Shown here piece by piece: positions 1 through 64,000 of a DNA stretch of 64,000 nucleotides; positions within the stretch are counted from its first letter, which is position 1; each line of letters begins with the position of its first letter. The stretch comes from Alloprevotella sp. Lineage in GTDB: Bacteria > Bacillota > Clostridia > Christensenellales > Aristaeellaceae. The stretch lies in contig CAVEOA010000002.1 of NCBI GenBank assembly GCA_963617205.1, positions 22,289 through 86,288 of the forward strand, in the 5' to 3' direction. The translations under genes and the position numbers were made by a program. The notes under the pieces are model-generated. The model saw only the letters and a list, made by a program, of their open reading frames with translations. It was not told where the DNA came from and searched no databases.

Positions 1-1423
1 CTACGCCGCCCTGCTTATAGGGAGCGGTCACGTAGATTTCAACGACTTCCTTGCCTGCCACATTGCCCTCGTTCTTTACGGTTACGGGGATGTAGAGCTT
101 TTCGACCTGTGCAGGGCTGTCCACGTCCGACGCGAAAATCGCGGAATCAACAGCATCCGTCAGCGCAGTCGTGCAGGCAGCATCAGTGTATACACCCTGA
201 ATGTTCAGGCTGAACTGCGTGTAGCTCAGGCCGTAGCCGAACGGATAGAGGACGTTCTCGCTCCACCACTTGTTGGCGGCAGCAATCTTTTCCTCCTCGG
301 TCGCACCTTCCGCAGCGGATGCGGCAGTGTTGCCCAGGTAGGTCTCATAGTAGTAGGTTTCGTAGTACTTGTAGCCGGAATAGATGTCCTCCTCGTAGTC
401 TACGAAATAATAGCCGGGGTCGGACGGACCGGTCTGACCGGCACCGGTCGGCTCGCCTTCTTCATTCCTGTAGATGTTGGAGCTGCCGGTCTGGCTGTTG
501 TCGCCGAAGTTATACCATGTCGGGTCAGCAGAGAAGTCAACCGTCCACTCATCGACCAGATGACCGGATGGATTGACCTTGCCGCTGAGGATTTCACCGA
601 CGGCCACATGACCGGTTTCGCCGGGACGCTCCATGAGCAGAATCGCATTGATGCGCTCGTCCTGCTCAAGGTTGTACATTTCCATGGCGTTGGCGGTGTT
701 CAGCACAACGATAACCTTGTCGAACTTGCTTTCAACGTACTCCAGCAGCGCTTCCTCGGAATCGGTCAGCTGCTGAAAATGCTTGTACTCCGTGTCGCTC
801 GAAGCATCATAGACGAACTTGCCGTCCACCCATGAGCCGGTTGCCAGCGCCTTATGGGTGAAAGCAGCCGGTTTCGTTCCGTAGAGGTTGTCTTCCACCT
901 CCTGAATGATGCGGGCATTATCCGAGCCCTCACCGCCGTCGCGGCAGAATACAACAACTGCTGCGCCATTGTACACATCCAGCGAGTTTTCGACCTCGCG
1001 GCTGAATTCCGTCGTTTCGTTGCCGATGGACGTGCCGATGGACGCGTAGTAACGCACGAGCGCAGGGTTGACATTGAATCCGGCGAGCTGCAAACTATCG
1101 GCGATCGTGCCGCTGGCGTTGCTTCTGTCCTCGCGGATGCTGGTCAGGTTGTCCGACGCGACGCCGAACACGCTGACCCATTCCTTGCCGGTCAGCGGAA
1201 GCGTGCCGTCATTCTTGAGCAGCACGTTGCCCTCGCGGGAGAGCTCTTTGTTCAGCTCATCCGCCGCAGCCTCGGCCTCTTCATACGATGCATAATCGTT
1301 GAAGTACTTGCCGTCGGTCAGCGTGCCTGCGCTGGCGGTCGTCAGCGTGCCAAAGCAAAGCGTCGCTGCCAGCGCGGTGCTGAGCAGCCCCTTCAGCATG
1401 GGACGCCATCCTGATGTTTTCAT
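1..1423 (-). CDS. Secreted glycoside hydrolase family 3 protein (5' part of gene; C-terminus lies beyond the window start)
   Basis: Absent from the ORF track because it has no stop codon in the window. My minus-strand translation from ATG 1423-1421 (SD aaggagg 7 nt upstream) gives a signal peptide, MKTSGWRPMLKGLLSTALAATLCF. GH3 C-terminal-domain motifs follow (NVLLKNDGTLPL, LYPFGYGLSYTQF), then an Fn3-like segment (LYIPVTVKNEGNVAGKEVVEIYV). Confidence 0.8.
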   Translation of the reverse strand, partial: MKTSGWRPMLKGLLSTALAATLCFGTLTTASAGTLTDGKYFNDYASYEEAEAAADELNKELSREGNVLLKNDGTLPLTGKEWVSVFGVASDNLTSIREDRSNASGTIADSLQLAGFNVNPALVRYYASIGTSIGNETTEFSREVENSLDVYNGAAVVVFCRDGGEGSDNARIIQEVEDNLYGTKPAAFTHKALATGSWVDGKFVYDASSDTEYKHFQQLTDSEEALLEYVESKFDKVIVVLNTANAMEMYNLEQDERINAILLMERPGETGHVAVGEILSGKVNPSGHLVDEWTVDFSADPTWYNFGDNSQTGSSNIYRNEEGEPTGAGQTGPSDPGYYFVDYEEDIYSGYKYYETYYYETYLGNTAASAAEGATEEEKIAAANKWWSENVLYPFGYGLSYTQFSLNIQGVYTDAACTTALTDAVDSAIFASDVDSPAQVEKLYIPVTVKNEGNVAGKEVVEIYVTAPYKQGGV

Positions 1424-1443
1424 AGACGTACCTCCTTTTTCAC

Positions 1444-1464
1444 TGTTGAATCAACGTTTCAACA
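1444..1464. promoter_or_regulatory. Inverted repeat TGTTGAA-N7-TTCAACA upstream of the GH3 gene (possible operator)
   Basis: Read directly. The 7-bp arms at 1444-1450 and 1458-1464 lie about 20-40 nt upstream of the GH3 start codon. The half-site resembles the TCAACA/TGTTGA arms of the palindrome at 33801-33814. Confidence 0.25.
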
Positions 1465-1554
1465 GCAATTCAGAGATACTATACATCAAAAATGGCCGAA
1501 TTTTATCCATCTGTGACAAACTGTACCCTTGGCGGGACAATCTGCATCGAGCTG

Positions 1555-2808
1555 TCAATCAACAGGGAACACGATGGCAAGGCGAACAATCGCATCCTCC
1601 TGCGAAAATTTCATTTTACCGTGATACTTGTCCACAACATAACGAATGCCTTTCATGCCGAAGCCATGGTTCATTTTGTCAGGCTTTGTCGTTTCCATCC
1701 TGTCGAAATCAACCGGATAATTGCAGTAATTCTCCGCATTCACCAGCACCATTTCGCCATTTTTGACGATGCGCAGGCTAATCATTCGGTTATCCTTCTC
1801 TTCTTCTTTCATTTCGCTCTCGATGGCATTGTCAAGGATGTTGTTGAGCAGCGAGAACACGTCCACCGCCTCCATGAACGCCATCTGCGCGCCATCGACA
1901 ATGTAGCTGAAGCGAATGGTATTGATCTCGCACATCAGCCCCTTTTCCATCAGAACGGCGTCAACGGTCGCGTTGCCTGTATTTGCCATGCTGGCGTATA
2001 TCTGCATCGTGCGCTTCAATCCGTCCAGCTTGTGGGATTCCTCGGCGCTCATGCTCTCCTGAACTGCGCGGATCTGGCTGCGGATGTTATGCAGCTTCAC
2101 GCCCATCATCTCCACAGCCTGCTTGGACAGCTCATGCTGCTCGTGTTGCTGGCTGATAATCAGCTCGAGCGTGCGCTTTTCCTCCTGCATCTTTTCCGCT
2201 GCGGAGATGCTGAACTGAATCATCAGGCAGCTGATGCACGCAAGCGCATCATACACGTTCATGTACAGTGCGTCCTTTCTGCACGTGTCGCGGAGGCTGC
2301 TCAGCACGATGCAGATAACAATCAGCACCGTCGAAATCAGCACCTGACGGCGGTCTGCCGTTTCATAGAATCGATCGTTCTTCCTGAGAATCAACAGGCA
2401 GATCAGGGCAGCCACAATCAGATGATAACCCACGGCAGAAAGCAGACTGTAATCCGGCGGAATGATAATAAACTGGTTTGCGATGCTGCGTACGGACGAA
2501 CCGATATGCTGGATGGCATAGCTGCCGACGGAAACGAACAGGATGCCCGACAGGCGAATTTTCCAGCAAACCGCCGCGGTGCCTGCCGCAAGCAGCCATA
2601 CAATCACCCAGTCCAGCACGCGCATAACCGGCAGAATCTGCCAAAGCTCCAGCTTCTGATAAAATATTGTCGCCGCACCGCTGATGACGATTGACGCCGC
2701 CAGCCTGCCAACAAAGCCGCGTCTGCGCGGCGCATGCTTTAAATACACAAATTCTCCGATGAGCAGCTGCACATATACGAGCAAAAACGGATGATTCATT
2801 GAAAACAT
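1555..2808 (-). CDS. Membrane sensor histidine kinase, AgrC/ComD-like GHKL type (partner of the LytTR regulator)
   Basis: The N-terminal half has about 6 hydrophobic segments. The C-terminal half has an ATPase region (NNILDNAIES, HGFGMKGIRYVVDKY). ATG at 2808 is preferred: gggggtg lies upstream and TGATG shares one nt with the regulator stop. The ORF-track GTG at 2817 is the alternative. Confidence 0.8.
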   Translation of the reverse strand: MFSMNHPFLLVYVQLLIGEFVYLKHAPRRRGFVGRLAASIVISGAATIFYQKLELWQILPVMRVLDWVIVWLLAAGTAAVCWKIRLSGILFVSVGSYAIQHIGSSVRSIANQFIIIPPDYSLLSAVGYHLIVAALICLLILRKNDRFYETADRRQVLISTVLIVICIVLSSLRDTCRKDALYMNVYDALACISCLMIQFSISAAEKMQEEKRTLELIISQQHEQHELSKQAVEMMGVKLHNIRSQIRAVQESMSAEESHKLDGLKRTMQIYASMANTGNATVDAVLMEKGLMCEINTIRFSYIVDGAQMAFMEAVDVFSLLNNILDNAIESEMKEEEKDNRMISLRIVKNGEMVLVNAENYCNYPVDFDRMETTKPDKMNHGFGMKGIRYVVDKYHGKMKFSQEDAIVRLAIVFPVD

Positions 2809-3515
2809 CAGCAGCACCCCCTGCTCAGATAATCAATATACTTGTCCATAAATTCCTTTTTTCGTCCGCGGCTGATTTGGATGATTTGGTCGCCGATGAA
2901 CAGCTCATTATCCACGACCTTGCGGACGTGCGAGAGGTTGATCAGCACGCCGGCATTGCACATGGCAAAGCACGAATGTCCGAATTTCTCCTGCGCCGAC
3001 CGCATGGTGGAGCGCTCGCGGTATGATTCCTTCTCCGTGTGGTACGCGACGTAATTCCGTTCGCTTTCCACATACAGGATTTTCTGAAACGGCAGGCGCA
3101 CGACGCTCGTTTCGTTATGCACCACAATTTCGCCCTGCTCACGCCGTGCACAGAAGGACAGCGCCTTCTTGAGCTTCTGGCAGAACACGGCATACGACAT
3201 CGGTTTAATGACATAATCAATCGCATTGACCTCATAGCCGTTGATGGCATATTGCGAATAGTTCGTCAGGAAAACAATGGATACCGTATTATCGAACTCG
3301 CGGATGCGCTTCGCCGTCGCGATGCCGTCCATCAGAGGCATTTCCACATCGAGAAACACCACATCGCCGTCACCGCCGTAGTCGCTGACAAAATGAATGC
3401 CGTCGTTCGATGCCAGCGTTTCGATATTCTCGCCGCTTTCCCGGGCATATCGGGCGATGTATCCCTGCAGCTGCTCCCTGCACTTTGCGTCATCATCGAC
3501 AATCCCGATTTTCAA
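2808..3515 (-). CDS. LytTR-family response regulator
   Basis: Receiver motifs (KIGIVDDD, VVFLDVEMPLMDG, IVFLTN) are followed by a LytTR DNA-binding domain (ILYVESERNYVAYHT). TTG at 3515 is preceded by gaggggaggg. The ORF-track ATG at 3557 is the alternative start. Confidence 0.85.
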   Translation of the reverse strand: MKIGIVDDDAKCREQLQGYIARYARESGENIETLASNDGIHFVSDYGGDGDVVFLDVEMPLMDGIATAKRIREFDNTVSIVFLTNYSQYAINGYEVNAIDYVIKPMSYAVFCQKLKKALSFCARREQGEIVVHNETSVVRLPFQKILYVESERNYVAYHTEKESYRERSTMRSAQEKFGHSCFAMCNAGVLINLSHVRKVVDNELFIGDQIIQISRGRKKEFMDKYIDYLSRGCC

Positions 3516-3756
3516 GCGTTTCCCTCCCCTCGAACCATCACATGCAAAATTCAGCAATCATTTCTATATTATTGCACATAATCTTGTAGAACTTTAGCAA
3601 TACTCTTTTCAACTATACCATGCTTTCCGGCGAAAAGCAAGCGGAATAGACACGACTGCCTCAGCGCGCCGCCGCAATCAATCAAACAGACCTGCGCTTT
3701 TGACTGCTGCATGCCTACTGATGAGGCGATGGAGCTGATGTTGTGCAGCCTGTCGG

Positions 3757-3800
3757 ACGAAAAAGCCCGATGCCTGGCGTGATGCCGGGTATCGGGCTTT
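3757..3800 (-). terminator. Rho-independent terminator closing the minus-strand T7SS-associated operon
   Basis: Minus-strand read is AAGCCCGAT-(19 nt)-ATCGGGCTT followed by TTTCGT. The 9-bp stem arms are at 3763-3771 and 3791-3799. It lies 32 nt after the stop at 3832. Confidence 0.55.
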
Positions 3801-3831
3801 CCTGATGGTGGCTGTAATGACCGTATTTTTC

Positions 3832-4269
3832 TTACTGGCAGGGATCCTCTATGCCTTCAATGCTTTCCAGCTCAAGCCGAATCAGCTGATAGCCATGATC
3901 CTCATAGATTCTCAGCACGCCGACCGCGCGCACATAGGCTTCCGCCTCCGGATAGACGGCGTCGTCTGTCAGCCAGACCACTTCCATCCCCTCGCGCATC
4001 AAGCCGTCATCGCAGCAGCTTTCATGCCAGTGGTAGACGTAATAGTAGCTGTCGCGCTCCAGCTCGGGCGCGTCGCCGACATAGAGATACCCTTCAATGA
4101 GCACCGTTTGCCCAAGAAGCGATATGTGTTTGGTGTAGAATTCCTCCAGACAGTCGTGAAAATCCTCACAGCCGGTAATGCAGAACGCGGGCTCCTCTGC
4201 CATGCAGACGCCTTCGCAGGCAAGCGCAGCCGCCAGCAGAAGAATCATCAGCCTGATGAAGCGCTTCAA
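3832..4269 (-). CDS. Small secreted Cys-rich protein, unknown family
   Basis: Signal peptide MKRFIRLMILLLAAALA. There are 8 Cys in 145 aa (CEGVC, FCITGC, HDC, HESCCDDG, DPCQ). The start overlaps the upstream stop by 4 nt. No family recognised. Confidence 0.65.
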   Translation of the reverse strand: MKRFIRLMILLLAAALACEGVCMAEEPAFCITGCEDFHDCLEEFYTKHISLLGQTVLIEGYLYVGDAPELERDSYYYVYHWHESCCDDGLMREGMEVVWLTDDAVYPEAEAYVRAVGVLRIYEDHGYQLIRLELESIEGIEDPCQ

Positions 4270-4790
4270 TTTCGATTCCTTCCTTCGTCAATGTACGGCG
4301 TCTGCCTGCCTTCTCCGGAAAGAAGAAGGGTCAGGAAGCTGTTCTTGATCTCCACTGAACCGCACAGATAGCTTTCGCCGATAATCAGCGTCGGAACAAG
4401 CTGACGTTCCTCGGGAATGCCCTTGCGTTCATAGTATGCCTGAATGATGGTGCCCTCGTCCGGATTCGATTTATTCAGCGCAACGAGCCTGATTTTGCTT
4501 TTGCTGCCATCCGCCAGCGTGATTTCCTCCGGCAGCCCGGCGATGATCATATCCGCGCGTTCCGAGCAATACCTGCAGGTCGGGCGATAGAAGTAGTAAA
4601 CCAGCGAATCGCCGGCATCGACGTCCGCATCAATGCCTGTATTGCTTTTGGGATGATAATCCTCCGTCTCCTCCTCGGCAGGGGCTGAACCCATGAAGGC
4701 ATTCAGTCCCTGCTCCGCAAATGCATTCGCCGTCAGGAGGAGCGCAAGCAGCATCACCAGCGCAATGCGCTTCCCTCGTCCCATCGTCAT
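4266..4790 (-). CDS. Secreted thioredoxin-fold protein with CxxC motif (thiol-disulfide oxidoreductase-like)
   Basis: Signal peptide RIALVMLLALLLTANAFA. CxxC sits in YYFYRPTCRYCSE and a cis-Pro-like VPTLIIG follows. ATG 4790 overlaps the upstream TGA (ATGA at 4787-4790). The ORF-track start at 4865 would overlap the upstream CDS. Confidence 0.7.
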   Translation of the reverse strand: MTMGRGKRIALVMLLALLLTANAFAEQGLNAFMGSAPAEEETEDYHPKSNTGIDADVDAGDSLVYYFYRPTCRYCSERADMIIAGLPEEITLADGSKSKIRLVALNKSNPDEGTIIQAYYERKGIPEERQLVPTLIIGESYLCGSVEIKNSFLTLLLSGEGRQTPYIDEGRNRN

Positions 4791-6406
4791 TGCACCCGAT
4801 AGCGGTACAGCACGCGTGTCTGCACCTGACTTCCTTCGAGCGGCGTGTCCTGCCAGGCAGACCAATCGCCGTTGACCGTACGCGTTTCAACCTGTCTCGT
4901 ATCGCTTTGGCCAATCCAGTTCGTCGACCAATCGCTCCAAGAACCCCAGCCCTGATAGATATACTGCGTTGTCTTCGTGCGGGAACGGTACATGGTCACC
5001 TGAGTGGTCTCCGTCTTCGTGGAGGATTTTTCATTATACCATGATGAGCCGTCCGGCGCCTTATACCAATAGCAGCCGCCTTTTGTCCCCACTCCTGTAT
5101 ATCTGGTCGTGGAGCTTCTGTATTTCCAGCCGATTACACTCGTCACCACAGAAGGTGACTGCGTCGTCACATCGATGCAGCTGTAATAGAGCATGCCGGG
5201 ATAGTCGCGATGATAGTATTCCCAGCGGGAATAGTTCCAAACCGTCACTTCCTTCTCAACGTTCTGTGTGGTCGTTTCAACCTCCAGCGTAGCAGAACCG
5301 TAAATCGGCGTTTCAGAATAACCAGACCACTCGCCGTACACTACTTGCGCGTACCAGCCGCTGCCGGTCTGGGTTTCCGCGCTCGTCTTGGTGACAAAAT
5401 CACGGTAGCGATACTCGGTGGTTGCGGTTCTGTTGCGGTACTGCGTCTTTATGTCCACAATCGTCACGCCATTCGGCACGGTTTCCACCCAGTCCGAATA
5501 TACGACAGGCTTCGGGGTCGGCGTTGCCGTAATCACAGGCTTCGGGGTCGGCGTTGCCGTAATCACAGGCTTCGGGGTCGGCGTTGCCGTAATCACAGGT
5601 GTCGGCGTTGCCGTAATCACAGGCTTCGCCGTGACCTTCGGCACGTAATAAACGGTCGGCTTCGGGGTTGCCGTCGGTTCAGGCGTTGGTGTAATCAAAC
5701 TATCGGCATATTCCTTTGTAACAATATCGTACATTACCTTTGCCGGCTCATATTCGCCCTTAATCTGTGCAAGAAGCCTAGCCGCATCCTCTAAATTACC
5801 CTCTCCATAGGCTTTCAGCGCATCGACATAAACATCTTCATTGCTCGCAGCAGGTTGCCGGCCAATCATTAAAGACGTCATTCTTTCACGCGCATCATGG
5901 AAATCGAAGCACCTGAGATACAGCTCCGTTGCCAAGTCGATGTCTTTGTTGGCCTCCGCTTTTCGTCCATTGATATAGTCTCTGATTGTCGATACGGGAA
6001 CGATGCTGATCTCTCCGTCATCGATATTGCAATTTTCTTTCATGTATGCGACAAGTCCGTCTTCCTTTGCCTCGAGGTAATTGACGAACTGCTTTTGCAG
6101 CTCCATCGCCCTTACATACATTTCAGCGGTTTCAAGATCATCCTTTTCAATAATATACTGTACGGCTGTGGAATACATGATCAGATAAGAGCTGTATCCC
6201 TTGTTTCCACACATTTTAAAATCCGCAATGATATTATTGATATCCAGCCCTGAGTTCTTGGGATTGCTCATGTAGAGATTCAGATTCTTGATGGTCGTCG
6301 CATAGTTGTTTTCCATTGTTGTCTCCGCAGAAATCGCCACCGCAGAAACGTTCAGGCAGCAAAGCAGGGTCACCGCCGCAAGCAGCACCGACAATATACG
6401 TTTCAT
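4787..6406 (-). CDS. Secreted protein: helical TPR-like N-domain, Pro/Thr-rich repeat linker, W/Y/T-rich beta C-domain
   Basis: Signal peptide MKRILSVLLAAVTLLCCLNVSAVA. The linker is PVITATPTPK repeated about 4 times. The C-terminal half has recurring YRYR and WSxW motifs (EYRYRDF, WGSWSDWSTNW, GDWSAWQDTP, LYRYRVQ). No family name recognised. Confidence 0.7.
   Translation of the reverse strand: MKRILSVLLAAVTLLCCLNVSAVAISAETTMENNYATTIKNLNLYMSNPKNSGLDINNIIADFKMCGNKGYSSYLIMYSTAVQYIIEKDDLETAEMYVRAMELQKQFVNYLEAKEDGLVAYMKENCNIDDGEISIVPVSTIRDYINGRKAEANKDIDLATELYLRCFDFHDARERMTSLMIGRQPAASNEDVYVDALKAYGEGNLEDAARLLAQIKGEYEPAKVMYDIVTKEYADSLITPTPEPTATPKPTVYYVPKVTAKPVITATPTPVITATPTPKPVITATPTPKPVITATPTPKPVVYSDWVETVPNGVTIVDIKTQYRNRTATTEYRYRDFVTKTSAETQTGSGWYAQVVYGEWSGYSETPIYGSATLEVETTTQNVEKEVTVWNYSRWEYYHRDYPGMLYYSCIDVTTQSPSVVTSVIGWKYRSSTTRYTGVGTKGGCYWYKAPDGSSWYNEKSSTKTETTQVTMYRSRTKTTQYIYQGWGSWSDWSTNWIGQSDTRQVETRTVNGDWSAWQDTPLEGSQVQTRVLYRYRVQ
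5505..5630. repeat. In-frame 30-bp tandem repeat (3 identical copies, one 24-bp variant, one partial copy)
   Basis: The unit acaggcttcggggtcggcgttgccgtaatc occurs at 5505, 5535 and 5565 with 100 percent identity. Copy 4 at 5595 lacks 6 bp. The array encodes the PKPVITATPT linker of the 4787-6406 protein. Confidence 0.95.
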
Positions 6407-6444
6407 CCTATCTTCTCCTTTTCCTGCCGGACATGACGCCGGCT

Positions 6445-8076
6445 TTATTGAATGGTTCCGTTCATGTTGAACAGCAGTCCCTTGGAAGAGTAAACCCGAA
6501 GCTCGTAGTTTTGTCCGCTCACCAGGCTTTCCTTTGCCTGATTCAGCACCTCATCCAGCCGCACGAAGAGCAGATTCTGCCCGAAAATGCCACAGCCGCC
6601 GTCTTTCGCCGTCATCGTGACGATAGCTGTCTTTGTTCCGCACAGGATTGCCACCTTGCAGCTATCGATGGGCTCCGGAAATCCGTTGGCGGCAGACAAA
6701 TGGAGATACACGCCCTGTCCGTTGCCTTGCAGCTGCGCGACCGGCAGATTGCTGCCAGAGAGCATCCGCGTCAGCAAAGATTCCTGCATCAGCTTTTCAT
6801 GCTGGTCCGCGCCGTCATAGCCGCAATCCTTTGGATACCAGAAGAGCAGCCCTGTCATCTGTCCGTAATCCGTCGGGTCCTTTTCGAGCGTCAGCATGGC
6901 GGTTGAAGCCGCCTGTACGGTTTGATGCTGGTGAATCACACCGACAGCCGCCGCTGCAACGAGGACAACGACCATGACGATGGTGAGCAGCGTCCTTCTT
7001 TTCTTCCGTTTTTCCTCTTCGTTTTGCCTTCGCACGATTTCGTCCAGGTCATCGGTGATGCTGGCGTTCCGAGCCGCTGCCTGTGCATCCTCTGTCGCAG
7101 GCGGCTCTATCCTTTGTTCCGGCTGTTCGGGAATGACGCTCTCATCCTCATCCGGCCTATTCACCTTGCCTGCAAGCGAATCCGTCTGCGTTTCCGTTAC
7201 GCTCTCCCTTTGCTGATAGCGCCATTCTGGCGACGGATTTGCCTGTATTTTCTCTAATTCCTCAATAACCTCCCTGATGTTTTCCGGCCTGTCCTCCGGA
7301 TCTTCCGCCGTCATCTGCGCAGCAAACCGCCGCAGCGAGCTGCTCGTACCGTCCTGCTGCCCTTCAAGCAGCCGCTGAATCGTGCGTCCAAGGGCGTAGA
7401 TGTCTGTTTTCGGGCTCATCGTCCCGGAACGTCTCTCCGGCGCCTCGTAATCAGGCGTACCGCCCTGCCGCTGTCCATCTGTTTCCACCAGAAACGCTGA
7501 TACGCCGAAATCGCCGAGCTTGTAGATATGATCCCGCAGCCAGAAGATATTATCCGGCTTCACATCGCCGTGGATAATGGGCTTCGGCTGATGATAATGG
7601 CAGGTCTCCAGCGCCTTCGCGACGCACAGCGCAATCTGGATAATCCTGTCCTCGTTCATCGGCGTATCGGAAAGCACATTCTTGAGCGGCGTCAGCTTTT
7701 CCTCGCGGATCATCAGCATTGCGCCGGGTCTTCCCTCTGCCTTCACCTCTTCAAAGTCAAGGCAGTTCAGGATGTACGCCTCGCCCTGCAGCTGCTGCAT
7801 GATTCTGATTTCATCGCGGCACTGGGCAACCATTCTTTTGTATTTCTGCTCGATCGCGTCCGCCGTCAGACCGATGCTCTTCAGGTACTTCACATCATCC
7901 GTCTCGGGCATGACACAGATGACCTTGAGCGCCGATACGGTTTTTCCCGTCTCCGTTTCTCTTGCAATCTGGTAGACGACGCTCTTTCTTCCGCTTCCCA
8001 GAATGCTCTCAATCTGCCACGTCCGCAGCATTTCGGATTGCATCACGCACGCTCTGATCTGTGTCTCTTCCATCAT
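6445..8076 (-). CDS. Hanks-type Ser/Thr protein kinase, single-pass membrane protein with about 160-aa extracytoplasmic domain
   Basis: All catalytic motifs are present: G-loop LGSGRKSVVY, Lys in VSALKV, catalytic loop IIHGDVKPDNIF, LGDFGVS, GTPDYEAPE and DPEDRP. A TM segment LLTIVMVVVLVAAAAVGVI follows a charged linker. ATG 8076 overlaps the upstream stop (ATGA). Confidence 0.85.
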   Translation of the reverse strand: MMEETQIRACVMQSEMLRTWQIESILGSGRKSVVYQIARETETGKTVSALKVICVMPETDDVKYLKSIGLTADAIEQKYKRMVAQCRDEIRIMQQLQGEAYILNCLDFEEVKAEGRPGAMLMIREEKLTPLKNVLSDTPMNEDRIIQIALCVAKALETCHYHQPKPIIHGDVKPDNIFWLRDHIYKLGDFGVSAFLVETDGQRQGGTPDYEAPERRSGTMSPKTDIYALGRTIQRLLEGQQDGTSSSLRRFAAQMTAEDPEDRPENIREVIEELEKIQANPSPEWRYQQRESVTETQTDSLAGKVNRPDEDESVIPEQPEQRIEPPATEDAQAAARNASITDDLDEIVRRQNEEEKRKKRRTLLTIVMVVVLVAAAAVGVIHQHQTVQAASTAMLTLEKDPTDYGQMTGLLFWYPKDCGYDGADQHEKLMQESLLTRMLSGSNLPVAQLQGNGQGVYLHLSAANGFPEPIDSCKVAILCGTKTAIVTMTAKDGGCGIFGQNLLFVRLDEVLNQAKESLVSGQNYELRVYSSKGLLFNMNGTIQ

Positions 8077-9467
8077 TTCGTCACTCCTGAAGCCGAGAAG
8101 ATGATTTCACCGTCCAGCAGCAGCTCAACGCACCAGTCAGCCCCTGCCGGAATGCCTTGCAGCTGATCGAACAGGTCGGCCAGATAAATGGTCATCATCG
8201 TATCCGCGTTCGTGCCCGGCAGGAACCTGACCTGATCCATCGGCCATTGACCGGCAATCCGCGCCGTACCGCAGCCTTCCACGTGAAGATAGATTGCAGC
8301 CTCCTTGCCGTCAAATGCCTCGCGATTGATTTTTCCAACTGCCTTGACAATTTCCAGATAGTATCCGTACTCTGCCAGATTTTCCTCGGAAATATCAACC
8401 GCAAAATCGTTGACTCTCTGCGCCGAGCCGGCGTTGAACAGCGTCACCGCGGGAGAGCTGCCCTTGCTGCTGCCGCGGTCAATTTCGCTGACTGCCCTGC
8501 TGTAGCTCGTCTTCCTGACGCGGAACATGCGCACATTGACCGCTTCCTCTGCGCCGATGTACGTTTCGTTCGTGTCTGCCCTGTCCACGGAGATGGCGTT
8601 GCACTCGCTCTGCGCCAGCTGCCTTGCATCGTACACGCGAATGTAATACGTGCTTCCCTGCCACAAGCCGCTGACGGAAAACGACACGTCCGCATCCGTT
8701 GTCTGAACGCTGTAGAGCGCGCAGCCATTTTCGTCAGGCGTCCATGCAACTGTTTCGCCCTTTGTAACTTCCACCGCATCTCCGCTTACATCCGGCGCTT
8801 CCGCGAAGGTGCTGACCGTGATGCGGTAATCATTGATGTGCTGCTGATTCTCCCACGCAATTTCGATGGATGACCCATCGCCGCTCTGTTTTTTCGCCGT
8901 AAAGCTCAGGACAACCGACTGCAGGGCAGCGGCAGCCTTGTCCAGTTCCTTCTGTTCCTTCTGAAGCTTCCACAGCACATCCAGCTGCTCCGACGCCATG
9001 CCGGACAGGATGGTGTACTCCCGTGCTTCCTTCAAGTCGTTTTCGGCGTTCGTCAGGTCGCCTGATGCAAGCGCCTCGCTGCCCTGCACGTACTTGATGT
9101 AGTAGACAATGTCGGGGAATTTGCTTGACGAGCAGCGCTGAAAATGCTCCGCCGCATCCGCGTACTCCTCATCCCAGAAGCACAGCCACCCCTGCGCATA
9201 ATGATAGTATTCCGCCGCATCCTTGTAGCTGCCGTACACATTTTCCGCGTAGTTCGCAACCACGTTTGAGAAGGATTTGCGCGCCTGCACCATGTTGCCT
9301 GCGGCTTCATAGGTCTTTCCGCGATTGTACTCGGCGTACATGGCCTCAAGCTTTGATGCCAGCGAATAATCATCGACGCCCGCTGCCGTTTCAGCCATGC
9401 CTGTCGAACATGCACACAGCACCAATACAATCAGCAAGAACCACGCAATCGCATTTTTCCGTTTCAT
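8073..9467 (-). CDS. Putative lipoprotein with TPR-like helical N-half and FN3/Ig-like beta-rich C-half
   Basis: Signal with a probable lipobox, LIVLVLCACSTG. The helical region has Y/A-rich TPR-like repeats (AAEYYHYAQGW, AAEHFQRC). An FN3-like stretch follows (SIEIAWEN...YRITVS...STYYIRVYD). Confidence 0.65.
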   Translation of the reverse strand: MKRKNAIAWFLLIVLVLCACSTGMAETAAGVDDYSLASKLEAMYAEYNRGKTYEAAGNMVQARKSFSNVVANYAENVYGSYKDAAEYYHYAQGWLCFWDEEYADAAEHFQRCSSSKFPDIVYYIKYVQGSEALASGDLTNAENDLKEAREYTILSGMASEQLDVLWKLQKEQKELDKAAAALQSVVLSFTAKKQSGDGSSIEIAWENQQHINDYRITVSTFAEAPDVSGDAVEVTKGETVAWTPDENGCALYSVQTTDADVSFSVSGLWQGSTYYIRVYDARQLAQSECNAISVDRADTNETYIGAEEAVNVRMFRVRKTSYSRAVSEIDRGSSKGSSPAVTLFNAGSAQRVNDFAVDISEENLAEYGYYLEIVKAVGKINREAFDGKEAAIYLHVEGCGTARIAGQWPMDQVRFLPGTNADTMMTIYLADLFDQLQGIPAGADWCVELLLDGEIIFSASGVTK

Positions 9468-9508
9468 TGCCCATAGCCTCCGTCATGAATTGATGGTGTG
9501 TGCCTGCC

Positions 9509-9841
9509 TTAATCCAGCTCGTTGCTCTCTTCCGGCTTGCTTTCCGTCGGCTTTTCCGTCAGCATCTTCTGCTGTGCAGCGAGCACAAACTGGCTGGTCA
9601 CCGAGAATGTCCTGCCTTCCGGTCCCGTGTAACCCTTGAATAGGACCTCGCTGATGTTCTCCGTGTCAAACGGGCGAACCGTTTCGTCATCCTTTTCGCC
9701 CAGCGGATAGAACACGCCGACGTAATCAAAGCAATGCTCCTGAATTTTCAGGCCGTAGCCAACCACAGCGAAGCAATACTTCTTGTTCTCCTCAAGGCGC
9801 ACAATGCTCCCGATGGGAAGCATGTTTTCAGCTGTCAGCAC
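9509..9841 (-). CDS. DUF4176-family protein (T7SSb-associated accessory protein), copy 2
   Basis: Family-typical N-terminus LPIGSIVRLEENKK...DYVGVFYPLGE...ISEVLFKGY. It has a long tail ending ESNELD. Confidence 0.75.
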   Translation of the reverse strand: MLTAENMLPIGSIVRLEENKKYCFAVVGYGLKIQEHCFDYVGVFYPLGEKDDETVRPFDTENISEVLFKGYTGPEGRTFSVTSQFVLAAQQKMLTEKPTESKPEESNELD

Positions 9842-9859
9842 GAATTTTGACCTCCCCTA

Positions 9860-10648
9860 TCAATAACCAAAGATGGTGGTTTTAACGCCATTTGCAACAT
9901 AGTTAAAGCCTTTTCCGACCCATCCGCCGACTGTCCCGCCAGCCTGAGTTACCCAGGTGGTTGCGCTGTCCGGGATGATGTCGATTCCAAAGCCGTTCAA
10001 AACCGCATCAACCGTACCGATTACAGATCCTGCAGCGCTTGAACCGATACCAGTGCCAAGCGTTTCTGAGAGCGTCGTCTTGCCGCTGCGGTAATCTCCG
10101 ACAGCTTCGTTACGAACGCTCGCTATCGCATCGTCGGCATGCGTGTAAGAATGCGCCATATTTCCCGCGTTGCTGAGCATTGGAATTCCTGTAACGTCAG
10201 CTGCAATCACGCCTCCGGCACCAAACGCCGCCTCAAGCACGTCATTCGTGGTACCATTTGCAATGGCGTCAATCAGTTCGGACGCATAGCCGCCTGTGAC
10301 CACATCCAGAAGCGCCGTGACCGCCCCTGCTACGCCGCCATCCTGAAACGCTTCAATCACCTTCACGGCGGAGTCGTAAATTTCCTTTACCTTCAGCAGC
10401 TTATCCAGATACTTCGACAGCTTTTCAAACTTCTCAAAAATCGCCTTGACCGTGGCGCTGATTTTGCCCAGAACGGTTCCGCTCGTACTGCTTGCAAGGT
10501 CGCCGCCTGCTTCCGGATGCAGCTTCAGATAGCTCTCCGAGTTCTGTGCGCTTGTGAGTGCGTCCTTCGTGGTGTTCTTTGCACTTGTCGTCTGGTCAAT
10601 CAACGTCTGCAATGCTTGCGCATTATAGTCGGTTGTTACCGCCGTCAT
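9860..10648 (-). CDS. Putative T7SS substrate/effector: helical N-domain plus Gly/Ala/Ser-rich glycine-zipper C-domain
   Basis: 262 aa with no signal peptide. The helical N-terminal part is about 110 aa. The C-terminal part has GTGIGSSAAGSVIG and GGTVGGWVGKG (GxxxGxxxG). It lies directly after three small helical genes, as in LXG-type effector modules. Confidence 0.55.
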   Translation of the reverse strand: MTAVTTDYNAQALQTLIDQTTSAKNTTKDALTSAQNSESYLKLHPEAGGDLASSTSGTVLGKISATVKAIFEKFEKLSKYLDKLLKVKEIYDSAVKVIEAFQDGGVAGAVTALLDVVTGGYASELIDAIANGTTNDVLEAAFGAGGVIAADVTGIPMLSNAGNMAHSYTHADDAIASVRNEAVGDYRSGKTTLSETLGTGIGSSAAGSVIGTVDAVLNGFGIDIIPDSATTWVTQAGGTVGGWVGKGFNYVANGVKTTIFGY

Positions 10649-10671
10649 GTTCCCGCTCCTCCTGTTCTCTC

Positions 10672-10941
10672 TTAATCAAGCGTGTTCAAACGCCTTTCCG
10701 AAATCTGCTTCTCATTGTCGATGTTTTTCAGCAGCGTCTGCAGCTTCTGCAATGCCTTTTCAACCGCGTCGCTCTTCTCCGTGCACGCCTTATAGAGGTT
10801 TTGCGTATTGGCGCTCGCAATGCCCTGCTTCAAAAAGGCAAGCGCCTGCGAAAGATTGCCAATCTGCGTCTGCATGCTCGTCACAATCGACTGGCTGTTG
10901 TTTACCGCCGTCTCAAAGGCCGACAAATCAACATATGCCAT
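10672..10941 (-). CDS. Small alpha-helical T7SS-associated protein (Lap/WXG100-superfamily-like), 89 aa
   Basis: Helix-turn-helix-sized, no Trp, ends RRLNTLD. An SD-bearing 23-nt gap precedes the downstream gene. Confidence 0.55.
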   Translation of the reverse strand: MAYVDLSAFETAVNNSQSIVTSMQTQIGNLSQALAFLKQGIASANTQNLYKACTEKSDAVEKALQKLQTLLKNIDNEKQISERRLNTLD

Positions 10942-10965
10942 GGTTTTTCTCCTCCTTTTTCTCTC

Positions 10966-11268
10966 TTAAGACCCTTTAAGCACCTTCATTGCGTCCGTTT
11001 CCTTTTTGCTGAGTTCTCCGGAAAGCGTTCCGACCGCCGTTGCATACGCCTTCACCGCATCCGCAAGGCTCTGAATCTGCTCGCTGAGCTGCATGTTGTT
11101 GCTGGCGATGAAGTCCGACTTGTACTTGCTGTCCCAGGTGCTCAGCATCGCGTCAAGCTCCGTCTTAAGCTTCGCGCCGTTCTTCTTCAAGGCGTCCGAA
11201 ACGTCGTTCAGCGTGGTCAGCGCCTTGCTTACCTGCTGGCTGTCATACGAGTAGTTGGTATTTGCCAT
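10966..11268 (-). CDS. WXG100-like protein (EsxA-like, W-x-S variant), 100 aa
   Basis: The central motif LSTWDSKYKSDF aligns with the W-x-G...F pattern of EsxA-type proteins, with G replaced by S. ATG 11268 with gagaggggg upstream is preferred over the ORF-track GTG at 11274. Confidence 0.6.
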   Translation of the reverse strand: MANTNYSYDSQQVSKALTTLNDVSDALKKNGAKLKTELDAMLSTWDSKYKSDFIASNNMQLSEQIQSLADAVKAYATAVGTLSGELSKKETDAMKVLKGS

Positions 11269-11288
11269 ATGCACACGCCCCCTCTCTT

Positions 11289-11531
11289 TTATCCAAGCGC
11301 CTTAATCTTCTTCGTGATGGTTCCGCTTGCCGACTTCGCGCTGTTCTCCGCCTCATTCGCGTCCTTGATGCTGTCATCCAGAATTTTCTGAAGCTCATTA
11401 ACCGCCATGACGCCAATGGTCGACGTGTTCACGCTGGACAGCGCCTTGGAAGCCTCCTGCATCTTCAGTTCCATGTCTTCCAGATAGCGCTTTGCCGATG
11501 CCATGTCCGCGCTGTTATACTTGTCGCTCAT
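11289..11531 (-). CDS. Small alpha-helical T7SS-associated protein (Lap-like), 80 aa
   Basis: All-helical composition with no Trp or Cys. An N-terminal YNSAD (YxxxD pattern) is present. It is tightly packed, 12-14 nt from its neighbours. Confidence 0.5.
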   Translation of the reverse strand: MSDKYNSADMASAKRYLEDMELKMQEASKALSSVNTSTIGVMAVNELQKILDDSIKDANEAENSAKSASGTITKKIKALG

Positions 11532-11543
11532 CCTGCTTCCTCC

Positions 11544-11861
11544 TTAGTCAAGCTCGTTCGATTCGTGCATCTTCGGGGCAAATTCGCCCGCTGCGGCTCT
11601 GCGCTCCGCATCAGCCATCGCCTTCGTCATCCCCTGCTGAAACTCGGGGTACTTCTCGTACTGGTAGCCGTTGAACACCACCTGTTCGATGGCTTCCTCG
11701 TCAAAGAGGACGATGGGCATATCACCCAATCCCAGCGGATACGGAACAGAAGCGTACTTCCGGATGTTTCCGGCTGCTCCCACACGCAGATACCCCGTAA
11801 CCATGCGCTTCTCGCGATGATCCTTGATTGTCACAACGCTCCCGATTGGCAGAAACTCCAT
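11544..11861 (-). CDS. DUF4176-family protein, copy 1
   Basis: MEFLPIGSVVTIKDHREKRMV...VPYPLGL...IEQVVFNGYQ. The tail ends HESNELD. Confidence 0.75.
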   Translation of the reverse strand: MEFLPIGSVVTIKDHREKRMVTGYLRVGAAGNIRKYASVPYPLGLGDMPIVLFDEEAIEQVVFNGYQYEKYPEFQQGMTKAMADAERRAAAGEFAPKMHESNELD

Positions 11862-11880
11862 ACAGACCTCCTTATATTTT

Positions 11881-12123
11881 TCAGCACAGCATGAGTACTG
11901 AGCCGTTTTTCACATTCAGGCTGCGCACCGACTCGTTCAGGTCGAGCACCGCATGTCTCTGATTGTCGCAAAGCACGCAGGTCACCAAATCAATGTACGG
12001 CTGCGCATTCATCTGCTTAACGATGTCGGCAAGCATATCCCGGAAGGGCACATCCGCCGGCAGCGTAAACGTTTCGCATTGACCCGTGCCCGGCACCACA
12101 ATATGGGCAAGAATATGTTCCAT
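11881..12123 (-). CDS. esaB: EsaB/YukD-like ubiquitin-fold T7SS protein
   Basis: 80 aa, immediately downstream of essC (6-nt gap). A beta-grasp-like sequence is present (ILAHIVVPGTGQCETFTLPADVPFRDMLADI...NGSVLML). Confidence 0.7.
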   Translation of the reverse strand: MEHILAHIVVPGTGQCETFTLPADVPFRDMLADIVKQMNAQPYIDLVTCVLCDNQRHAVLDLNESVRSLNVKNGSVLMLC

Positions 12124-12129
12124 TCAGCT

Positions 12130-15100
12130 TCACTCCTTCGGCAGATAAACCTTGATGGGGAAACGGTTTTCCGGAATGACGAAGCCTTCGCCGGGCTTCA
12201 TGTATTCATTCGTCCGGTCATACGTCAGCGAGCAGTTCCACGGGTCAAAGCTGGACAGCGTATTGCCCGTTGTGATGATGTGGCAGTTCTGCGCAAACGC
12301 CCTGACCGAATCCGGCAGTGAATTTGCATTGATCTGCGTGGAAATCAGAACGCGGATGCTGTACTTGCTTCCGAGGCGCACTGCGGTCAGAAGCTGCTTC
12401 GACAGCTGCTGGTCCACCTTTTCCCCGTCAAACCACCGGTCCACGTCATCCAGCACAATGCACAGCGGCTTCATGGTGCCTGCAATCGCGCGCCAGTTGT
12501 TTTCGTCCTCCCAGCCTGAAACGGCGCGCTGCGCACGCTTTTGCTCGCCGAAGCGGTCGTCCATATCGGACGTAAAGCCGCGCTGCCGGTCAACCGGCGT
12601 ATTGCTTGACAGGAAGGCTACATGACCGTTGACGCCCTTCCACCTTGCCTGGTCGGCTTCGCTGGCAATCACGAAAATATCTCCGTCATCCCCTGCGCAA
12701 AGCTTCGCCAGCGACATCAGCAGCGACGTCTTGCCGGTTTCGCGTTTGCCTGCAACAAGCACCGTCGGCTTTTCGTAGAAGTCCAGGAAAACAGGCTTCA
12801 GCGATTCATGCCGGAATGCGACCGGCACCTCTGCCTTTTTCTCCTTCACGCCATACGCGGCAAGCACCTGCGCACCAAATTCTGCCGGAACACGCGGCAT
12901 TTTGAGCACCGGCGCACTGCACGGCGGAAGGGCTTCACCGTATTCATGCAGCTTTTCCGCACGCTTCCGATCCTCTGCCAAGCCAAACGCAAGCCCCGTC
13001 TGAAATTCGAGACAGCCCTGCTTGCTGTTCATCACGCCGCGACCGGGCAGATCTGCCGGAATCGCCTGTATGCTGCTCGTGCGGACATTCAGCGCATCCG
13101 CATATTCCGACGCACTGCCCATGCCGAGCGGAATGACCTGCATCGCCTCCAGCAGCCGCCGGTTGATTTCGCCCATAGCATTCGCCGTCACGATGAAATA
13201 GATGCCGCGTCCCGAGGCCGTTTTAATCAGGTTTTCCACCTTTTCCTGCTCGTTGTCGTTCAGCAGCTCATACCATTGCGCAAAGCGATCCACCGCCACA
13301 ATCAGCGCAGGCATAACAGGCTCGCCGTCCTCCTCGCATGCGCGGTTGTAGCTTGCAAAGCTGTCCGTCTTTTTCTCCGCGAATGTCGCGTCGCGTGCGG
13401 TCATCAGCTCCTCCAGCCGATAATATGCGGCACGCTCCTCACGGCTTTCCCACTTGGTCAGCACATCGCAGACGTTGGGAATTGTCTCAATGGACTTCAG
13501 CGCCGTGCCCGAGAAGCTGAGCACCATCATTTGCACCTGCGCCGGCGAATAGCGTCGGCTGACTGCATAGGCGAGCGTCTGCAGGAACATCGTCTTGCCG
13601 CTCTGGCTGTGCCCGATAATCGCCATGTTCCGCAGCGCAGACACATTCAGCGATGCCGTCAGATACCGCTGATTCGCCACATCATCCAGCATACCGATGA
13701 CGGCGCTGATGCCGTCCTCCGTGTTTTCCTCCGCCGATGGCAGCGCAGTCAGGTCAATCACATTCGGCAACTCCGGCAGCCACAGCTTTCCAGCTCCCTG
13801 ATAGCCATACGTTTCTGCCGTCCTGTTGATTTCATCCAACACGGCGCTCATCTGGCTCTTTGCTTTTTTCGTTGGTGCATTTGCCGCAGCAACCATCTTT
13901 TTCCTGCGCCCGAGCGAATCCATCAATGCAGGCTTTGCGGCGGGATCCCCCTGCTCCGGCTCATAGGCGGCGCCGCAATACGCCGTCTGAATCTGTTCAA
14001 ACAGCTCATCATTGCCCACCTGTACGAAGCCGCGTCCGTTTCCCTTGATGAACGCCGCATCCGGTCGGTGCAGCATATCGTTCGAGTCCTCGCGTGTCCG
14101 CACCTGCAGGCAGATATGGAAGCGGCTGTTGCTCCAGATTTCAGGACCCACCTTGTTTGACGGGCGCTGCGTTGCCAGCAGAAGATGCAAGCCGACCGAG
14201 CGTCCCACGCGTGCCGTGCTGATCAGCTCGCTCATGAAATCCGGCAGCTCGTCCATCAGCTCCGAGAACTCGTCAATCACAATCAGGATATGGGACAGCT
14301 TCCTGCTGTCCGCAAGCGGATTCACATAGCGAATGTACGCATCGATATTATCGACATCGTACCTTTTGAATAATCTCTCGCGCCGTTTCACCTCGCCGCG
14401 AAGCGAATACAGCGCCCGGTTGATGCTCCGCTTTCCCTGCAGGTTGTCTACAAAGCCGATGCAGTGCGGCATGTTTCTGAAGTTGTTGAAGGTGCCGCCG
14501 CCCTTGTAGTCAATCAGAATAAACTGCATCTGCTCCGGCGAATAGTTCAGCGCGAGCGAAAGCAGCAGCGTCTGCAGCAGCACGCTCTTGCCCGAGCCGG
14601 TTGTACCCGCCATGATGCCGTGCGGTCCATGCTGCTTGTCCGACAGGTCAAGCGGGAAAATGCGCTCGCCAGCCATCTTTCCCAGATAGGCGATGATGTC
14701 CCTGCTCGTGCTGTTCTGCTCCCACCGAAGGCGGATTCCCAGCTGCTCTGTCTCGCGAACGCCATACATCTCCAGGAATGTCACGCGATCCGGAATTTTC
14801 CGATTGCCGATTAAACCCGTTTCGCGGCAGCCGTTGAGCGTATCGATGGTTTGCCAGAATTGACTCTCCTCGCAGGATTCCGGCGTCACGCTCTGCGTTG
14901 TTTTCTCTGCGTAATTGTAGAGCTTTTTCTCCCGCGCATTGTATACAACCTTGCATTCCTTGGGAAGCTCCTCTTCCTTTTCCGCGCAAACGCAAATCGA
15001 AAAGCCGGCGTTCGAGGCAATGATGTTGGAAAACAGCACATGCCGCCACAGATAGGTGCTGTCCTCGAAAATGACGATGTAGTGCGGCAGCATGGCGCTC

Positions 15101-16647
15101 TTTTCGTTGTCCTTTTCCAGCCGGAGCATCAGCACATCGTTGAGCTGCGACAGGATTTCCATCGCATCCGCGTAATTGTCCGAAATCAGCTGACCCTCGC
15201 TGCCGTCATACAGCTGCATGTGCGGCAGCGCACGCAGGAAACGCCACTTCTCGCCGTTGCCCGGCTTTGCGATGAGGGCAATCCGCACATCCTCGGGCGC
15301 ATGCATGACGGACAGCTGTAAAATCAGCGTTTCAATCAGCGAAGATGCTTCCTCTGAGACGATGCCGAACAGCTTGTCATTGAGCAAATCAACCGTAATC
15401 GGCGCATCGTGCAGCATACTGAATTTTTCCTGCAGGCGGTACGGCGCATTCTTTTCGTCCTCAGGCACCTCGCCCATCTTCAATTTCGGCACGGAAATGC
15501 TGTACGGCAGCCTGACCTGTCCTCTCCCTATGCGTATTTTGAGAAACGTCTCGCTGTTCGGCGTTCTTTCCCATACGGCGGAGCTCAACTGCGCCGCATC
15601 GCTGCAGCATTGCTGCCATGCCGGATAATATTTTTCCAGCGTGTCCAGAATCTCCTCAACGCCCTTGTTGATTTCCTTTTCTGTTCGCCCAAGGCGCTTG
15701 ATATAATCCGCCATCGCTTCCTTGAACTGCTTTTTTCTCATGTGCCTGCTGTAGCAATAGTTCATCAGCGACCAGCCGACCGCCAGCACAGAGGAGGACA
15801 CCATCATCACCGTGCCATAGCCGCGATAGCTCGACCCGCTCAGCATGCTGCCCAGCAGCATCGGCAAGCTCATCGTCAGCGCCGGACCCATGCTCAGAAG
15901 AAGTGGCTGCGTCCTGTTTTCCTCAAGCACCGGCGTCGCTTCAATCTCGTACTTTTTCTCTTCTATTTTCGGCATGAAGCGCGGCGGTCGGGCGATATCC
16001 CGATACAGGGGAGCCGCCTTCGCCCGGAACGTCACGATATGCGGTATGCTCGCTGCCTGCAACGCAACGTGTCCGCCGCCGATGCCGCTGACGCCAATCA
16101 CGTTGCCGCCAAGATACACAATCTGCAATCCGCTTGCGAAGGCAATCAAATCGCCCGTGCGGATTTCCTTTTCTTCATTGCGGATGAACCATCCATTGAT
16201 AAACGAACCGTTCTTGGATGTATCGGCATAGCTTGCATGGTCTCCTGACACCTTCAGGACGCCATGATGATTAGAGAGGCGCTTGTCCGGCGAGCAAACG
16301 CCGCAGTCCTCATGACGTCCGATTTGCAGCGTCTCTCCGGTCAGGACATACTTGCCGAACCGGACGTCCTCCTGCAAAATTTCGGAGCAGTAAATGCCGA
16401 TTATCGCGTCCTCATGCTTCAGAATCAGGCTCATCTCATGATGCAGACACCGTTCCCGTGTATCCTCGCCGTCATTCCATGTCATTTCCTCAGGCTTGAC
16501 CGCGTACCACTGATGATCCATGGCAACAAACGTCACCTGATATTTCTCATAGGACGGCGCTGCCGCAGTGATGGCGTCCTTCTCGACGTCCGGCAGACAG
16601 AATATTTTTCCTCGTCCCCTGCTGTACATAACGATTCGTAGCATCAT
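12130..16647 (-). CDS. essC: EssC/YukB-type FtsK-SpoIIIE T7SS ATPase with N-terminal FHA domains
   Basis: 1505 aa. FHA-like region LQIGRHEDCGV...NHHGVLKV...DTSKNGSFINGW. Two TM segments are present. There are three P-loops: GTTGSGKSVLLQT, GHSQSGKTMFLQT and GKRETGKTSLLMS. Confidence 0.9.
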   Translation of the reverse strand: MMLRIVMYSRGRGKIFCLPDVEKDAITAAAPSYEKYQVTFVAMDHQWYAVKPEEMTWNDGEDTRERCLHHEMSLILKHEDAIIGIYCSEILQEDVRFGKYVLTGETLQIGRHEDCGVCSPDKRLSNHHGVLKVSGDHASYADTSKNGSFINGWFIRNEEKEIRTGDLIAFASGLQIVYLGGNVIGVSGIGGGHVALQAASIPHIVTFRAKAAPLYRDIARPPRFMPKIEEKKYEIEATPVLEENRTQPLLLSMGPALTMSLPMLLGSMLSGSSYRGYGTVMMVSSSVLAVGWSLMNYCYSRHMRKKQFKEAMADYIKRLGRTEKEINKGVEEILDTLEKYYPAWQQCCSDAAQLSSAVWERTPNSETFLKIRIGRGQVRLPYSISVPKLKMGEVPEDEKNAPYRLQEKFSMLHDAPITVDLLNDKLFGIVSEEASSLIETLILQLSVMHAPEDVRIALIAKPGNGEKWRFLRALPHMQLYDGSEGQLISDNYADAMEILSQLNDVLMLRLEKDNEKSAMLPHYIVIFEDSTYLWRHVLFSNIIASNAGFSICVCAEKEEELPKECKVVYNAREKKLYNYAEKTTQSVTPESCEESQFWQTIDTLNGCRETGLIGNRKIPDRVTFLEMYGVRETEQLGIRLRWEQNSTSRDIIAYLGKMAGERIFPLDLSDKQHGPHGIMAGTTGSGKSVLLQTLLLSLALNYSPEQMQFILIDYKGGGTFNNFRNMPHCIGFVDNLQGKRSINRALYSLRGEVKRRERLFKRYDVDNIDAYIRYVNPLADSRKLSHILIVIDEFSELMDELPDFMSELISTARVGRSVGLHLLLATQRPSNKVGPEIWSNSRFHICLQVRTREDSNDMLHRPDAAFIKGNGRGFVQVGNDELFEQIQTAYCGAAYEPEQGDPAAKPALMDSLGRRKKMVAAANAPTKKAKSQMSAVLDEINRTAETYGYQGAGKLWLPELPNVIDLTALPSAEENTEDGISAVIGMLDDVANQRYLTASLNVSALRNMAIIGHSQSGKTMFLQTLAYAVSRRYSPAQVQMMVLSFSGTALKSIETIPNVCDVLTKWESREERAAYYRLEELMTARDATFAEKKTDSFASYNRACEEDGEPVMPALIVAVDRFAQWYELLNDNEQEKVENLIKTASGRGIYFIVTANAMGEINRRLLEAMQVIPLGMGSASEYADALNVRTSSIQAIPADLPGRGVMNSKQGCLEFQTGLAFGLAEDRKRAEKLHEYGEALPPCSAPVLKMPRVPAEFGAQVLAAYGVKEKKAEVPVAFRHESLKPVFLDFYEKPTVLVAGKRETGKTSLLMSLAKLCAGDDGDIFVIASEADQARWKGVNGHVAFLSSNTPVDRQRGFTSDMDDRFGEQKRAQRAVSGWEDENNWRAIAGTMKPLCIVLDDVDRWFDGEKVDQQLSKQLLTAVRLGSKYSIRVLISTQINANSLPDSVRAFAQNCHIITTGNTLSSFDPWNCSLTYDRTNEYMKPGEGFVIPENRFPIKVYLPKE

Positions 16648-16736
16648 CTTTCATTCCTCTGTCAGTATCGTTCAGGTAAATGTGCAAATTCATGGTTGCT
16701 ATAACAAATGATGGGTGTAATGAATTGTGTTTTTTA

Positions 16737-16795
16737 TGCCGGATGCGATTGCAGAAATTGAAAATTTGCCGGATGTAAGAGATTTCTGCAATCGC
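16737..16795. promoter_or_regulatory. Perfect 14-bp inverted repeat interleaved with a 9-bp direct repeat in the essC upstream region
   Basis: GCGATTGCAGAAAT (16745-16758) and ATTTCTGCAATCGC (16782-16795) are separated by 23 nt. TGCCGGATG occurs at 16737 and 16767, 30 bp apart. The element lies 98-150 nt upstream of the essC start codon. Confidence 0.5.
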
Positions 16796-16911
16796 CAGAC
16801 CGGCACAAAAAAGCTTTTTGCCGCCGCAGATGGCGCAAGAGGCACATTCAGCGGCAATGCCGAATTATACGGTGTTGCCCTGTATAGAATCCCGATGATT
16901 CTGAAATCCCA

Positions 16912-19818
16912 TCACGATTCATGAACATACGCAAGCATCGGTTCAAGCTCTTCCCAAAGGACAAAACCGCTGTCCCGCATGGCTTTATATTCCTCAAGAA
17001 CGGCATCGATGTACTCCTGTGCCTTGTCCTTCTTGTTCATGGCATCGTATGCCATCGCAATCTGGAAATGAATCGTCACGCGCCCGACCTCATCCGGCTG
17101 TTCGCACTCATTCATCCGTTTCAGGCACTCCTCAAGTATCTGCAGCGACTGCTTGTATTTTCCTGCTTCGTAATACGCATAGCCGCGTTGATCCAGTGCG
17201 TGAAGCGTCAGCCAGGACGTACGGTCGAGGTTCCTTATTTTGCACAGCAGCTGGTAATTGACCTGCAGCGCCTTCTGCGGCTGTTTTGCGCGCCGGTAGG
17301 CCTGTGCCAGATGAAGCAGCTCGTCCTTGTCGTTTTTCAATCTGTCATCCGTATTCTTCTCGTATCCTTCGATATAACGCTGCGCATACTTTTCTACCCT
17401 TTGCCACTGTCTGCCGACCGCGCACGCTTCCATCAGGTAAGCGCAGGAAATCCAGCTGTCATTTAGTTCCGAATCGTCTCCCATTTCTTTTATTATTTTT
17501 TCGATAAGCCGTTCAAATTTGTCAAGTTGCTCCTCCTGCGGAATGGCCGTGCCGAACATAACGCTGTAAAAAGCCTGTAGTTGAAGCTGGAAACAAAACG
17601 ACTTTTGCTCAGGGTCCATCTTCTCCGCCTGTGCCAGAAGCTCGCTGCACTTCACTACATCGCCGCTGTTCATGAGCACATTCCGCGCTTCTTCGATCAG
17701 CATAAACCCGCGTGGAATCGAGTTCGGGCATTCTTCCAGAATACGGCTGATCAGCGCATTTGTTTTTTTATTCCCAATGCTGTTGCCCATCTGAATGAAC
17801 ACAAACACACCCATTGCGGCAAGCGGATTTGCAAAGTCAATTTTCTCTGCTTCCTTCAGCAGCGCATCCGCATCGTTTTCTTCTCCGGAACTTTCATATT
17901 TTGCCATTCTGATCGCAATTTCAAAGCAATGCGCAATAAAACGTGTTTCCTTATTTGAACTTTTCCCGCAAAACTGCACCATTCTTTTCTGAATCTGGCG
18001 ATAGCTGTGCATCACAGCATACACCATCGCGCCAAGCGCAATTTCCTCCGGCACTTCCATCCCGTTCGCCACCAGAAAGGAAACAATGCTTGCACCGGCG
18101 TACGCCTCCTGCTTATAGCAGAACAGCTCGTCCCCATGCTGTGCGAACAGCTCCCGAATGCGTTTTTCCAGCTTCGGATAATCCTGAAGCCTGCCGAATT
18201 CCGTGCGCATCGCCTCGGCGATAACCGGCTGCATCGAATAGCCATGCCGATTCAGCTCCAGCCAGCCATTCAGATAGCCGCTGTAGAGCATCGATGGCAC
18301 CTTTTGGGCATCGGGCTCCGCGTCCAGCAGGAGATTTTCGATGCTTCTTGGCGGCCAGCTCACAGCATCCAGCGCTGAAAACAGCACCAGCAGCCTGCGC
18401 ATCTGGGGCGTCACGACGGTCGTCGCAAAGACCCTCCTGAGCTTCTCGATAAAGCTCTCGCTTTCGCCGCGATGAATCAGTTGCAGATTCTGATAGCCGT
18501 TCGCGTCAATTTCTTCGTTCAGCGCAGCGACTGTCAGCGAACGCATTTTCAATGCCTTGCCCAGCAGAATCACTGCCAGCGGATGCCCCTGCATGCGGTG
18601 GTGCAGCCGCTCAAATTCCTCTCTGCTGTCCGACAACGGGAAGCCGCTGCTGACCTCCAGCAGCTTTCTCGTTTCATCCACGCCCAAAGACGCCATAGGA
18701 AATTCTGAAAAGCCCTCCAGCTCTCGCTGACGGGACGTCACCAGCACATCGCAGCCGAAGCACGCCACCTTTTCCCATTGCTCCGGATTTCGGTCAATCC
18801 TTGCATTGTCAATCACCAGCAGCGTCCTGCCGCTGTACGGCTTGTCCAGTAGCTCTCCGACGCTGCGAAGGATCTTCTCCGGCTCCTCCTCTCGAAGCTC
18901 CGAAAACGCCTTTTGAAATGCCGCAGCCAAATCTCCCTGATCCTGCGCAAACGCCAGTCGGCTGTATCGACCCAGCTCTCCGCAGCGCACCAGCACCTGC
19001 CGGACAAGCTCCGTTTTTCCCATGCCGCCGGCGCCCGAAACGAGCACCTTTCCTCTTTTTTCCAGACGCGCATACAGCAAATCGACCACGTTTTCCGGAC
19101 AGGGCACGTAAGCCTCCTTCGCAAGCGCCTGCTTACAAGCCTCGCACTCATGCGACGTCAGCACCACCGGCACAAAGCGTCCGAACGTGACATGGCGGTA
19201 TTTCATGTACAGCTGGCTGGCTGAGAACTCATCGCGTTTCCGCAAAAGCGCAATCCGCTTGCTGTCCATATGGCTGCCAAGGAAAGCATAAACCGTCAGC
19301 CATGCCATCTGCACGCTGCAGAAAAAGCCCTGACTGGGGTAGTCCATCTCAAACGCTTCATTCGCCTCATCGCGCAGGGTTACCAGATGCGCCTGAATTT
19401 CGGACGTCATCGCGCTGTCGCCTGCTATGCACTGATCTTCAAACGCGCACAGCGACTGCATAAACAGGAACCAGTCCGGCTCCTGCCGATTCAGCAGCTC
19501 CAGCCATGCGACCGTCAGATGCATAAACTTCGTGCTGTCAAGCTCCTTGGAGAAGGTCTCGTAAAGCGGCGACATCACGCCTGCGGTGCCGCTGCGGTTC
19601 ATGATATTGCTCAGGCTTCGCGAGCGCTTCTCCTTCGTGCTCTCCAGCATGGCCAGCGCGTCATCATCCAGAATCGTCATCAGCAGCTCACGCCAGAAGT
19701 GAATCAGCGTCGTCTTCGCAAGCCGGATTGCGGCGGTTGATTTGTCCCCGTCTATGCCGTTGCTAAGCCAACGATAAATCTCACGCGGTGTCAGCAGTCG
19801 ATTGCCTTCTGTTTTCAT
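16912..19818 (-). CDS. STAND NTPase: unassigned about 250-aa N-domain, NB-ARC (AP-ATPase) module, C-terminal TPR array
   Basis: Walker A VSGAGGMGKTEL, Walker B LLVIDNA, RNBS-B-like DVLVTSR and GLPL-like QGHPLAVILLG. The C-terminus has multiple TPR-like repeats (YYEAGKYKQSLQILEECL, IAMAYDAMNKKDKAQEYID). Confidence 0.8.
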   Translation of the reverse strand: MKTEGNRLLTPREIYRWLSNGIDGDKSTAAIRLAKTTLIHFWRELLMTILDDDALAMLESTKEKRSRSLSNIMNRSGTAGVMSPLYETFSKELDSTKFMHLTVAWLELLNRQEPDWFLFMQSLCAFEDQCIAGDSAMTSEIQAHLVTLRDEANEAFEMDYPSQGFFCSVQMAWLTVYAFLGSHMDSKRIALLRKRDEFSASQLYMKYRHVTFGRFVPVVLTSHECEACKQALAKEAYVPCPENVVDLLYARLEKRGKVLVSGAGGMGKTELVRQVLVRCGELGRYSRLAFAQDQGDLAAAFQKAFSELREEEPEKILRSVGELLDKPYSGRTLLVIDNARIDRNPEQWEKVACFGCDVLVTSRQRELEGFSEFPMASLGVDETRKLLEVSSGFPLSDSREEFERLHHRMQGHPLAVILLGKALKMRSLTVAALNEEIDANGYQNLQLIHRGESESFIEKLRRVFATTVVTPQMRRLLVLFSALDAVSWPPRSIENLLLDAEPDAQKVPSMLYSGYLNGWLELNRHGYSMQPVIAEAMRTEFGRLQDYPKLEKRIRELFAQHGDELFCYKQEAYAGASIVSFLVANGMEVPEEIALGAMVYAVMHSYRQIQKRMVQFCGKSSNKETRFIAHCFEIAIRMAKYESSGEENDADALLKEAEKIDFANPLAAMGVFVFIQMGNSIGNKKTNALISRILEECPNSIPRGFMLIEEARNVLMNSGDVVKCSELLAQAEKMDPEQKSFCFQLQLQAFYSVMFGTAIPQEEQLDKFERLIEKIIKEMGDDSELNDSWISCAYLMEACAVGRQWQRVEKYAQRYIEGYEKNTDDRLKNDKDELLHLAQAYRRAKQPQKALQVNYQLLCKIRNLDRTSWLTLHALDQRGYAYYEAGKYKQSLQILEECLKRMNECEQPDEVGRVTIHFQIAMAYDAMNKKDKAQEYIDAVLEEYKAMRDSGFVLWEELEPMLAYVHES

Positions 19819-19840
19819 TTCTCCTTCAACTCCCTTTTTT

Positions 19841-19870
19841 ATTGTAAAAAAACATGCCCTTGTTTGTCAA
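19841..19870 (-). promoter_or_regulatory. Candidate sigma-A promoter of the STAND gene
   Basis: Minus-strand TTGACA (19870-19865), an 18-nt spacer, then TACAAT (19846-19841). It lies about 22 nt upstream of the ATG at 19818. Confidence 0.4.
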
Positions 19871-20074
19871 ACGTGAATCAACATACGTTTGCCACAATTT
19901 TCGCCGTGCTTGCGCATTTTTCCTTTTTTGCGCCATTTATTTCGCCAACCCGCCTTTGGGCACATAATTCCCGATTCATCGCGCCCCCTCATTGGTGCGT
20001 TGTTGTCCTTATTTTCTTTTCGCCCGTGACAATCCGCCAACGCAGAGAATTGCGCAGCGTTGTTTTTCGCGCTA

Positions 20075-20103
20075 TTTACATCGTCCGCTGTCCATGGTAT
20101 ACT
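20075..20103 (+). promoter_or_regulatory. Candidate sigma-A promoter of the MBOAT operon
   Basis: TTTACA (20075-20080), a 17-nt spacer, then TGgTATACT with an extended -10 (hexamer 20098-20103). Confidence 0.5.
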
Positions 20104-20157
20104 ATATTTGTTTGGCTATGCCTTCTGCTGAATCAAAAGATAGAAAGTGGTGGCGAT

Positions 20158-21549
20158 ATGGTTTTCAGCTCAACGATTTTTTTGCAGTTCTTTTTGCCGA
20201 TTGTCTTCATCCTGAACTATTTCGTTCAGAAGAAGTACTCCAACATCCTGCTTCTCATGGCAAGCCTTGTGTTCTACGCGTGGGGCGAGCCGGTGTTGGT
20301 GCTGCTGATGGTCGCGTCGGTGGTGCTGAACTGGTTCGTTGGCGGGGTCATTGCCAAAACCTCCGGCGGTGCAAGGAAAGCCGCATTAGCCATTGGCGTT
20401 GTGTGTGATCTGGCAATCCTCGGCTATTACAAGTATGCCGGATTCCTCGTCTCGATTCTCAACGGCCTTGTCGGCAAAACGCTCATGGCCATACCGGAAA
20501 TCTCGCTTCCCATCGGCATTTCCTTTTTCACCTTTCAGGCCATTTCCTACATTGTGGATGTGTATCGCGGCGACACGGATGCTTCGCCGAAGCTCGTGAA
20601 CGTGGCGCTGTACATTGCCTTCTTCCCGCAGCTGATTGCAGGACCCATTGTCAAGTATAAGGACATCAACAGGCAGATTGAAGATCGCAGCATCACATGG
20701 GATGGCGTAACGAAGGGATTCCGCCGGTTCATCATCGGCTTGGCGAAGAAGGTTCTCATCTCCAATGTCATGGGCGCATGCGTCGATGCAATCTTCAGCA
20801 GCGACCTTGCCAACGTCGGCGGTGCAGAAGCATGGGTGGCGGCGCTCGCCTACACGTTCCAGATCTACTATGACTTTTCGGGCTATTCTGACATGGCCAT
20901 CGGTCTGGGCAAAATGTTCGGTTTCGATATTCTGGAGAACTTTCAGTACCCCTATATCTCCTCTTCAATTACGGAATTCTGGCGCAGATGGCATATTTCT
21001 CTGGGCTCCTGGTTCAGGGAATATGTGTATATCCCGCTTGGCGGCAACCGAAAGGGCGTCGCCCGCACCTACGTCAACCTGTTCATCGTCTTTTTCCTGA
21101 CGGGTTTGTGGCATGGCGCGGATCTGGCCTTTGTGCTGTGGGGGCTCTACCACGGTTTCTTCTCCATCATTGAGCGTGTGGGGCTGAAGAAGTGGCTGGA
21201 CAAGCATCACTGGATTGGCATGCTGTATTGCTTCCTTGTAGTGCTCTTTGGCTGGGTTTTGTTCAGGGCCGCAAACACGGAATTGGCAATGCGCTATCTT
21301 ACACGGATGCTCATGCCGTGGCGCTATCAGAGCACAGGGCTTCTCCTGCGGTGCGTTGACCTGAAGACCATCACTGTTTTCTGCTGCGCAGTGCTTGGCA
21401 TGGGTTTTGCAAATTTCATCCCCGAAAAGATGATGAAAAAGTGGCGATACTCCGTGCCCGAGGCGATTCTGTGCGTCCTTCTGCTCGTGCTCTGCCTTGC
21501 CTCCGTTGCGGGCAACAGCTATAACCCGTTTATCTATTTCCAGTTTTAA
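20158..21549 (+). CDS. MBOAT-family membrane O-acyltransferase (AlgI/DltB-like)
   Basis: Polytopic protein: MVFSSTIFLQFFLPIVF..., FYAWGEP, YSDMAIGLGKMFGF, EFWRRWHISL and the conserved His region LWHGA. The ORF-track start at 19864 adds an implausible N-extension across the promoter. Confidence 0.85.
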   Translation: MVFSSTIFLQFFLPIVFILNYFVQKKYSNILLLMASLVFYAWGEPVLVLLMVASVVLNWFVGGVIAKTSGGARKAALAIGVVCDLAILGYYKYAGFLVSILNGLVGKTLMAIPEISLPIGISFFTFQAISYIVDVYRGDTDASPKLVNVALYIAFFPQLIAGPIVKYKDINRQIEDRSITWDGVTKGFRRFIIGLAKKVLISNVMGACVDAIFSSDLANVGGAEAWVAALAYTFQIYYDFSGYSDMAIGLGKMFGFDILENFQYPYISSSITEFWRRWHISLGSWFREYVYIPLGGNRKGVARTYVNLFIVFFLTGLWHGADLAFVLWGLYHGFFSIIERVGLKKWLDKHHWIGMLYCFLVVLFGWVLFRAANTELAMRYLTRMLMPWRYQSTGLLLRCVDLKTITVFCCAVLGMGFANFIPEKMMKKWRYSVPEAILCVLLLVLCLASVAGNSYNPFIYFQF

Positions 21550-21561
21550 GAGGTGGAAAGG

Positions 21562-22677
21562 ATGAAAAAGAGTTTCGGTTCATGGATTCTCATGATCGTG
21601 TTTGTCGTGAACATCTGCCTTTCGTGGGGAATCTGGTTTTTCGTGCAGCCTTTATCTGACAACACCAACTATGAGAATCGTCAAAAGGCAGAGGTGCCGG
21701 AATTGACGCTGTCCACCTACAGCAGCTTTCCAACACGGTTCACAAGCTTCTTGGACGATAGGATTCCCTTCCGCAATGAGCTGATCAGCCTCAATTCCTC
21801 CATTGACTACTACGTTTTCCACAAATCCACCAGCGATTACGTATTGCCGGGCAAGAACGGCTGGCTCTTCTATGTCCGCAAGGATGACGGCGACCCGCTC
21901 GCCTGCTATCAGGGCACCAACCTTTACACAGACGCGGAATTGCAGCTGATTGCAGAAAACTGCCTTCATTTCCGCGATGTGCTGGAAGAACGCGGCATCG
22001 AGTTCGTGCTGTACTTCGCGCCCAATAAGGAACGAATCTACTGCGAAAACATGCCTAACGAATACGGTCTTCCTGCCGACGAATACGGTGTATTGCAGAT
22101 TGTCAACTATCTCCGGAAAAATACCGATCTGCGCGTTGTGTACCCCTATGAAGCGCTGATGGAAGCCAAGGCGCATACCGGGTATACTATCTACTACAAG
22201 ACAGATTCCCACTGGAATCAGATCGGCGGCTATGTAGGCAGCGCCGCACTGCTTCAGGAGCTGGGAATCGAGATGCCTTCCCTTGCTTCCGATGCGCTGG
22301 CAATCACCGAAGGCGAAGCCACCTCCGGCGACCTTGCTCAAATGCTGTATCTGTCCAAGCAGATGAATGGCGTTGATCATCATTATGTCCTGAGCGGCTA
22401 TCATGACCATGGCATCATGGATGTCAGCGCAAGCTTCAGCAATCTCATTGCCTACAATGCGCCTGATGGGGCAGATCCCCGCACGCTCTATGTCATTCGG
22501 GATTCCTTCGCGACCGCCATGGCGCCTTATTTGGGCTCGCAGTTTGAGCAGACCTATCTCAGGCACTTTAACGCTTACTCCTTCGATGATATCCTAACCT
22601 ATGAGCCAGATATTGTTGTGCTTGAATTGGTTGAACGAAGCTCCATTCTTCTGGAATACTTCTCCGCAGGCGAATAA
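21562..22677 (+). CDS. AlgX/AlgJ-like (DHHW-type) SGNH-fold acyltransferase partner
   Basis: N-terminal TM anchor, YKTDSHWNQIGGY motif and a late IRDSF motif. It is adjacent to the MBOAT gene. ATG 21562 follows gaggtggaaagg. Confidence 0.7.
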   Translation: MKKSFGSWILMIVFVVNICLSWGIWFFVQPLSDNTNYENRQKAEVPELTLSTYSSFPTRFTSFLDDRIPFRNELISLNSSIDYYVFHKSTSDYVLPGKNGWLFYVRKDDGDPLACYQGTNLYTDAELQLIAENCLHFRDVLEERGIEFVLYFAPNKERIYCENMPNEYGLPADEYGVLQIVNYLRKNTDLRVVYPYEALMEAKAHTGYTIYYKTDSHWNQIGGYVGSAALLQELGIEMPSLASDALAITEGEATSGDLAQMLYLSKQMNGVDHHYVLSGYHDHGIMDVSASFSNLIAYNAPDGADPRTLYVIRDSFATAMAPYLGSQFEQTYLRHFNAYSFDDILTYEPDIVVLELVERSSILLEYFSAGE

Positions 22678-22713
22678 CGTATTGCGGATTGCCTGTAACA
22701 GCTTTATTGCCTC

Positions 22714-22782
22714 AATAAAAAATGCTCCCTCCAGCGCAGCCTCGAAACGTTTGTTTTCGAGCTTCTGCCCCGGAGGGAGCAT
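22714..22782 (-). terminator. Terminator hairpin between convergent genes (best fit to the minus-strand TSUP gene)
   Basis: The 11-bp stem is ATGCTCCCTCC (22722-22732) with GGAGGGAGCAT (22772-22782). A nested hairpin CTCGAAA/TTTCGAG sits inside. On the minus strand the stem is followed by TTTTTTATTG. Confidence 0.55.
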
Positions 22783-22795
22783 ATCATATCACCGA

Positions 22796-23587
22796 TCAGA
22801 CTGTCGTGATAATATTCATTGCGCACAGCAGCAGGATAAATACGACAGCTATGTTGTACAAGGTCCTTACGAAATCATTCTTTGTCAATCCTGCGATTTT
22901 CCGTCCAATGATGCCGCCCGAAATACCGGCGGCACAGGCAATGAAAATCATCAGCAGGGCCGGCAGGGTGCTGCCCGAAATCAGCGCTGTCAAAATACCT
23001 GCCGTTTGGCTGAACACGATGATAAACAGGGAATACAGCGCGCCTTCCTTGTGCGTCATGCCGTAGAAGCCTGTCAGAATCATCATGTTCAACGGACCGC
23101 CGCCGATGCCCAGAAAAGCAGCAAAGAGCCCGAGCAATAAACCTGCAAGCAATCCTTCAGGCACAGAGCGTTCCTTCATTTCCGAGCTCTTGTGCCGAAG
23201 CGTGAAAATCAGGACGCATACCATGACCACAAACAGCACCGCGTTCTGGACGCATTTGACCGTTGCATCTGCCTGAACGAGGTGGCTGAGCGCATTGAAC
23301 AGCAATTTGCCGACCACGCCGCCCACCGTACTGCTTACTGCCAGCGGCACGGCGATTTTCATGGACAGCGCCTGCTGGCTCGTTTTCTGCACGTAATTTT
23401 TCCCGATGCTGAACAGGGACATGGACAGCACTGCAAATGCAGACAGCAGGCTGATCGTTTGAGTCCCGAAGCCTGTAAGCGTCATGTCCAGCAGCGGTTT
23501 AATGATTACGCCGCCGCCGATGCCGCTGATGGCGCCGATTATCGTGCTGAAAATGCACACCGCAAAGCAGATAAGGCAGTCAAGCAT
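22796..23587 (-). CDS. TSUP (TauE/SafE, DUF81) family membrane transporter
   Basis: 263 aa with about 8 TM segments. Typical motifs GAISGIGGGVIIKPLL and GIGGGPLNM. Confidence 0.8.
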   Translation of the reverse strand: MLDCLICFAVCIFSTIIGAISGIGGGVIIKPLLDMTLTGFGTQTISLLSAFAVLSMSLFSIGKNYVQKTSQQALSMKIAVPLAVSSTVGGVVGKLLFNALSHLVQADATVKCVQNAVLFVVMVCVLIFTLRHKSSEMKERSVPEGLLAGLLLGLFAAFLGIGGGPLNMMILTGFYGMTHKEGALYSLFIIVFSQTAGILTALISGSTLPALLMIFIACAAGISGGIIGRKIAGLTKNDFVRTLYNIAVVFILLLCAMNIITTV

Positions 23588-23697
23588 ACGTTTCTCTCCT
23601 CAATGACCTAAAAAGCAGCAGGCAGACAGGCAGGTGCATCCATCACCCCTGCCTGTGCGCACTGCAAAATGAATCCTGTCCGTTGATTGCCCTGCGT

Positions 23698-25194
23698 TCA
23701 GCATCCGCACGGATGAGCAGGCGTGTTGTCCCGATAATGGCTGTTTTCCTGCGGATTCTTCATGCACAGATGGACCGCCGCCGTCGTAAACGTCTTAGGC
23801 AGCGCGAGGATATTCGGCTGCTCCCCGACATACTTCCGCTTTGCGTCCGCCAGCGCTTCCTCGACGGTTGCGCGGGTTTTCAGACCCATGCTTCTTGCAA
23901 TTCCCGGCTCACGCGCCCCGACGATGTAGATGGCGCTGGTGTGCTGCTCCGCCAGATGGCCACAGCTCATCATGCTGAAGCCGTGGAAGGGATGGAATGC
24001 ATTCGCAAAGCGGTATTTCCGGATGTACTCCTCGTTGGTCGCAAAGTACTCCCCGTAGCGGTTCATGTCCGGCAGCGTCTGCATGTAATCATGCTGGAAC
24101 ATTTCATACAGCTCGCGCAGGTACGGCCATCTTTCCTCATGGAACCAACCGTCGCAAATGGACGGCACGATAAACACGCAGTGGTCGCTCAGCACGCGCT
24201 TATGCCGGATGACCTGCGCGGACAGCGCCTGCATCATCTGAATCGGGTTTGTGCCCATGCCGTTGCCGTAGTGGAAGTTGGTCGGCATGCCAAATACAAC
24301 CACGTCATACTTCTTTTCCGCCCAATGCACATAGGTGCGCTTGTCGGCGGTTTTCCAGCTGATTGGCTGCATTTCATTCGCATACCCGGAATTGATTTCA
24401 ATCTGACGCGAACGGGTATCCAGCACCGCGTCGCAGCAGAAGAACTTCTTGCCCATTTTCTCTTCCATGAACATGCCCTGCTGATCGAACTTGTCGCGCA
24501 TCAGGCTGTTCGTGGAAACCGGCACAAAGTCGTCTCGATGCATGACCTGCGGCACATGGTGCGCCGCAATGCTCCGCCAGTGGCTGATGCCGGTGGCGCA
24601 ATGCTTGTAGCCGCCGGAATAGCCGCCGTAGGGATTGCCCTGCGTATGGCCGATCAGGACAGCGACGTCCGCGTCATACACATATTTGTTCATGATGACG
24701 TGGTCGCCCTGCGCCGTGAAGCCAAGATCCACAAGGTGGTCATAATCCTCGCTGTCATGGCTCGTAATCTGCCCCGAATACCAGAATTCGTTGAACAGCT
24801 CGTCGCCCAGAATCTGCCTTGCCTCATTCATCGGCGTGCGCGGATGCAAGCCGTTCGAGAAAAGCAGCAAGATATTTTCCTTCCTGATTCCGGCGCTGTA
24901 CAGCTCATCCAGACAAGCCCTGATCGCCACCTTGCGATGGCTCGTTGACTGACAGCCGCCCTTGACGATATCCGGAATGACGATGACCACCGTCTTTTTG
25001 CCCTTCGCCAGCTCCGCCAGCGGCTCCATGCCAATCGGGTGACGGATGCTGTCCAGCGTGGCGGCGTAGAGGCTGTCCCAGTCCTGCGGCAGGCAGGCAG
25101 GGTCCGGCACGGTTTCGCCCGGGATGAACACATCCGTGTTATCAGGCAGCTCCGCGCTCATAAAGCCATTCCCGTATTCAAACTGAAGCTTCAC
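23698..25194 (-). CDS. LarA-family (nickel-pincer cofactor dependent racemase/epimerase-like, DUF2088) protein
   Basis: N-terminus KLQFEYGNGFMSAELPDN, VVIVIPDI, and a GHTQGNPYGGYSGGYKHCATG block. That block matches the LarA H...G-x-SGG-x-K cofactor-tether region. Confidence 0.65.
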   Translation of the reverse strand: MKLQFEYGNGFMSAELPDNTDVFIPGETVPDPACLPQDWDSLYAATLDSIRHPIGMEPLAELAKGKKTVVIVIPDIVKGGCQSTSHRKVAIRACLDELYSAGIRKENILLLFSNGLHPRTPMNEARQILGDELFNEFWYSGQITSHDSEDYDHLVDLGFTAQGDHVIMNKYVYDADVAVLIGHTQGNPYGGYSGGYKHCATGISHWRSIAAHHVPQVMHRDDFVPVSTNSLMRDKFDQQGMFMEEKMGKKFFCCDAVLDTRSRQIEINSGYANEMQPISWKTADKRTYVHWAEKKYDVVVFGMPTNFHYGNGMGTNPIQMMQALSAQVIRHKRVLSDHCVFIVPSICDGWFHEERWPYLRELYEMFQHDYMQTLPDMNRYGEYFATNEEYIRKYRFANAFHPFHGFSMMSCGHLAEQHTSAIYIVGAREPGIARSMGLKTRATVEEALADAKRKYVGEQPNILALPKTFTTAAVHLCMKNPQENSHYRDNTPAHPCGC

Positions 25195-25206
25195 TTTCTC
25201 TCCTCC

Positions 25207-26049
25207 TTACCTCGCGCTGCTCGTCATGTAGATGCGAACAATTTCCAGATATTCCTCCGGATAAAAGCCGAAGTCCCCCTGAAAACGGGTCAGCGCAATC
25301 AGACCGCCATCAATCTCCGGAATGGATGCGAGCATCTCGGCGTTGTCCTTCTTGAGACCGCCACCGTAAATGACAGGCATGCCGCCGGTGATTTTTTTAA
25401 TCAGACGTGCAATCGGCGCAATCACATCGGCATCCGGCGGCGTCTTTCCCGGACCGATTGCCCAAATCGGCTCGTACGCGATGACAATGTTGCTCGTGTC
25501 AAGCCCTTCCAGACCGACCGTCAGCTGCTCGGTCAAAACCTGCTCCCAATGCTCGCGTTCCTCCGCCTTTTCGCCGATGCAGTAGGTCACGCTCATCCCC
25601 TGCTCAAGGGCGCACTTCATTTCCTGATTCAGCAGCCGATTGACAGCCGCCGTATCGCTGATGCCGGCTTCGCTCAGAATCCCCGCCTTGTCCGCCCTTT
25701 CCTCGCAGTGACCGATAATCGTGCTACTCACGCCCAACGCCTTCATCGCGGCAGCGGGACGGTTCGTCGTGAACGCGCCAAAGTTGCCGCCGACCTGCAC
25801 ATCCTGACGGTAAACGCTCTGGCAGCCCACCTCAATCACGCTGTCGTGCGCCAACGCCTTCACCGCCGGAATCAGATGCGCCTCCGGAAAATACATCGGA
25901 AAACGGGCCGCGCCGCGATACGTTTCCAGCTCCTTCTGCGTGGCGGAAACAATCGTCTCCGCCCAATCCGACGCCGCCGACAGCCGATTCACGCCGCCCA
26001 GACCAACAGGCACGTCAAAGCGCTTCAAATTCAAGCACAGATGCTTCAT
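25207..26049 (-). CDS. Triosephosphate isomerase-family protein (operon-specific paralogue)
   Basis: TIM catalytic pattern: LNLKRF (N/K), GHCEER (His, Glu), IAYEPIWAIGPG (catalytic Glu) and IYGGGLK. Confidence 0.75.
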   Translation of the reverse strand: MKHLCLNLKRFDVPVGLGGVNRLSAASDWAETIVSATQKELETYRGAARFPMYFPEAHLIPAVKALAHDSVIEVGCQSVYRQDVQVGGNFGAFTTNRPAAAMKALGVSSTIIGHCEERADKAGILSEAGISDTAAVNRLLNQEMKCALEQGMSVTYCIGEKAEEREHWEQVLTEQLTVGLEGLDTSNIVIAYEPIWAIGPGKTPPDADVIAPIARLIKKITGGMPVIYGGGLKKDNAEMLASIPEIDGGLIALTRFQGDFGFYPEEYLEIVRIYMTSSAR

Positions 26050-26064
26050 CAGATGCCCTCCTTC

Positions 26065-27231
26065 TTATTGTATATCAGGCTGCCGAAGATCAACATAGCG
26101 CGTAAGCGTGCCAACCAATGGCTTTGCCCAGTCAACAAAGGCAGGTGTAACATCCATCCCGCTTTCTGCAATAAATTCCTTCGGGAACAGGCGCTCATGC
26201 AGCATGACCTTTTCAACCGGAATCAGTATTTTTTCGCACACATACGGTTCATTGCTTACCCGGCGAAGCCCCGGCATAAAGCCGCCCCTGCCGTCCAGCA
26301 CCGTTGCTGCGGCAAGCCTGCCAAGCTCAATCGCCTCATTCCGGTCCACCTCGGAGACCATTTCGGGGCAGCTTCGCCCCAGAATGCCCGGCTTTTCGCA
26401 TCGGGCCTTGACGCCCAGCTCCTCGATGACCATATGAACAAGTTCGCTGGAAACATCGCCGAAATACGTTGCCCTGTCCGTTTTATACACAGGCGGTGCA
26501 ACAGGGGTTCCGTCCTCTTTGCAGATTCCCTCGCTGACCGCGACAACAACGCCCTTCCCCTTTTTCCACAGGCGGCTCACTTCCTTCAGGAAAGCCTCCT
26601 TGTGAAAAGGCACCTCCGGCAGCAGAATCAGATGCGGCGCATCGTCCGCCTTTGCGCGCGCCAGCGCCGATGCCGCAGTAATCCACCCGCTGTTGCGCCC
26701 CATATACTCGACGATGCACACATGAATGGGCATTGCTGCCACATCCTCCGCGATTTCCAGCATCGACTGCGCGGCAAAGCGTGCGGCGCTTGCATAGCCC
26801 GGCGCATGGTCGGTGACGCCGATGTCATTATCAACGGTTTTCGGAATGCCGCCAACGACAATTCCAAACTCCCTGCACGCCTGCGCCAAATGTCCGCATG
26901 TGTCCATGCTGCCATTGCCGCCGGTAAAAAGCACATATCCAATATCATGGCGATGCAGGATTTCCGCCATTTGTCTGTATTCCTTTTCATAGAGCGGCGT
27001 GCGCGATGTGCCAATCGCAGATGCGGGAGACGTGCAGATGCGCTGCAGCATTTCCTCCGGCAAAGCGCCCAGATTGACAAATTCTTCCTTCAGGATTCCT
27101 GCCGATCCGTGCACAGCGCCCCAGATGGCATCCACCTTTTTGCTGCTGAGCGCTTCTTCCACCGCTCCGTAAAGAGATGCATTAATCACGGCCGTCGGAC
27201 CGCCGCCGTGGGCAATTAAAAGCTTGGCCAT
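26065..27231 (-). CDS. PfkA-family sugar-phosphate 1-kinase (6-phosphofructokinase-like)
   Basis: MAKLLIAHGGGPTAVINAS, FTGGNGSMDT, GIPKTVDNDI and VEYMGRNSGW. ATG 27231 is preferred to the ORF-track start at 27258. Confidence 0.8.
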   Translation of the reverse strand: MAKLLIAHGGGPTAVINASLYGAVEEALSSKKVDAIWGAVHGSAGILKEEFVNLGALPEEMLQRICTSPASAIGTSRTPLYEKEYRQMAEILHRHDIGYVLFTGGNGSMDTCGHLAQACREFGIVVGGIPKTVDNDIGVTDHAPGYASAARFAAQSMLEIAEDVAAMPIHVCIVEYMGRNSGWITAASALARAKADDAPHLILLPEVPFHKEAFLKEVSRLWKKGKGVVVAVSEGICKEDGTPVAPPVYKTDRATYFGDVSSELVHMVIEELGVKARCEKPGILGRSCPEMVSEVDRNEAIELGRLAAATVLDGRGGFMPGLRRVSNEPYVCEKILIPVEKVMLHERLFPKEFIAESGMDVTPAFVDWAKPLVGTLTRYVDLRQPDIQ

Positions 27232-27247
27232 ACGTTTCCTCCGCCCT

Positions 27248-28594
27248 TTACAGCTCAATTACCGGAATCCCCATGACTGCCGCCGTCTGCTTCATGGCTT
27301 CATAGCATTCATCCCACACCAGAACATAATGATGCGGAATCCCCTTCGCAAGCAAAGCATCAACCGTTGCACGAACCGGCTGTTCCATCTTTACAAAGCA
27401 CATACAGCCGCGCGATGTACGATCACGATCCAATGCTTCGCCGCGCATCAGAACCAGCTTATACGTGCCATGGTCATTATGCAGGCGTGCGATTGTTACG
27501 TGCCCGGGCTTCAATGCCGTCCAGAAGGCGCTGCCCTGACCGATCAGCGGATGATTGCACAACGCGCAGGCGTATTTTGTTGAATGCAGCTCAGGTGCCG
27601 CATTGCCGCAATGCCAGAATGTCAGCGTATTCTCCTTCTCATCCATGTCAATCATATCGGCAATAAAAGGCGTTTTGCCCGTGAGCTTCTGCTCCATCAC
27701 CTGCGTGATGCCTGCATCCACATCGCCCTCGCAGGCAACGGTCAGTCCATCGCTCAGCAGGCGGCCAAGAACCGCACACGGCTGAATGTGCATCGTCGTC
27801 ATCTCAGGCCAGCATTTGATGGATGCAAAATCATAGCCCTGCTCAGCCATGACCTTCTTAATGGCAAGATAGGAACGGGAATGCAGCTCCAGATGACCTT
27901 CCGGCAGGCGGCTGACATCCCACGTGTTCTGCACGTAGTCCATATCCGCCTTGACTTCGCTTTCCGGCAGCGCATCCATCTCGCTCTTAACAACCTGCAG
28001 GTCGGTGGAATTCATCGTCATGCCGAAGGTGTGCCGAATCGAAGCCTCATCAAAGGTACTCACATAATAATTGGTCGGTCGATAGCCAAACAAGCCGATG
28101 TTCATGCCGCTTAAAGCCTTTCGGGTCGCATAGGCCTTCAGCAGACGGATGATCTGCCCGCCGGCAGCATCCTCCTCCGGATCACCGTAAACCGTATGAT
28201 ACGCATATCCCAGGCGATTAAGCGCGGATGCATTCATGGTCATGGCGCACAGCGCATTTGCCCAGAGGCGTTCATCGGGATGGAAGGGAGGCTCATGAGG
28301 CGCCCAGAGAATCAGAGGAACGTTCATCTGCTGCTTGATCGCCGCCGCGATATCGTCTGCGGTAAAGGCACCATAGACCATCACCACAACGTCCACAAGG
28401 GCAGAACGGAACTGTTCAATTGCTTCCTGTACTTCCGCAGGTGTTGTGAGCACGTGATCCGGAATCAGAAGCTCCATATCAGGCAGATTCTTCCGCATCC
28501 ATTCCGAGTACTCCGCCAAACGTTTATCAGGCAGCTCCTGCGGCCAGCGCCCGGATTTCGTGACCATCAAGCCGACAATTAAACTTTTCCCCAT
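27248..28594 (-). CDS. L-fucose/L-arabinose isomerase-family protein
   Basis: 448 aa. The Rossmann-like N-part (VVVMVYGAFT, PLILWAP) and C-part (FASIKCWPEM, TFWHCGNA) resemble the FucI/AraA superfamily. Substrate unknown. Confidence 0.55.
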   Translation of the reverse strand: MGKSLIVGLMVTKSGRWPQELPDKRLAEYSEWMRKNLPDMELLIPDHVLTTPAEVQEAIEQFRSALVDVVVMVYGAFTADDIAAAIKQQMNVPLILWAPHEPPFHPDERLWANALCAMTMNASALNRLGYAYHTVYGDPEEDAAGGQIIRLLKAYATRKALSGMNIGLFGYRPTNYYVSTFDEASIRHTFGMTMNSTDLQVVKSEMDALPESEVKADMDYVQNTWDVSRLPEGHLELHSRSYLAIKKVMAEQGYDFASIKCWPEMTTMHIQPCAVLGRLLSDGLTVACEGDVDAGITQVMEQKLTGKTPFIADMIDMDEKENTLTFWHCGNAAPELHSTKYACALCNHPLIGQGSAFWTALKPGHVTIARLHNDHGTYKLVLMRGEALDRDRTSRGCMCFVKMEQPVRATVDALLAKGIPHHYVLVWDECYEAMKQTAAVMGIPVIEL

Positions 28595-28609
28595 TGCTAA
28601 TTGCCTCCC

Positions 28610-29458
28610 TTAAGCCTTTCCTTCCGAGCCGGACAGCCGGATGATATGCTTGACATCCTCCACCAGAGCGTCGCTGGCATACTGGCTCACCTTCCAGCTG
28701 TGTCCCTGATGATCGGTCTGCAGGCCTTCCTCCAGATGCTGAATATACTTATACCGAATCTCCGTGCCGAAGTTGATTTTCGCAACGCCCAGCTTGATTG
28801 CATCGCGAACCACGCTTTCCTTCATGCCCGTGCAGCCGTGCAGCACGAAGGGCATATCGGTAAACGTGCGAACCTTCTCAAGGATATCCAGATGAATATC
28901 GGGTTCACCCTTATAATACCCGTGTGCGTTGCCAATGCCAATAGCCAGCGTGTCAGGATGACAGAGATTCAAGAATTCACGCACCTCATCCGGATTGGCA
29001 AGATTTTTATTTTCCATTACGACGCCATTGTCGAGCCGCTGCAATTCACCGATTTCGGCCTCCACCGGGACATGAAAATACTTTGCTACCTTGACAACTT
29101 CCTCTGTCAATGATGCATTTTCATGAACCGGCTGCTTTGATCCGTCAATCATCAGCGATGTAAAACCGAGGCGCAGCGCCTCCATGCAAATCGGGAAACC
29201 GTCCCCGTGATCCAGATGAATGGAAACCGGCACAGAAACACGCTCCGCGCACCACTTGGCGACCTGCACAAACCAGTCGTGACCACTGTAAGCGCCAGTG
29301 GATACATAATGCGCCAGAATAATGGGGGATTTCATTTCATCCGCCGCCTTGCAAATGGCGCGAATGATATCATAATTGCCGCCCTGTGTATTGATTGCAG
29401 GAATCGCATAGCCGTCTTTGGCTGCCTTCTGCATCTGTTCAAGATTTGTGCAAAGCAT
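28610..29458 (-). CDS. Class II ketose-bisphosphate aldolase (tagatose/fructose-1,6-bisphosphate aldolase, KbaY/GatY-like)
   Basis: GYAIPAINT, PVSIHLDHGD, SLMIDGS and VLHGCTG motifs. Confidence 0.8.
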   Translation of the reverse strand: MLCTNLEQMQKAAKDGYAIPAINTQGGNYDIIRAICKAADEMKSPIILAHYVSTGAYSGHDWFVQVAKWCAERVSVPVSIHLDHGDGFPICMEALRLGFTSLMIDGSKQPVHENASLTEEVVKVAKYFHVPVEAEIGELQRLDNGVVMENKNLANPDEVREFLNLCHPDTLAIGIGNAHGYYKGEPDIHLDILEKVRTFTDMPFVLHGCTGMKESVVRDAIKLGVAKINFGTEIRYKYIQHLEEGLQTDHQGHSWKVSQYASDALVEDVKHIIRLSGSEGKA

Positions 29459-29477
29459 TTTATTCTCTCCTCCGCAA

Positions 29478-30515
29478 TTACTTCAGAACAATAGCCTGCG
29501 AAAGATGACGGGGCGTGTCAGGCTCAAGACCTTTCTTCATGGCGACATGGTAGCCGATCATCTGTCCGAAAATGGAGCCAAGCACAGCGCAGGTCAGTTC
29601 ATCATTGCCGACCTTCAGCTGATACCGGCTGCCCGCCGCTTCAGGCGCAGGTCCCATGGCGACCGACACGCCGCCGTAGCCTTCAAGCTCGCGCAGGAGC
29701 TTTACATCCTCTTCCTGCGTTTCCGGCAGGGTGAAGATCATAATCAGCGTATTCCTGTCCACCAGGCTCATCGGACCGTGCCTGTATTCCAGAGAATAAT
29801 ATGCCTCGGAATTGGAAAGGCTCATTTCCTTCATCTTGTTCATGCATTCGTTGGCAATGCCGTACATCATGCCCTGTCCCAAGGTGATGAACAGATTCAG
29901 CTCCGGATTTTCCGCGACAATCTTCTCCGCCAGCGCATCCATGGCAGGGATGGTCGTTTTTGCAATCGCCGGCAGTTCCTTCAGCTTTTCAATTTCGGCA
30001 ATCCGACCTGCCGCAAACAGGCTGACGATTTCCGCCATCATCACCATGGCCGTAAACGACCGCGTCATGATGACGCTGTCCTCCGCCGTATCGGGGCAAA
30101 GCACATAATGATCGTTGTAAAGCTTGCTGTCCGCATCGCAGGTGATGGCCAACGAGGTGACGCCTTCGATTTTCCGGACGTGGTCAATCGCACGGCGAAC
30201 CTCCGTGGTATAGCTCTTGCGCGTGATTGGCAGAACAAGCGTCTTTGCGCCCTTAATATACGCGTGCGGCATATCGTAGAGCTCCGAGCAGCAAACCGCC
30301 CATGCAGGCGTCGCGTTATACTTGTTGAAAACATACGCAGCCGATTGCGCAAGATAGAAGGACGTGCCGCAGCCGGTAAAAATCAGCTGATCATATTTCT
30401 GCGCAAATACGTTTTTGAGCGTATCCAGCGTTTCAGGAAGCGTGTTGACCAGCGCTTCAAAGGAATCTGCCTGACCGTAAATTTCGCGATACGTTTTATT
30501 ACCCAACTGATTCAT
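29478..30515 (-). CDS. Double-SIS-domain sugar-phosphate isomerase/deaminase (AgaS/NagB-II/FrlB-like)
   Basis: REIYGQADSF and FTGCGTSFYLAQSAAY are typical of the GlmS-C/AgaS family. 345 aa. Confidence 0.75.
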   Translation of the reverse strand: MNQLGNKTYREIYGQADSFEALVNTLPETLDTLKNVFAQKYDQLIFTGCGTSFYLAQSAAYVFNKYNATPAWAVCCSELYDMPHAYIKGAKTLVLPITRKSYTTEVRRAIDHVRKIEGVTSLAITCDADSKLYNDHYVLCPDTAEDSVIMTRSFTAMVMMAEIVSLFAAGRIAEIEKLKELPAIAKTTIPAMDALAEKIVAENPELNLFITLGQGMMYGIANECMNKMKEMSLSNSEAYYSLEYRHGPMSLVDRNTLIMIFTLPETQEEDVKLLRELEGYGGVSVAMGPAPEAAGSRYQLKVGNDELTCAVLGSIFGQMIGYHVAMKKGLEPDTPRHLSQAIVLK

Positions 30516-30545
30516 GATTGTGCCTTCCTTTCTGTATTCAGCGTA

Positions 30546-31421
30546 TTAGCCTTTTACCGCGCCTGCCACAAGTCCCTTGACCATATACTTCTGGAAGAAG
30601 AAGAACAGCAGGAGCATCGGGAGGATGCCTACGATGGAAATCGTGTTGACCAGGGACCAGTCATACGACAGCTCGCCGAGATAGCGTGCCGAAATGCCGA
30701 CGGACAGCGTCCGCAATGCGTCATTTTGAATCAGGATTGCCGCATGCAGGAAATCGTCCCACGCCATCAGGAATGCATAGATGCCCACAGCGAGCAAGCC
30801 GCCGGACACCAGAGGCAGAGAAATGGAGAACATAATGCGCCAGCGTCCGGCGCCGTCCACCGTTGCCGCCTCCTCGATGCTGTTCGGCACGCCATCGAAG
30901 AAGGAGATCATCAGCATCGTGCAGAACGGAATCTGCGACGCCGTGATGGCGAGAACAAGTCCCGGCAGCGTGTTGATCAGCCCCACCGAGCGCAGAATCC
31001 CGTACAGAGAGATCAATCTGCTGACAACCGGGAACATCTGCGATGCCGTCAGAAGGGCAATCACGGCGGCGTTTAATTTCACATGCAGCCGCGACAGCGC
31101 ATAGCCGGCGAGGAACGATGCAAACAGCGTAATCAGCGCAACCGCACCGGACACAATGAAGTTGTTGCGGTAGTAAACAAAGAACTGATTGTTTTCCGTT
31201 ACCAGACGAACATAGCTGTCAGCCGTAAAATTCTTCGGCCAGAAGGTCGGCGGATACAGGTATGCTTCCAGATTCGTTTTGAACGAGGTGATCAGCACCC
31301 AATACAGCGGGAACAGCAGGAACAGCAGAATCACAAGCAGCAAAAGATATCGAAAAACATTCAGCACTACTGCTTTGGGGCGAATAGACCTGCGAACAGA
31401 CGTATGAGCCGCTTCCATCAT
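30546..31421 (-). CDS. CUT1 carbohydrate ABC transporter permease (MalG-like)
   Basis: 6 TM segments and the EAA-loop region IEEAATVDGAGRWRIMFSISLP. ATG 31421 follows aaaggagg. The ORF-track GTG at 31436 is less likely. Confidence 0.85.
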   Translation of the reverse strand: MMEAAHTSVRRSIRPKAVVLNVFRYLLLLVILLFLLFPLYWVLITSFKTNLEAYLYPPTFWPKNFTADSYVRLVTENNQFFVYYRNNFIVSGAVALITLFASFLAGYALSRLHVKLNAAVIALLTASQMFPVVSRLISLYGILRSVGLINTLPGLVLAITASQIPFCTMLMISFFDGVPNSIEEAATVDGAGRWRIMFSISLPLVSGGLLAVGIYAFLMAWDDFLHAAILIQNDALRTLSVGISARYLGELSYDWSLVNTISIVGILPMLLLFFFFQKYMVKGLVAGAVKG

Positions 31422-31432
31422 ATTTCCTCCTT

Positions 31433-32338
31433 TCACTCGGCTTGCTGACGACCAAGCACCTTTTTGAACAATGCCACCACCACAATCATCAGAAGCATCC
31501 AGATTGTTGTAACGGCAGCACCGGATCCAAGGTTCTGGCTCACAAAGGCTTCGCGGTAAGAGAGGATTGCCAGCGTTGTCGTGGAATTAGACGGACCGCC
31601 GCCGGTCATCGTCCAAATCAGCGGGAACTGCTTGAAGTTCTCGATAATTGCCATCGTAATGACAACCGAAATGACGCTGCGCATATAGGGCATCACAATG
31701 TGAACAATGCGGGTAAAATACCCTGCGCCGTCGATTGTCGCCGCCTCGATGATATCGTCCGGAACATTCTGCAGACCTGCCAGCAGGAGCAGCGTCGTCA
31801 GCGGAATCTGCTTCCACAGAGCGGCAATGCCGATGCCAACCATCGCATACTGCGTGCTGTTCAGGATTGCAAAATCATTGACCTTCCCGAACGTAACGAC
31901 GCTGACCAGATATTTCAGCAGACCATACTGGCTCTGATAAATCCACATCCAGACCAATGCGGAAATAACCGTAGGAACCACCCAGGGCATCATCATCACG
32001 CTGCGGATGAATCTCGCACCCTTCACGTTTGAATTAAGAAGGAGCGCAAAAATCATTCCAATCACGAATTGAGCCAGAACCACCCATAGAACAAATCCAA
32101 AGGTGCGCGTAATCGTCGGCAGAAACCGACTGTTGGAAAAGAGTTTTATATAATTCTCAAAGTCGTTCCACACGGCGGGCGTTCCTTTGAGAATGTTCTT
32201 CATTTTATACTCCGTAAAGCTCATGCGCACGGAGTCGGCAATCGGAACCAGAATGAAAGCCGCAACAATCAGCATCGCCGGGATGACCAATATCATCCAA
32301 AACAGCTTGTCGGCTGTTGATTTGCGCATTTTCCCCAT
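31433..32338 (-). CDS. CUT1 carbohydrate ABC transporter permease (MalF-like)
   Basis: EAA loop IIEAATIDGAGYFTRIVHIVMP. ATG 32338 follows agaggtg. Confidence 0.85.
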   Translation of the reverse strand: MGKMRKSTADKLFWMILVIPAMLIVAAFILVPIADSVRMSFTEYKMKNILKGTPAVWNDFENYIKLFSNSRFLPTITRTFGFVLWVVLAQFVIGMIFALLLNSNVKGARFIRSVMMMPWVVPTVISALVWMWIYQSQYGLLKYLVSVVTFGKVNDFAILNSTQYAMVGIGIAALWKQIPLTTLLLLAGLQNVPDDIIEAATIDGAGYFTRIVHIVMPYMRSVISVVITMAIIENFKQFPLIWTMTGGGPSNSTTTLAILSYREAFVSQNLGSGAAVTTIWMLLMIVVVALFKKVLGRQQAE

Positions 32339-32460
32339 ACACACACCTCTTTCTCCTGCTCCTGTGATAGGCAGCAATCCGGTTCAATGTTCAAAAAAAA
32401 GACAGGGAAGGAAGGAGCTTGCCATTCCCTCCCTGTCCTTCTTTGGACAGCCGGCGATTT

Positions 32461-33702
32461 TTACTCGCCAATCGTCTGATACGCGCTGGAATTTTTGAAT
32501 TCTTCAATCGCCTCATCAACAGTCATGCCATTCAGGGTCACGTTCTGCGCGAGGGTGTCCAGCTCCAGATTCAGGTCATTCAGGGTTTCGATCATCGGGA
32601 CAGCCTTCAGATTGCCCTGAGAGCCAGTCGCGCCCTGAAGCACAGGAGCGACCTCAAGCTCTGCCGTCTTGGCGGACCAGCCGGCGGCAATGTCACGGAT
32701 ATAGTGACCGACGACCTCGTCAGAAGTCACATATTCAATAAACTTGTTGACGCCTTCCGCATGACCATTCTTGTTGGACACCATGAACACGCCCGCATTC
32801 AGCACGGACTGACCGGAGCCCTCGCCGCCCTTCATCGCAGGCGCGGAGGCCGTGAAGCTCGCCGCATCGGGGTTGATGCCGGATACGCCGCTGAAGCCCC
32901 AGGACTGATCGTAGTACATCGCCAGTTCACCGTTGGCAAAGGATTGACGCAGCTCCTTCAGCTTCTGGTTCGGCGTCATATAGCCAGCCTGATACAGCGC
33001 CTGCAGCGTTTCAAGCGCCTGACGGAAGCCATCGTTATCAATGCTCATCAGACCGGTATCCAGATCGAGCACCGTGCCGCCGAAGTTGTAGATGAAGGCG
33101 GTCAGCGAGGTGCCGGAAATCGCGACAGACGCAGTGGTCTGACCGAAGGGAACAACCGGGTTGCCCGTGATGGGGCTGGTCAATTTGCTGAGCTTTTCGC
33201 AGGCAACCATCAGATCATCATAGGTGGTCGGCACCTCGATGCCCGCCTGCGCAAACAGCTCGGTATTGTAGTACAGAATAAACGGCGACACATAGTAGGG
33301 GATTGCATAGCATTCGCCGTCAAACTTGCACGAATCGAGGATGTTGGCGTCGAAGGTGTTGAGCAGATCCTCGCTCAGCACGTCCGTCACCGGATCGAAA
33401 GCATAGGCAAGGACAGAGACCCAGGACAGCTCGCCGAAAAGCGCATCGCAGTAGTCGCCGCCGCCGGCCGCTGTGATCACCGTATTGGTGGTCTGGCCGT
33501 ATTCGCTGGTGACCCATTCGATGTCGTATTCGGGATAAGCAGCTTCAAAGCCTGCCTCAACACTGTTCCAGAACTCAGTGTAGTTGGATTCCAAAACCGC
33601 ATAGTTGGAAATCTTCAATACGGTCTTTTCCTCCGCCTGCGCACTCACCGCGAATGCCAGCAGCATGCACAACACCAGGAACACGGACATTGTCTTCTTC
33701 AT
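32461..33702 (-). CDS. Extracellular sugar-binding protein of the CUT1 ABC system
   Basis: Signal peptide MKKTMSVFLVLCMLLAFAVSAQA, 413 aa, family-1 SBP-like composition. It is the first gene of the operon. Confidence 0.8.
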   Translation of the reverse strand: MKKTMSVFLVLCMLLAFAVSAQAEEKTVLKISNYAVLESNYTEFWNSVEAGFEAAYPEYDIEWVTSEYGQTTNTVITAAGGGDYCDALFGELSWVSVLAYAFDPVTDVLSEDLLNTFDANILDSCKFDGECYAIPYYVSPFILYYNTELFAQAGIEVPTTYDDLMVACEKLSKLTSPITGNPVVPFGQTTASVAISGTSLTAFIYNFGGTVLDLDTGLMSIDNDGFRQALETLQALYQAGYMTPNQKLKELRQSFANGELAMYYDQSWGFSGVSGINPDAASFTASAPAMKGGEGSGQSVLNAGVFMVSNKNGHAEGVNKFIEYVTSDEVVGHYIRDIAAGWSAKTAELEVAPVLQGATGSQGNLKAVPMIETLNDLNLELDTLAQNVTLNGMTVDEAIEEFKNSSAYQTIGE

Positions 33703-33794
33703 GACGCTACCTCCATTTTCAGTTAGAACGGCCCAGAATGTGACTCCAAGAGCTCTTGGGATTAAGCGTTCAAATACTGACCGCTTTCACCATC

Positions 33795-33823
33795 ATTATA
33801 TCAACACGTGTTGACAATGTCAA
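33795..33823 (-). promoter_or_regulatory. Consensus sigma-A promoter with a perfect 14-bp palindromic operator in its spacer
   Basis: Minus strand reads TTGACA-ttgtcaacacgtgttga-TATAAT with a 17-nt spacer. The palindrome TCAACACGTGTTGA is at 33801-33814. It drives the SBP-permease-catabolic operon. Confidence 0.7.
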
Positions 33824-33902
33824 GGGGTTTTTCAACTTTTTTCTTCAAAACAACATCATACAACGTGGCAGCATGATGGCTCATGAATTTTACAGCATCT
33901 GT

Positions 33903-33950
33903 AATTGCAGAAATCGGAAGTTTGCTGAACAGAAATCAAGATTTCTGCAA
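33903..33950. repeat. Second copy of the TTGCAGAAAT / ATTTCTGCAA hairpin element
   Basis: The 10-bp arms at 33905-33914 and 33941-33950 have a 26-nt spacer. The arms and part of the loop (gaa.tttgc.g.a) match the element at 16745-16795. Confidence 0.5.
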
Positions 33951-34006
33951 GAGATGGATAATGTAGATTCACATTCCATTGTGCCGCCGAATTATTCGGT
34001 GTCACC

Positions 34007-35167
34007 TTAAGCGTCTAAACTCGAATATACTATTTCACCGCCGACAATGGTTGTACAAACATCCAATTCATCGTTCAACAGCACCAAATCCGCATCAAAG
34101 CCGACCGCGATGCGCCCCTTTCTGTCGTCAAGACGCAATGCCGCCGCCACATTTTCCGTGAATAGCGGGATAATTTCCTCTAATGACTTTCCCGTAAAGC
34201 GAATCAGATTGCGCAGCGCCTGAATCATCGTCAGCGTGCTGCCTGCACGCGAGTTGCCATGCGCCAGCCGTGCATCGCCATTTTCAACGATTATATCATT
34301 CACGCCCAGCTTGTAGTTGCCGTCAGGAAGTCCGGCAGCCATGATGCTGTCCGTAATGGCAATCACCTTCTTCATCCCCTTGCACTTCAGGAGCATCCGA
34401 ACCGTGCCGGGATGCAGATGGCGACCATCGCAAATTGCCTCGCACCATGCATCGCTTTCCAAGGCAGCGCCCATAATCGCCGGCTCATGCTGATGGAAAA
34501 GCCTCATGCCGTTGAATGTGTGCGTTACGCAGCGTGCGCCCTTGCGGAATGCTTCCATGGCGACATCATACGTTGCCGCGCTATGCCCGATTGCAAACAC
34601 AATCCGGTCGGAATATTCCTCGATCACCTGCATGACGTCTTCTATTTCCGGCGCAACAGTCATATAGCGCAGATGATCTTTTGCCGCGCAGAGATACCGC
34701 TGCACCAGCGCAGCATCCCCTTTGCGCAGCAGATGCTCCGGCATCGCGCCCTTATATTCCGGATTCAGAAACGGCCCTTCCAAATGCACCCCCAACAGCT
34801 GTGCACCATAGCCATGCTCCTCGCACACCTGATTGATCGTGTCAATGCAGCGCATGGTTGTCTCTTCCGTATCCGTCAAAACCGACGCATTCCATGCCGT
34901 TACGCCCTGACTGGCAAAAAAGGCTGCAATCCGCTTCAAGCCATCGGCATCAGCCGCATTCACGTCCACGCCGGCACCGCCATGGGTATGCGCATCAATC
35001 AACCCCGGAATCAGCTTATATCCGCGCCAATCAACTCGTGTTGCTGACGCACAAAAAGAAACATCATCGCCTAAAGCTGTGATTTTTCCGTTGCTCATCA
35101 GCACGTTCATCCGCTCAAAATGTCCGTTCGCGTAAACCTGCGCATTTTCAATCATGAGTTCTGCCAT
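34007..35167 (-). CDS. nagA: N-acetylglucosamine/galactosamine-6-phosphate deacetylase
   Basis: MAELMIENAQVY...GLIDAHTHGGAGVD...HLEGPF..., an amidohydrolase pattern. ATG 35167 follows gaaggaagg. The ORF-track start at 35374 would run through the promoter region. Confidence 0.85.
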   Translation of the reverse strand: MAELMIENAQVYANGHFERMNVLMSNGKITALGDDVSFCASATRVDWRGYKLIPGLIDAHTHGGAGVDVNAADADGLKRIAAFFASQGVTAWNASVLTDTEETTMRCIDTINQVCEEHGYGAQLLGVHLEGPFLNPEYKGAMPEHLLRKGDAALVQRYLCAAKDHLRYMTVAPEIEDVMQVIEEYSDRIVFAIGHSAATYDVAMEAFRKGARCVTHTFNGMRLFHQHEPAIMGAALESDAWCEAICDGRHLHPGTVRMLLKCKGMKKVIAITDSIMAAGLPDGNYKLGVNDIIVENGDARLAHGNSRAGSTLTMIQALRNLIRFTGKSLEEIIPLFTENVAAALRLDDRKGRIAVGFDADLVLLNDELDVCTTIVGGEIVYSSLDA

Positions 35168-35212
35168 TTTCAACGACCTTCCTTCTGCCTTTTTTGAGCT
35201 TTGACCTCTGCT

Positions 35213-35241
35213 ATCATACCACAAGCGGACGATCTTTGCAA
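35213..35241 (-). promoter_or_regulatory. Candidate sigma-A promoter of nagA
   Basis: Minus strand TTGCAA (35241-35236), a 17-nt spacer, then TGgTATGAT (hexamer 35218-35213). Confidence 0.55.
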
Positions 35242-35293
35242 ATGCGTAATCCCGTAAATGCTGTTTGAATGGAACAAACTTGAAATCATCACC

Positions 35294-35337
35294 TTGATAT
35301 TTTGCAAAACTCATGCTATAATAGACATACGTGTTGA
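35294..35337 (+). promoter_or_regulatory. Sigma-A promoter of the second TSUP gene followed by an operator-like half-palindrome
   Basis: TTGATA (35294-35299), a 17-nt spacer, then TATAAT (35317-35322). GACATACGTGTTGA at 35324-35337 matches the 33801 palindrome at 10 of 14 positions, with a perfect right half. Confidence 0.6.
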
Positions 35338-35366
35338 ACGTCACCAAAGACTTGAAGGAGCGGCGT

Positions 35367-36092
35367 ATGTTCATTTGGATGTTTGCAACTCTCGTAGCCT
35401 ATTTTGTAAAAGGAATATGTGGTTTTGCAAGCACGATGGTTTTTACCTCCATTGCCTCCCTTGGCAACGCGGCAAACGTCCTGATTACGCCCACCGATCT
35501 TTTGCTGGGCGCCCCTACCAATCTCATCATGATCGTCAAGCATCGTCAGTATCTCCGCGTCAAGCTGATTCTCCCCCTGTTCCTGACGGTCATGCTCGGT
35601 TCAATTCCCGGCGTTTTCTTCCTGCGGAACATCGATGCACAGCTGACAAAAGCGTTTTTCGGCGTGCTCATCATCTGCTTGAGCGGCTATTCCCTTCTAA
35701 GCGATCGACTTGTTCCTGCGCATCCCCTGAAAACCAGCAAGCCAGTGCTCTATCTCATCGGCATTCTCTCCGGCGTTGTGACAGGGCTTTACGGAGTAGG
35801 CGCTTTGCTCGCCGCCTATTTCAGCCACATCGAAAAGGATCCGCACGTTTTCAAGGGCAATATTTGCGCCGTCTTTTTAGCCGAGGATGTTTTCCGCCTC
35901 ATTCTGTATATCGCGACAGGCATCATTACCGCTGACATCCTGAAAAGTGCCTTGCTGCTCACGCCCTTTATGATCATCGGCATGGTTGCAGGGCTCAAAT
36001 GCTCTTCCAGGATGAATGACCATCGCTTAAATCTGGTCATCAACCTCTTTCTGATTTTATCCGGCATCATTCTGATTTTTTCCGTTTTATAA
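35367..36092 (+). CDS. TSUP (TauE/SafE, DUF81) family membrane transporter, second copy
   Basis: MFIWMFATLVAYFVKGICGFAST... with about 8 TM segments. ATG 35367 follows gaaggag. Confidence 0.75.
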   Translation: MFIWMFATLVAYFVKGICGFASTMVFTSIASLGNAANVLITPTDLLLGAPTNLIMIVKHRQYLRVKLILPLFLTVMLGSIPGVFFLRNIDAQLTKAFFGVLIICLSGYSLLSDRLVPAHPLKTSKPVLYLIGILSGVVTGLYGVGALLAAYFSHIEKDPHVFKGNICAVFLAEDVFRLILYIATGIITADILKSALLLTPFMIIGMVAGLKCSSRMNDHRLNLVINLFLILSGIILIFSVL

Positions 36093-36097
36093 CCCCC

Positions 36098-36114
36098 TTC
36101 AAAAGCGCTTTGAA
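36098..36114. promoter_or_regulatory. Near-palindrome TTCAAAAGCGCTTTGAA (LacI/cre-like operator candidate) just upstream of the LacI gene
   Basis: Read directly. The GCGC-centred palindrome lies between the TSUP stop (36092) and the LacI start (36129). Confidence 0.3.
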
Positions 36115-36128
36115 AGAAGGCAGATACC

Positions 36129-37142
36129 GTGGAAATCAAGAAATCCGTTGTAACCCGCAAAGACGTTGCCTTAGCCGCCGGCGTATCTGAAACCATTGTG
36201 TCCTACGTCATCAACAACACCCGTCATGTGGCGCCTGAAAAAAGGAAGCGCGTGCTGGAGGCCATCGAGCAGTTGCATTATAAGCCGAATACCATTGCCC
36301 GTACCCTGCGCGGCAAAGGAAGCAGCCACATTTTGTTCGTTGCCGGCAATCTGAGCAACGAGTATTACGGCAGCCTTGTGGAGGCCATCGACGCCGTTGC
36401 CTGCGATGCAGGTTTTCTGATTTCTCTGATGAGCTATCAAAACTCGCCCGACTTTGTAAGCCGGATTCTGACGCGGCAGGTCGATGCCGTCATCATTTCC
36501 TCGATTGCGATGAGCGTGGACAGCATCCGAAAATTAGCGGACGCCGGTCTTGCCGTTGTGCTGCTCATGTCCCGTGATTATCCCGACCTGCATTGCGATA
36601 ACATATCCCACATCTATACCGGCATCGAAAGCGGCATCATGCGCGCTGTCCGATTGATGTATGACAAAGGGCGGCGCAACCTCGTGCATGTCGATCGCAT
36701 CAGCCGAAACGGTCATTTTTCCAATCGGCAGGATCTTCGTTATCGCGGGTTCTGCAATCAGATGGAGGCATACGGGCTTCCCTTGCATAAGTCGTCCTTT
36801 ATCACCGGATGCACCAATTATGAGGAGCTGTTCGACGCGGTCAAGGCACGCATACGCAGCGGCATTCCCGTGGATGGCTTTGTCTGCCGCAACGACCTCC
36901 TTGCGTGCACGGTCGTGAATGCGGTGCAGAGCTGCGGGCTCAACGTGCCGAATGACATTTCCGTAACAGGCTTTGATGACTCTCGCATGAGCCGCGTTAT
37001 TCAGCCGCAGTTAACCACTCTGGCGCATGATCAGGCCGGGATCGCCGCTGCCATTCTGGAAACCATCAAGCACATGCTCAGCGGCGGCAAGGCGGAGGAT
37101 CACTATTTCCAAACAACGTTGATTGAGCGGAGCACCACCTGA
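36129..37142 (+). CDS. LacI-family transcriptional regulator
   Basis: N-terminal HTH VTRKDVALAAGVSETIVSYVINN plus a periplasmic-binding-protein-like effector domain. GTG start after aagaagg. Confidence 0.85.
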   Translation: MEIKKSVVTRKDVALAAGVSETIVSYVINNTRHVAPEKRKRVLEAIEQLHYKPNTIARTLRGKGSSHILFVAGNLSNEYYGSLVEAIDAVACDAGFLISLMSYQNSPDFVSRILTRQVDAVIISSIAMSVDSIRKLADAGLAVVLLMSRDYPDLHCDNISHIYTGIESGIMRAVRLMYDKGRRNLVHVDRISRNGHFSNRQDLRYRGFCNQMEAYGLPLHKSSFITGCTNYEELFDAVKARIRSGIPVDGFVCRNDLLACTVVNAVQSCGLNVPNDISVTGFDDSRMSRVIQPQLTTLAHDQAGIAAAILETIKHMLSGGKAEDHYFQTTLIERSTT

Positions 37143-37393
37143 CTAAAGCGTTTTTTCCATGCGTCCCTCTGAAAAAGTTGCAATTCGTCCGTTGATTTCA
37201 CCGCCGCTTTGAGATATAATAAAGGTGGATTTGTGCGTATGCCCGTAATTTCATAAGAAAGGCGCTTATTGGCTATATCTTCCTCATAGCCTTCAAACAC
37301 GTCAAACCGCGTTATATCGTACGATTTTCCGTTGCACAGCGGGCAGGGCGCTTCCTTCCAGACGACGATTTCACCGAAACGGAGCGTGATGCG

Positions 37394-38563
37394 ATGCGGG
37401 AACAGGAGCAGCTGCTGATTCAGTGGCTCAGCGGTTTCTATGACAAAAATCCGGCCATGCTTCGGAAAATGCTGCTGTCGATCGGCGTTCCGGCTTCGGG
37501 AACGCAACGCTATGCAGCGGTGAGCATTGTCGGCGACCACCTGTGGGAGGCAAGAAAATGGCGGCAGCAGCTGCAAACAATCTGCGAGGAGGAAGGCGGC
37601 GGCAAGCGAAATATTGTCTGGTGCTGCATGCCGCAGAACGCGAATGAGCTGTGCGCCGTCTATACGGAGGAGGATCGTTGGCAGTTCGATCAGCTGGAGG
37701 AGGAGCTGTTCCGCGTTTCCGAAATTCTGAAGCAGATGTTTCAGCTCAGCCTGACGTTTGGCATCGGAACGCCCGCGACAACCCCATCCGGCGTATCAAA
37801 CAGCATGCGCGAGGCCCGCATTGCGGCAGACTATCGAATGCTCTACGGTGCGGGACAGGTGATCACATACCGAAGCGTGGCGGCGCGCACATGCGTCATT
37901 CCACAGTTTCCGGAAAACCTGTTCAAGGCGGTGCTCAGCGCGTTCGAGCGGCGTGCGATTGTCGAATTTGAGCAGCAGCTGAATTTGCTGTTTCTTGATT
38001 TCGGTGCGCAATCCGTGGAATATGCACGCGTGCTGATTCATCATCTGCTGATTGAGCTTTACAGGCGGATGTCGAATGAGGTGCGCATGGACTGCGGGCT
38101 TATCGAGGTCCTGAATGCCGTTGCAGCATGCTCCTATCTGGAGGAAATCAACTGCGTCGTCCGGCAGTTCGGCATCCGAACCATTGAATACAGCGCGGAC
38201 ACGCAGAATCAGGAGCGCAGGCGGGAGCAAATGAATGCCGTGCTCCGGCTGATTGAGGAAGGGCTGTCGGACGCGGATCTCAACATCAATGCGATTGCCG
38301 ACAGGATGAGCCTTTCGACCAATTCCGTTCGTGCGCTGTTCAAGGACTTCGGTTATCCGTCCCCGAAGGATTATATTCAGCAGCTGCGGATGGACAAGGC
38401 ATGCCGCCTGCTGGAGGAAACATCCCTGACGGCAAAGGAAATCGGACAACAGATCGGCTTTCCGGACAGCCGTTATTTCTACGTCGTGTTTAAGAAATGC
38501 ACCGGCAAAACAGCATACGCATACCGCGCCGAAAAGCAGCGAAATTCCTCGGACACCCTGTGA
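37394..38563 (+). CDS. AraC-family transcriptional regulator with a non-receiver N-terminal domain
   Basis: C-terminal double HTH (INAIADRMSLSTNSVRALFK, LTAKEIGQQIGFPDSRYFYVVFKK). The frame is closed by TAA at 37220 and has no alternative start before 37394. Confidence 0.8.
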   Translation: MREQEQLLIQWLSGFYDKNPAMLRKMLLSIGVPASGTQRYAAVSIVGDHLWEARKWRQQLQTICEEEGGGKRNIVWCCMPQNANELCAVYTEEDRWQFDQLEEELFRVSEILKQMFQLSLTFGIGTPATTPSGVSNSMREARIAADYRMLYGAGQVITYRSVAARTCVIPQFPENLFKAVLSAFERRAIVEFEQQLNLLFLDFGAQSVEYARVLIHHLLIELYRRMSNEVRMDCGLIEVLNAVAACSYLEEINCVVRQFGIRTIEYSADTQNQERRREQMNAVLRLIEEGLSDADLNINAIADRMSLSTNSVRALFKDFGYPSPKDYIQQLRMDKACRLLEETSLTAKEIGQQIGFPDSRYFYVVFKKCTGKTAYAYRAEKQRNSSDTL

Positions 38564-38587
38564 AAAAACGCAGGGTGTTTGTTTTTG
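38553..38587 (+). terminator. Rho-independent terminator after the AraC gene
   Basis: ACACCCTG (38553-38560), a 10-nt loop, CAGGGTGT (38571-38578), then TTGTTTTTG. Confidence 0.6.
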
Positions 38588-38685
38588 CGAAAATTCAAAA
38601 AGTGCGCTTTTTCCGTACTTGTCAAAACAGGCAAATTATTAGACAATTAAGCCATCAAAGAGAGCAAGGAAAGGAAGCGAGCGGG

Positions 38686-39630
38686 ATGAAGGCAATCGTT
38701 GCGGGAAAGAAGAAACATCGTGACGGATTTTTCCATGAGATGCACCAGAACTTTTTCCTCTATCTGCTGACAGTGCCCGGTATCATCTTTTTTCTGATTT
38801 TCAGCTATTTGCCGATGGGCGGTCTGGTGATTGCCTTCCAGGATTATTCCATGAGGAAGGGCATTTTCGGCTCCTCCTTCAACGGCATCAACAATTTCAA
38901 GTTCCTTTTTGCGACGGGCGATATCTGGCGGATTACCGGCAATACGCTTTTCCTCAACCTCCTGTTTATCATCTTCACGACAGCCATGAGCGTGTTTCTG
39001 GCGATTCTGTTCAGCGAGGTGAAGAACAGGAAGTTCAAGCGGATTACGCAGACAATCTCCATTCTGCCGAATTTCGTTTCCTGGACGGTGATTGCGCTGT
39101 TCCTGGACGCCTTTATCGACACCAACACGGGCATGATTTCCAGAGCGCTGCAGCAGACGGGCGTGACGGTTGACATCTACAGCACCGCGTCCTACTGGCC
39201 GAGCATCCTCGTGTTCCTCAAAATTTGGCAGGGAGCAGGCTACGGTGCCATCGTGTACATCGCGACAATCGTCGGCATTGACCCGCAAATTTATGAGGCT
39301 GCCGATATTGACGGTGCAACGCGAATGCAGAAGATTACGCGGATTACATTGCCGATGCTCAAGCCCACCATCATCCTGATGAGCCTGTTCAGTGTCGGAC
39401 GCATCTTCTACGGCGACTTCGGCATGATTTATGCGCTGGTTGGCGACAACAGCCTGATTTTCTCGACGACGGACGTCATCGATACGTATGTGTACCGCAT
39501 GATGCGCACGCTTCGGAATTACGGCATGAGCTCTGCGACGGGATTGTTCCAGTCTGTTCTCGGCTTTGTGTTCATCCTCTGTGTGAACGGCATTGCCCGG
39601 AGGATAGAACCGGACAGCGCACTGTTCTGA
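38686..39630 (+). CDS. ABC transporter permease, LplB/polysaccharide-type
   Basis: FFLYLLTVPGIIFFLIFSYLPMGGLVIAFQDY and EAA loop YEAADIDGATRMQKITRITLP. ATG 38686 follows aaggaaaggaag. Confidence 0.85.
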   Translation: MKAIVAGKKKHRDGFFHEMHQNFFLYLLTVPGIIFFLIFSYLPMGGLVIAFQDYSMRKGIFGSSFNGINNFKFLFATGDIWRITGNTLFLNLLFIIFTTAMSVFLAILFSEVKNRKFKRITQTISILPNFVSWTVIALFLDAFIDTNTGMISRALQQTGVTVDIYSTASYWPSILVFLKIWQGAGYGAIVYIATIVGIDPQIYEAADIDGATRMQKITRITLPMLKPTIILMSLFSVGRIFYGDFGMIYALVGDNSLIFSTTDVIDTYVYRMMRTLRNYGMSSATGLFQSVLGFVFILCVNGIARRIEPDSALF

Positions 39631-39645
39631 GAAAGGAGAAGCAAA

Positions 39646-40563
39646 ATGGAACATTCTCTTCGTCAGAAAAAACAGCCTCTTTCGTCCCGCAAACGGTTCA
39701 CGGCGATGGATGTGGTGATCTACGCGCTGATTCTCATTTTCTGCGCGCTGTGCGTGATTCCGTTCCTGGTCGCCATCAGCGCCTCCTTCAGCGATGAAAG
39801 GACGCTGCTGCGCGAGGGTTACAGCCTGCTGCCGAAGGCGTTCACGCTGCAGGCATACAACATGCTGTTCCAGACGGATCAGATTTATGACAGCTACAAG
39901 GTGTCCATCTTTGTTGCCGTCGTCGGAACGCTGCTGTCCATGATTGTCACCGCCATGATGGCGTATCCGCTTTCGGTGCAGAAGGTGCGCTACCGCGGAA
40001 AAATCTCCTTCTTCGTCTACTTCACCATGCTTTTCAGCGGCGGTCTTGTGCCGACGTACATGCTCATCGCCAAATACCTGAACATGCGCGATACCATCTG
40101 GGTGCTGATTCTGCCCGTGCTGGTGAACCCGTGGAACCTGTTCCTGCTGCGCAACTTCTTCGCTGCGATTCCTGCTGAATTGCACGAAAGCGCGAGAATC
40201 GACGGCGCGAATGACGTCCGCATTCTCTGGCAGATTATTCTGCCGGTATCGCTGCCGGCGCTGGCAACCGTTTCGCTGTTCTATCTGGTTGCCTACTGGA
40301 ATCAGTGGTTCAACGCGATGCTGTATATCGAGGACACGTCGCTGTATCCGCTGCAATACCTGATCATGAGGATGCTGCGGAACATCGAGCTGCTCAAGCA
40401 GATGTCCTCCCAGGCAGGCTTTGCGGTTGACATGAGCAGCCTGCCGTCAACGACCACAAAGATGGCGACCGCAATCGTCACCATAGGTCCGATTATCCTG
40501 GCGTATCCGTTTGCGCAGAAGTATTTCACATCCGGTCTGATTGTCGGCTCGGTAAAGGGCTGA
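39646..40563 (+). CDS. ABC transporter permease, LplC-type
   Basis: EAA loop LHESARIDGANDVRILWQIILP and 6 TM segments. Confidence 0.85.
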   Translation: MEHSLRQKKQPLSSRKRFTAMDVVIYALILIFCALCVIPFLVAISASFSDERTLLREGYSLLPKAFTLQAYNMLFQTDQIYDSYKVSIFVAVVGTLLSMIVTAMMAYPLSVQKVRYRGKISFFVYFTMLFSGGLVPTYMLIAKYLNMRDTIWVLILPVLVNPWNLFLLRNFFAAIPAELHESARIDGANDVRILWQIILPVSLPALATVSLFYLVAYWNQWFNAMLYIEDTSLYPLQYLIMRMLRNIELLKQMSSQAGFAVDMSSLPSTTTKMATAIVTIGPIILAYPFAQKYFTSGLIVGSVKG

Positions 40564-40618
40564 TCCCCATCGAATCTACCGCGCATAGACGCGGAGAAAA
40601 ATAGAGGAGGTTTCTGGT

Positions 40619-42178
40619 ATGAAAAAGTTTGTCTCTCTGCTGCTCGCAGTGGCTGTGATGCTGCTGCTCGTTGTTCCGGCGTGCGCAGAAACGGAGATCA
40701 AGATCTATCTCTTCGGGCAGGCACAGAACATGGACAAGGTGCTGGCGAAGTTCTACGAGGATTCCGGGCTTGACATCCGCCTGAACATCGTTTGGAACAC
40801 CGGCGCGGATCACCGTGAAAAGCTCCCGCTGCTCATGGGCAACGAGGAAACGGCAGATCTTGTCTTTGATGCGTACTGGATGAACCTGTCGACCATGATC
40901 AATCAGGAAATGTACGCTGATCTGTCGAGCTATTTCAATAACGATGATTATCCGGGTCTGAAGGCGGCCTTCTCCGAGAGCTATCTGGCTCAGGTAACGG
41001 AGGAAGACGGCGCCATCTACGCCATTCCGTTCACGCAGGCTGCCAACGACATCCAGTGCATTTACTACCGCGCTGATCTGGCGGAAAAGTACGGCATCAC
41101 GATTGACAGCAACGAAGCGCTGGAGGAATACTTCAAGGCGGTTCAGGCCAATGAAAAGGACATGGTCGCACCGTTCGGTATCGGCGGCAGCCGCGCCATG
41201 TACTATCTTGACCTGGACATCATGGAAAAGAAGCAGGCAAACATCTTTGAAATCACCGGCAGCGGCACGGCCGTCGGCATGGAATTCGAGGTTGCCATCA
41301 GCGAAGACGGCAAGACGGTGCTTGGCGCAACGGCGCTCGGTGCACCTGATTCCTACAGCGAAGCCTTCCCCGAGCCCTACACGACCAACACCCGCAATAC
41401 CCGCGCCATTGAAAAGCTGACGAAGTGGGCGCAGTACACCCAGCCGAACTCCATCACTGAGGACGACGCGGCGAACAATTTGTTCTTCACCGGTCTTGTC
41501 GCAGCCATCGAGGGCAACGTCAGCAACTACGAGACCTATGCGCGTGAAATCGGGAAAATCGAAGGCGCATCGATCGGCATGTACGTGTACAATGAAGGCC
41601 TGCGCAACATGGAAGAAGGCTACTACGTCACGACCGGTCAGACCGCGTGGAACTTCCTCTGCGTGCCGTACTACAGCAAGAACATCGACGCCGCGATGAA
41701 ATTCATTGACTGGATCTTCCAGAGCAAAGAAAATCATGACCTGTTCGAGCTTGGCATTGCAGGCGAGGATTTCGAGCTGAACGAGGCAGGCGAGTACACG
41801 AAGCTGGAAAACAGCGCGCAGTACAGCTTCCCCGGCTATGAAATGACCTGGAACCCGAACTTCGTGCGCACAAACGCAGCGCTGCCGGATGACGTCAAGG
41901 CCATGGTGAACTACCAGAACAATCCCAGCAGCTACACCTCGTCCGTACTGGACGGCTTCACGTTTGACAACCAGGCCACGTCCGAGCTGACGACGGCTTA
42001 TGCAGCGGTCTCGGCGGTGCAGAGCGAGTATGTCCGTCCGCTGATGCACGGCACCTACGGCGCTGATACTGCCGCAAAGCTGGATGAATACTGGCAGCGT
42101 GCGCAGGCGGCTGGCATCGAGGTCATCCGTCAGGCGGTGATCGACCAGGTGCAGGCGTATCTGGACGCGCAGAACTGA
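40619..42178 (+). CDS. Large extracellular solute-binding lipoprotein (LplA-type)
   Basis: Signal with lipobox-like LLLVVPACAE. 519 aa, the typical size for LplA-type oligosaccharide binders. Confidence 0.8.
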   Translation: MKKFVSLLLAVAVMLLLVVPACAETEIKIYLFGQAQNMDKVLAKFYEDSGLDIRLNIVWNTGADHREKLPLLMGNEETADLVFDAYWMNLSTMINQEMYADLSSYFNNDDYPGLKAAFSESYLAQVTEEDGAIYAIPFTQAANDIQCIYYRADLAEKYGITIDSNEALEEYFKAVQANEKDMVAPFGIGGSRAMYYLDLDIMEKKQANIFEITGSGTAVGMEFEVAISEDGKTVLGATALGAPDSYSEAFPEPYTTNTRNTRAIEKLTKWAQYTQPNSITEDDAANNLFFTGLVAAIEGNVSNYETYAREIGKIEGASIGMYVYNEGLRNMEEGYYVTTGQTAWNFLCVPYYSKNIDAAMKFIDWIFQSKENHDLFELGIAGEDFELNEAGEYTKLENSAQYSFPGYEMTWNPNFVRTNAALPDDVKAMVNYQNNPSSYTSSVLDGFTFDNQATSELTTAYAAVSAVQSEYVRPLMHGTYGADTAAKLDEYWQRAQAAGIEVIRQAVIDQVQAYLDAQN

Positions 42179-42252
42179 TGTAATTTGAGGAATGCTCGGG
42201 GGCAGGGGAAAACCACTCTCCTGCCCTCGACAATGAAAGTGAGGGATTTGCC

Positions 42253-43302
42253 GTGCGCGCAATCCTGCTGGCTGACCTGCATCATCGGAATTTTATCCAC
42301 GAGGATTTCTTCGGCGTCTATTCCGATTATGTGCTTGAACAGCTTGGTGAAATGGTAGATCTTGAGCCGCAGCCTGTTTTTCTGCATGAATTTGATGAGA
42401 AAAAAGAAATCCTTGAAAAGACAGAAATTATCTTCAGCAACTGGGGCATGCCCGAGCTGCCGCTTTCTGTTATTCAGGAGAAGCTGCCAAACATCAAGGC
42501 CGTTTTTTATGCCGGCGGCGTGATTCATGACTTTGCAACGCCGTATTTCCAACTGGGTGCACGCGTGTTTTCAACCGGGCTGACGAATGCCGTTCCCGCG
42601 AGCGAATATACGCTGGCGAATATTCTGCTGGCGGCAAAGGGCGTCCATCATGCCATCAGAAACTACAACGGTCCGGACATGTATCACCGCGAACGGCACG
42701 AAATCCGCTGCCACCGCGGCGGATTCCAGACACGCGTGGGCATCCTGGGCGTTGGGCGTGTCGGCAGCCGTGTGGCAAAGCTCCTTCAGCAGCATGATTT
42801 GCAGGTGTATGGCTGCGACCCGTTCCTGCCGCCGAGCAAGGCAAGGATGCTTGGCATTACCATGGTTGAACAGGAGGATCTGTTCCAGTCCTGCGACATC
42901 GTCTCCTGTCATTTGCCAACCAAGGCGAATCTCCGCGGGGTTGTCGGCTACAATGAGTTAAGCAGCATGCATGAGTATGCTACGTTCATCAACGCCGCGC
43001 AATGCGATGTTGTTGATCAGGAAGGGCTGATCCGCGCCCTTCAGGAATGCCCGACAAAGACGGCTATCCTGGATTCCACTGACCCGATGCCGTTGCCCGA
43101 AAATCATCCGCTGCTAACGATGCGCAACGTATTCGTGACGCCGCACATTGCCGGCAGCATGGGCAATGAGATGGAGCGCATGGGGCTTGCCGTGGTCGAT
43201 GCATGCAGCGACTATCTTTCAAGTCGTTTCTCGCAGTTCGAGTTCAGCAGAGAAAAGTATTTTAGCCATGAGCTGGATGACAGAGGAGGATTCCCGACAT
43301 GA
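42253..43302 (+). CDS. D-isomer-specific 2-hydroxyacid dehydrogenase-family protein (atypical active-site motif)
   Basis: NAD-binding loop GILGVGRVGSRVA and TPHIAGS are present. The expected N-x-[AS]-R-G-x-x-V-D block reads INAAQCDVVD. Confidence 0.65.
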   Translation: MRAILLADLHHRNFIHEDFFGVYSDYVLEQLGEMVDLEPQPVFLHEFDEKKEILEKTEIIFSNWGMPELPLSVIQEKLPNIKAVFYAGGVIHDFATPYFQLGARVFSTGLTNAVPASEYTLANILLAAKGVHHAIRNYNGPDMYHRERHEIRCHRGGFQTRVGILGVGRVGSRVAKLLQQHDLQVYGCDPFLPPSKARMLGITMVEQEDLFQSCDIVSCHLPTKANLRGVVGYNELSSMHEYATFINAAQCDVVDQEGLIRALQECPTKTAILDSTDPMPLPENHPLLTMRNVFVTPHIAGSMGNEMERMGLAVVDACSDYLSSRFSQFEFSREKYFSHELDDRGGFPT

Positions 43303-44417
43303 GCACCTATCAGCAGTGGGCGCAGAGCATGATGGAACGCCTGCAGGTAAAGCTGCCTTATGCCATTGAAAAGGCGCAGGGGCTTGATTTCATCCCCTAC
43401 ACCACGGAAAGCAACGAATGGAAGCCCGCTCCGATGGACGGCATCTGCTGGTGGACGAACGGCTTCTGGCCGGCAATCATGTGGCAGATGTACGCGCAGA
43501 CGCAGGATGAGCAATACATGGCGGAAGCACGGCGCACTCAGCAGATGCTGAATAAGGCGTTTCAGGACTTTCCGCATCTGCATCACGATGTCGGCTTCAT
43601 GTGGCGGATTTCAACAGGCTTTGATTACGAGCTGACATTTGACACGGCGAGCCGGGAAACGACGCTGTTCGCTGCAACCCTGCTGGCAGGACGCTATAAT
43701 CCGAACGGCTTCATCCGCGCATGGAATGATGACAAGGCAGGCTGGGCGATCATCGACTGCATGATGAACCTGTCCCTGCTGTATTGGGCAAGCGAGCAGA
43801 CAGGCGATCCGCGCTTTCAGCTGATAGCGCGCAGGCATGCGGATACGGTGCTCAAGCACTTCATCCGCGAAGACGGAACGAGCGAGCATATTGTCGTGTT
43901 CGATCCTGAAACGGGTGACGTGCTTCGCAAGCCGCGCGGTCAGGGGTATGGTCAGGGAACCGTGTGGAGCAGAGGTCAGGCGTGGGCACTCTACGGCTTT
44001 GCCATCAGCTATGCGCACACGGGTGATAAGCGCTATCTCGATACGGCAATCCGCGTCGCGAAGAGCTTCATTGACCATGTATCCTCCGACTGGTTGCCGG
44101 ACTGCGATTTCCGCGCACCGAAGGAGCCGGTTGTCAAGGATGACTGCGCAGGAGCGATTGCGGCATGCGGACTGCTGGAAATCAGCGAGCAGCTGGGCGA
44201 TACGCCGACCTCGTCGGAATTTCAGCAGGCAGCGTATCATCTGCTGAAGGCGCTCTGTGAGCAGCATGCGGACTGGTCGCTTCAGACGCCGTCCATCCTT
44301 CAGCGGTGCACCGGCGCATACCATGACAAGAGCCATCATATTGCCATGGTGTACGGCGATTATTACCTGATTGAAGGCATCATCCGTCTGCTGGGCAACA
44401 AGATGCTCAGGTGGTGA
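43299..44417 (+). CDS. GH88 unsaturated glucuronyl hydrolase-like protein
   Basis: WWTNGFWPAIMWQMY, HDVGFMW and WSRGQAWALYGF are (alpha/alpha)6 GH88/GH105-type motifs. The start overlaps the upstream stop (ATGA). Confidence 0.75.
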   Translation: MSTYQQWAQSMMERLQVKLPYAIEKAQGLDFIPYTTESNEWKPAPMDGICWWTNGFWPAIMWQMYAQTQDEQYMAEARRTQQMLNKAFQDFPHLHHDVGFMWRISTGFDYELTFDTASRETTLFAATLLAGRYNPNGFIRAWNDDKAGWAIIDCMMNLSLLYWASEQTGDPRFQLIARRHADTVLKHFIREDGTSEHIVVFDPETGDVLRKPRGQGYGQGTVWSRGQAWALYGFAISYAHTGDKRYLDTAIRVAKSFIDHVSSDWLPDCDFRAPKEPVVKDDCAGAIAACGLLEISEQLGDTPTSSEFQQAAYHLLKALCEQHADWSLQTPSILQRCTGAYHDKSHHIAMVYGDYYLIEGIIRLLGNKMLRW

Positions 44418-44422
44418 CGAAA

Positions 44423-45298
44423 ATGCAGTTGTCGCTGGTACAGGTGAAGCAGAACAGGCTCTACGATTTTCTGCATACTCCGGAGCTGCTCTCGAAAAGC
44501 GAGGCGCAGCGGCTTGCTGACGACATGGCGGAGCAGACGCTGTCGCTGATGGAGCAGGCGAACCCGTGCGATTTGATTGTCACAACCGAGGCCGTCAATT
44601 ATCCGGGCAGGTTGGCGTGCCTGTCGGGAAATTATGCGGATTACGTGGATGCGGCGCATCTGGAGGAACGCTTTGCTGCCTATGCGCGGAAACGCGGCTG
44701 CTACGTTCTGTCCGACCTGTACGTCAAGCGTGCAGGAAGATTGTATAATGAAGCAATCGTGTTCGACCGCAGTGGACAGGTTGCTGCGCGGTACGACAAG
44801 GTCCATCTGGCGGGCGAAGAACAGCAGACCCTTCAGGCAGGCAGCGAATATTGCGTGGTCGATGCGGACTTTGGGCGCTTCGGCATCGCAATTTGCTGGG
44901 ATATGCAGTTTCCGGAGGTGTGCAGACACTACGCGCTTGCGAATGTGCATCTGGTTGTTTGCCCGACATGGGGCTGGGAAAGCATCTACAGCCATGCCCG
45001 TGCATATGAAAACGGGATTTATGTTGCAGGCGCCATGTCTGTCCCGTATGAAGGAAGCATCCGCGGCATTCGCACGCCCAGCGAAATCATCGCGCCGGAT
45101 GGCAGCGTGCTGGCAGTCGGTTCGCCGGACAGCGCCGGCATTGTATCCGCATCGTTCGATTTACGCAGCGATGATGCCCTCTATCAGGTTCGGATGCACG
45201 ACAGGAGACCGGACACATATGGCACATTGATCTGCGCCGATCACCGCACCATCATGGAGGACAACATGGCGCAGCAGGTCATCGGCGGTAATGCGTAA
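44423..45298 (+). CDS. Carbon-nitrogen hydrolase (nitrilase superfamily) protein
   Basis: E-K-C triad context: VTTEAVNYPG, YDKVHL and IAICWDMQFPE. Confidence 0.75.
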   Translation: MQLSLVQVKQNRLYDFLHTPELLSKSEAQRLADDMAEQTLSLMEQANPCDLIVTTEAVNYPGRLACLSGNYADYVDAAHLEERFAAYARKRGCYVLSDLYVKRAGRLYNEAIVFDRSGQVAARYDKVHLAGEEQQTLQAGSEYCVVDADFGRFGIAICWDMQFPEVCRHYALANVHLVVCPTWGWESIYSHARAYENGIYVAGAMSVPYEGSIRGIRTPSEIIAPDGSVLAVGSPDSAGIVSASFDLRSDDALYQVRMHDRRPDTYGTLICADHRTIMEDNMAQQVIGGNA

Positions 45299-45413
45299 CC
45301 ACAGGCTTTCCATGCGGCGGAGAAAAGTGCAGCGCTAATATCGTCTGTGCGCAGGCATGATGCCGCCGGCAGGCTTGTCCGCTTAGACCGGCTGCCTTGA
45401 AACAGGATGCCGG

Positions 45414-45442
45414 TTGACTTTGCACGATGCCAAGCGTATAAT
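45414..45442 (+). promoter_or_regulatory. Sigma-A promoter of the alpha-galactosidase gene
   Basis: TTGACT (45414-45419), a 17-nt spacer, then TATAAT (45437-45442). Confidence 0.65.
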
Positions 45443-45474
45443 AACCGCAAAGAAATTCGAGAAAGGATTCAGCC

Positions 45475-47634
45475 ATGATCGAGTATTTGCCAGAAAAAAA
45501 GCTGTTTCATCTGCACAACGCATATCTCTCCTGCATCATGAATCTTCTGGAGGATGACCTCGGCAAGCAGGAAGTCATCATGTCCTATTTTGGCGCACCG
45601 ATAATCGACCCGACCGTCAGCTTCAAGCTGCTGCACACCAATAACGGCGTCAGTTTTGATTCCAAGCGCCAGTTTCTCACCTATGTTTGTCCTACCAGCG
45701 GCCGTGGCGATTACCGCACGGTGATGGCAACCGTAAGGGAAAAATCAGGTCAATGCTGCACGGAGCTGTTTTATTGCAGGCATACCATCACCTCGGGGAA
45801 GCCCGTGCTGCCCGGTCTTCCGGCAACCTATACGGAATCTGACGACGAAGCGGAAACCCTGCGTTTGTTGCTTCACGATGACAAGACCGGCTTTGAAGCG
45901 GAGCTTTGCTATACGCTCTATGCCGATCGCCCCATTCTGACCTCCAGCGTGTGTTATCGCAACACGGGTGCTGAGGAGCTGACGCTGCTCTCCGCCGACA
46001 GCTTCTGCCTTTCCCTGCACGGCGAGTGGAATATGCTGCATCTGCCCGGCGCATGGGCGCGTGAGCGCACCATCGAATGCATGCCGGCAGGTCATATGAC
46101 GCGCACAATTTCCTCCACGCGAGGTGCATCAGGGGCGGAGCACAATCCCTTTGTCGCATTGATTGCAGAGGACACCACGGAATTTCACGGCGAATGCATC
46201 GGCGTCAATCTGGTATACAGCGGCAACTTTGAAATGCTTGTCTCTGAAAACGCCTATAACACGACGCGGCTGCTGGCAGGGCTGAACCGTGATACGCTTG
46301 AATGGCACCTGAAGCCCAATGATACCCTGCAAACGCCGGAAGCCGTATGTTGCTATTCGGGCAGCGGTCTTAACGCCATGAGTCAGGCGTTGCATGACCT
46401 GTATCGCACTCGGCTGTGCCGCGGTTACTGGCGCGATCGTGAACGCCCTGTTTTAATCAACAACTGGGAAGCCACTTATTTCGATTTTGACCATGATAGA
46501 ATCATGCAAATCGCGAAGACGGCTGCCGATGTCGGCGTGGAGCTGTTTGTGCTGGATGACGGCTGGTTTGGGCGCCGGGATACCGACAACTGCTCACTGG
46601 GCGACTGGGTGCCCGATTTGCGCAAATTCCCGAACGGTCTGAAGGGGCTGGTTGAAGACATCAATCGGCTTGGTCTGCAATTCGGATTATGGTTTGAGCC
46701 GGAGATGGTTTCGCCCGACAGCGACCTGTATCGTGCGCATCCTGACTGGTGCCTGCACGCCGAGGGTCGCCGCCGTACCGAAGCGCGAAATCAGTTGATA
46801 CTCGATATGAGCCGTCCTGAAGTGCAGGAATATCTCATCAAATCTGTGACCGACGTGCTGTCCTCTGCGCCCATCAGCTATCTCAAATGGGACATGAACC
46901 GCAACTTCCTGGAAGCAGGCTCTGCCCTGCTGAATGATGGTCGGCAAGGCGAATTGGCGCATCGCTATATGCTTGGCCTGTATCATGTGCTTGATGTGAT
47001 TACAAAATCATTTCCGCACGTGCTGTTTGAAAGCTGCTCCGGCGGCGGCGGACGCTTTGATGCAGGCATGCTGTTTTATATGCCGCAAACATGGACGAGC
47101 GACGACACCGATGCGATGGAGCGCCTGTATATCCAGTACGGAACGAGCATGTGCTATCCCTGCTCTGCAATGGGCGCGCACGTTTCTGCCGTGCCGAATC
47201 ATCAGGTCGGACGAATCACACCGATGCGTACCCGCGGCGATGTGGCGCTGTCCGGCAATTTCGGCTATGAGCTTGACCTGAGCGCGCAGACCCCCGAAGA
47301 CCTGAATGAAATCCGCCGGCAGATTCAGCAGGTGAAAGCCCTTCGTTCCACCACGGAAAAGGGAACGTTTACGCGGCTTCTGTCCCCATGGAAGGGCAAT
47401 ATCACTGCATGGCAGTTCGTGGATGAAAAGCGGATCATTGTCTGCGCCTATCGGATGCTGGCAAAGGCGAATCCGGATAAGCCCATCCTCAAGCTCCGCA
47501 ACCTGCCGGAAGGCAAGTTCCGCAGCGAGAACGGAGATATCTACGACGCGACGGACCTGATGCATGCCGGCCTTGCGCCGAGCTTCCCGAACGGCGATTT
47601 TGCTTCCTACGTGGTGGTGCTGGAGAGGCTGTAA
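45475..47634 (+). CDS. GH36 alpha-galactosidase
   Basis: NNWEATYFDFD, FVLDDGWFG, YLKWDMNR and ESCSGGGGRFD motifs. 719 aa. Confidence 0.9.
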   Translation: MIEYLPEKKLFHLHNAYLSCIMNLLEDDLGKQEVIMSYFGAPIIDPTVSFKLLHTNNGVSFDSKRQFLTYVCPTSGRGDYRTVMATVREKSGQCCTELFYCRHTITSGKPVLPGLPATYTESDDEAETLRLLLHDDKTGFEAELCYTLYADRPILTSSVCYRNTGAEELTLLSADSFCLSLHGEWNMLHLPGAWARERTIECMPAGHMTRTISSTRGASGAEHNPFVALIAEDTTEFHGECIGVNLVYSGNFEMLVSENAYNTTRLLAGLNRDTLEWHLKPNDTLQTPEAVCCYSGSGLNAMSQALHDLYRTRLCRGYWRDRERPVLINNWEATYFDFDHDRIMQIAKTAADVGVELFVLDDGWFGRRDTDNCSLGDWVPDLRKFPNGLKGLVEDINRLGLQFGLWFEPEMVSPDSDLYRAHPDWCLHAEGRRRTEARNQLILDMSRPEVQEYLIKSVTDVLSSAPISYLKWDMNRNFLEAGSALLNDGRQGELAHRYMLGLYHVLDVITKSFPHVLFESCSGGGGRFDAGMLFYMPQTWTSDDTDAMERLYIQYGTSMCYPCSAMGAHVSAVPNHQVGRITPMRTRGDVALSGNFGYELDLSAQTPEDLNEIRRQIQQVKALRSTTEKGTFTRLLSPWKGNITAWQFVDEKRIIVCAYRMLAKANPDKPILKLRNLPEGKFRSENGDIYDATDLMHAGLAPSFPNGDFASYVVVLERL

Positions 47635-47860
47635 GGCAGCGCCGCACAATTCGGCAACGCTGAATGTGCCTTTATCCCCATCTGCGAGAGTCGTCTCAAA
47701 TCAGCAAGGATTTCCTGATTGAATAATGTACCCCCATCAAAAAACGGCGCGGATGTTCAACCAGCTTGGTCGATATCCGTGCCGTATTTGATTTGAAAAA
47801 ATGTTTTGAGACAGCCGCTTTTCCTTTTATCGCGCCGCCGGATTGTGCGGCGTTGCCTTA
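47632..47860. mobile_element. MITE-like 229-bp element with 24-bp terminal inverted repeats
   Basis: TAAGGCAGCGCCGCACAATTCGGC (47632-47655) matches the reverse complement of 47837-47860, TAAGGCAACGCCGCACAATCCGGC, at 22 of 24 positions. An internal inverted repeat pair GTCTCAAA/TTTGAGAC is present. TA lies at both outer ends. No ORF. Confidence 0.4.
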
Positions 47861-47880
47861 TGGGGGACAGCGCTTAGGCA

Positions 47881-48624
47881 TCAGTCCTTGCCGCTTTTCT
47901 TGCAGCGAACGTATTCCGCAAAATCCATCATGTGCAGGCGGTCGATGTACCCTGCATCCGCAAGCATCGTCCGCCCGATGTAGTTCGCAGGGCGCTTTTC
48001 CGAGCGCGTGCCGGTCACGATGCGGTAGAGCATGTGCTCCATCGTGGCATAGAACGGCTCCACAAGCTCCTCATCCCTGCTGCAGCACCAGTACAGCACC
48101 GTGCCGCGCGTCACGATGAGAATATCCTTCTTGAGGTTTTTCAGCACCTTCTCATCATCCATGGGCGTCTTGAAGTGCGTCTGAATGTACCCGTTCGCCA
48201 TGGCGTAATCCAGCACAGGAAACAGGTAGCTGTCATACAGCTCGGCAAAGAGATCCGCAGCGTTTTCGCCGCTGAGATAGATGGTGCGGACGTACTCCTT
48301 GCCCAGCGTTTCGCAAAAGCAGGCAAGCACAATGCCATACCACATCGCCTGATGCAGATAGTCGCCCTGATCGATTTCCGGTGGACAGGGATTGTCGCGC
48401 AGATTGCGATGAAACAGGCGCTTGCCGCAGTGAATCAGCACGTTTTCCTTCGTGCCGAAATGATGGTAAAAGGAACCCGATGCCGCGCCCGCAGTTTGGC
48501 AGATATTCCTGACGGTCAGGTATTTGAAATCATACTGGGCGAGCATCTCTTCGGACGCGTCCAGTATTTTCCGCTGCGTTTCCAGGGACTTCAGCTCTCT
48601 TGGAAGAAATTGATCAACAGCCAT
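47881..48624 (-). CDS. TetR-family transcriptional regulator
   Basis: HTH region RKILDASEEMLAQYDFKYLTVRNICQTAGAASGSFYHHFGTKE. ATG 48624 follows aggagaagg. Confidence 0.85.
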   Translation of the reverse strand: MAVDQFLPRELKSLETQRKILDASEEMLAQYDFKYLTVRNICQTAGAASGSFYHHFGTKENVLIHCGKRLFHRNLRDNPCPPEIDQGDYLHQAMWYGIVLACFCETLGKEYVRTIYLSGENAADLFAELYDSYLFPVLDYAMANGYIQTHFKTPMDDEKVLKNLKKDILIVTRGTVLYWCCSRDEELVEPFYATMEHMLYRIVTGTRSEKRPANYIGRTMLADAGYIDRLHMMDFAEYVRCKKSGKD

Positions 48625-48657
48625 TGTCCTTCTCCTGTTCATGATTCTAACACATGA

Positions 48658-48686
48658 ATTAAAACACAAAATACACTTTCTGTCAA
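48658..48686 (-). promoter_or_regulatory. Candidate sigma-A promoter of the TetR gene
   Basis: Minus strand TTGACA (48686-48681), a 17-nt spacer, then TTTAAT (48663-48658). It is followed by the short inverted repeat TTCATG-N9-CATGAA. Confidence 0.4.
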
Positions 48687-48751
48687 CCTGCAAACGCAAA
48701 CTTTTTGAAATCGCCGTGCAATTCAGCCGTCAATCCGAATGGCACGGTTGA

Positions 48752-50470
48752 TTAATAGCGCACGATGCTTTCTCCCGTTTCTCGGTTTCTGGCGAATCGG
48801 CGGCAAAATTCCCATGAAAGCTCCGCCATCTGCGGCATAATCATGTGCGGCGTGTTCTCGATGGCGGCGTAGCGGAACGTGTTCGTGCCGTCCTGATTGA
48901 AATAGTCGGAGATATACACCTCGTCGCCCATGAGGAACCGCACCTCCGTCCGGTCGGCTGGCACGCCGTTCATGCGCGTGGCATAATCCGGCGACTGCTG
49001 CGCATCGAGGATTTCCTTCTCCGTATACGGATGCAGCCGCCACGCGGACATGCGATTCTGAAAATACTGCACATCCTCCGCCGTTTTTTCCGCGCTCCGA
49101 TCCGCCTTTCGGTATGAATTTTCCAGACTGCCGTTCACAACAATGTCCGGATAGGTATATTGACGGAACGATTCAATCAGCTCATCCGCACGCGACAGGT
49201 AGTAATCAATCACCGCGCCCGACTGTAACCCGACCTGGTCGCACAGCTGCGCACAGGCGGCAATCAGCTTCGGATGGCGGCGGTAGAACTCCAGCGCGTA
49301 ATGTCCGTTGTGGCTCTGTCCGGTCAGGTAGATTCTGGTCGGGTCAACAGGATACTGCTCGCATACCCGTTCGATGATGCCGGGGAGCACCTCGTCGTTA
49401 TCCTCCGGTGTTTCCAGCGCAAAGAACAGCATCATGAACTGCCCCTGCGCGCACAGCTCAATGAAGTCATAGTAAAACTGAAAGGCTGTCTGCGTAGACG
49501 CCTTGCACGCCGTACGCGCCTCCTTCATGACGACAAACAGCGGAAGCTTTTCCTCCGGCGTATCCGCCTTTCCGGTCGGCGTCAGCGTAATATACCAATC
49601 GCCGTCACGGTCATGATCCTCATAGCGAATGCCCCGCTCCCGCCAGAATGCCTGCATCTCCGGCGTATAGGCATCCTGCGAATCCACCTCAAGGCGCATC
49701 CCTTCCGCCTGCCGCTTTGCCGCCATGGTGCGGATATGCCGGTCAAAATCCCAGTGCCAGCGCTGCTCATCATGGCGGTAAATCTCGCTGATGTTGTGCT
49801 GATGCGCCTGCTTCATATCCAGCTTGTCCGTAATATCGACAACCATCCGACCGGCGAACAGGAACGGTTCTCGCCATTGCACCGGATTCAGACCCGGCAC
49901 ATCCGCCAGCGTCAGACCATGGCGAATCAGTGCGCTGATATCCAGCAGAATCGGCTTGTAAGGAATGCGGAAGGTGCCCTGCGATTCAATCACCTTCTCA
50001 ATCATCGCGCCGTGAAAGCTTGCCCGGCAATCAGCAAACTGCACGAGAATGTTGTCCCTTGCAGCCTGCTCCAGCAATTCGGCATTATCCGCGATGAGGT
50101 TCATGCCCTCCTTCGCGTCGTTCGATGCGGCATAGGGGATGTACAGCACCGGTGCATCCTTCACCCGATGCTCCCTGAGCGCACGCGGCGCCATCACCTC
50201 CCCCATCATGCCGGCGCAGGAAAAGCACATGCCTTTTTCTTCCCACTCCTTCACGTAATCCGGGAAATACGGCATACGGTTGACCGCATCCGTCACGAGA
50301 TCCGTCCGGTCAGGGAAATGATCCGGATGCTTCTCCTGTTCCAACAGCTCCTGCAGCTTCAGGAACAACGGTCCGGCAGCGTTCATGCACCCGCGGTACG
50401 TTTCATCCTGCCAGAGGAACATATCCGGATACGTGTAGTCCTTGTTGTAATACGGCATCCTCTGCTTCAC
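48752..50470 (-). CDS. Two-part protein: unassigned about 330-aa N-region plus alpha/beta-hydrolase esterase-like C-region
   Basis: The C-part has the nucleophile elbow IYLTGQSHNGHYALE (GxSxG). I could not assign the N-part. Confidence 0.5.
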   Translation of the reverse strand: MKQRMPYYNKDYTYPDMFLWQDETYRGCMNAAGPLFLKLQELLEQEKHPDHFPDRTDLVTDAVNRMPYFPDYVKEWEEKGMCFSCAGMMGEVMAPRALREHRVKDAPVLYIPYAASNDAKEGMNLIADNAELLEQAARDNILVQFADCRASFHGAMIEKVIESQGTFRIPYKPILLDISALIRHGLTLADVPGLNPVQWREPFLFAGRMVVDITDKLDMKQAHQHNISEIYRHDEQRWHWDFDRHIRTMAAKRQAEGMRLEVDSQDAYTPEMQAFWRERGIRYEDHDRDGDWYITLTPTGKADTPEEKLPLFVVMKEARTACKASTQTAFQFYYDFIELCAQGQFMMLFFALETPEDNDEVLPGIIERVCEQYPVDPTRIYLTGQSHNGHYALEFYRRHPKLIAACAQLCDQVGLQSGAVIDYYLSRADELIESFRQYTYPDIVVNGSLENSYRKADRSAEKTAEDVQYFQNRMSAWRLHPYTEKEILDAQQSPDYATRMNGVPADRTEVRFLMGDEVYISDYFNQDGTNTFRYAAIENTPHMIMPQMAELSWEFCRRFARNRETGESIVRY

Positions 50471-51369
50471 CTGCCTTCAATCGTTCCGATATACAGCTCG
50501 CTGTCGGTGCACCGCAAATGATTCTGATATTCACGCGTGCCGTACAATGCATCGCGAAAGTTCACAAGCTCAATCCTGTGCGCCTTCACCCAATCGCGCA
50601 GCACAGGCGACGTCAGCGCGGCGACATCCTGCGTGCGGATGGCTGTAAACAGCTTGGCTCGAGGGGATTGTTCGCCCTCCTTGTATACAAAGAAATCCAC
50701 ATAGCCGGGATGCCAGCTCTGCTCGACAATGCAGTCATCCGGCAAATCGAGCAGATGATCCGGATCCTCCGTGTAATATTTCACGGGGTCATAGTTTTCA
50801 AACTGCGCCGAGATGGAATCCGTTTCCAGCGCGCCATAGGCATTCACGGGAGAAGGAACAAAAATATTCAAGTGCGCCCACTTGTCCAGCGGCTTGTCGA
50901 CGGCGCCGCGCCCTTCCTTCCGTGCGAATTGATACGCGATGCCGTATTCGTCGCAAACCCGCTTCTGCACCCGATTAAACACGGTTTCCTTTTGCCCGAT
51001 ATTCGTCGTATCAGGCGCACGGCCGGCAATCAGGACGCAGCGGCGAATCTGCGATTGCATTTCCGCGTACAGCTCATCCTCATCAATGTCGTCGGCGTTC
51101 TGAATATCATGCCGAAAGCGGTTTGTGCCGGGAATAACCAGCGATTTCACCTCTACGGCCGGCAGGACAGGGCTGCACCAGAAATGCGTGTGCCACCCCA
51201 GCGAAATCCACGGCCGCTGCTTCAAATATTCCAGCGCATCCTCCGTGCCGGGCGATTCCAGCATCACGTCCGCGGCAGTCACCATGCCGTGGTCAATCGC
51301 TTCCCATGTGCCAAGATTGTGGATTTTTGTGTAGCCGACATCGTCCGCGCGGATAATCATCTTCTTCAT
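50467..51369 (-). CDS. ChbG/YdjC-family carbohydrate deacetylase
   Basis: MKKMIIRADDVGYT...LGWHTHF, the YdjC pattern. Its stop overlaps the next gene's start by 4 nt. Confidence 0.7.
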   Translation of the reverse strand: MKKMIIRADDVGYTKIHNLGTWEAIDHGMVTAADVMLESPGTEDALEYLKQRPWISLGWHTHFWCSPVLPAVEVKSLVIPGTNRFRHDIQNADDIDEDELYAEMQSQIRRCVLIAGRAPDTTNIGQKETVFNRVQKRVCDEYGIAYQFARKEGRGAVDKPLDKWAHLNIFVPSPVNAYGALETDSISAQFENYDPVKYYTEDPDHLLDLPDDCIVEQSWHPGYVDFFVYKEGEQSPRAKLFTAIRTQDVAALTSPVLRDWVKAHRIELVNFRDALYGTREYQNHLRCTDSELYIGTIEGR

Positions 51370-51381
51370 GGCAGTTTCTCC

Positions 51382-52341
51382 TTACAGGTTATTGAGTTCC
51401 TTGCAGCGATGGCAGGCGACAAAGTGTCCGGGCAGCACCTCTTCCAGCTGCTGCGGCTCGCTGCAGGCAGGCGTCGCATACGGGCAGCGCGCAGCAAAGC
51501 GACAGCCGGGCTTCGGGTTGACGGGTGAAGTAATTTCGCCCTTCAGGATGATGCGCTGACGCGGATGATGAATGTCCGTCGATGGAATGGCGGACAGCAG
51601 CGCCTTCGTGTACGGATGCAGCGGCTTCACAAACAGTTCCTTGCTCTCGCTCGTTTCCACCATCTGTCCCAGATACATCACGCCAATGCTGGAGGAAATG
51701 TGCCGCACAACGCTCAGGTCATGCGTCACGAACATGTACGTCAGCCCGCGCTTCTGCTGTAATTCCTTGAGCAGGTTGAGCACCTGCGCCTGAATCGACA
51801 CGTCCAGCGCCGAAACCGGCTCATCGCAGACGATAAAATCCGGATTAAGCGAAAGCGCGCGCGCAATGCCGACGCGCTGACGGCGTCCGCCGTCCATCTC
51901 ATGCGGATAGGCAAGCCGGAGACGCTCCTCAATGCCGCAGAGCGCCATCAGCTTTGTGACCTCCTCATCGATTTGCGATTTGGTGTACTTCCTCGTCAGC
52001 AGCAGCGGCTCACGAATCGTCTGTTCAACCGTCTGGCGCGGATTCAACGACGAGTACGGGTCCTGAAACACAATCTGCATATGCGTGCGCAGCTCCTTCA
52101 GCTCGCGCCTGCCGATGTGCGTCACATCCTTGCCGTTGTAGAAAATCTGGCCGTCAGTCGGCTCATGCATGTGGATGATGGTGCGCCCCAATGTCGACTT
52201 GCCGCAGCCGGATTCGCCCACGATGCCCATCGTCTTGCCCTTTTCGATTTTGAAGGAGACATCGTCCGTCGCATGAAGAAAGCCATTGCGAACCTTGAAG
52301 TACTTTTTGAGATGCTTGACCTCAATGCAGGGATTTTCCAT
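51382..52341 (-). CDS. Opp/Dpp-type ABC transporter ATP-binding protein (OppF-like)
   Basis: Walker A GESGCGKST, signature SGGQ-like region, Walker B FIVCDEP, and a C-terminal Cys-rich oligopeptide-type extension. Confidence 0.85.
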   Translation of the reverse strand: MENPCIEVKHLKKYFKVRNGFLHATDDVSFKIEKGKTMGIVGESGCGKSTLGRTIIHMHEPTDGQIFYNGKDVTHIGRRELKELRTHMQIVFQDPYSSLNPRQTVEQTIREPLLLTRKYTKSQIDEEVTKLMALCGIEERLRLAYPHEMDGGRRQRVGIARALSLNPDFIVCDEPVSALDVSIQAQVLNLLKELQQKRGLTYMFVTHDLSVVRHISSSIGVMYLGQMVETSESKELFVKPLHPYTKALLSAIPSTDIHHPRQRIILKGEITSPVNPKPGCRFAARCPYATPACSEPQQLEEVLPGHFVACHRCKELNNL

Positions 52342-52342
52342 C

Positions 52343-53329
52343 TCAGGACTCCTTCCCTGCTCTCAGGCACCGGCAGAAGTGACCGGGAGCAATTTCATTA
52401 TTCGGCATTTGACCATGCCTGCATGCATCGCAGACATGCGGGCATCTCGGCGAAAAGGCACACCCTTCCGGCAGCTTTGTCGGATCCGGCGGCAGTCCTT
52501 CAATCGGATGCAGCCATTCATCCTCGCCGTCCAGCGCCGGAATTGCGCCGAAAAGCCCGATGGTATACGGATGCGTCGGATGATCGAAAATATCTGTCAG
52601 AGACCCGCTTTCAATGATTTCACCGGCATACACCACCGCCACCTTGTCGCACGTCTGCGCCACAACGCCCAAATCATGGGTGATGAGAATCATTGCGGTA
52701 TTGTTCTTGTTCTTCAGCGCCGTAATCATGTCCAGCACCTGCGCCTGAATGGTCACGTCAAGCGCCGTCGTCGGCTCATCCGCCAGGAGCAGATCCGGAC
52801 TGCATGCCAGCGCCATCGCGATCACAACGCGCTGCTTCATGCCGCCGGAAAACTGGTGCGGATATTCGTCGTACCGCGCCGCAGGGATGCCGACCATTTC
52901 CAGCATATTCTCCGCTTTTTTCCGTGCCTCCGCCTTCGAGCAGCTTTCATGCAGGCTGATTACCTCGCTGATCTGATCGCCGATGCGGATGACGGGATTC
53001 AGTGCCGTCATCGGGTCCTGAAAGATCATGGCAATCTTGTCACCGCGAACCTTCAGCATCTCGCTCTCCGGCAGCTCCGTCAGCTTCTGTCCCTCAAAGC
53101 AGATGCTGCCGCCGATTACCCTCGCAGGCGGTTTGGGCAGAATGCCCAGAATCGCCTTGGCAATGGTTGTCTTGCCGGCTCCTGTTTCGCCGACCAAGCC
53201 CAGCGTTTCACCCTTCTCCAGCGTGAAAGAAACATGATTGACCGCCTTCGTGTCAACCTTGCTGACCGTATAATACACGGTCAAATCCTTGACTTCAAGG
53301 AAATGCGCCTGATTGTCCATCTCTTTCAC
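52343..53329 (-). CDS. Opp/Dpp-type ABC transporter ATP-binding protein (OppD-like)
   Basis: GETGAGKTT, FSGGMKQRV and LLLADEPTTALD. Confidence 0.85.
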   Translation of the reverse strand: MKEMDNQAHFLEVKDLTVYYTVSKVDTKAVNHVSFTLEKGETLGLVGETGAGKTTIAKAILGILPKPPARVIGGSICFEGQKLTELPESEMLKVRGDKIAMIFQDPMTALNPVIRIGDQISEVISLHESCSKAEARKKAENMLEMVGIPAARYDEYPHQFSGGMKQRVVIAMALACSPDLLLADEPTTALDVTIQAQVLDMITALKNKNNTAMILITHDLGVVAQTCDKVAVVYAGEIIESGSLTDIFDHPTHPYTIGLFGAIPALDGEDEWLHPIEGLPPDPTKLPEGCAFSPRCPHVCDACRHGQMPNNEIAPGHFCRCLRAGKES

Positions 53330-53335
53330 ACCTTC

Positions 53336-54196
53336 TTACTTCTTCAGCCTCGGATCCATCGCGTCGCGCAGCCCATCGCCCATGGTGCAGGTGGCAAAGC
53401 TGAGGATGCCGATGGCAAGGCCAGGATAAATCAGCAAATAGGGATACAGCGTAAAGTAATTCTTGCCCTCATTCAGCAGCGCCCCCCACTCTGGAATCGG
53501 CGCCTGAATGCCCAGTCCAAGGAAGGACAGCGATGCCGCCTGCATGATGGTGCCGCCGATGCCCATCGTGCAGCCGACCAGAATCGGTCCGAACGTGTTG
53601 GGCAGAATGTGCTTGAAGATGATGCGGACGTTGGAGCAGTTGATGGAGCCTGCCGCCTCGATATAATCGCAGTTGCGAATCTGTAAAATCAGGCTTCGCA
53701 GCATGCGCGCCGTGCCCGGAATACCCGCAATGGACAGGGCGATGACGGTGTTCACCACGCCTGGACCGAGCGCGGTCGAAATGACCATCGCCAGCAGGAT
53801 GCCGGGAATTGCCTGAATGACGTCCAGTATGCGCATGACAATATTGTCCGCCGTCTGCCCGAAGAATCCGGCAATCGCGCCCAGCACAAGCCCGATGGCT
53901 GTACCGATGATGGTCGCGGCAATGCCCATGAAGATGGAATATCGTCCGCCGTAGAGGATTCGGCTGAACAGGTCGCGCCCGAACTTGTCCGTGCCGAAGA
54001 GATGCTCTGCGGAGGGCGCCTGAAAGGTCTCGGTGGACATGGTGGCATAGTCATATTTGCAGATATAGGGAGCCAGCAGCGCCAGCACCACGAAAATCAC
54101 AAAGATGGTCATGCCAATGACGGAAAGCGGATTTTTGATGAACCGCTTGAAAACTTCCAATCCCTGACTGGTTTTTCTTGCCTTCGTCTGATTCAT
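53336..54196 (-). CDS. Opp/Dpp-type ABC permease (OppC-like)
   Basis: 6 TM segments and the DppC-like N-terminus. ATG 54196 follows aggaggcggag. Confidence 0.8.
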   Translation of the reverse strand: MNQTKARKTSQGLEVFKRFIKNPLSVIGMTIFVIFVVLALLAPYICKYDYATMSTETFQAPSAEHLFGTDKFGRDLFSRILYGGRYSIFMGIAATIIGTAIGLVLGAIAGFFGQTADNIVMRILDVIQAIPGILLAMVISTALGPGVVNTVIALSIAGIPGTARMLRSLILQIRNCDYIEAAGSINCSNVRIIFKHILPNTFGPILVGCTMGIGGTIMQAASLSFLGLGIQAPIPEWGALLNEGKNYFTLYPYLLIYPGLAIGILSFATCTMGDGLRDAMDPRLKK

Positions 54197-54209
54197 TTTC
54201 TCCGCCTCC

Positions 54210-55145
54210 TTACTTGCCTGTATACTGCGCCTTGATACGCGGGTCAACAAAGGCATAAATCAGGTCCACCAGCAGCATGACAAAGCTGAATGCAATCGCA
54301 ATCACGACCACGCCGCCGCGAACCGCCGGATAATCAAGGCTTCCGATGGCGTTCGTCATATACAGTCCGATGCCGGGAATCATGAAAATCGTTTCGGTAA
54401 CGACCGTGCCGCCAAGCGAATTGGCAAACGTCGCGCCGAGCGATGTAATCAGCGGAATCAACGCGTTCGGCATCACATGCTTGAAGATGGTGCTGCGGTT
54501 GCTGACGCCCTTTGCGCGCGCGGTCGTCACATAGTCAGAGCGGATGACCTCCAGCACGTCCACGCGGCACTGCCTCGCAATCATCGAAATGCCGACGACC
54601 GAGTTGGATACAATCGGAATCACGTAATTCTTCCATGAGGCGACGCCGAAGGCAGGAAGAATGCGCAGCTGCACGCAAAGCCAGTTAATCAGGATATACG
54701 CCAGCCAGAAGCCGGGCAGCGAAATGCCCACCATGGAGATGACAATCGCCGTGTAATCCTGCCATTTTCCCTGATGCGTTGCGGCAACGATGCCCAGCGG
54801 AATGCCGATCAGCGCCGTCAGCAGAATAGAGCATGCCGCGATAATCAGCGTGCGCGGGAAGCGCTCCAGCAGCTCTGCACCTACGGCAAGCTTCGATTGG
54901 TAGGACGTGCCGAAGTCCAGATGCAGGAACGTATCGGACAGATATTTTCCCAGCTGAACGAGATACGGCTGGTCAAGCCCCATCTCATGGGACAGCGCCG
55001 CCACCTGTTCCTTTGTCGCAGTGGAGCCGAGGATAATCTGCGCCGGGTCGCCGGGAATGAAATACATAATCGAGAAAATCACGATTGCCACGCCCAGCAC
55101 CACAAATGCCATCATTGCCAGGCGCTTCAGGATATATCTCCACAT
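54210..55145 (-). CDS. Opp/Dpp-type ABC permease (OppB-like)
   Basis: MWRYILKRLAMMAFVVLGV and YVTTARAKGV motifs. Confidence 0.85.
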   Translation of the reverse strand: MWRYILKRLAMMAFVVLGVAIVIFSIMYFIPGDPAQIILGSTATKEQVAALSHEMGLDQPYLVQLGKYLSDTFLHLDFGTSYQSKLAVGAELLERFPRTLIIAACSILLTALIGIPLGIVAATHQGKWQDYTAIVISMVGISLPGFWLAYILINWLCVQLRILPAFGVASWKNYVIPIVSNSVVGISMIARQCRVDVLEVIRSDYVTTARAKGVSNRSTIFKHVMPNALIPLITSLGATFANSLGGTVVTETIFMIPGIGLYMTNAIGSLDYPAVRGGVVVIAIAFSFVMLLVDLIYAFVDPRIKAQYTGK

Positions 55146-55232
55146 AGGCTCGCCTTTCGTTACCGTGTCATAAAAGGAAGACGGGGCTGTTGCACAACCT
55201 GCAGCAGCCCCTTTGGGAGGCTCAAAAACCGA

Positions 55233-56783
55233 TTACTTGAAGGTGAAGCCCTGCACGCAAACGGCGCCCTCGCCGGAATAGCAGATGCTGTCAATCAGGG
55301 AGGAATTGTACACGTTGTACTTCTTCTCCACCAGCAGCGGCACGCAGTACACGTTTTCGGTCAGGTACTTCTGTGCCGCATTCACGGTTTCCTGAGAATT
55401 TGTTGCGACGCTCAGGGCGCTGCTGATGACGCTGCGCAGCTCTGCCAGCTCATCATCGGGCGCGAAGACCTCGTTCTGCTTCACGAAGGCGGATTCCCAC
55501 AGGTCGGTCACATAGAAGCCGCTCAGTTCGGAAAGGTTCAGCTCCCACGCGGAATCATCCTTCTTGGCAGCCAGCCAGTTGGGGAAAATGTTGCCGGAAA
55601 CATTCACGGTAATGCCGATTTGCGCCAGCTGGCTCTGCACGACGACGGCGATATCGTTGGCAATCGTGCCGTCGATGAACAGCAGGGTGATTTCGCAGCC
55701 ATTCGGATACTGCGACTGCGCCAGATACTCCTTCGCCTTCTCCACGTCGTGCGCAGGGATGTAGGAGGCAAAGGTTTCCGCATCATAGTCGGGATTCATG
55801 GGCGAACCGAGACCGTAGGTGGCAATGTTCGCGCCGCCGTTGACCATCGCGGCGACCAGCTCCTGGTCAATCGCGGTCAGAATCGCCATGCGGAGATACG
55901 GGTCGGACGTTTTGCTGTTGGGTGAATGGTTGACGAGCAGGGACTTCGGCGCGGTCGCCGTGGTCTCTTTCACCGTGTACATCGAAGAGAACGGACCGCC
56001 TTCCGCAAAGAACGCCGCATCCTGACTGGCAATGTCCGCCGTCATGTCGATGGTGCCCATCTGCAGGGCGACAGAAAGCTGCGAGGTTTCGGAAATCGTC
56101 TGGATTTCGATCACATCGGCAGGCTGCTGCTGGCGCGGGAACTTCACCTGATCGCCGCTCGCCCAGTAATTTTCGTTCACAGCCAGCGTAATGGACACGC
56201 CGGACACCCAGCCGGTTACCTTGTAGGGACCCGTGCCGACCGGCTTCGAGGCCATGCCGTCACCCGACGCCACATACGCCGCTTCGCTGACGATGTTGAC
56301 GTAGCTTGCCACATGCTCGAAGGCGCCCTTGACAGGGGTTGTCTTCCAGACGAACTGCACGGTGTACTCATCAATCGCCGTCACGGATTCGATTGCGTTA
56401 ACAACCGTTGACATTTCCGAAGAACCGACCTGCTCGGTCGCATAGCAGAACGCCACGTCCGACGCCTTAATCGGATTGCCCTCGGAGTCATGGATGTTCT
56501 CGTAGAGCTTCACGGTGTACGTGCGGTCCCCGTCGTACTCCCATGACTCCATCAGCAGCCCCTGGAAGTCATCGCCGTAGGTCATAAAGGAGCCGAGCGG
56601 CTCAAATACGGCTGTCGTATACGTCTTGGGATTCAGGAACGGCACAAGGCTGATGTAGGACTGCGTGCCGGCATAGACGACCTTGTCCACACGGCCGTTG
56701 TTGTCTGCATCCGCCGCAAATGCGAACGAGCAGGCAGAAAGTGCGAGGCAGAGTGCCAGCGCGAGCGCCAGGATTTTCTTCAT
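55233..56783 (-). CDS. Family-5 extracellular solute-binding lipoprotein (peptide/oligosaccharide)
   Basis: Lipobox LALSACS. 516 aa. PVGTGPYK motif. Confidence 0.8.
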   Translation of the reverse strand: MKKILALALALCLALSACSFAFAADADNNGRVDKVVYAGTQSYISLVPFLNPKTYTTAVFEPLGSFMTYGDDFQGLLMESWEYDGDRTYTVKLYENIHDSEGNPIKASDVAFCYATEQVGSSEMSTVVNAIESVTAIDEYTVQFVWKTTPVKGAFEHVASYVNIVSEAAYVASGDGMASKPVGTGPYKVTGWVSGVSITLAVNENYWASGDQVKFPRQQQPADVIEIQTISETSQLSVALQMGTIDMTADIASQDAAFFAEGGPFSSMYTVKETTATAPKSLLVNHSPNSKTSDPYLRMAILTAIDQELVAAMVNGGANIATYGLGSPMNPDYDAETFASYIPAHDVEKAKEYLAQSQYPNGCEITLLFIDGTIANDIAVVVQSQLAQIGITVNVSGNIFPNWLAAKKDDSAWELNLSELSGFYVTDLWESAFVKQNEVFAPDDELAELRSVISSALSVATNSQETVNAAQKYLTENVYCVPLLVEKKYNVYNSSLIDSICYSGEGAVCVQGFTFK

Positions 56784-56839
56784 GATGTCATCCTCCTTGA
56801 TGATTTATCGAATATCCGTTAAGGTGATTTGGTTTCTGT

Positions 56840-58138
56840 TTACTGCGCCGTGCCTGCCGCCATCGTGCCGACAACGCCCAGCGGATTCATCTTCATGGGG
56901 CTCGTGCTGTTCAAATCCTCCGTGCCGCCCAGCACGTTGCCCAGCTCGAAGAGCATGTTGTCGCAGGCAATCTGATCGGTGCTGCCGGATTCCACCATCG
57001 CCTTTGCTTCTGCCAGCTTTTCGGCGAAGGGCGTCCAGATTTCCTCGGTCACCCAGTACTTGTCAGCCGGCACGTCCGTGCCGTCGGCGCTGACCACGAC
57101 ATCAGCCGTCACCTGCTCGGCGTAGGCAACCGCATGGGCAAGCGCAGCCGGTGCGCCGCTGCCGCGCGTGAAGCCAATCACGTGATCCACGCCGTCGTCG
57201 GACGACCACATGATGATGACCTCGTCGGGATTGTTGTACTGATCGGTACGGCGCTCGCCGCGGATGAACTGCGTATGGCGGAATGCCTCGCCGAAGTTCT
57301 TGCCGATGTAGGAGTCGCCGGTCGTCACCGTTTCCGTCGCCCCATCGGGCAGGAACAGCGGATGCTTGACGGCGTTCGCATCGGTCGGATCGGTGTTCTC
57401 AATCAGCTTGCCGGTCACGGAATGGGCGCGCTTTGCCGTCCAGCCCTTCACGCCGTCCTGCCAGTAAATCATCATGTCCAGCGGCTGAATCGCGCTGTCG
57501 AAATTTTCCTCCGCGAATGTCACGCCGATGTCCTCGCCGCCGTCATCCTTGACGGACACAACGCCGTCATTTTTGCTGATTTCGCTGACAAACGTCGACG
57601 TGTAGTAGGTCGTCGAGATGACGGATGCCTTGTCGCTGCCAGCCTCCGCATACAGCTGAATCGTCTGACCGATCATATACGCGATGTGCTTCGTGTACAG
57701 GAACGCAGCCTCTTCGAGCGTTACAGGCTGACCCTGCACGTAGTTTTCTTCGACCTTCGGCATGAAGAAGCCGTCATCCCACTGCCGCTGCAGATGTGCC
57801 TTCCATGCCCAGCCGCCATCGACCTGCCAGATGGCGTTTTCGCCGTTCACGACAAGCGATTCCGTGCTCAGCGTGCCGTCCGCAAGCGTGTACGGAATCC
57901 GCTGACCGTTGACGTAGACGTTGCCGGCATTCACGATGGCCCGAACGCCGGTCTCGGCGCCGCCCTCGAAATACGGGGCGAACTGCTCGTCAATGAGCGT
58001 CAGGCTGGAATCGCAGACGACGGTGTACAGCAGCGTGTACTCCTTGCCGTCGAACAATGCCGTTTCCTCTGCGCCTGCGCAGGTGATTCCGCACAGCAGC
58101 AGGCAGAGGGTCACGATGAGTGTCAGGGTTCTTTTCAT
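56840..58138 (-). CDS. Secreted protein of unknown function, first gene of the ChbG/ABC operon
   Basis: Signal peptide MKRTLTLIVTLCLLLCGITCAGA. 432 aa. No motif recognised. Confidence 0.6.
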   Translation of the reverse strand: MKRTLTLIVTLCLLLCGITCAGAEETALFDGKEYTLLYTVVCDSSLTLIDEQFAPYFEGGAETGVRAIVNAGNVYVNGQRIPYTLADGTLSTESLVVNGENAIWQVDGGWAWKAHLQRQWDDGFFMPKVEENYVQGQPVTLEEAAFLYTKHIAYMIGQTIQLYAEAGSDKASVISTTYYTSTFVSEISKNDGVVSVKDDGGEDIGVTFAEENFDSAIQPLDMMIYWQDGVKGWTAKRAHSVTGKLIENTDPTDANAVKHPLFLPDGATETVTTGDSYIGKNFGEAFRHTQFIRGERRTDQYNNPDEVIIMWSSDDGVDHVIGFTRGSGAPAALAHAVAYAEQVTADVVVSADGTDVPADKYWVTEEIWTPFAEKLAEAKAMVESGSTDQIACDNMLFELGNVLGGTEDLNSTSPMKMNPLGVVGTMAAGTAQ

Positions 58139-58178
58139 GGTTCTCCTCCTTTTTTATGATATCCATTTTAATTCGTGT

Positions 58179-58228
58179 ATTAGAACACGTTCTAATCGGA
58201 TTATAAATCATATCCGTCCGTTTGTCAA
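58179..58228 (-). promoter_or_regulatory. Consensus sigma-A promoter plus 18-bp palindromic operator (module 1)
   Basis: Minus strand TTGACA (58228-58223), a 17-nt spacer, then TATAAT (58205-58200). ATTAGAAC-GT-GTTCTAAT follows at 58196-58179, with perfect 8-bp arms. Confidence 0.65.
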
Positions 58229-58245
58229 CAGCTTTTTTTACTTTT

Positions 58246-58836
58246 TTACGGCACCGGCTGACCATTCGCGTTTTTGTGCATGGTCATGAGCAAATTGCTG
58301 AAGCTCTGGCGAATTGCAAGGGAGCATCCGGCGCTGAGCAGCAATGCAAGGATAACCATCGCGTCCACATACGTGCCGTTTCCGCCGGACAGCAGCGCCG
58401 CACCGCCGGAAACAGCAGAGAGGAGCAGCAGCACCGCATGGGCAACCCAGCCAATCCGGATGCACTGGTCCACCTCGTCCGCTGTCATACGCTTCATGTA
58501 CGCGCCGCTCAGCGCAAAACGAAGAACGCCATACGCACCAATCAGCCATGCGACGACAGACAGCACGCCGAAACCATTCGCCAGGCGACAATGGTTGAAG
58601 GGCACGTCCGCAAGCCCTGCCGCCATCGCCGCGGCCATGCCGAGAAGCATCGTAAGCAGCATCCGCAGCTTGACCGACCGCATCGTCCTCCCCTGCTTTG
58701 GGGGCGTATAGCGGCAGAACATGCCGATATAGCGGTACACCATGCGATAGCCCTTTCGATTCCGTGCAGGCTCCTTCACGGCCTCCCAGTTTTCAAAATA
58801 ACGATCCCTGTAGGACTTGCGCTTCTCTCTCCGCAT
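58246..58836 (-). CDS. Membrane protein of unknown function (about 4 TM)
   Basis: Basic N-terminus followed by hydrophobic segments. It lies immediately downstream of the MATE gene (1-nt gap). Confidence 0.55.
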   Translation of the reverse strand: MRREKRKSYRDRYFENWEAVKEPARNRKGYRMVYRYIGMFCRYTPPKQGRTMRSVKLRMLLTMLLGMAAAMAAGLADVPFNHCRLANGFGVLSVVAWLIGAYGVLRFALSGAYMKRMTADEVDQCIRIGWVAHAVLLLLSAVSGGAALLSGGNGTYVDAMVILALLLSAGCSLAIRQSFSNLLMTMHKNANGQPVP

Positions 58837-58837
58837 G

Positions 58838-60295
58838 TTACTTTGCGTCCTTCAGCAGATTTTTCTTTTTCCACGCGCCCGTATAGTAGTAAATCATGCA
58901 CACGACGGCAGGCAGGACGCGACTGAGTCCCGTTCCCCAGAAATATGCCTGCGTCCGCAGGAATTCCTCCAGCGTCAGACCCGCCTCCGCATAGGCAGCC
59001 ATGCTTGTCCAGAACGAAAACGCCTCCGGCGCCGCATTCAGGAACAGCTGAATGAACAGCAGGCTCAAGCCGATTTTGCATACAACGCCGTCCAGCACGC
59101 CGATGATGAAATTCAGCATCGCGCTGCCTGCACCAAGCACCATGGCCTGATACGAGCTGGTGACGGCGGACACGAGAATATGCACCGCCAGCATCTGGAC
59201 GTAGAAGACGCCGAGCGCCTCCACCTGCTGGTCAATCGTAAAGATGCCGAAGGTCTGCTTCGGGAAGAGCAGGATAATCAGCGAAATCAGCAAACCGAAG
59301 GCAAAGCTTGTCAGCAGCGTATAGCGAACCGCCTTTTTCGCGCGGTCCTGCTTCTGCGCGCCGAGATTCTGCCCGACCATGGCGGCACATGCCTGCGACA
59401 TGGAGGAAGAGAACATTTCGAGGAACTTCTGCAGCTTGTTGCCGATGCCGTTTGTGCCGGAAGCAATCGCGCCGCACGCGTTGATGCTCGCATTGATCCA
59501 CAGCATGGACACGCGCACAAGGATGGAGCGAATCGCCTGCGGCAGACCCAGCTGCAGCAGCATCTTCATATGCGTCGCATCCAGATTGAAATAGCTCAGC
59601 TTCAGTTCAAAATCAAACGTTTCGCGGCGCTTGTACATATAGATGAAGCACGCTGCAAAGCTGGCCAGCTGGGAAATAACCGTCGCGATGGCGGTTCCTG
59701 CCGCGCTCAGCGGAATCACCGCGACCAGCAGGATGTCCAGCACGATGTTCACCACCGCCGCAATGATAATAAACAGCAGCGGGCGCTTGCTTTCGCCCAT
59801 GCCGCGCAGGACACCGCTGACGGCGTTATAGCCGAAGATAAACGGCAGTCCAATGGCGGTGATGACCATGTAAGACGTTGCCTCTCCCATTGCCTCCTCC
59901 GGGCAGTTCAGCATCCGCAGAATCGGCTTCGTCAGCACGATGGTAAGGACCATCAGGACGAGCGAGGCAATCATCATCAGGGTGATGAAGGTGCCGGTCG
60001 CCTTTTTCTGGTCGCCGAATCGCTTTGCGCCTGCCAGCTGGGCAATATAAATCTGTCCGGCAGATGCAAAGGCGGTTGCAACCGGCGTCAGGAAATCGGC
60101 AATTTCGCCGCCCGTGTTGACGCCTACCGTGCCCACATTGCCCACAAACTGCCCGATGACCATCAAATCCACCATGGAATACAGCTGCTGGATCAAATTT
60201 GCCAGCACAATGGGCATCGCGAAGAGCATCAGGGACTTCCAGATAGGTCCGCTCGTCAAATCGCGACCGACCCTTTTTTTCATCACTGCCGTCAT
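58838..60295 (-). CDS. MATE-family efflux transporter
   Basis: 485 aa with 12 TM segments. N-terminus GPIWKSLMLFAMPIVLANLIQQLYSMVD is typical of MATE. Confidence 0.85.
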   Translation of the reverse strand: MTAVMKKRVGRDLTSGPIWKSLMLFAMPIVLANLIQQLYSMVDLMVIGQFVGNVGTVGVNTGGEIADFLTPVATAFASAGQIYIAQLAGAKRFGDQKKATGTFITLMMIASLVLMVLTIVLTKPILRMLNCPEEAMGEATSYMVITAIGLPFIFGYNAVSGVLRGMGESKRPLLFIIIAAVVNIVLDILLVAVIPLSAAGTAIATVISQLASFAACFIYMYKRRETFDFELKLSYFNLDATHMKMLLQLGLPQAIRSILVRVSMLWINASINACGAIASGTNGIGNKLQKFLEMFSSSMSQACAAMVGQNLGAQKQDRAKKAVRYTLLTSFAFGLLISLIILLFPKQTFGIFTIDQQVEALGVFYVQMLAVHILVSAVTSSYQAMVLGAGSAMLNFIIGVLDGVVCKIGLSLLFIQLFLNAAPEAFSFWTSMAAYAEAGLTLEEFLRTQAYFWGTGLSRVLPAVVCMIYYYTGAWKKKNLLKDAK

Positions 60296-60329
60296 TTCAA
60301 ATCCTCCTCAAAAAAGTTTCAGAACACAC

Positions 60330-60388
60330 TTTAAAACGCGTTCTAATTGTGCTATACTTATCATAAATCGCCTGAGGAGGTTTGTCAA
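60330..60388 (-). promoter_or_regulatory. Sigma-A promoter plus related operator (module 2)
   Basis: Minus strand TTGACA (60388-60383), a 17-nt spacer, then TATGAT (60365-60360). ATTAGAACGCGTTTTAAA at 60347-60330 matches the module 1 operator at 15 of 18 positions. Confidence 0.55.
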
Positions 60389-60439
60389 GTCCCTTCATCG
60401 GGAAATTTGCATTTCTCTTCGCGAAGGAAGGAGGAACCC

Positions 60440-61708
60440 ATGACGGACACGCAATACCGCGCATCGTACGTGCGCATCGGCGCCTTCATGCAGGGCATCA
60501 ACGCCGTTTTCTACGTCCCTGCCAACCAAAAAAGCAGCACAGGCATCGTCGTGCTGCATTCCGATTCTGATTACCTCTCTTTTCCCGGCGGCGCGGGCAT
60601 GGCCTCTCGCGGCTTCCTGACCCTGTGCGCAAATGTCGAAAATCCATCTGACCCGCTGGAGAAGAAGCTTCTTTCCGTCAAGCTGGCAGTGGAGGAAATG
60701 CGCCGTCAGCCGGGAATCGACCGGATTGTCCTGCTCGGGCACAGCGGCGGTGCAACGCTGATGAGCCTGTATCAGGCAGTTGCCGAAAACGGCACCGATA
60801 TTTTTCGGGATGAGCACCGCATCGTCAAGCTTGGTGATGTGCCGTCCCTGCCGGCTGCGGATGGTGTCATGCTCATTGATTCCAATTTCGGCAACGGCGT
60901 GATGACGCTTGTCAGCATTGACCCTGCCGTTCAGGATGAAGCAAGCGGATGCAGCAACAACCCTGCTTTTTACCCCTTTTCCGCAGAAAACGGCTATCGG
61001 GCAAACGGCGTCACCCATTACAGCGACGCATTTCTCTCTTCCTATTATAAAGCACAGGCAGAACGCGCTGACCGAATCCGTGAAAGGGCGCTTGAGCGCC
61101 TGTCCATGCTGGAAAAGCATCAGGGGCGCTTTGCGGATGACGAACCGTTCCTGATTCCCGGCGGCAGTCAGGTTGCGCCGAACAACCGGCTGTTTCCGCA
61201 GGATTTGCACCTGCTGTCGCACACGAAGGAGCAATATGACCTGATTCACGGCAGAGACGGCAGCGTCACGCACGAAATCATCCGCTCCCTGCGCACACCC
61301 CGCGGCGCGCTGTACGGCACAGAGCTCTATGGATTAGGCTGCTGGAACACCACTGTCCGCACGTACCTTTCTTCAAACTGCGTGCGCACAACGCCCGACT
61401 ATCGGGTGTCAGAAACCGGCGTTGAGGGCATTGATTACGATTCCTGTTTCTGCTGCACGCCCGGCAATGTGAAGCACATTCATGCCCCGATGCTGATCAT
61501 GGGGATGACCGGTGGCTACGAGTGCATCGCCAGCGAGGTCATCTACGAAAACGCCGCCTCCGCCGACAAATCCATCGCCTTTGTCGAGGGCGGCACGCAC
61601 ATGCTGGGCACGGCACACGACGCGGAGCAATATCCCGGACAATTCGGTGATGCGCCGTCTGCGCTGTTTGACGCCATAGCGCAATGGCTGACAAGGAGGA
61701 TGAAATGA
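60440..61708 (+). CDS. Alpha/beta hydrolase-fold protein
   Basis: Nucleophile elbow VLLGHSGGATL. ATG 60440 follows aaggaaggagg. Confidence 0.7.
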   Translation: MTDTQYRASYVRIGAFMQGINAVFYVPANQKSSTGIVVLHSDSDYLSFPGGAGMASRGFLTLCANVENPSDPLEKKLLSVKLAVEEMRRQPGIDRIVLLGHSGGATLMSLYQAVAENGTDIFRDEHRIVKLGDVPSLPAADGVMLIDSNFGNGVMTLVSIDPAVQDEASGCSNNPAFYPFSAENGYRANGVTHYSDAFLSSYYKAQAERADRIRERALERLSMLEKHQGRFADDEPFLIPGGSQVAPNNRLFPQDLHLLSHTKEQYDLIHGRDGSVTHEIIRSLRTPRGALYGTELYGLGCWNTTVRTYLSSNCVRTTPDYRVSETGVEGIDYDSCFCCTPGNVKHIHAPMLIMGMTGGYECIASEVIYENAASADKSIAFVEGGTHMLGTAHDAEQYPGQFGDAPSALFDAIAQWLTRRMK

Positions 61709-62583
61709 TGAACGGCAATTCTGACGAACTGAACCGCCCCTACCTGAACCGGCTGACCATCAACTACCGCTACATCGGCACGGAGGAGGCATCGACCGAA
61801 TGCACGCTTTTCGGTCGGAAATTAGCCACGCCGATTCTGCTCGGCGGTCTCGCGCATTACGAGCGGCTCAATGAAAGCGGTATGGCAGGCTATGCCGCCG
61901 CTGCCGCATCAGCCGGGACAGCCATGTGGACCGGCTTCTCCACCGATGCGGAAATCGAATCGGTCGTTGCTGCCGGCATTCCCGCCGCGCGCATCATCAA
62001 GCCGTTCGCCGACACCGATGACGTGCTTTCGATGATTGCGCATGACGAAAAGGCAGGCTGCTGCGCCATCGCCATGGATATCGACCATGCCTACAACAAG
62101 CGTGGTTTTCACGATTCCTTCGGCGGAAGACCCCTTGCATCGCCCAGCGTATCCGTCCTGCGAACGTATGCGAAAAGCACCTCGCTTCCCTTCTTCTGCA
62201 AGGGCGTGTTGAGCGTTTCGGACGCCGTTTCCTGCGCCGAAGCAGGGATTGCCGGCATTGTCGTCAGCCAGCATCAGAACATGTTCCCATGGAATCCGCC
62301 TGTGCTGTCCGTCCTGCCGGAAATTCGCAGGGCAGTCGGCAGCAGCCTGACCATCCTGTGCGACAGCGGTCTTGACACCGGCTATGAATGCTTCAAGGCG
62401 CTCGCACTCGGCGCGGACGGCGTATTCACGGTACGCCCCATGATGCCGATTTTCCGCGAAAAGGGCGCGTCGGGCATCGCGGAACGCCTGACGCAGATGA
62501 CGGATGAGCTGCGCTGCGCCATGTCGCGCACCGGCTCAAAGGATGTCCGCCATATTGATTCCTCTGCCATTCGCTTCATTTGA
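61705..62583 (+). CDS. FMN-dependent alpha-hydroxy-acid dehydrogenase/oxidase-family protein (short form)
   Basis: TIM-barrel motifs GIAGIVVSQHQ and CDSGLDTGYECFKALALGADGV. The start overlaps the upstream stop. Confidence 0.6.
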   Translation: MMNGNSDELNRPYLNRLTINYRYIGTEEASTECTLFGRKLATPILLGGLAHYERLNESGMAGYAAAAASAGTAMWTGFSTDAEIESVVAAGIPAARIIKPFADTDDVLSMIAHDEKAGCCAIAMDIDHAYNKRGFHDSFGGRPLASPSVSVLRTYAKSTSLPFFCKGVLSVSDAVSCAEAGIAGIVVSQHQNMFPWNPPVLSVLPEIRRAVGSSLTILCDSGLDTGYECFKALALGADGVFTVRPMMPIFREKGASGIAERLTQMTDELRCAMSRTGSKDVRHIDSSAIRFI

Positions 62584-62597
62584 AAGGAGATTGTTTG

Positions 62598-64000
62598 ATG
62601 ATTGACTTAAAGGCGAACCCGTTTTTCCTGTCGGACGAACAGGTTAATTGGGTGCATGTGACGCTCGCTTCCATGACGGATGAAGAAAAGCTCGGGCAGC
62701 TCTTCTGCCTGATGGGTCAGGATTATCCCATGGCGCAGATGGCACAGATGGTCAGTTGCGGCAGGGTCGGCGGCATTCTGTATCGTCCGGAGGCAGCACA
62801 GTCCATTCGTGACCGCTGGGCAACGCTTGATCCGCTGGCACGGATTCCCCTGCTCAAGGCAGCCAATCTGGAGGAAGGCGGCGCCGGCGCCATCACAGAC
62901 GGCACGCTTTTCGGCTGGCCGATGCTGACCGCCGCGACGGATGACGAGTCGGTCGCCGCAAAATTCGGCACGGTCTGCGGCGCTGAAGGGCGGAGCACAG
63001 GCATCAACTGGACGTTCTCACCCGTCAGCGACATCGACATGAATCCCCTGAACCCCATCACGAATGTCCGCACCTTCGGCAGCGACCCCGAACGCATCAG
63101 GCGCATGACCGGCGCATATGTGGATGCGGTGCAGTCCTGCGGCGTTGCGGCGTGCGCCAAGCATTTTCCCGGCGACGGCGTAGACTACCGCGATCAGCAT
63201 CTGCATCCCACCTATAACAGCCTGAGTGCGCGGGAATGGTACGATACCTACGGCGCCATCTACCGGAACCTGATTGACCGTCATCACCTGCTCAGCGTCA
63301 TGGTCGGGCATATTGTGCAGCCGAATGTGGAAATGGACATCAATCCGTCCCTTCAGTTTGCGGACTGCCTGCCGGGCTCGCTGTCGCATGAGCTGCTGAC
63401 CGGCGTGCTGCGCGGCAAATTCGGCTTCAACGGCGTTATCACGACGGATGCAACCATCATGGGCGGATTCTGTCAGGCGATGGCGCGGCGCGATGCCATT
63501 CCTGCCGCCATCATGGCAGGCAACGATATGCTTGTTTTCTCAACGGACAGCGACGAGGACTTCGGCTATCTTCAGGCAGCGCTGTCAGACGGTCGGCTGA
63601 CGCATGAGCGCCTGAACGAAGCGGTGACACGCATTCTGGCGCTCAAGGCAAAGGTCTGCTTTCAACCAGAGTGCAAGATAGCATCAAGCGGCGCTGAATG
63701 GCATCGCGAGGCAGCGGAAAAGGCAATCACGCTTGTCAAGAATACAAGCGCAGTCCTCCTGCCCGTCACGCCGGAAAAGTACCCCGTCATCCGCCTGATT
63801 TGCCTTGGCAGGGACGACATTGCAGACGGCAGCGTCCGGGCGATTGTCACCGAATGGCTGCAAAACGCCGGCTTCTCCGTGGAATGCTACAATCCCCTTG
63901 CGGATGAGCTGCACGGCACCTCCACCCTGTCCGACCGCCGCCTGACGCTGTACATCATGAATCACGAGCACGCTTCCAATCAGACCACCGTGCGCATCGA
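62598..64000 (+). CDS. GH3 glycosidase (NagZ/beta-glucosidase-like), partial, continues past the window end
   Basis: Absent from the ORF track because it has no stop codon in the window. My translation from ATG 62598 (SD aaggag) gives MIDLKANPFFLSDEQVNWV...EEKLGQLF...GINWTFSPVSDI...AKHFPGDG, which are GH3 N-domain motifs. Confidence 0.75.
   Translation, partial: MIDLKANPFFLSDEQVNWVHVTLASMTDEEKLGQLFCLMGQDYPMAQMAQMVSCGRVGGILYRPEAAQSIRDRWATLDPLARIPLLKAANLEEGGAGAITDGTLFGWPMLTAATDDESVAAKFGTVCGAEGRSTGINWTFSPVSDIDMNPLNPITNVRTFGSDPERIRRMTGAYVDAVQSCGVAACAKHFPGDGVDYRDQHLHPTYNSLSAREWYDTYGAIYRNLIDRHHLLSVMVGHIVQPNVEMDINPSLQFADCLPGSLSHELLTGVLRGKFGFNGVITTDATIMGGFCQAMARRDAIPAAIMAGNDMLVFSTDSDEDFGYLQAALSDGRLTHERLNEAVTRILALKAKVCFQPECKIASSGAEWHREAAEKAITLVKNTSAVLLPVTPEKYPVIRLICLGRDDIADGSVRAIVTEWLQNAGFSVECYNPLADELHGTSTLSDRRLTLYIMNHEHASNQTTVRI

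Follow-up and report, generated by a model that had tools for sequence, protein, structure and literature searches.

A Kinase-Containing Type VII Secretion Operon from an Uncultured Clostridia Bacterium, Probably a Variant Apart from the Published Subtypes

Introduction

Can a block of genes that encodes the motor ATPase EssC and the ubiquitin-like protein YukD, and in which no EsaA, EssA or EssB is recognized, be a complete type VII secretion system (T7SS), and of which type? The question is raised by a locus in a 64-kb stretch of DNA (the window, analyzed at its full length of 64,000 nt), which a preliminary description had labeled type VIIb and suspected of being "a minimal or differently built Clostridia-type T7SS". 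Garrett, Higginson and Palmer (2024, Microlife, PMC11217815) have described subtypes T7SSc-j, in which an active kinase in the membrane takes the part of the EssB pseudokinase. Our reading, to which we assign a probability of roughly 0.7, is that the locus is a self-contained kinase-type T7SS variant that belongs neither to canonical T7SSb nor to any of the published T7SSc-j subtypes. Of the earlier suspicion the different build stands; the novelty is smaller than assumed, since kinase-containing T7SSs in Clostridia have already been published (PMC11217815). The locus adds one variant to these recently described systems, and its design is known in kind.

Results

Operon Structure

Thirteen minus-strand genes had been placed between positions 16647 and 3832, separated by 6-41 nt or by 4-nt overlaps. 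An open reading frame was found at each of these positions, and the spacing, re-measured from EssC to the gene of a Cys-rich protein (6, 19, 12, 14, 24, 23, 18, 41, -4, 38, -4 and -4 nt), agrees with that account; only the start of the thioredoxin-like gene, put at 4865, is most likely to be moved, to 4790, where it forms an ATGA overlap. The three 4-nt overlaps read ATGA, ATGA and TTGA, and GGAGG-type ribosome-binding sites precede most starts of the operon. Because no gap exceeds 41 nt, the block has no space for unannotated small genes. Two transcription signals were identified:

3757..3800, minus strand: intrinsic terminator at the operon end (AAAGCCCGAT...ATCGGGCUUUUU), -25.9 kcal/mol, z = -4.6 versus shuffles, followed by U5
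19841..19870, minus strand: sigma-70-like promoter candidate upstream of the STAND gene, TTGACA-18-TACAAT, 11 of 12 positions, a consensus match only

The terminator had been considered the sole convincing one, which is consistent with its strong fold and with a consensus scan that returned no terminator-like site on the minus strand within 3832-16647. We conclude that this is a genuine secretion-system operon, closely packed, of an uncultured gut-type Clostridia bacterium.

Type VII Core and Missing Components

12130..16647, minus strand: EssC/TsxC motor ATPase, 1505 aa, with TIGR03928, FHA and FtsK_SpoIIIE matches
11881..12123, minus strand: YukD/EsaB-type ubiquitin-like protein (TsxB), 80 aa, PF08817 31.1 bits (cutoff 27)

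The EssC protein scored 791.9 bits against TIGR03928, the NCBI model for Firmicutes EssC (cutoff 778.4), and carries one N-terminal FHA domain, FtsK domains, two weak transmembrane (TM) helices at ~254-307 and three Walker A sites (681, 1012 and 1300). YukD ends in a conserved ...LC and has orthologues in all five lineages compared below. As had been claimed, EssC, EsaB/YukD and two DUF4176 proteins are present, all above their family cutoffs (TIGR03928, PF08817 and PF13780). The three-ATPase EssC architecture, YukD, a WXG100-like protein and DUF4176 together constitute a T7SS signature.

No match to EssB, EssA or EsaA was obtained for any of 14 proteins, the STAND protein included (Pfam and NCBIfam, E <= 0.1), so that the unassigned proteins did not emerge as remote homologues of these components. 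None of the 14 is polytopic, TM helices other than signal peptides occur within the block in EssC and the kinase only, and EssB/YukC is absent among the top 50 PDB fold matches listed for the kinase ectodomain model. The earlier observation that nothing resembles EsaA/YueB, EssA or EssB/YukC was thus upheld by profile, TM and fold searches, and neither a second essC nor a canonical T7SSb part was found elsewhere within the 64-kb window. The label type VIIb had to be abandoned: T7SSb is defined by EsaA, EssA and EssB, and in current nomenclature the locus is therefore a non-b variant.

Alternatively, an ordinary T7SSb could be at work, whose EssB, EssA and EsaA genes lie elsewhere in the genome; the block would then be its accessory EssC-plus-effector island, and the kinase no more than a regulator. 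T7SSb organisms commonly carry second essC variant modules and DUF4176/LXG islands, the EssC score lies only slightly over the Firmicutes cutoff, and the evidence on canonical parts is limited to the window. We nevertheless regard such an island as quite improbable. The phosphothreonine-binding motifs of the EssC FHA domain (GR / S(T)xxH / NG) are intact and kept in three lineages, whereas in T7SSb EssC two are nearly wholly missing (GR 0%, SxxH 0%, NG 21%); in the kinase-containing T7SSd/e/j they stand at 90-100% (Garrett et al., Table S1, PMC11217815). Furthermore, the kinase, whose gene is translationally coupled inside the operon, has conserved catalytic motifs and a conserved TxTD, the window holds no canonical part, and the recurrence of the set in differing chromosomal surroundings, in one case on a mobile element, speaks for a self-sufficient system.

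Membrane Kinase and Exported Proteins

6445..8076, minus strand: membrane Hanks-type Ser/Thr kinase, 543 aa, Pkinase 89.5 bits (cutoff 31.7)
8073..9467, minus strand: exported 464-aa protein; signal peptide, TPR-like helical domain, fn3-like domain, C-terminal beta domain
4787..6406, minus strand: exported 539-aa protein; signal peptide, helical N-terminal domain, Pro/Thr-rich linker, Trp/Tyr-rich beta domain

The places of the missing components had been said to be occupied by a kinase, two TPR/beta-rich exported proteins, a thioredoxin-like protein and a Cys-rich protein. All were found, the TPR and fn3 matches of the exported pair being weak and sub-cutoff. The kinase consists of a cytoplasmic kinase domain, a linker, one TM helix (359-385) and an extracytoplasmic beta-sandwich (396-543; model pLDDT 88.9, the full-length model being of low confidence at 61.6). 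Its catalytic motifs (K51, HGDVKPDN, DFG and GTPxYxAPE) are all present and conserved across the seven kinases compared, and a fold search matched active kinases only. Residues 296-299 of the linker read TQTD; in the same seven proteins this site is invariant as TxTD, occurs once per protein and is the sole invariant island of the linker.

The kinase gene is coupled through an ATGA overlap to that of the 464-aa protein, whose fn3-like and C-terminal beta domains are homologous to the ectodomain of long-form kinases (hhalign A4 versus A3, 96.4%, E 1.2e-9, 221 columns; column-shuffled controls reached at most 17.3, while the real alignment scored 70.7 in the local run that included these controls and 73.5 in that of the tool). 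The helical N-terminal domains of the 539-aa and 464-aa proteins are probably related (hhalign A5 versus A3, 95.7%, and 42.6% with E 2.5e-4 when signal peptides were removed). The locus holds no cognate phosphatase, which is unusual for a reversible switch; the published T7SSd likewise has none (Garrett et al., PMC11217815).

Candidate Cargo

11544..11861, minus strand: DUF4176 protein a (LXG-effector chaperone family), PF13780 62.6 bits (cutoff 25), tail ...NELD
11289..11531, minus strand: 80-aa helical protein, Lap-like partner candidate, position conserved in five lineages
10966..11274, minus strand: degenerate WXG100 (EsxA/TsxA-like) protein, 100-102 aa, WXG100 and ESAT-6 matches all sub-cutoff
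10672..10941, minus strand: 89-aa helical protein, Lap-like partner candidate, conserved in five lineages, tail ...NTLD
9860..10648, minus strand: 262-aa candidate substrate; helical N-terminal ~100 aa, C-terminal half rich in glycine and small residues
9509..9841, minus strand: DUF4176 protein b, PF13780 61.6 bits (cutoff 25), tail ...NELD

Three small helical proteins had been reported and three are present, but one appears, from sub-cutoff matches, to be a degenerate WXG100 protein. It starts at GTG 11274 or ATG 11268, bears TWDS where the L087 orthologue has TWGG, and its profile matches ESAT-6 and EsxA chains at E 0.03-0.1. The 80-aa protein has a conserved ...KIKALG terminus and no family match in Pfam or NCBIfam; the 89-aa protein gave no WXG100 match against the PDB.

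The 262-aa protein keeps its position in all five lineages. It has no TM helix or signal peptide and no Pfam (LXG included) or PDB match; its C-terminal half contains 17% Gly and 10 small-xxx-small-xxx-small motifs. Its relatives number 11 among 1.84 billion representatives and measure 245-331 aa, except for one 93-aa fragment. DUF4176 proteins are chaperones of LXG effectors in T7SSb (PMC12482557), LXG complexes dock on EssB/YukC (bioRxiv 10.64898/2026.03.12.711312), and type VII effectors with glycine zippers have precedent (PMC10434224).

Conservation and EssC Phylogeny

Conservation of the block as a unit had been named as a check, and the synteny comparison supports it: the gene order is shared with four further lineages, over which EssC identity falls from 78% to about 30%. 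These are L086 (78%; 14 of 14 genes, in another chromosomal context), L002 (63%), L084 (50%) and L087 (about 30%); the EssC of L004 is 95% identical. An 11-gene core runs in constant order in the five lineages: EssC with FHA, YukD, DUF4176, the three small helical proteins, the 262-aa protein, the second DUF4176, the 464-aa protein, the kinase and the ~500-aa exported protein. The last of these has a relative in every lineage, and only in L084 does it lie upstream of EssC. All members are uncultured MAGs or metagenome contigs.

The L084 block is flanked by resolvase, MobA/MobL relaxase and serine recombinase genes, and the kinase domain matches defence-kinase models (e.g., mad6 and PD-T4-6), as the STAND protein weakly matches mad8. 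Both observations would fit an FtsK-like ATPase for mobile-element DNA transfer, or an adjacent anti-phage defence module made up of kinase and STAND protein. Either seems very improbable: the PADLOC matches span generic kinase and P-loop cores only, the fetched flanks of the other four lineages are free of mobile-element genes, the kinase gene overlaps its predecessor by 4 nt and retains its place down to about 30% EssC identity, and the T7SS signature described above speaks against both.

The five EssCs were monophyletic in 200 of 200 neighbor-joining (NJ) bootstraps of full-length sequences. The clade was recovered again in 200 of 200 when T7SSa-j reference ATPases were added, and it joined none of them (identity 16-23%); this placement is approximate, as it used NJ only and the N-terminal ~600 aa of the references, from the machine-read text of a supplementary figure. 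These data bear on a further possibility, that the locus belongs to the published T7SSd, T7SSe or T7SSj and has merely lost or relocated accessory genes. The locus and T7SSe/j have TsxA-like, TsxB, TsxC (FHA with phosphothreonine motifs) and TsxD-like parts in common, and the core lists of narrow-range subtypes are uncertain (Garrett et al., PMC11217815). Such membership is still unlikely, as the clade joined TsdC, TseC or TsjC in 0 of 200 bootstraps (18-21% identity to each), none of the five lineages has PP2C (TsxF), the DUF6382-FHA protein (TsxJ), the large Ig-like TsxI or the small TM proteins TsxH/K, and the two DUF4176 genes and the 262-aa, 464-aa and 539-aa genes, fixed here, are core to no published subtype by comparison of core lists.

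Accessory Genes

16912..19818, minus strand: STAND NTPase, 968 aa, NB-ARC 30.3 bits (cutoff 23.5), TPR_12 33.7 bits
4266..4790, minus strand: exported thioredoxin-fold protein, CxxC = CRYC, weak redoxin and TrbB matches
3832..4269, minus strand: exported Cys-rich protein, 145 aa, accessory, conserved HESCCDDG

The STAND protein combines an NB-ARC P-loop with C-terminal TPRs, its N-terminal ~240 aa being without an assigned domain. Of the five lineages, three carry its gene next to the block, with orthologues directly upstream of EssC in L086 (18-nt gap), L002 and L004; L084 and L087 lack it. From its sequence and placement, we class it as an accessory or regulatory part of the unit. The thioredoxin-like protein, with conserved FYRPTC(R/K)YC and VPT, is encoded in L003, L004 and L086, and L084 has no such gene after the kinase; by this distribution, which the Cys-rich gene shares exactly, it is classed as an accessory part restricted to the two closest lineages seen.

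Discussion

For the self-contained kinase-type system that we favor, the following mechanism may be proposed. The kinase would occupy the topological place of the EssB pseudokinase and phosphorylate the invariant threonine of TxTD in the cytoplasmic linker of the same protein. EssC, through an FHA domain competent to bind phosphothreonine, could dock on this site, the candidate ligand of that domain, and assembly or activation of the EssC/YukD motor would then be switched by phosphorylation. The two exported proteins and the ectodomain of the kinase have domains in common and probably form a complex, which might sense a signal or bridge the wall, replacing EsaA/EssA. The cargo may be a pre-secretion complex in the style of LXG-effector complexes, comprising the 262-aa protein, the WXG100-like protein, two Lap-like partners and two DUF4176 chaperones. 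To judge from its glycine-rich C-terminal half, the 262-aa protein may act on membranes in the manner of a glycine zipper. The STAND-TPR NTPase and the thioredoxin-like and Cys-rich proteins would be lineage-specific accessories.

With canonical T7SSb, as in S. aureus (Ess) and B. subtilis (Yuk/Yue), the locus has in common an EssC that combines three P-loop domains with an FHA region at the N-terminus, EsaB/YukD, a small WXG100-like protein, an effector module arranged as LXG, Lap partners and DUF4176, and a single-pass membrane hub with a cytoplasmic kinase fold. It differs in lacking EssB, EssA and EsaA, in keeping all catalytic residues of the kinase-fold protein and the phosphothreonine-binding residues of FHA, in its degenerate WXG motif (WDS), and in a candidate effector that is conserved in length and sequence and has no adjoining immunity gene.

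Closer likeness is found to T7SSd/e/j (PMC11217815): an EssC-type ATPase whose FHA domain retains GR/SxxH/NG, a Ser/Thr kinase instead of EssB that crosses the membrane once, has a conserved active site and bears its C-terminal domain outside the cytoplasm, a YukD-like protein (in T7SSe and T7SSj), WXG100-type small proteins, the lack of EssA and EsaA and, for T7SSj, occurrence in Clostridia. Unlike those systems, the locus is without PP2C phosphatase, DUF6382-FHA protein, ~1650-aa Ig-like TsxI and small TM proteins TsxH/K, whereas it has a fixed DUF4176 pair, the conserved glycine-rich 262-aa protein and two exported ~500-aa proteins. Its kinase ectodomain is a beta-sandwich with or without an fn3-like domain, while that of TsjD consists of TPRs and those of TscD/TsdD are helical, and its EssC clade stands apart from all reference ATPases in the approximate NJ tree.

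The 262-aa protein resembles the glycine-zipper LXG effectors TelE and EsxX (PMC10434224, PMC12744356, PMC12482557) in its helical N-terminal and glycine-rich C-terminal regions, and its locus resembles theirs in the small helical partner genes upstream and the DUF4176 gene directly downstream; it differs in having neither an LXG Pfam match nor an adjoining immunity gene, in a C-terminal half that is conserved rather than polymorphic, and in its tiny family.

Finally, a membrane kinase and an FHA reader also couple an outside signal to activation of the secretion machine in T6SS PpkA/Fha and Agrobacterium TssL-Fha (both as cited in PMC11217815) and in the Esr-Esx pathway of oral Actinomycetales (PMC13622651). 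The system predicted here differs from all three in the lack of a phosphatase in its locus, in the proposed location of the phospho-site in the kinase's own linker, and in the fusion of the FHA reader to the motor ATPase itself.

Organization of the locus

The preliminary description had read thirteen tightly packed, co-directional minus-strand genes, from the motor ATPase EssC to a Cys-rich protein, and a sole convincing terminator; both were found again.

Features of the locus
16912-19818, minus strand: STAND NB-ARC NTPase with C-terminal TPRs, 968 aa, by family match
12130-16647, minus strand: EssC
11881-12123, minus strand: YukD/EsaB
4787-6406, minus strand: exported 539-aa protein
3832-4269, minus strand: Cys-rich protein
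3757-3800, minus strand: terminator, -25.9 kcal/mol, z = -4.6, followed by U5

In order from EssC onward, the gaps are 6, 19, 12, 14, 24, 23, 18, 41, -4, 38, -4 and -4 nt; the overlaps have the sequences ATGA, ATGA and TTGA, and most starts carry a GGAGG-type RBS. A consensus scan detected no minus-strand terminator-like site inside the block. The 968-aa gene lies upstream of EssC at a distance of 264 nt, and would be served by a sigma-70-like promoter (consensus match 11/12, 19870-19841). A hairpin considered in the STAND-EssC gap was dropped, being no better than shuffled sequence.

Family searches and ORF coordinates confirmed the earlier gene inventory. EssC was matched by TIGR03928, the NCBI Firmicutes EssC model (791.9 bits against a cutoff of 778.4), and contains one Pfam FHA domain (38.8 bits), an FtsK_SpoIIIE match of 194 bits, and Walker A sites at residues 681, 1012 and 1300. 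The YukD/EsaB gene comes next (PF08817, 31.1 bits, cutoff 27), and the block further holds two DUF4176 genes (62.6 and 61.6 bits, cutoff 25) and three genes for small helical proteins of 80-102 aa. The 543-aa kinase is of the Hanks type (Pkinase, 89.5 bits, cutoff 31.7), with a single TM helix at residues 359-385. Signal peptides were found on the 464-aa and 539-aa proteins, in which TPR and fn3 matches are weak, on the thioredoxin-like protein, which has the conserved signature FYRPTC(R/K)YC...VPT, and on the last protein of the block, in which HESCCDDG is conserved.

Two genes diverge from the STAND gene (19864-22677, plus strand); one encodes a multi-pass membrane protein that by eye is MBOAT/AlgI-DltB-like, and the product of the other has 374 aa and a TM helix at its N-terminus. 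Across the 64-kb window, no Rfam family attained its gathering score.

Conservation and rarity of the block

Synteny across related genomes had been proposed as a check on this unit, and the same gene order was found in four lineages besides the window's own.

Lineages carrying the block, with EssC identity to that of the window
L004: 95%; the window's own lineage; entire block
L086: 78%; all 14 genes, STAND to Cys-rich; between cobalamin genes and tex
L002: 63%; STAND to 539-type gene, then contig end
L084: 50%; EssC to kinase in the same order, 539-type gene relocated upstream; STAND, thioredoxin and Cys-rich genes absent; flanked by a resolvase, a MobA/MobL relaxase and a large serine recombinase
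L087: about 30%; EssC-YukD-DUF4176-79-94-91-262-DUF4176-447-kinase-506; divergent LytTR regulator and histidine kinase upstream

Eleven genes make up the conserved core, as judged by their distribution across these lineages; the accessories are the genes for the STAND, thioredoxin-like and Cys-rich proteins. The flanks of the L086 block place it in a different chromosomal context. In L084 the resolvase stands on one side and the relaxase and recombinase (DUF4368 type) on the other (436-4276 and 15345-19080); with such recombination and mobilisation genes at its borders, the whole T7SS appears to reside on a putative mobilisable element.

Just downstream of the operon (1555-3557, minus strand), both here and in L004, lie genes for a LytTR response regulator and for a histidine kinase of the GHKL (AgrC-like) type. 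Comparable pairs, or a LytTR gene on its own, stand beside L087 (261-3627) and the related loci L085 (1-2100) and L089 (4703-5197); the pair is absent from L086. These genes may represent a recurrent quorum-sensing-type regulator of such variants, and a LytR-like component, TsiN, is also listed for T7SSi (Garrett, PMC11217815).

The system is rare in public data, and all of its members are uncultured. The exact kinase sequence was found on one other contig only, and full-length relatives are few, occurring in 2 species among representative genomes of 185,579 species. For the 262-aa protein, 1.84 billion representative proteins yielded only 11 relatives, all of 245-331 aa except for one 93-aa fragment, and the 464-aa family is represented by one partial locus among 241 million JGI metagenome records.

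Of the named sequences, those closest to an alpha-galactosidase of the window (at most 63% identical) belong to Clostridia, Eubacteriales and Aristaeellaceae MAGs, which places the organism no more finely than in an uncultured Clostridia/Eubacteriales lineage. The L004 record (CAVIHU010000014.1) is titled 'Bacteroidaceae bacterium'; the gene content and the relatives of the window's alpha-galactosidase point to Clostridia, and this MAG is probably mislabelled or mis-binned.

Canonical T7SSb components and the identity of the kinase

The components that the preliminary description had failed to see are indeed missing from the locus: none of the 14 proteins gave a Pfam or NCBIfam match to EssB/YukC, EssA or EsaA/YueB at E <= 0.1, and none of them is polytopic. 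No intergenic gap in the block from EssC to the Cys-rich gene exceeds 41 nt, so that further genes would not fit. No second essC or other T7SS part lies in the other 44 kb of the window, where transporters, regulators and sugar metabolism are encoded. The only canonical parts of the locus are EssC, YukD and a probable, weak WXG100 protein, and the reading of a differently built T7SS stands.

One possible explanation for the missing EssB is that the kinase is itself a cryptic EssB. Searches with the kinase by sequence and by fold returned active kinases only, and neither EssB nor YukC was among the best 50 PDB fold matches of its ectodomain; this candidate was rejected. The ectodomain (residues 396-543) was modelled as a beta-sandwich (pLDDT 88.9, pTM 0.85), and its PDB neighbours among the matches listed are generic beta-sandwiches only (UNC119/PDE6delta), at a TM-score of about 0.45. 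As no EssB/YukC match was among them, the kinase is regarded as an analogue of EssB rather than a detectable orthologue. A role in defence, raised by PADLOC matches on the kinase and the STAND protein, was also rejected, since these covered generic cores only.

A candidate phospho-switch

The catalytic elements of the kinase (Gly-rich loop, Lys51, HGDVKPDN, DFG and GTPxYxAPE) are invariant across six relatives in the alignment of this family (A1). The same motifs are retained in L084 and L087, where DFG has become DFD or DFS with the Asp kept; the HGD sequence makes this a kinase of the non-RD type. Between the kinase domain and the TM helix, the cytoplasmic linker shows little conservation except for T-x-T-D (TQTD, residues 296-299), which is invariant and occurs once per protein in all seven kinases.

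FHA domains of the kind represented by Rad53-FHA1 favour pT-x-x-D. Given this preference, we infer from the motifs that TxTD is a specific candidate docking site for the FHA domain of EssC. In the mechanism that we propose, the kinase would autophosphorylate TxTD in its linker, and the FHA domain fused to the motor would read the site directly, thereby gating secretion.

Exported proteins and the extracytoplasmic side

The longer kinases (the long-form proteins P0011 and P0012, and those of L084 and L087) carry an fn3-like domain and a beta-sandwich outside the membrane. The profile of these long ectodomains was aligned with the 464-aa family over 221 columns (C-terminal two-thirds; hhalign 96.4%, E 1.2e-9), with a score of 73.5 in the tool's run and 70.7 in the local run used for controls, in which the highest of 16 column-shuffled profiles scored 17.3. 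The kinship is clear only with the long-form ectodomains, the short-ectodomain profile reaching 17%; BLASTP matched the 464-aa protein neither to the kinase ectodomain nor to the 539-aa protein, and a PDB sequence search with the 464-aa protein was also negative. The 464 and 539 families were also matched through their helical N-terminal domains, at 95.7%; as this drops to 42.6% (E 2.5e-4) once the signal peptides are removed, the kinship of these domains is graded as probable only.

The 464-aa gene overlaps the start of the kinase gene by 4 nt. We infer an extracytoplasmic assembly of the kinase ectodomain with the 464-aa protein, of which the 539-aa protein is probably also a part; these domain-sharing proteins would together replace the missing envelope parts EsaA and EssA. 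The exported thioredoxin-like protein may, speculatively, serve disulfide formation in the Cys-containing exported parts.

The 539-aa protein contains a tandem Pro/Thr-rich linker with repeated PVITATPTPK (window ~5500-5700). This linker varies in length and content across lineages, and in L084 and L087 an fn3-like insert takes its place.

The cargo module

The 100-102-aa protein scored below the cutoffs of PF06013 (17.3 bits vs 27.3) and TIGR03930 (14.9 vs 44.85), and its profile matched ESAT-6 and EsxA chains weakly (E 0.03-0.1). Its motif reads TWGG in L087 and TWDS in the other four lineages; judged by these matches, it appears to be a degenerate, weak WXG100 protein. The 89-aa helical family gave no WXG100 signal in a PDB search.

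The first ~100 residues of the 262-aa protein are helical, whereas Gly makes up 17% of the C-terminal half, in which small-xxx-small repeats are numerous and the motifs NAG and IPDS are conserved. The protein has no TM helix, no Pfam match at E <= 0.1 (LXG, PF04740, included) and no PDB sequence match. As in an LXG module, a DUF4176 gene adjoins the candidate effector gene and three genes for 80-102-aa helical proteins lie directly upstream; unlike LXG effectors, the protein is without PF04740 and its C-terminal half is conserved across lineages rather than polymorphic. The genes that follow it encode a DUF4176 protein and the exported 464-aa protein, and hence offer no immunity candidate.

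In T7SSb, DUF4176 proteins stabilise LXG effectors (PMC12482557), LXG pre-secretion complexes bind EssB/YukC (bioRxiv 10.64898/2026.03.12.711312), and LXG toxins with a glycine zipper are known (PMC10434224). By analogy with these precedents, the genes at 9509-11861 can be read as encoding a single effector complex, partners and chaperones included, and the candidate cargo is read as a dedicated substrate and not as a polymorphic toxin. The 262-aa protein could form pores, whether in a target or in the envelope of its own producer, instead of serving as an interbacterial toxin paired with an immunity protein.

A C-terminal x-L-[D/E/T] is common to the two DUF4176 proteins and the 89-aa protein in each of the five lineages (here NELD for 9509-9841, NTLD for 10672-10941 and NELD for 11544-11861). 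This shared tail may be a recognition signal for the motor. The C-terminus of YukD is always L-x-L-C, in the orthologues of L002, L084, L086 and L087.

Relation to other type VII secretion systems

For a long time, type VII secretion in Bacillota was taken to mean the EssA/EssB/EsaA/EssC machine; since 2024 the motor has come to be known in combination with other partners, often kinases. The definition of variants T7SSc-j rests on the phylogeny of EssC and on the neighbouring genes (Garrett, Higginson & Palmer 2024, PMC11217815). T7SSc, d, e and j have a membrane Ser/Thr kinase whose active site is conserved and whose topology is that of the EssB pseudokinase, and the ATPase FHA domain retains the phosphothreonine-binding motifs GR/SxxH/NG in T7SSd, e and j (PMC11217815); in T7SSb EssC these are kept at 0%, 0% and 21% (PMC11217815, Table S1). 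The EssC studied here has IGR, SNHH and KNGSFING, conserved in L002 and L084 (TQHH in L084). Conserved FHA motifs together with the kinase would place the locus functionally with the kinase-type variants and, as the replacement of EssB by a kinase is already published, it is not categorically new.

The EssC proteins of the five lineages are monophyletic in 200/200 NJ bootstraps. Ten reference ATPases were represented by their N-terminal ~600 residues, transcribed from the machine-read Fig. S2 of PMC11217815; with these halves added the clade still received 200/200, at 16-23% identity to the references, and it was never the nearest partner of the subtype ATPases TsdC, TseC or TsjC (18-21% identity), a placement that is only approximate, given the noisy input, the half-length sequences and the restriction to NJ. 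A sister clade (L085 and relatives), whose loci contain PP2C, PASTA kinases and numerous WXG100 genes, falls with the TsiC reference. L088, a 12.9-kb contig of this clade, encodes an EssC without a Pfam FHA match, YukD and several WXG100 proteins (1443-9969), and no kinase; a 475-aa Mbeg1-like (lipase-family) protein comes last and might be a 'reverse' lipase-type T7 substrate.

The variants described so far come from RefSeq genomes and none is known to have been studied experimentally; the locus carries T7SS diversity into uncultured Clostridia. It is rare and known from sequence alone, and its value is as a generator of hypotheses. As a test case it is unusually compact: one motor, one ubiquitin-like protein, one active-type kinase, one invariant TxTD as the sole candidate phospho-site, opposite an FHA domain on the motor that is competent to bind phosphothreonine, and one conserved candidate substrate with its chaperones. 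The phospho-switch, if true, would be the most direct coupling of a sensor kinase to a T7SS motor yet proposed. A new result of the profile comparison is that the kinase ectodomain has domains in common with the co-transcribed 464-aa exported protein, and this suggests how a system without EsaA and EssA might organise its extracytoplasmic side. Joining these elements, the locus could be an eleventh T7SS architecture, self-sufficient, horizontally mobile and phospho-gated, with envelope parts made up of exported proteins and the kinase ectodomain and with a dedicated, non-polymorphic substrate, in which EssC and the catalytically active kinase would be the sole membrane-embedded parts; we give this joint reading a chance of about one in four.

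Like T7SSb, the locus has EssC (FHA and FtsK/SpoIIIE-type ATPase) and EsaB/YukD. Unlike T7SSb, it is without the EssB/YukC pseudokinase, its single-pass protein keeping the catalytic motifs; no EssA and no polytopic EsaA/YueB were found in block or window, and the EssC FHA domain keeps the GR, SNHH and NG phosphothreonine motifs, conserved in orthologues. No PP2C or second FHA protein was found among the block proteins or the called genes of L002, L084, L086 and L087; the locus thus differs from T7SSe/j, with their PP2C phosphatase TsxF and DUF6382-FHA protein TsxJ. Unlike T7SSd/e/j, it has no large Ig-like exported TsxI with a C-terminal TM helix, its exported proteins of 464 and 539 aa both being without such a helix, and the small TM proteins TsxH/TsxK were not found in the block. 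It shares with T7SSd/e/j an ATPase bearing a phosphothreonine-motif FHA domain and a membrane kinase that has its N-terminus in, its C-terminus out and its active site conserved. Its fixed extra genes are not listed for any published subtype (Garrett T7SSc-j, PMC11217815), and the locus appears to be an undescribed member of the kinase-variant spectrum, with its own conserved gene set.

Follow-up and report, generated by a model that had tools for sequence, protein, structure and literature searches.

PknB and similar Hanks kinases are the closest structural relatives of EssB, the pseudokinase of T7SSb secretion systems, which binds the FHA domain of the EssC ATPase without phosphorylation. 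The C-terminal segment of EssB is helical (PMC3694306). Kinases of the TsxD type (TscD, TsdD, TseD and TsjD) were reported in the T7SSc/d/e/j subtypes by Garrett, Higginson & Palmer (2024; PMC11217815). In Table S1 of that work, the GR, SxxH and NG motifs of the FHA domain are 90-100% conserved in the kinase-bearing subtypes, whereas in T7SSb conservation is 0% for GR and SxxH and 21% for NG (PMC11217815). The same authors described the correlation between these kinases and phosphothreonine (pThr)-competent FHA domains, and drew the analogy with type VI secretion (T6SS; PMC11217815). Kinase-plus-FHA control of T7SS clusters was already proposed there, and the present analysis leaves this general picture unchanged; for the proposed gating by threonine phosphorylation, the papers found contain no direct test in Bacillota.

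Schaalia provides an experimental precedent, namely the control of an Esx system by a Ser/Thr kinase together with an FHA protein (PMC13622651). For this Esr pathway of Actinomycetales (bioRxiv 2026), a surface cue is the proposed input and modulation of EccC a proposed effect; the output demonstrated is transcriptional (PMC13622651). In type VI secretion, the PpkA/PppA/Fha pathway gates secretion post-translationally by means of an FHA reader and a membrane-bound Hanks kinase whose sensor domain lies in the periplasm or outside the cell. Here, we describe a locus within a 64-kb stretch of DNA, analysed at its full length and hereafter called the window. What it adds is a rare T7SS lineage of uncultured Clostridia with a fixed gene order, whose loci encode a kinase and no PPM phosphatase, TsxJ or TsxI, the kinase carrying an orphan ectodomain and an ETxTDx[L/I] motif.

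Results

The T7SS genes of the window form an 11-gene block (Table 1), in the order EssC, YukD, DUF4176 protein, three small helical proteins, 262-aa Gly-rich protein, DUF4176 protein, lipoprotein and kinase. An 11/12 match to a sigma-70-like promoter, the one strong promoter-like site, lies at 19870-19841 before the gene of the 968-aa STAND protein, in which no DNA-binding domain was detected, and there is no minus-strand terminator-like site inside 3400-20000. The kinase gene is joined to the upstream 464-aa gene by an ATGA overlap at 8073-8076, read directly in the DNA as the earlier note had reported; to judge from the sequence, the two genes share a transcript and are translationally coupled, the upstream product being an exported, TPR-like putative lipoprotein. 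The 262-aa protein may be a substrate of LXG-like or glycine-zipper type, or may belong to the core of the T7SS itself.

Table 1. Features of the T7SS block and of its kinase and EssC proteins, in the direction of transcription (positions in the window).
Feature	Position	Strand	Basis or remark
NB-ARC (STAND) + TPR protein, 968 aa	16912..19818	-	first gene behind promoter match
EssC/TsxC ATPase, 1505 aa	12130..16647	-	TIGR03928; FtsK_SpoIIIE; FHA
EssC FHA2, aa 96-180	16108..16362	-	alignment to Rv1747 and GarA FHA domains
YukD/EsaB-like ubiquitin-fold protein (TsxB)	11881..12123	-	PF08817, E=4e-7
DUF4176 protein, first	11544..11861	-	PF13780, E=3.6e-17
Three small helical proteins, 80, 102 and 89 aa; middle one weakly WXG100/ESAT-6-like	10672..11531	-	
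262-aa protein, helical N-terminus, Gly/Ala-rich C-terminus	9860..10648	-	sequence
DUF4176 protein, second	9509..9841	-	PF13780, E=7.5e-17
Exported protein, probably lipoprotein, TPR-like, 464 aa	8073..9467	-	signal and lipobox-like N-terminus; weak TPR and fn3 matches
TsxD-like bitopic Hanks Ser/Thr kinase, 543 aa	6445..8076	-	
Kinase catalytic domain, aa 15-285, non-RD	7222..8034	-	Pfam, conserved residues, AF2 and Foldseek
Juxtamembrane motif T294-E-T296-Q-T298-D-S-L301	7174..7197	-	conservation in family; candidate site
Single TM helix with basic N-flank, about aa 361-383	6928..6996	-	hydropathy; AF2 long helix 341-378
Orphan extracellular beta-sandwich domain, aa 384-543	6448..6927	-	AF2 model
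Secreted protein, PT-rich repeat linker, W/Y-rich C-terminal domain, 539 aa	4787..6406	-	

EssA, EsaA and EssB, a separate copy of which the earlier note had left as a possibility, are all missing from the operon and from the rest of the window (Pfam, NCBIfam, and tblastn with the Listeria proteins). Searches of the window with Pfam, and by tblastn with the proteins of a comparison locus (L007), likewise gave neither a PPM phosphatase nor a separate FHA protein. These absences refer to 64 kb of the genome, and an essB or phosphatase gene may lie in another part of it. A LytTR response regulator and a GHKL histidine kinase are encoded directly downstream of the T7SS cluster, and the ~30 further ORFs of the window yielded sugar and peptide metabolism genes only in Pfam scans.

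The product of 6445-8076 is probably an active membrane Ser/Thr kinase. The 543-aa ORF matches Pfam Pkinase (PF00069) with E=3e-25 and 89.5 bits against a cut-off of 31.7, and its closest sequence matches of solved structure are PknB, PAK and PknA. All catalytic motifs previously listed as intact (G-loop, ALK Lys, HGDVKPDN, DFG and APE) are indeed present and conserved in the family: the G-loop LGSGRKSVVY, K51 in SALK, E89, H169-G-D171-V-K173-P-D-N176, D189-F-G and A-P-E214, together with D225 and R263. These residues are invariant or nearly so among family members of 38-99% identity, whereas over the same range the linker and TM sequences of the kinase fall to 9-40%; one orthologue, in L093, has DFD in place of DFG. 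Note that the catalytic loop reads HGD and not HRD, which makes the protein a non-RD kinase, and that the G-loop is of the form GxGxxS, with a serine instead of the third glycine; as sequence features, these two leave some doubt about the activity level and the regulation of the kinase. The AF2 model has a bilobal fold with Foldseek E values of 1e-13 to 1e-11 against AAK1, PknB and PpkA, the PpkA kinase domain (5hnv) standing at rank 27 among the matches. The topology first assigned to the 543-aa protein, a kinase domain, one TM helix and an ectodomain, also holds, since a single TM helix (residues 363-381) is followed by a C-terminal ectodomain of 160 aa; the N-terminus is placed in the cytoplasm because KRKKRR precedes the TM helix.

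The EssC of the window exceeds the cut-off of NCBIfam TIGR03928 marginally (791.9 versus 778.4 bits), and is 26-30% identical to the EssC proteins of L007 and L005. Several N-terminal FHA domains had been attributed to it; one is detectable by Pfam, at aa 109-170, but the first ~95 aa gave no FHA match with Pfam. This FHA2 domain holds all three pThr-binding motifs, G110-R111, S125-x-x-H128 and N146-G147, which are conserved in the EssC orthologues (with TxxH instead of SxxH in L093) and absent from the FHA domain of Listeria EssC.

Between the kinase domain and the TM helix, the motif E-T-x-T-D-x-[L/I] is invariant in 7 family members, while the linker around it is 19-40% identical in the family and 81% in P0008, a 90%-identical member. 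The pattern ET.TD.[LI] occurs only once in a six-frame translation of the window. As it fits the pT-x-x-D and pT-x-x-[L/I] rules of FHA ligands, we infer that the motif is a candidate site of autophosphorylation and FHA docking. The docking-site reading draws on conservation and on generic FHA ligand rules.

We then compared the block with related loci. Strict synteny was observed in L001, L090 and L091 (99% EssC identity), L094 (78%), L002 (63%) and L093 (50%), and in the partial locus L089. The order of the block is kept in every relative examined, down to 50% EssC identity, and in each of them the kinase is conserved as part of the T7SS cluster, inside the operon; the synteny of kinase and essC, which the earlier note had singled out as a point to look for in relatives, is thus general among them. 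The gene of the 464-aa putative lipoprotein always lies directly upstream of the kinase gene. The 262-aa protein is found in the same position with 34-46% identity, and the 102- and 89-aa proteins in the same place in L002, L093 and L094; the 80-aa protein was recovered by tblastn only in L094, similar-sized genes occupying its slot in L002 and L093. L002, L003 and L094 encode a homologue of the 539-aa protein on the downstream side of the kinase, and L093 encodes one upstream of essC; the 968-aa STAND protein is conserved in L002 and L094. The entire block of L093 sits on a mobile element and moves as one. Distant kinase relatives of 31-36% identity (L004, L005, L007 and L084) also have an FHA-bearing EssC within 10 kb.

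The ectodomain of the kinase is predicted by AF2 to be a beta-sandwich (pLDDT 84.5), with weak Foldseek matches, TM about 0.4, to UNC119/PDE6D/TEAD-type sandwiches. A lipid-binding sandwich of the UNC119 or PDE6D kind was considered and rejected, as a TM of about 0.4 is too weak for a ligand claim. When searched against 1.84 billion representative proteins, the ectodomain gave 5 matches, and a scan of species-representative genomes returned no member of the family, only kinase-domain relatives of 36% identity or less. Given these near-empty searches, the kinase family appears confined to metagenome and MAG data; as metagenomes and MAGs are the sole sources of this lineage, it is probably not part of the RefSeq-based survey of 2024. 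For the host, a PPi-phosphofructokinase search had its best named matches in Aristaeellaceae (71%) and Candidatus Limiplasma (65%), which supports an assignment to uncultured Clostridia and nothing narrower. The TPR ectodomain of TsjD prompted a Rosetta-stone idea, namely a domain common to the ectodomain of the kinase and the 464-aa lipoprotein; BLASTP gave nothing and hhalign a probability of 0.17% (E=0.36), and this idea was dropped.

Discussion

With the TsxD proteins, the kinase shares a cytoplasmic N-terminal Ser/Thr kinase domain with a conserved active site, attachment to the membrane and residence in a T7SS cluster without EssB; with TsxC, its partner ATPase shares an FHA domain in which GR, SxxH and NG are conserved. 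TsxD-type clusters also hold the nearest relatives outside the family (31-36% identity over the kinase domain), namely L007, which resembles T7SSe, and L084. The differences concern both the composition of the cluster and the kinase itself. None of the five loci of the lineage (window, L002, L093 and L094 included) has a PPM phosphatase (TsxF), unlike T7SSc/e/j, and none has TsxJ (DUF6382-FHA) or a large Ig-like TsxI; all three are present in L007. The small single-TM TsxH/K have no matching gene in the lineage loci either. An orphan beta-sandwich takes the place of the helical or TPR ectodomains of the TsxD systems, and the catalytic loop is HGD where the TsxD relatives have HRD. Extra in the lineage cluster are two DUF4176 proteins, a lipoprotein, a PT-rich secreted protein and, in most loci, a STAND NTPase; its EssC still scores, by its narrow margin, as T7SSb-type (TIGR03928).

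The reading we favour, as probable although far from secure, is that an active non-RD kinase serves, in the manner of TsxD, as membrane component of a T7SS that departs from the canonical type and lacks EssB, EssA and EsaA. The kinase would be switched on by a signal from outside the cell or from its envelope, sensed by the ectodomain in concert with the lipoprotein, the secreted 539-aa protein or both, and would then phosphorylate its own juxtamembrane motif at T296/T298. The phosphorylated motif would be docked by EssC FHA2, and this docking would recruit or license the ATPase for assembly and secretion. The contact between kinase and FHA2 would then be a functional replacement of the phosphorylation-independent contact between the EssB pseudokinase and the EssC FHA domain in T7SSb, and the proposed circuit would resemble the PpkA/Fha threonine-phosphorylation pathway of type VI secretion. 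Against it stand the missing phosphatase, which leaves reversal of the switch without an explanation, and the DFD and TxxH variants of L093. A PpkA/Fha1-like threonine-phosphorylation switch had been suggested for this locus in the earlier note. It is a reasonable reading, because the kinase looks competent and is conserved, EssB, EssA and EsaA are missing from the window and FHA2 appears pThr-competent, but the concept is not new, having been put forward in 2024 (PMC11217815).

That the kinase is instead a true homologue of EssB/YukC, or its ancestral and still active form as formerly envisaged, seems very improbable. Both proteins belong to a T7SS locus, both are bitopic with the N-terminus inside and join a kinase-like cytoplasmic fold through one TM helix to an ectodomain, and each probably partners the EssC FHA region. 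However, the kinase matches no YukC/EssB model of Pfam or NCBIfam at E<=0.01, and its family profile aligns to Listeria EssB (taken from a plasmid-collection record) with an hhalign probability of 0.65%. The structural comparison with EssB/YukC suggested at the outset did not reveal kinship either, no such chain being present in the best 50 Foldseek matches of the whole protein or in the best 50 listed for the ectodomain. The motifs of EssB are degraded (LDMR / Ytfvlapd / TRG) where those of the 543-aa kinase are intact, the ectodomain is a beta-sandwich and not helical, the FHA contact of EssB is phosphorylation-independent, and the nearest relatives of the kinase by sequence are ordinary multi-domain Clostridia kinases. 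Nor does its gene hold the position of essB, as had been supposed, since it lies nine genes downstream of essC while Listeria essB is directly upstream; the link to EssB is one of topology only. A role in which the kinase is a structural scaffold only, its fold and TM helix serving assembly as in EssB with catalysis dispensable, would suit a protein that alone in the operon has an EssB-like bitopic topology and that combines a non-RD HGD loop with an altered G-loop, and the EssB pseudokinase of T7SSb does bind its FHA partner in a phosphorylation-independent manner. Yet K51, E89, D171, K173, N176, D189, E214, D225 and R263 show no or almost no variation down to about 38% identity, whereas such motifs are lost in pseudokinases like EssB, and the pThr pocket of the FHA domain is kept, all of which makes a pure scaffold distinctly unlikely.

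More weight, although still on the unlikely side, is due to a signalling or threat-sensing kinase that would control the T7SS indirectly, through the STAND protein, the LytTR system or an unlinked factor, with no docking on EssC. An NB-ARC+TPR protein does head the operon, the LytTR regulator and GHKL histidine kinase follow it directly, and a LytTR protein occurs within the T7SS cluster of L005. In E. faecalis, IreK is reported to activate T7SS transcription, and the Schaalia Esr pathway is transcriptional, acting via a kinase and an FHA protein (PMC13622651). Under indirect control, transcription or substrate hierarchy would be altered, and phosphorylation of the STAND protein may be likened to the action of AfsK on AfsR. 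But the STAND protein, besides showing no detected DNA-binding domain, is absent in L093, and the LytTR system is absent in L002, L093 and L094, whereas the kinase, the lipoprotein and the FHA-bearing EssC are always present; indirect control would also leave unexplained why the pThr residues of EssC FHA2 are kept specifically in kinase-bearing systems. The lipoprotein, kinase and 539-aa secreted protein, which are conserved as a unit, might even form an independent envelope-sensing module that merely neighbours the T7SS genes. We find this scarcely credible: they never occur apart from EssC or DUF4176 in contigs long enough to judge, the genes are separated by short gaps or overlap with no internal terminator, and in L093 they travel on the mobile element with the entire block.

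Compared with canonical T7SSb, the window lacks EsaA, EssA and EssB, and its EssC FHA domain carries the pThr motifs. The resemblance of the favoured kinase-FHA2 circuit to PpkA/PppA/Fha is an analogy only, as the secretion system and the phylum differ, the FHA reader is here a domain of the motor ATPase itself rather than a separate Fha protein, and the loci encode no cognate phosphatase. The Esr pathway also has kinase and FHA signalling in a T7SS locus, but it is actinobacterial and includes MoxR, vWA, beta-propeller, transglutaminase and pseudophosphatase-FHA parts, none of which is present in the window.

With regard to the activation of T7SSb-like machines, the locus is a stripped-down case, with one kinase and one motor-fused FHA domain. 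More tentatively, and as a possibility that we would not yet call probable, the lineage may be an undescribed minimal T7SS subtype, sometimes borne by mobile elements, in which a non-RD TsxD without phosphatase or adaptor would license secretion through the phospho-motif and FHA2, the ectodomain and lipoprotein being the trigger. If true, no simpler circuit from kinase to motor would be known for any T7SS. The conserved candidate docking motif makes the phosphorylation hypothesis addressable by peptide-binding and point-mutant experiments. EssB-less, kinase-bearing T7SSs reach uncultured gut-type Clostridia and, as L093 illustrates, can travel on mobile elements.

The kinase and its operon

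The 543-aa product of the kinase gene matches the Pfam Pkinase model (E=3e-25, 89.5 bits against a cut-off of 31.7), and the proteins of solved structure closest to it in sequence are PknB, PAK and PknA. It contains every catalytic motif that the earlier note had quoted (LGSGRKSVVY, ALK, HGDVKPDN, DFG and APE), with two refinements common to the whole family: the third glycine of the G-loop is replaced by Ser, and the catalytic loop reads H-G-D, making the kinase a non-RD type. The proposed order of kinase domain, TM segment and ectodomain was borne out by hydropathy and by an AF2 model of the whole protein (pLDDT 71.7), and the KRKKRR stretch before the TM segment places the N-terminus inside the cell. 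The sequence also confirmed the coupling to the upstream gene, whose stop overlaps the kinase start in the ATGA at 8073-8076.

The operon genes lie on the same strand, separated by short gaps or overlapping. The only strong promoter-like match (11/12) precedes the STAND gene, at 19870-19841, and no minus-strand terminator-like site was found within the T7SS block. The remaining ~45 kb of the window carry sugar and peptide metabolism genes.

Features of the T7SS operon, its flanks and the kinase protein
Feature	Position	Strand	Remark
MBOAT acyltransferase + AlgX/DHHW SGNH-like protein	19864-22677	+	divergent from T7SS operon
STAND protein, NB-ARC+TPR, 968 aa	16912-19818	-	heads operon
EssC	12130-16647	-	NCBIfam TIGR03928, 791.9 bits (cut-off 778.4)
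YukD-like protein	between EssC and first DUF4176 gene	-	
DUF4176 protein, first	after YukD-like gene	-	
Three small helical proteins	after first DUF4176 gene	-	one weakly WXG100-like
262-aa Gly-rich protein	after small helical proteins	-	
DUF4176 protein, second	after 262-aa gene	-	
DUF4176-to-DUF4176 block	9509-11861	-	
464-aa exported TPR-like protein	directly upstream of kinase	-	probable lipoprotein
Kinase	6445-8076	-	543 aa
539-aa secreted PT-rich protein	directly downstream of kinase	-	3832-6406 with next genes
Two more small coupled genes	after 539-aa gene	-	one with thioredoxin-like CxxC
LytTR response regulator (Agr-like) + GHKL histidine kinase	1555-3557	-	directly downstream of operon
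Kinase domain	residues ~15-285		hydropathy + AF2
Acidic linker, disordered	residues 286-340		hydropathy + AF2
TM segment within one long helix	residues 363-381		hydropathy + AF2
C-terminal ectodomain, folded	after TM helix		hydropathy + AF2

No support for the kinase as an EssB homologue

The earlier note had placed the kinase in the position of EssB and, as one reading, had taken it for an ancestral, still-active form of that protein. The likeness is limited to the bitopic topology and a probable partnership with EssC. No EssB family model (Pfam, NCBIfam) matches the kinase, and hhalign of the family profile against genuine Listeria EssB gave a probability of 0.65%. The AF2 kinase-domain model resembles ordinary active kinases in Foldseek (AAK1, PknB, WNK, PpkA), and the ectodomain, modelled alone, is a predicted beta-sandwich (pLDDT 84.5), whereas the C-terminal segment of EssB is helical (PMC3694306). 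The kinase gene lies nine genes downstream of essC, whereas T7SSb essB lies immediately upstream of it (Listeria). Homology of the kinase to EssB is thus not supported. A separate essB was found nowhere in the 64-kb window: proteins of the T7SS block gave no family-model match to EssB/YukC, EssA or EsaA (Pfam, NCBIfam), and tblastn with Listeria EssA, EssB and EsaA found nothing in the window.

The sole structural matches of the ectodomain are weak (TM about 0.4; 0.40-0.44), to UNC119/PDE6D/TEAD-type sandwiches. These neighbours of the model of 6448-6927 (UNC119, PDE6-delta, TEAD YBD) bind lipid moieties; together with the translational coupling to a probable lipoprotein gene, this hints, speculatively, that the ectodomain may sense a lipid or a lipoprotein.

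Conservation of the locus

The kinase family is small, with about a dozen 90%-identity clusters (5.8 billion proteins) and no cultured-organism member among the relatives found; the ectodomain has only five representatives among 1.84 billion proteins. A housekeeping gene indicates uncultured Clostridia, its closest named matches being in Aristaeellaceae and Limiplasma. Synteny with essC is maintained: loci whose EssC is 99, 78, 63 or 50% identical show the same block order, with lipoprotein then kinase at the end, and a more distant member, on a short contig, carries DUF4176, lipoprotein and kinase in that order. The 50% locus (L093) lacks the STAND gene and has its 539-aa homologue relocated to a site upstream of essC, so that the invariant core runs from EssC to the kinase and also includes the 539-aa protein. 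In this region (L093 1-19080), the T7SS block has as its neighbours a resolvase, a MobA/MobL relaxase, DUF3847 and a large serine recombinase, a setting that points to an integrative or mobilisable element as its carrier.

The closest kinases outside the family are 31-36% identical in the kinase domain; at four loci (L004, L005, L007, L084) such kinases lie <10 kb from an FHA-bearing EssC. L007 and L084 carry a PP2C phosphatase gene, and L007, with its separate FHA protein in addition, resembles published T7SSe. At L084 (6652-12577), two kinases, one of them PASTA, stand on either side of the phosphatase. Two further contigs (L085, 633-6026, and L086) carry a related TPR-kinase beside PP2C and an Rv1747-like double-FHA ABC transporter, with CHAP and lysozyme genes near; the inspected parts of these contigs show no called T7SS genes. 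The cultured Lachnospiraceae Agathobacter rectalis (NZ_CP143948.1; 7426-11854) has its essC split in the annotation into an FHA domain-containing protein and essC, near YukD, WXG100 and Imm59 genes; the locus adjoins an integrase/excisionase element, and the 23 kb inspected contain no annotated protein kinase.

A candidate docking motif for EssC FHA2

The catalytic residues are all invariant in members down to about 38% identity while, over the same range, identity drops to 19-40% in the linker and to 9-22% in the TM segment; at the sequence level this argues for selection acting on kinase catalysis. Within the drifting linker, W-x-Y followed by E-T-x-T-D-x-[L/I] is invariant in 7/7 compared sequences. 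In the window kinase it reads T294-E-T296-Q-T298-D-S-L301, and across all frames of the window the E-T-x-T-D-x-[L/I] motif occurs only here. Within T-x-T-D, the +3 residue is Asp for the first Thr and Leu/Ile for the second, both classic FHA ligand patterns, which makes this juxtamembrane motif a candidate FHA ligand.

EssC was confirmed as FHA-bearing (aa 109-170). In alignments this domain, FHA2, matched the FHA domains of Rv1747 and GarA, which bind pThr, rather than those of solved EssC structures, and it retains G110-R111, S125-x-x-H128 and N146-G147, which are kept in EssC orthologues (TxxH in L093) and absent from Listeria EssC. In T7SSb EssC, GR and SxxH are 0% and NG 21% conserved; in kinase-bearing TsdC, TseC and TsjC, each is 90-100% conserved (Garrett et al, PMC11217815, Table S1).

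The most economical model, each step of which we infer, is that an envelope cue would lead the kinase to autophosphorylate the juxtamembrane motif, that EssC FHA2 would bind the phosphorylated motif, and that EssC ATPase assembly or activity would follow.

Relation to published subtypes

The threonine-phosphorylation switch suggested in the earlier note is plausible, given the intact kinase motifs and the pThr-binding motifs kept in FHA2; the idea itself had been proposed before. Garrett, Higginson & Palmer (2024; PMC11217815) defined T7SSc-j, named the TsxD kinases, tied them to pThr-competent FHA domains and drew the T6SS analogy; Kuhlmann et al (2026) compared TsxD models with EssB-like TraF; and a 2026 preprint (PMC13622651) demonstrated by experiment that an actinobacterial Esx system is under the control of a Ser/Thr kinase and FHA pathway embedded in its locus. 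The concept of kinase-plus-FHA control is thus already published.

Unlike the published subtypes, this lineage lacks a PPM phosphatase, a DUF6382-FHA protein and a large Ig-like TsxI at 5/5 loci, and has no gene that fits TsxH/K. Its orphan ectodomain is a predicted beta-sandwich in place of a helical or TPR domain, its catalytic loop is non-RD, its EssC still scores as T7SSb-type, and its fixed extra genes are two DUF4176, the lipoprotein and the PT-rich secreted protein, often with a STAND NTPase. By these differences in gene content and protein features, we regard it as a variant of kinase-bearing T7SS that is probably neither T7SSe nor T7SSj. What it adds is a kinase/FHA-EssC system in minimal form, whose loci encode no phosphatase and which offers a specific and testable candidate docking motif.

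Accessory and neighbouring genes

The DUF4176-to-DUF4176 block resembles an LXG-type toxin with Lap and DUF4176 partners, its 262-aa protein being Gly/Ala-rich and glycine-zipper-like. Its order is kept at 30-60% identity in EssC relatives down to 50% (L002, L093, L094) and it contains no obvious immunity gene; the block may therefore belong to the core machinery or supply a fixed substrate instead of variable cargo. The 539-aa protein combines a PT-rich linker, in which KPVITATPTP recurs in tandem about four times, with a C-terminal domain rich in W/Y; behind its gene, with 4-nt overlaps, follow a 174-aa exported thioredoxin-like protein with CRYC and a 145-aa protein.

The STAND protein has an AfsR-like architecture, with no DNA-binding domain detected in its 968 aa, and its gene is kept in the loci with 78 and 63% identical EssC (at 65 and 30% identity). 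Possible roles for it are those of a kinase target or of an accessory ATPase resembling EccA/TsfV. The divergent MBOAT and AlgX/DHHW pair probably serves O-acylation of a cell-envelope polymer. The LytTR/GHKL pair is also present in two loci with 99% identical EssC (L090, L091), and a LytTR protein (6158-6889) lies between essC and yukD at L005, whose kinase-bearing T7SS is unrelated, so that the association of LytTR with kinase-bearing T7SS recurs.

Follow-up and report, generated by a model that had tools for sequence, protein, structure and literature searches.

Three proteins encoded by one T7SS operon, namely a DUF4176 protein following YukD, a WXG100-like helical hairpin, and a second DUF4176 protein following a candidate toxin, end in Leu-[Asp/Glu], and this ending is kept across nine syntenic lineages among which EssC identity falls to 37-43% and the linkers upstream of the tail are scrambled. 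Based on sequence, structural models and analogy, the tails may represent a short linear docking motif carried by all three proteins and recognised at one common site of a conserved core component, most likely EssC, a reading to which we give a little less than an even chance. Within the window, the 64,000-nucleotide stretch of DNA analysed here, the gene order is EssC-YukD-DUF4176-h80-WXG100-like-h89-262 aa-DUF4176, comprising the following features:

12130..16647, minus strand: EssC-type FtsK/SpoIIIE ATPase with an N-terminal FHA domain (Pfam FtsK_SpoIIIE 3e-57, FHA 1e-9), the favoured candidate receptor
11881..12123, minus strand: YukD/EsaB ubiquitin-like T7SS component (Pfam PF08817, 31.1 bits), a candidate receptor
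11544..11861, minus strand: DUF4176 paralogue a, 105 aa, directly after yukD (Pfam PF13780, 62.6 bits); fold at residues 1-90, linker at 91-98, tail at 99-105 (HESNELD)
11547..11564, minus strand: ESNELD codons of paralogue a (GAA TCG AAC GAG CTT GAC), stop codon at 11544-11546
11289..11531, minus strand: 80-aa helical protein without the acidic tail; its orthologues end K[AS][LI][GK]
10966..11274, minus strand: WXG100-like (EsxA-like) protein of ~100 aa without the tail; WXG100 and ESAT-6 matches are weak and below cut-off
10672..10941, minus strand: 89-aa helix-turn-helix protein, WXG100/Lap-like, ending RRLNTLD; NTLD codons at 10675-10686
9860..10648, minus strand: 262-aa candidate toxin/effector; N-terminus helical, C-terminus Gly-rich and different from strain to strain
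9509..9841, minus strand: 110-aa DUF4176 paralogue b, immediately following the candidate toxin gene (Pfam PF13780, 61.6 bits)
9512..9529, minus strand: ESNELD codons of paralogue b (GAG AGC AAC GAG CTG GAT), stop codon at 9509-9511

Both DUF4176 ORFs exceed the PF13780 gathering cut-off of 25 bits, and neither has an NCBIfam match. Their C-termini read ...PKMHESNELD for paralogue a and ...SKPEESNELD for paralogue b, the latter following a Pro/charge-rich linker. The original prediction, that two otherwise quite diverged DUF4176 proteins share the ending ESNELD through different codons and that the 89-aa helical protein ends N-T-L-D, agrees in every respect with the ORFs, translations and codon positions: the paralogues are 33% identical over 105 columns, 6 of the 18 tail nucleotides differ, all synonymously and including a Ser switch (AGC/TCG), and the C-terminus of the 89-aa protein reads ...RRLNTLD. 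Given a match probability of 0.086 per position from DUF4176 tail composition, six shared positions would be expected with a probability of ~4e-7, and among small DUF4176 representatives (50% identity clusters) the last five or six residues were held in common by 0 of 6,441 pairs; a chance origin of the shared hexapeptide is thus excluded. Furthermore, exactly three of the 271 six-frame ORFs of at least 60 aa in the whole window possess an L[DE] C-terminus, and these are the two DUF4176 proteins and the 89-aa protein. Gene conversion was rejected as the source of the hexapeptide on account of these nucleotide differences and of the paralogue a codons, which lie one step from the APT codons of an orthologue. 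In particular its Ser codon, TCG, is one step from the orthologue's Pro codon, CCG, and differs from the AGC of paralogue b, which argues for convergence by point mutation rather than for a copied tract.

Homologues were collected by single-sequence searches, which gave 3 and 2 relatives, by a genome scan with alignment A2, which identified one close and seven distant loci, and by a metagenome scan, which identified one irrelevant locus. The lineage from which the window derives is uncultured. Paralogue a occupies the same place after YukD in all syntenic loci, and YukD and EssC are each kept in every syntenic locus extending to their position. Among seven lineages, the penultimate Leu of paralogue a is invariant (7/7) and the last residue is Asp in five, Glu in one and Gln in one, while all other tail positions show a pairwise identity of 0.33 or less. 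With three more distant syntenic loci added, Leu at -2 is present in 8/9 sequences of paralogue a, 5/6 of the hairpin and 5/5 of paralogue b, set against 6.5% of 108 other small DUF4176 representatives, of which 0.9% end L[DE]-COOH; binomial p-values on such counts treat related lineages as independent and overstate significance. Identity of the full ESNELD is confined to the window lineage and its closest relative, L005, and the nearest divergent orthologue of paralogue b (P0160) ends EESNTLE. Tail conservation in orthologues, as had been anticipated, therefore holds for the Leu-acid core and does not hold for the extended ESN part.

The identity of the last residue follows the lineage across the three proteins, being D/D/D in lineage A, D/D/E and D/E/E in lineage B, and E/E/E in lineages G and H. 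Leu-Glu tails are present on all three proteins of loci L028 and L030-32; the tails of lineage I are looser (QLEE, RLND, ELT), as are the Leu-containing tails of L033. Across orthologues the tail Leu is encoded by CTT, CTG, TTG and TTA, Asp by GAT and GAC, and Glu by GAA and GAG. Because turnover of tail codons is this extensive, the constraint acts on the peptide and not on DNA or RNA. A nucleotide-level constraint from ribosome binding or translational coupling was likewise rejected, as the ribosome-binding sites of the next genes come only after the stop codons and there is synonymous variation among the tail codons. The earlier proposal of selection on the peptide, as opposed to recent DNA copying, is well supported by a Leu-acid core that persists to ~40% EssC identity through four Leu codons and both codons each for Asp and Glu, with nearby linker positions randomised.

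We considered whether the tail might have no binding function, and be either a stability feature, in which an acidic end avoids recognition as a C-terminal degron, or the residue of an old gene conversion between paralogues. Acidic C-termini are poor substrates of ClpXP and Tsp, and the strictly conserved core comprises just two residues. However, an anti-degron needs no invariant Leu, the same ending is also found on a non-homologous helical protein, and the conservation spans lineages at ~40% EssC identity, so that we give this explanation a slim chance.

Comparison with characterised chaperones places the tails on a known fold. DUF4176 was experimentally defined in 2025 as an LXG-toxin chaperone family, Ltc/Lcp (PMC12478183, PMC12482557), comprising S. 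intermedius LtcA, LtcB and the small MQE10_09270 (PDB 9DCR, 9DCT, 9DCS, 9MNO), a S. suis DUF4176 protein and S. gallolyticus LcpE. An AF2 model of paralogue a has a confidently predicted DUF4176 fold (mean pLDDT 89.4), and its top Foldseek match is 9DCS (E 1.7e-5, TM 0.70), followed by 9MNO, 9DCR and 9DCT (LcpA/LtcA/LtcB); a family alignment profile (A3, with paralogue a as first sequence) also matches 9DCS at 2e-27. The model has the same fold as 9DCS, the small DUF4176 protein of known structure, and as the C-lobe of LtcA/LtcB. Residues 99-105 have pLDDT below 50, and HESNELD is predicted to be disordered, so that it would be exposed and available for binding. As in the Ltc/Lcp set, the window proteins belong to the same Pfam family and, judged from the model of paralogue a, share its fold, and they are encoded in a T7SS effector module with small helical partners and a putative toxin; one copy directly follows the toxin gene, as in the S. 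suis paper and in loci L023 and L026. Unlike that set, the window locus encodes two diverged paralogues, each with the conserved Leu-acid ending, yukD rather than a toxin gene is the constant neighbour of one of them, and an active-type kinase stands in place of EssB. [quoted passage not shown]

The likely cargo of paralogue b is the 262-aa protein, which is probably its client and a putative toxin. Its N-terminus is conserved and its C-terminus variable (L005, L016, L018-20), and it has no Pfam or NCBIfam match. Orthologues of the ~100-aa WXG100-like protein show weak precomputed Pfam WXG100 matches in L030-32 and a W-x-G by sequence in L021 and L028. The 89-aa protein has no Pfam match; its single-sequence AF2 model (pLDDT 86.5) comprises helices at residues 6-43 and 47-88, and its best Foldseek match, B. 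anthracis EsxB, is non-significant (E 0.57). In this model L85-x-x-x-D89 lies at the extreme end of helix 2, where T7SS export arms sit. Hairpin orthologues end NTLD, NTLE, GVLE, VDLT and RLND, and a hydrophobic-x-x-x-Asp/Glu spacing is seen in 5/6 lineages (LNTLD, LNTLE, LGVLE twice, and VSSVD shifted by two). The same spacing is absent from both DUF4176 tails, which have S, P, Q, G, K or V at -5, and the part common to the DUF4176 tails and the hairpin is restricted to the last 2-4 residues.

C-terminal signals of this kind have published precedents in T7SS: CFP-10 binds EccC D3 through its last 7 residues, secretion requires the extreme C-terminus of YukE, and related motifs include FxxxD in Lap1, a C-terminal NKxxDD in LapA3 and VxxxD in EsxA (PMC10765036, PMC10801868, PMC13355648). 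The 89-aa hairpin resembles export-arm signals such as YxxxD/E in having a short acidic motif at its extreme C-terminus that fits Leu-x-x-x-Asp. The departure from these signals is that the same last residues are present here on globular, presumably non-exported chaperones as well, disordered and without a hydrophobic residue at -5. DUF4176 chaperones stabilise LXG toxins and remain behind when the toxin exits; their release and the export must be coupled at the machine by a mechanism unknown according to the authors (PMC12478183), and a 2026 paper states that how Ltc/Lap proteins intersect with EssC is not understood (PMC13355648).

Together, the predicted anatomy, a disordered and exposed tail on the chaperones and the same end at the modelled export-arm position of the hairpin, and by analogy the biology of T7SS are compatible with the original prediction of an EssC-docking or export signal. 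The docking motif would be the end of a flexible linker, ...x-[E/T]-Leu-[Asp/Glu]-COOH; in the hairpin it would form the last turn of helix 2, at the position of the export arm or C-terminal signal, and on the chaperones the same ending would dangle from a folded domain as a disordered tail. All three ends could then bind one site on a core component, the C-terminal ATPase region of EssC being favoured by analogy with EsxB/CFP-10 binding to EccC D3. A chaperone-bound toxin complex would in this way be brought to the machine, where the chaperones would be held, presumably remaining cytoplasmic, and the toxin stripped off and exported. Against a docking tag, a core of two residues offers a specific receptor little to recognise. 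In type III secretion, chaperones dock their effector complexes at the export ATPase/sorting platform and are themselves retained, and the proposed retained chaperone would similarly deliver its client to a secretion ATPase and be released there; the folds and the machine are unrelated, and T3SS docking does not proceed via a C-terminal linear tag.

More tentatively, and as a distinctly minority prospect, the chaperone tails might act as genuine recognition signals for the machine, mimicking the final turn of the export arm of the EsxB-like partner, such that each pre-secretion complex would present three copies of the tag to EssC as a multivalent signal that recruits the toxin complex and gates both ATPase activation and chaperone stripping. 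If true, no contact of Ltc-type chaperones with a T7SS motor would have been defined before that made by the three-copy tag; no report of chaperone mimicry of an export-arm ending was found in the literature searched. A conserved, exposed tag of two to six residues, common to the two chaperones and the export-arm protein within one module, would provide a small and precise handle on the chaperone/EssC step.

The tail could alternatively act inside the pre-secretion complex, packing on the toxin or on the basic C-terminus of the 80-aa protein (K-I-K-A-L-G), or serving as a lid in the groove of a DUF4176 dimer. The genes of the three proteins with the tail cluster around a single toxin gene, orthologues of the 80-aa protein share a conserved basic ending, and the 9DCS crystal, with 103 of 104 residues modelled in one chain, indicates that small DUF4176 proteins can have ordered C-terminal segments. 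This arrangement nevertheless appears unlikely, given that the tail is unstructured in the AF2 monomer, that it is constant where the toxin C-terminus is strain-variable, and that it is polar, whereas the Ltc groove binds an amphipathic hydrophobic helix (PMC12478183).

A further candidate receptor is encoded upstream of essC, and two others downstream of paralogue b:

16912..19818, minus strand: STAND NTPase with NB-ARC (3e-7) and C-terminal TPR (TPR_12 4e-8), upstream of essC
8073..9467, minus strand: exported TPR/fn3-like protein with a signal peptide; TPR_6, TPR_12 and fn3 matches are weak and below Pfam cut-offs
6445..8076, minus strand: membrane Ser/Thr kinase in place of the EssB pseudokinase (Pfam Pkinase 3e-25), kept in all long syntenic loci

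EEVD-COOH tails of Hsp70 and Hsp90 are bound by TPR two-carboxylate clamps, and the tail had been proposed as a ligand of this kind for the TPR repeats of the neighbouring STAND protein, a cytoplasmic NTPase. It could in that case report free chaperone to a regulator in the manner of free T3SS chaperones. The resemblance to EEVD is apparent in the flexible linker of the window chaperones, the acidic residues, the hydrophobic residue at -2, and the acidic last residue with its free carboxylate; the STAND protein carries TPR_12 repeats alongside NB-ARC, and its gene is the immediate upstream neighbour of essC in close lineages alone, namely the window, L002, L005 and L016/17, the gap in L016 being 19 nt. 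However, this likeness is one of analogy. The only nearby cytoplasmic TPR protein is not kept together with the motif: within the syntenic loci L028 and L030-34 no homologue of STAND968 was found, and other genes occupy the place upstream of essC in L028, L030-32 and L033. Since three divergent loci (L028, L030-32 and L033) keep the tails without STAND at the syntenic position, the STAND-TPR proposal is weakened, and we regard it as rather improbable. Moreover, the N-terminal 245 residues of the STAND protein yielded no match to a DNA-binding or other output domain. The 'FxSxx-COOH system TPR protein' model matches the protein in part, at 51.9 bits where the cut-off is 300; this was rejected as membership of that family and reflects generic TPR similarity, and PADLOC returned nothing meaningful for this protein.

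The TPR protein that is conserved in the locus carries a signal peptide, and is hence not a same-compartment TPR partner kept with the tail; it is present in all long syntenic loci, its orthologues have signal peptides, and its topology places it outside the cytoplasm. It could be supposed that export extends to the proteins carrying the tail, or at any rate to the hairpin, and that the tail is captured outside by this protein or by the ectodomain of the kinase encoded just downstream. In every long syntenic locus, paralogue b is followed by an exported protein with TPRs and by a membrane kinase, and C-terminal peptides are common ligands of TPR domains. The TPR matches in the exported protein are weak, however, and membrane crossing by globular DUF4176 proteins is without support. 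Cytoplasmic retention has been demonstrated for the large LtcA and LtcB only and not for small DUF4176 proteins (PMC12478183), which leaves some room for capture outside the cell, but the characterised DUF4176 chaperones do remain cytoplasmic (PMC12478183, PMC10801868), and we consider extracellular capture quite improbable.

Lastly, the operon kinase might modify a Thr or Ser of the tail, where T-E-L-[D/E] fits pT-x-x-D/E, for recognition by the FHA domain of EssC. Kinase/FHA-type T7SS variants have been described (PMC11217815), the full kinase domain is conserved in the operon, and Thr is found at -4 in paralogue a of lineages B, E, G and H and in paralogue b of lineage I. The EssC FHA domain also retains GR, SxxH and NG residues, which we take to be the canonical FHA motif. 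Set against this, FHA domains are specific for phosphothreonine, the window lineage tails have Asn at -4 and their only Ser at -5, and lineages C, D and F are without Thr at -4; furthermore, the invariant residue is Leu and not Thr. Phosphorylation-dependent docking thus seems very unlikely.

The preferred reading of a docking motif on an EssC-linked module applies to a particular clade or system. Across 114 small DUF4176 representatives, hydrophobic-acid C-termini showed no enrichment (9 observed against 6.6 expected, p = 0.22; 9 was reached in 310 of 2000 shuffles), and such an end as a general trait of small DUF4176 proteins was therefore rejected in favour of one that is clade- or system-specific; the Leu-acid tail motif was also not found in model organisms. 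Another DUF4176 clade, associated with an LXG-style effector module downstream of an EssC gene, ends [VLIM]D[TI]LE-COOH, and in a further clade a hypervariable acidic linker precedes a terminal [DN]LE[HY]L. From their sequences, these endings may point to a receptor common to T7SS rather than to a lineage-specific accessory. The role of small DUF4176 proteins is the least clear in the family, and their clade-specific C-terminal motifs may help to sort functional classes. In the two other clades just described, the Lap-like neighbours do not carry the tail of the chaperone.

Two DUF4176 proteins encoded in a single minus-strand gene cluster, DUF4176a and DUF4176b, terminate in the hexapeptide ESNELD, and an 89-aa helical protein encoded between them ends in NTLD. 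The cluster comprises, in gene order:

16912-19818 (-), STAND NTPase with NB-ARC and TPR domains
12130-16647 (-), EssC with an FHA domain
11881-12123 (-), YukD, between EssC and DUF4176a
11544-11861 (-), DUF4176a, 105 aa, C-terminus ...PKMHESNELD
11289-11531 (-), 80-aa helical protein, directly after DUF4176a
between the 80-aa and 89-aa protein genes, WXG100-like protein, about 100 aa
10672-10941 (-), 89-aa helical protein, C-terminus RRLNTLD
9860-10648 (-), 262-aa Gly-rich protein without family match, between the 89-aa gene and DUF4176b
9509-9841 (-), DUF4176b, 110 aa, C-terminus ...SKPEESNELD
8073-9467 (-), exported TPR/fn3-like protein
6445-8076 (-), membrane Ser/Thr kinase

The original prediction of a shared ESNELD was confirmed at the level of both ORFs (Pfam PF13780 scores of 62.6 bits for DUF4176a and 61.6 bits for DUF4176b; cut-off 25), as was the NTLD ending of the 89-aa protein. 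The paralogues are 33% identical (BLASTP) and fall in different DUF4176 subclades by core-domain similarity, and their post-domain regions are essentially unrelated except for the last six residues. The codons of these residues (GAA TCG AAC GAG CTT GAC in DUF4176a; GAG AGC AAC GAG CTG GAT in DUF4176b) differ synonymously, as had been noted; 6 of 18 nt are affected. From the residue composition of DUF4176 tails, the chance of a match at six positions is ~4e-7; when small DUF4176 representatives, clustered at 50% identity, were compared in 6,441 pairs, no pair had its last five or six residues in common. A six-frame translation of the window holds 271 ORFs of 60 aa or longer, of which only these three end in L[DE]. 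The tail observation is real, and comparative data strengthen it.

The cluster is a type VII secretion (T7SS) locus in which a full kinase domain occupies the place of the EssB pseudokinase of canonical T7SSb. Its EssC FHA domain (12130-16647) retains GR, SxxH and NG, residues usually required to bind phosphothreonine, which together with the Ser/Thr kinase domain points to a phosphorylation-controlled T7SS variant. The locus resembles the kinase/FHA-type variants of Garrett et al. (PMC11217815). Also identified, in two distant lineages, were a LytTR response regulator and GHKL histidine kinase (window 1555-3557 (-); 534-3900 in L028, one of the other contig loci carrying relatives, L001-L034); in L028 the pair lies upstream of essC in divergent orientation, in the window and L002 on the downstream side of the cluster. 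They are candidate regulators of this variant. Encoded after the kinase (window 4787-6406 (-) and downstream; L002 15456-18162) are three further exported proteins of about 583, 174 and 145 aa, which carry signal peptides, match no family and are kept in lineages A and B; they may represent envelope components. A conserved ...YRYR[VI]Q closes the first of them, whose paralogues are repeated in L030. The 262-aa protein looks like a small polymorphic toxin, its helical N-terminus being conserved and its C-terminus differing among close relatives (window 9860-10648 (-); L005 11202-11990; L016 9185-9973; L018 903-1763; 286 aa in the L018-20 form). Neither a family match nor an obvious immunity gene was found. 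L030 carries a second toxin-like gene (300 aa, ending GLVE) after DUF4176b. Orthologues in L001, L016, L021, L028 and L030 also revealed conserved C-termini for the 80-aa protein (basic, K[AS][LI][GK]) and YukD (11881-12123 (-); L-x-L-C).

Homologue searches returned few close homologues of DUF4176a and DUF4176b. Syntenic loci of nine lineages were obtained through contig look-ups, with EssC identities to the window lineage of 94% (L005), 78% (L016) and 37-43% (L028/L030/L033).

C-terminal tails of DUF4176a, the 89-aa hairpin protein and DUF4176b, in that order, by lineage of syntenic loci (dash, contig ends before the gene)
A (window, L002-5): HESNELD; RLNTLD; [EV]ESNELD
B (L016/17): APTELD; LNTLD; ESNTLE
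B' (L018-20): APTELD; LNTLE; ESNTLE
C (L001): QPPLD; -; -
D (L021): VSLSLE; SVDLT; -
E (L014): GTDLQ; -; -
F (L015): SEQLD; -; -
G (L028): KTELE; LGVLE; SVQLE
H (L030-32): VTELE; LGVLE; PAMLE
I (L033): AQLEE; TRLND; VTELT

When DUF4176a tails of seven lineages were right-aligned, Leu occupied position -2 in 7/7 and position -1 was D, E or Q, with pairwise identity at the remaining positions of at most 0.33. Across all nine lineages Leu was retained at -2 in 8/9 DUF4176a, 5/6 hairpin and 5/5 DUF4176b tails, compared with 6.5% of 108 representative small DUF4176 proteins from other contexts (L[DE]-COOH, 0.9%), although a binomial comparison of these counts overstates independence since the lineages are related. 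The scrambled linkers show that time for divergence of the tails was ample. Four Leu codons (CTT, CTG, TTG, TTA) are in use, as are the two codons each of Asp and Glu, and the ribosome-binding sites of downstream genes fall past the stop codons of the tail-bearing ORFs. Together with conservation of the Leu-acid pair, this places the constraint on the peptide, in agreement with the predicted selection, Leu -2 being kept down to 37-43% EssC identity despite codon turnover. What is conserved in orthologues is a Leu-acid-COOH core, narrower than the full ESNELD, which is restricted to lineage A. The L005 contig (CAVIHU010000014.1), which sits in a MAG labelled 'Bacteroidaceae bacterium', holds this Bacillota-type T7SS locus at 92-94% identity and is probably mis-binned.

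With regard to how the two tails became identical, DUF4176b ends in ESN[ET]L[DE] in lineages A and B, while DUF4176a ends in x-T-E-L-[DE] in lineages B, G and H and in ESNELD in A. The DUF4176a codons of A (GAA TCG AAC) and B (GCG CCG ACC) are separated by single steps for each of Pro to Ser and Thr to Asn, and the Ser codon is TCG in DUF4176a and AGC in DUF4176b. A copied tract was rejected as the source on these grounds; from few taxa, we infer as the most economical reading that the DUF4176a tail converged on that of its paralogue by point mutation.

Members of the DUF4176 family were characterised in 2025 as LXG-toxin chaperones (Ltc or Lcp), which form dimers, bind and stabilise an amphipathic, disordered stretch of their toxin partner, and stay unexported; least is understood about the small members, of 70-130 aa (PMC12478183). 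Similar conclusions were reached for S. gallolyticus LcpE and for S. suis DUF4176, which does not possess a C-terminal YxxxD/E motif (PMC12482557). An AlphaFold2 model of DUF4176a, built from a 108-sequence alignment (mean pLDDT 89.4), comprises five strands, a helix (71-90) and a linker, with residues 99-105 (HESNELD) below pLDDT 50. Its best Foldseek match was the small DUF4176 structure 9DCS (TM 0.70, E 1.7e-5), with LcpA/LtcA and LtcB next. In this model a short linker joins the folded chaperone domain of DUF4176a to a tail predicted to be disordered and exposed. The chaperone family itself is known, but the papers on it (PMC12478183, PMC12482557, the LcpE study) make no mention of a conserved C-terminal tail, and we found no description of one shared by chaperones and hairpin in the T7SS and DUF4176 literature searched. 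As a candidate interaction motif, the tail would give a precise means of probing a step of type VII secretion that is acknowledged to be open.

The 89-aa protein was predicted to form a helix-turn-helix hairpin (helices 6-43 and 47-88; pLDDT 86.5, AlphaFold2, single sequence), which would place L85-N-T-L-D89 in the last turn of helix 2. This is the same place, with the same hydrophobic-x-x-x-acid spacing, as T7SS export arms, namely YxxxD/E (T7SSa), FxxxD (Lap1), VxxxD (EsxA) and the C-terminal NKxxDD (LapA3), and is reminiscent of CFP-10, whose final seven residues bind EccC D3, and of YukE, whose extreme C-terminus is required for export (PMC10765036, PMC10801868, PMC13355648). The best Foldseek match, B. 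anthracis EsxB, was non-significant (E 0.57) and Pfam and NCBIfam gave no family; 'WXG100/Lap-like' is therefore a description of the modelled structure and not family membership. The chaperone tails match the hairpin in their final two to four positions, but lack its hydrophobic residue at -5.

Tentatively, with confidence a little short of even, we interpret the Leu-acid tail as a docking tag that a conserved core component would read, since it is modelled as exposed, shows a conservation pattern easily explained only by a binding site, is common to proteins expected to travel together to the machine and, in the hairpin, occupies the position at which known T7SS signals act. By analogy with EsxB-EccC, EssC is the favoured candidate reader; YukD and the cytoplasmic domain of the kinase, which are equally conserved, are candidates in its stead. 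The alternative originally proposed, a ligand of the STAND TPR array, loses ground. The STAND gene (16912-19818 (-)) is conserved at the same spot upstream of essC in L002, L005 and L016/17, but no homologue was found at the divergent loci L028, L030-32 and L033, where different genes lie directly upstream of essC (a copy elsewhere in these genomes is possible). Nevertheless, all three proteins still end in Leu-Glu in L028 and L030-32, and in looser, Leu-containing tails in L033. The roughly 245-residue N-terminal region of the 968-aa STAND protein has no recognisable family, and the protein gives a partial, weak match to the NCBIfam 'FxSxx-COOH system TPR protein' (51.9 bits; cut-off 300). 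A phospho-Thr/FHA docking site would fit T-E-L-D/E, which matches pT-x-x-D/E, but Thr is absent from the window-lineage tails (HESNELD, [EV]ESNELD). Further rivals to a docking tag are extracellular capture of the tail by the exported TPR protein, action inside a pre-secretion complex, and a stability feature without a binding role.

A hydrophobic-acid C-terminus is not enriched family-wide (9 vs 6.6 expected among 114 small representatives, p = 0.22). Other small DUF4176 clades possess their own conserved C-termini after hypervariable, often poly-acidic linkers: [DN]LE[HY]L-COOH (20 clusters), [VLIM]D[TI]LE-COOH, GAF-COOH, YPK[LF]x[LI] and YEFDENGVIIK. Two of these clades were inspected in genomic context: L023, where an LXG-style effector module lies downstream of an EssC gene, and L026, an orphan toxin module. 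In each, the small DUF4176 gene comes directly after that of the effector, STAND and TPR genes are absent from the neighbourhood, and the helical neighbours do not carry the chaperone's tail. C-terminal linear motifs of small DUF4176 proteins thus look common yet clade-specific, and one ending on three operon proteins is a feature of this kinase-type system. Clade-specific endings were seen in P0169-P0248, in P0190, P0197, P0209, P0216, P0225 and P0256, and at L023 10001-10303 and L026 10001-10402; tandem two-domain DUF4176 proteins end in [IV]S[IV]xM[DE].
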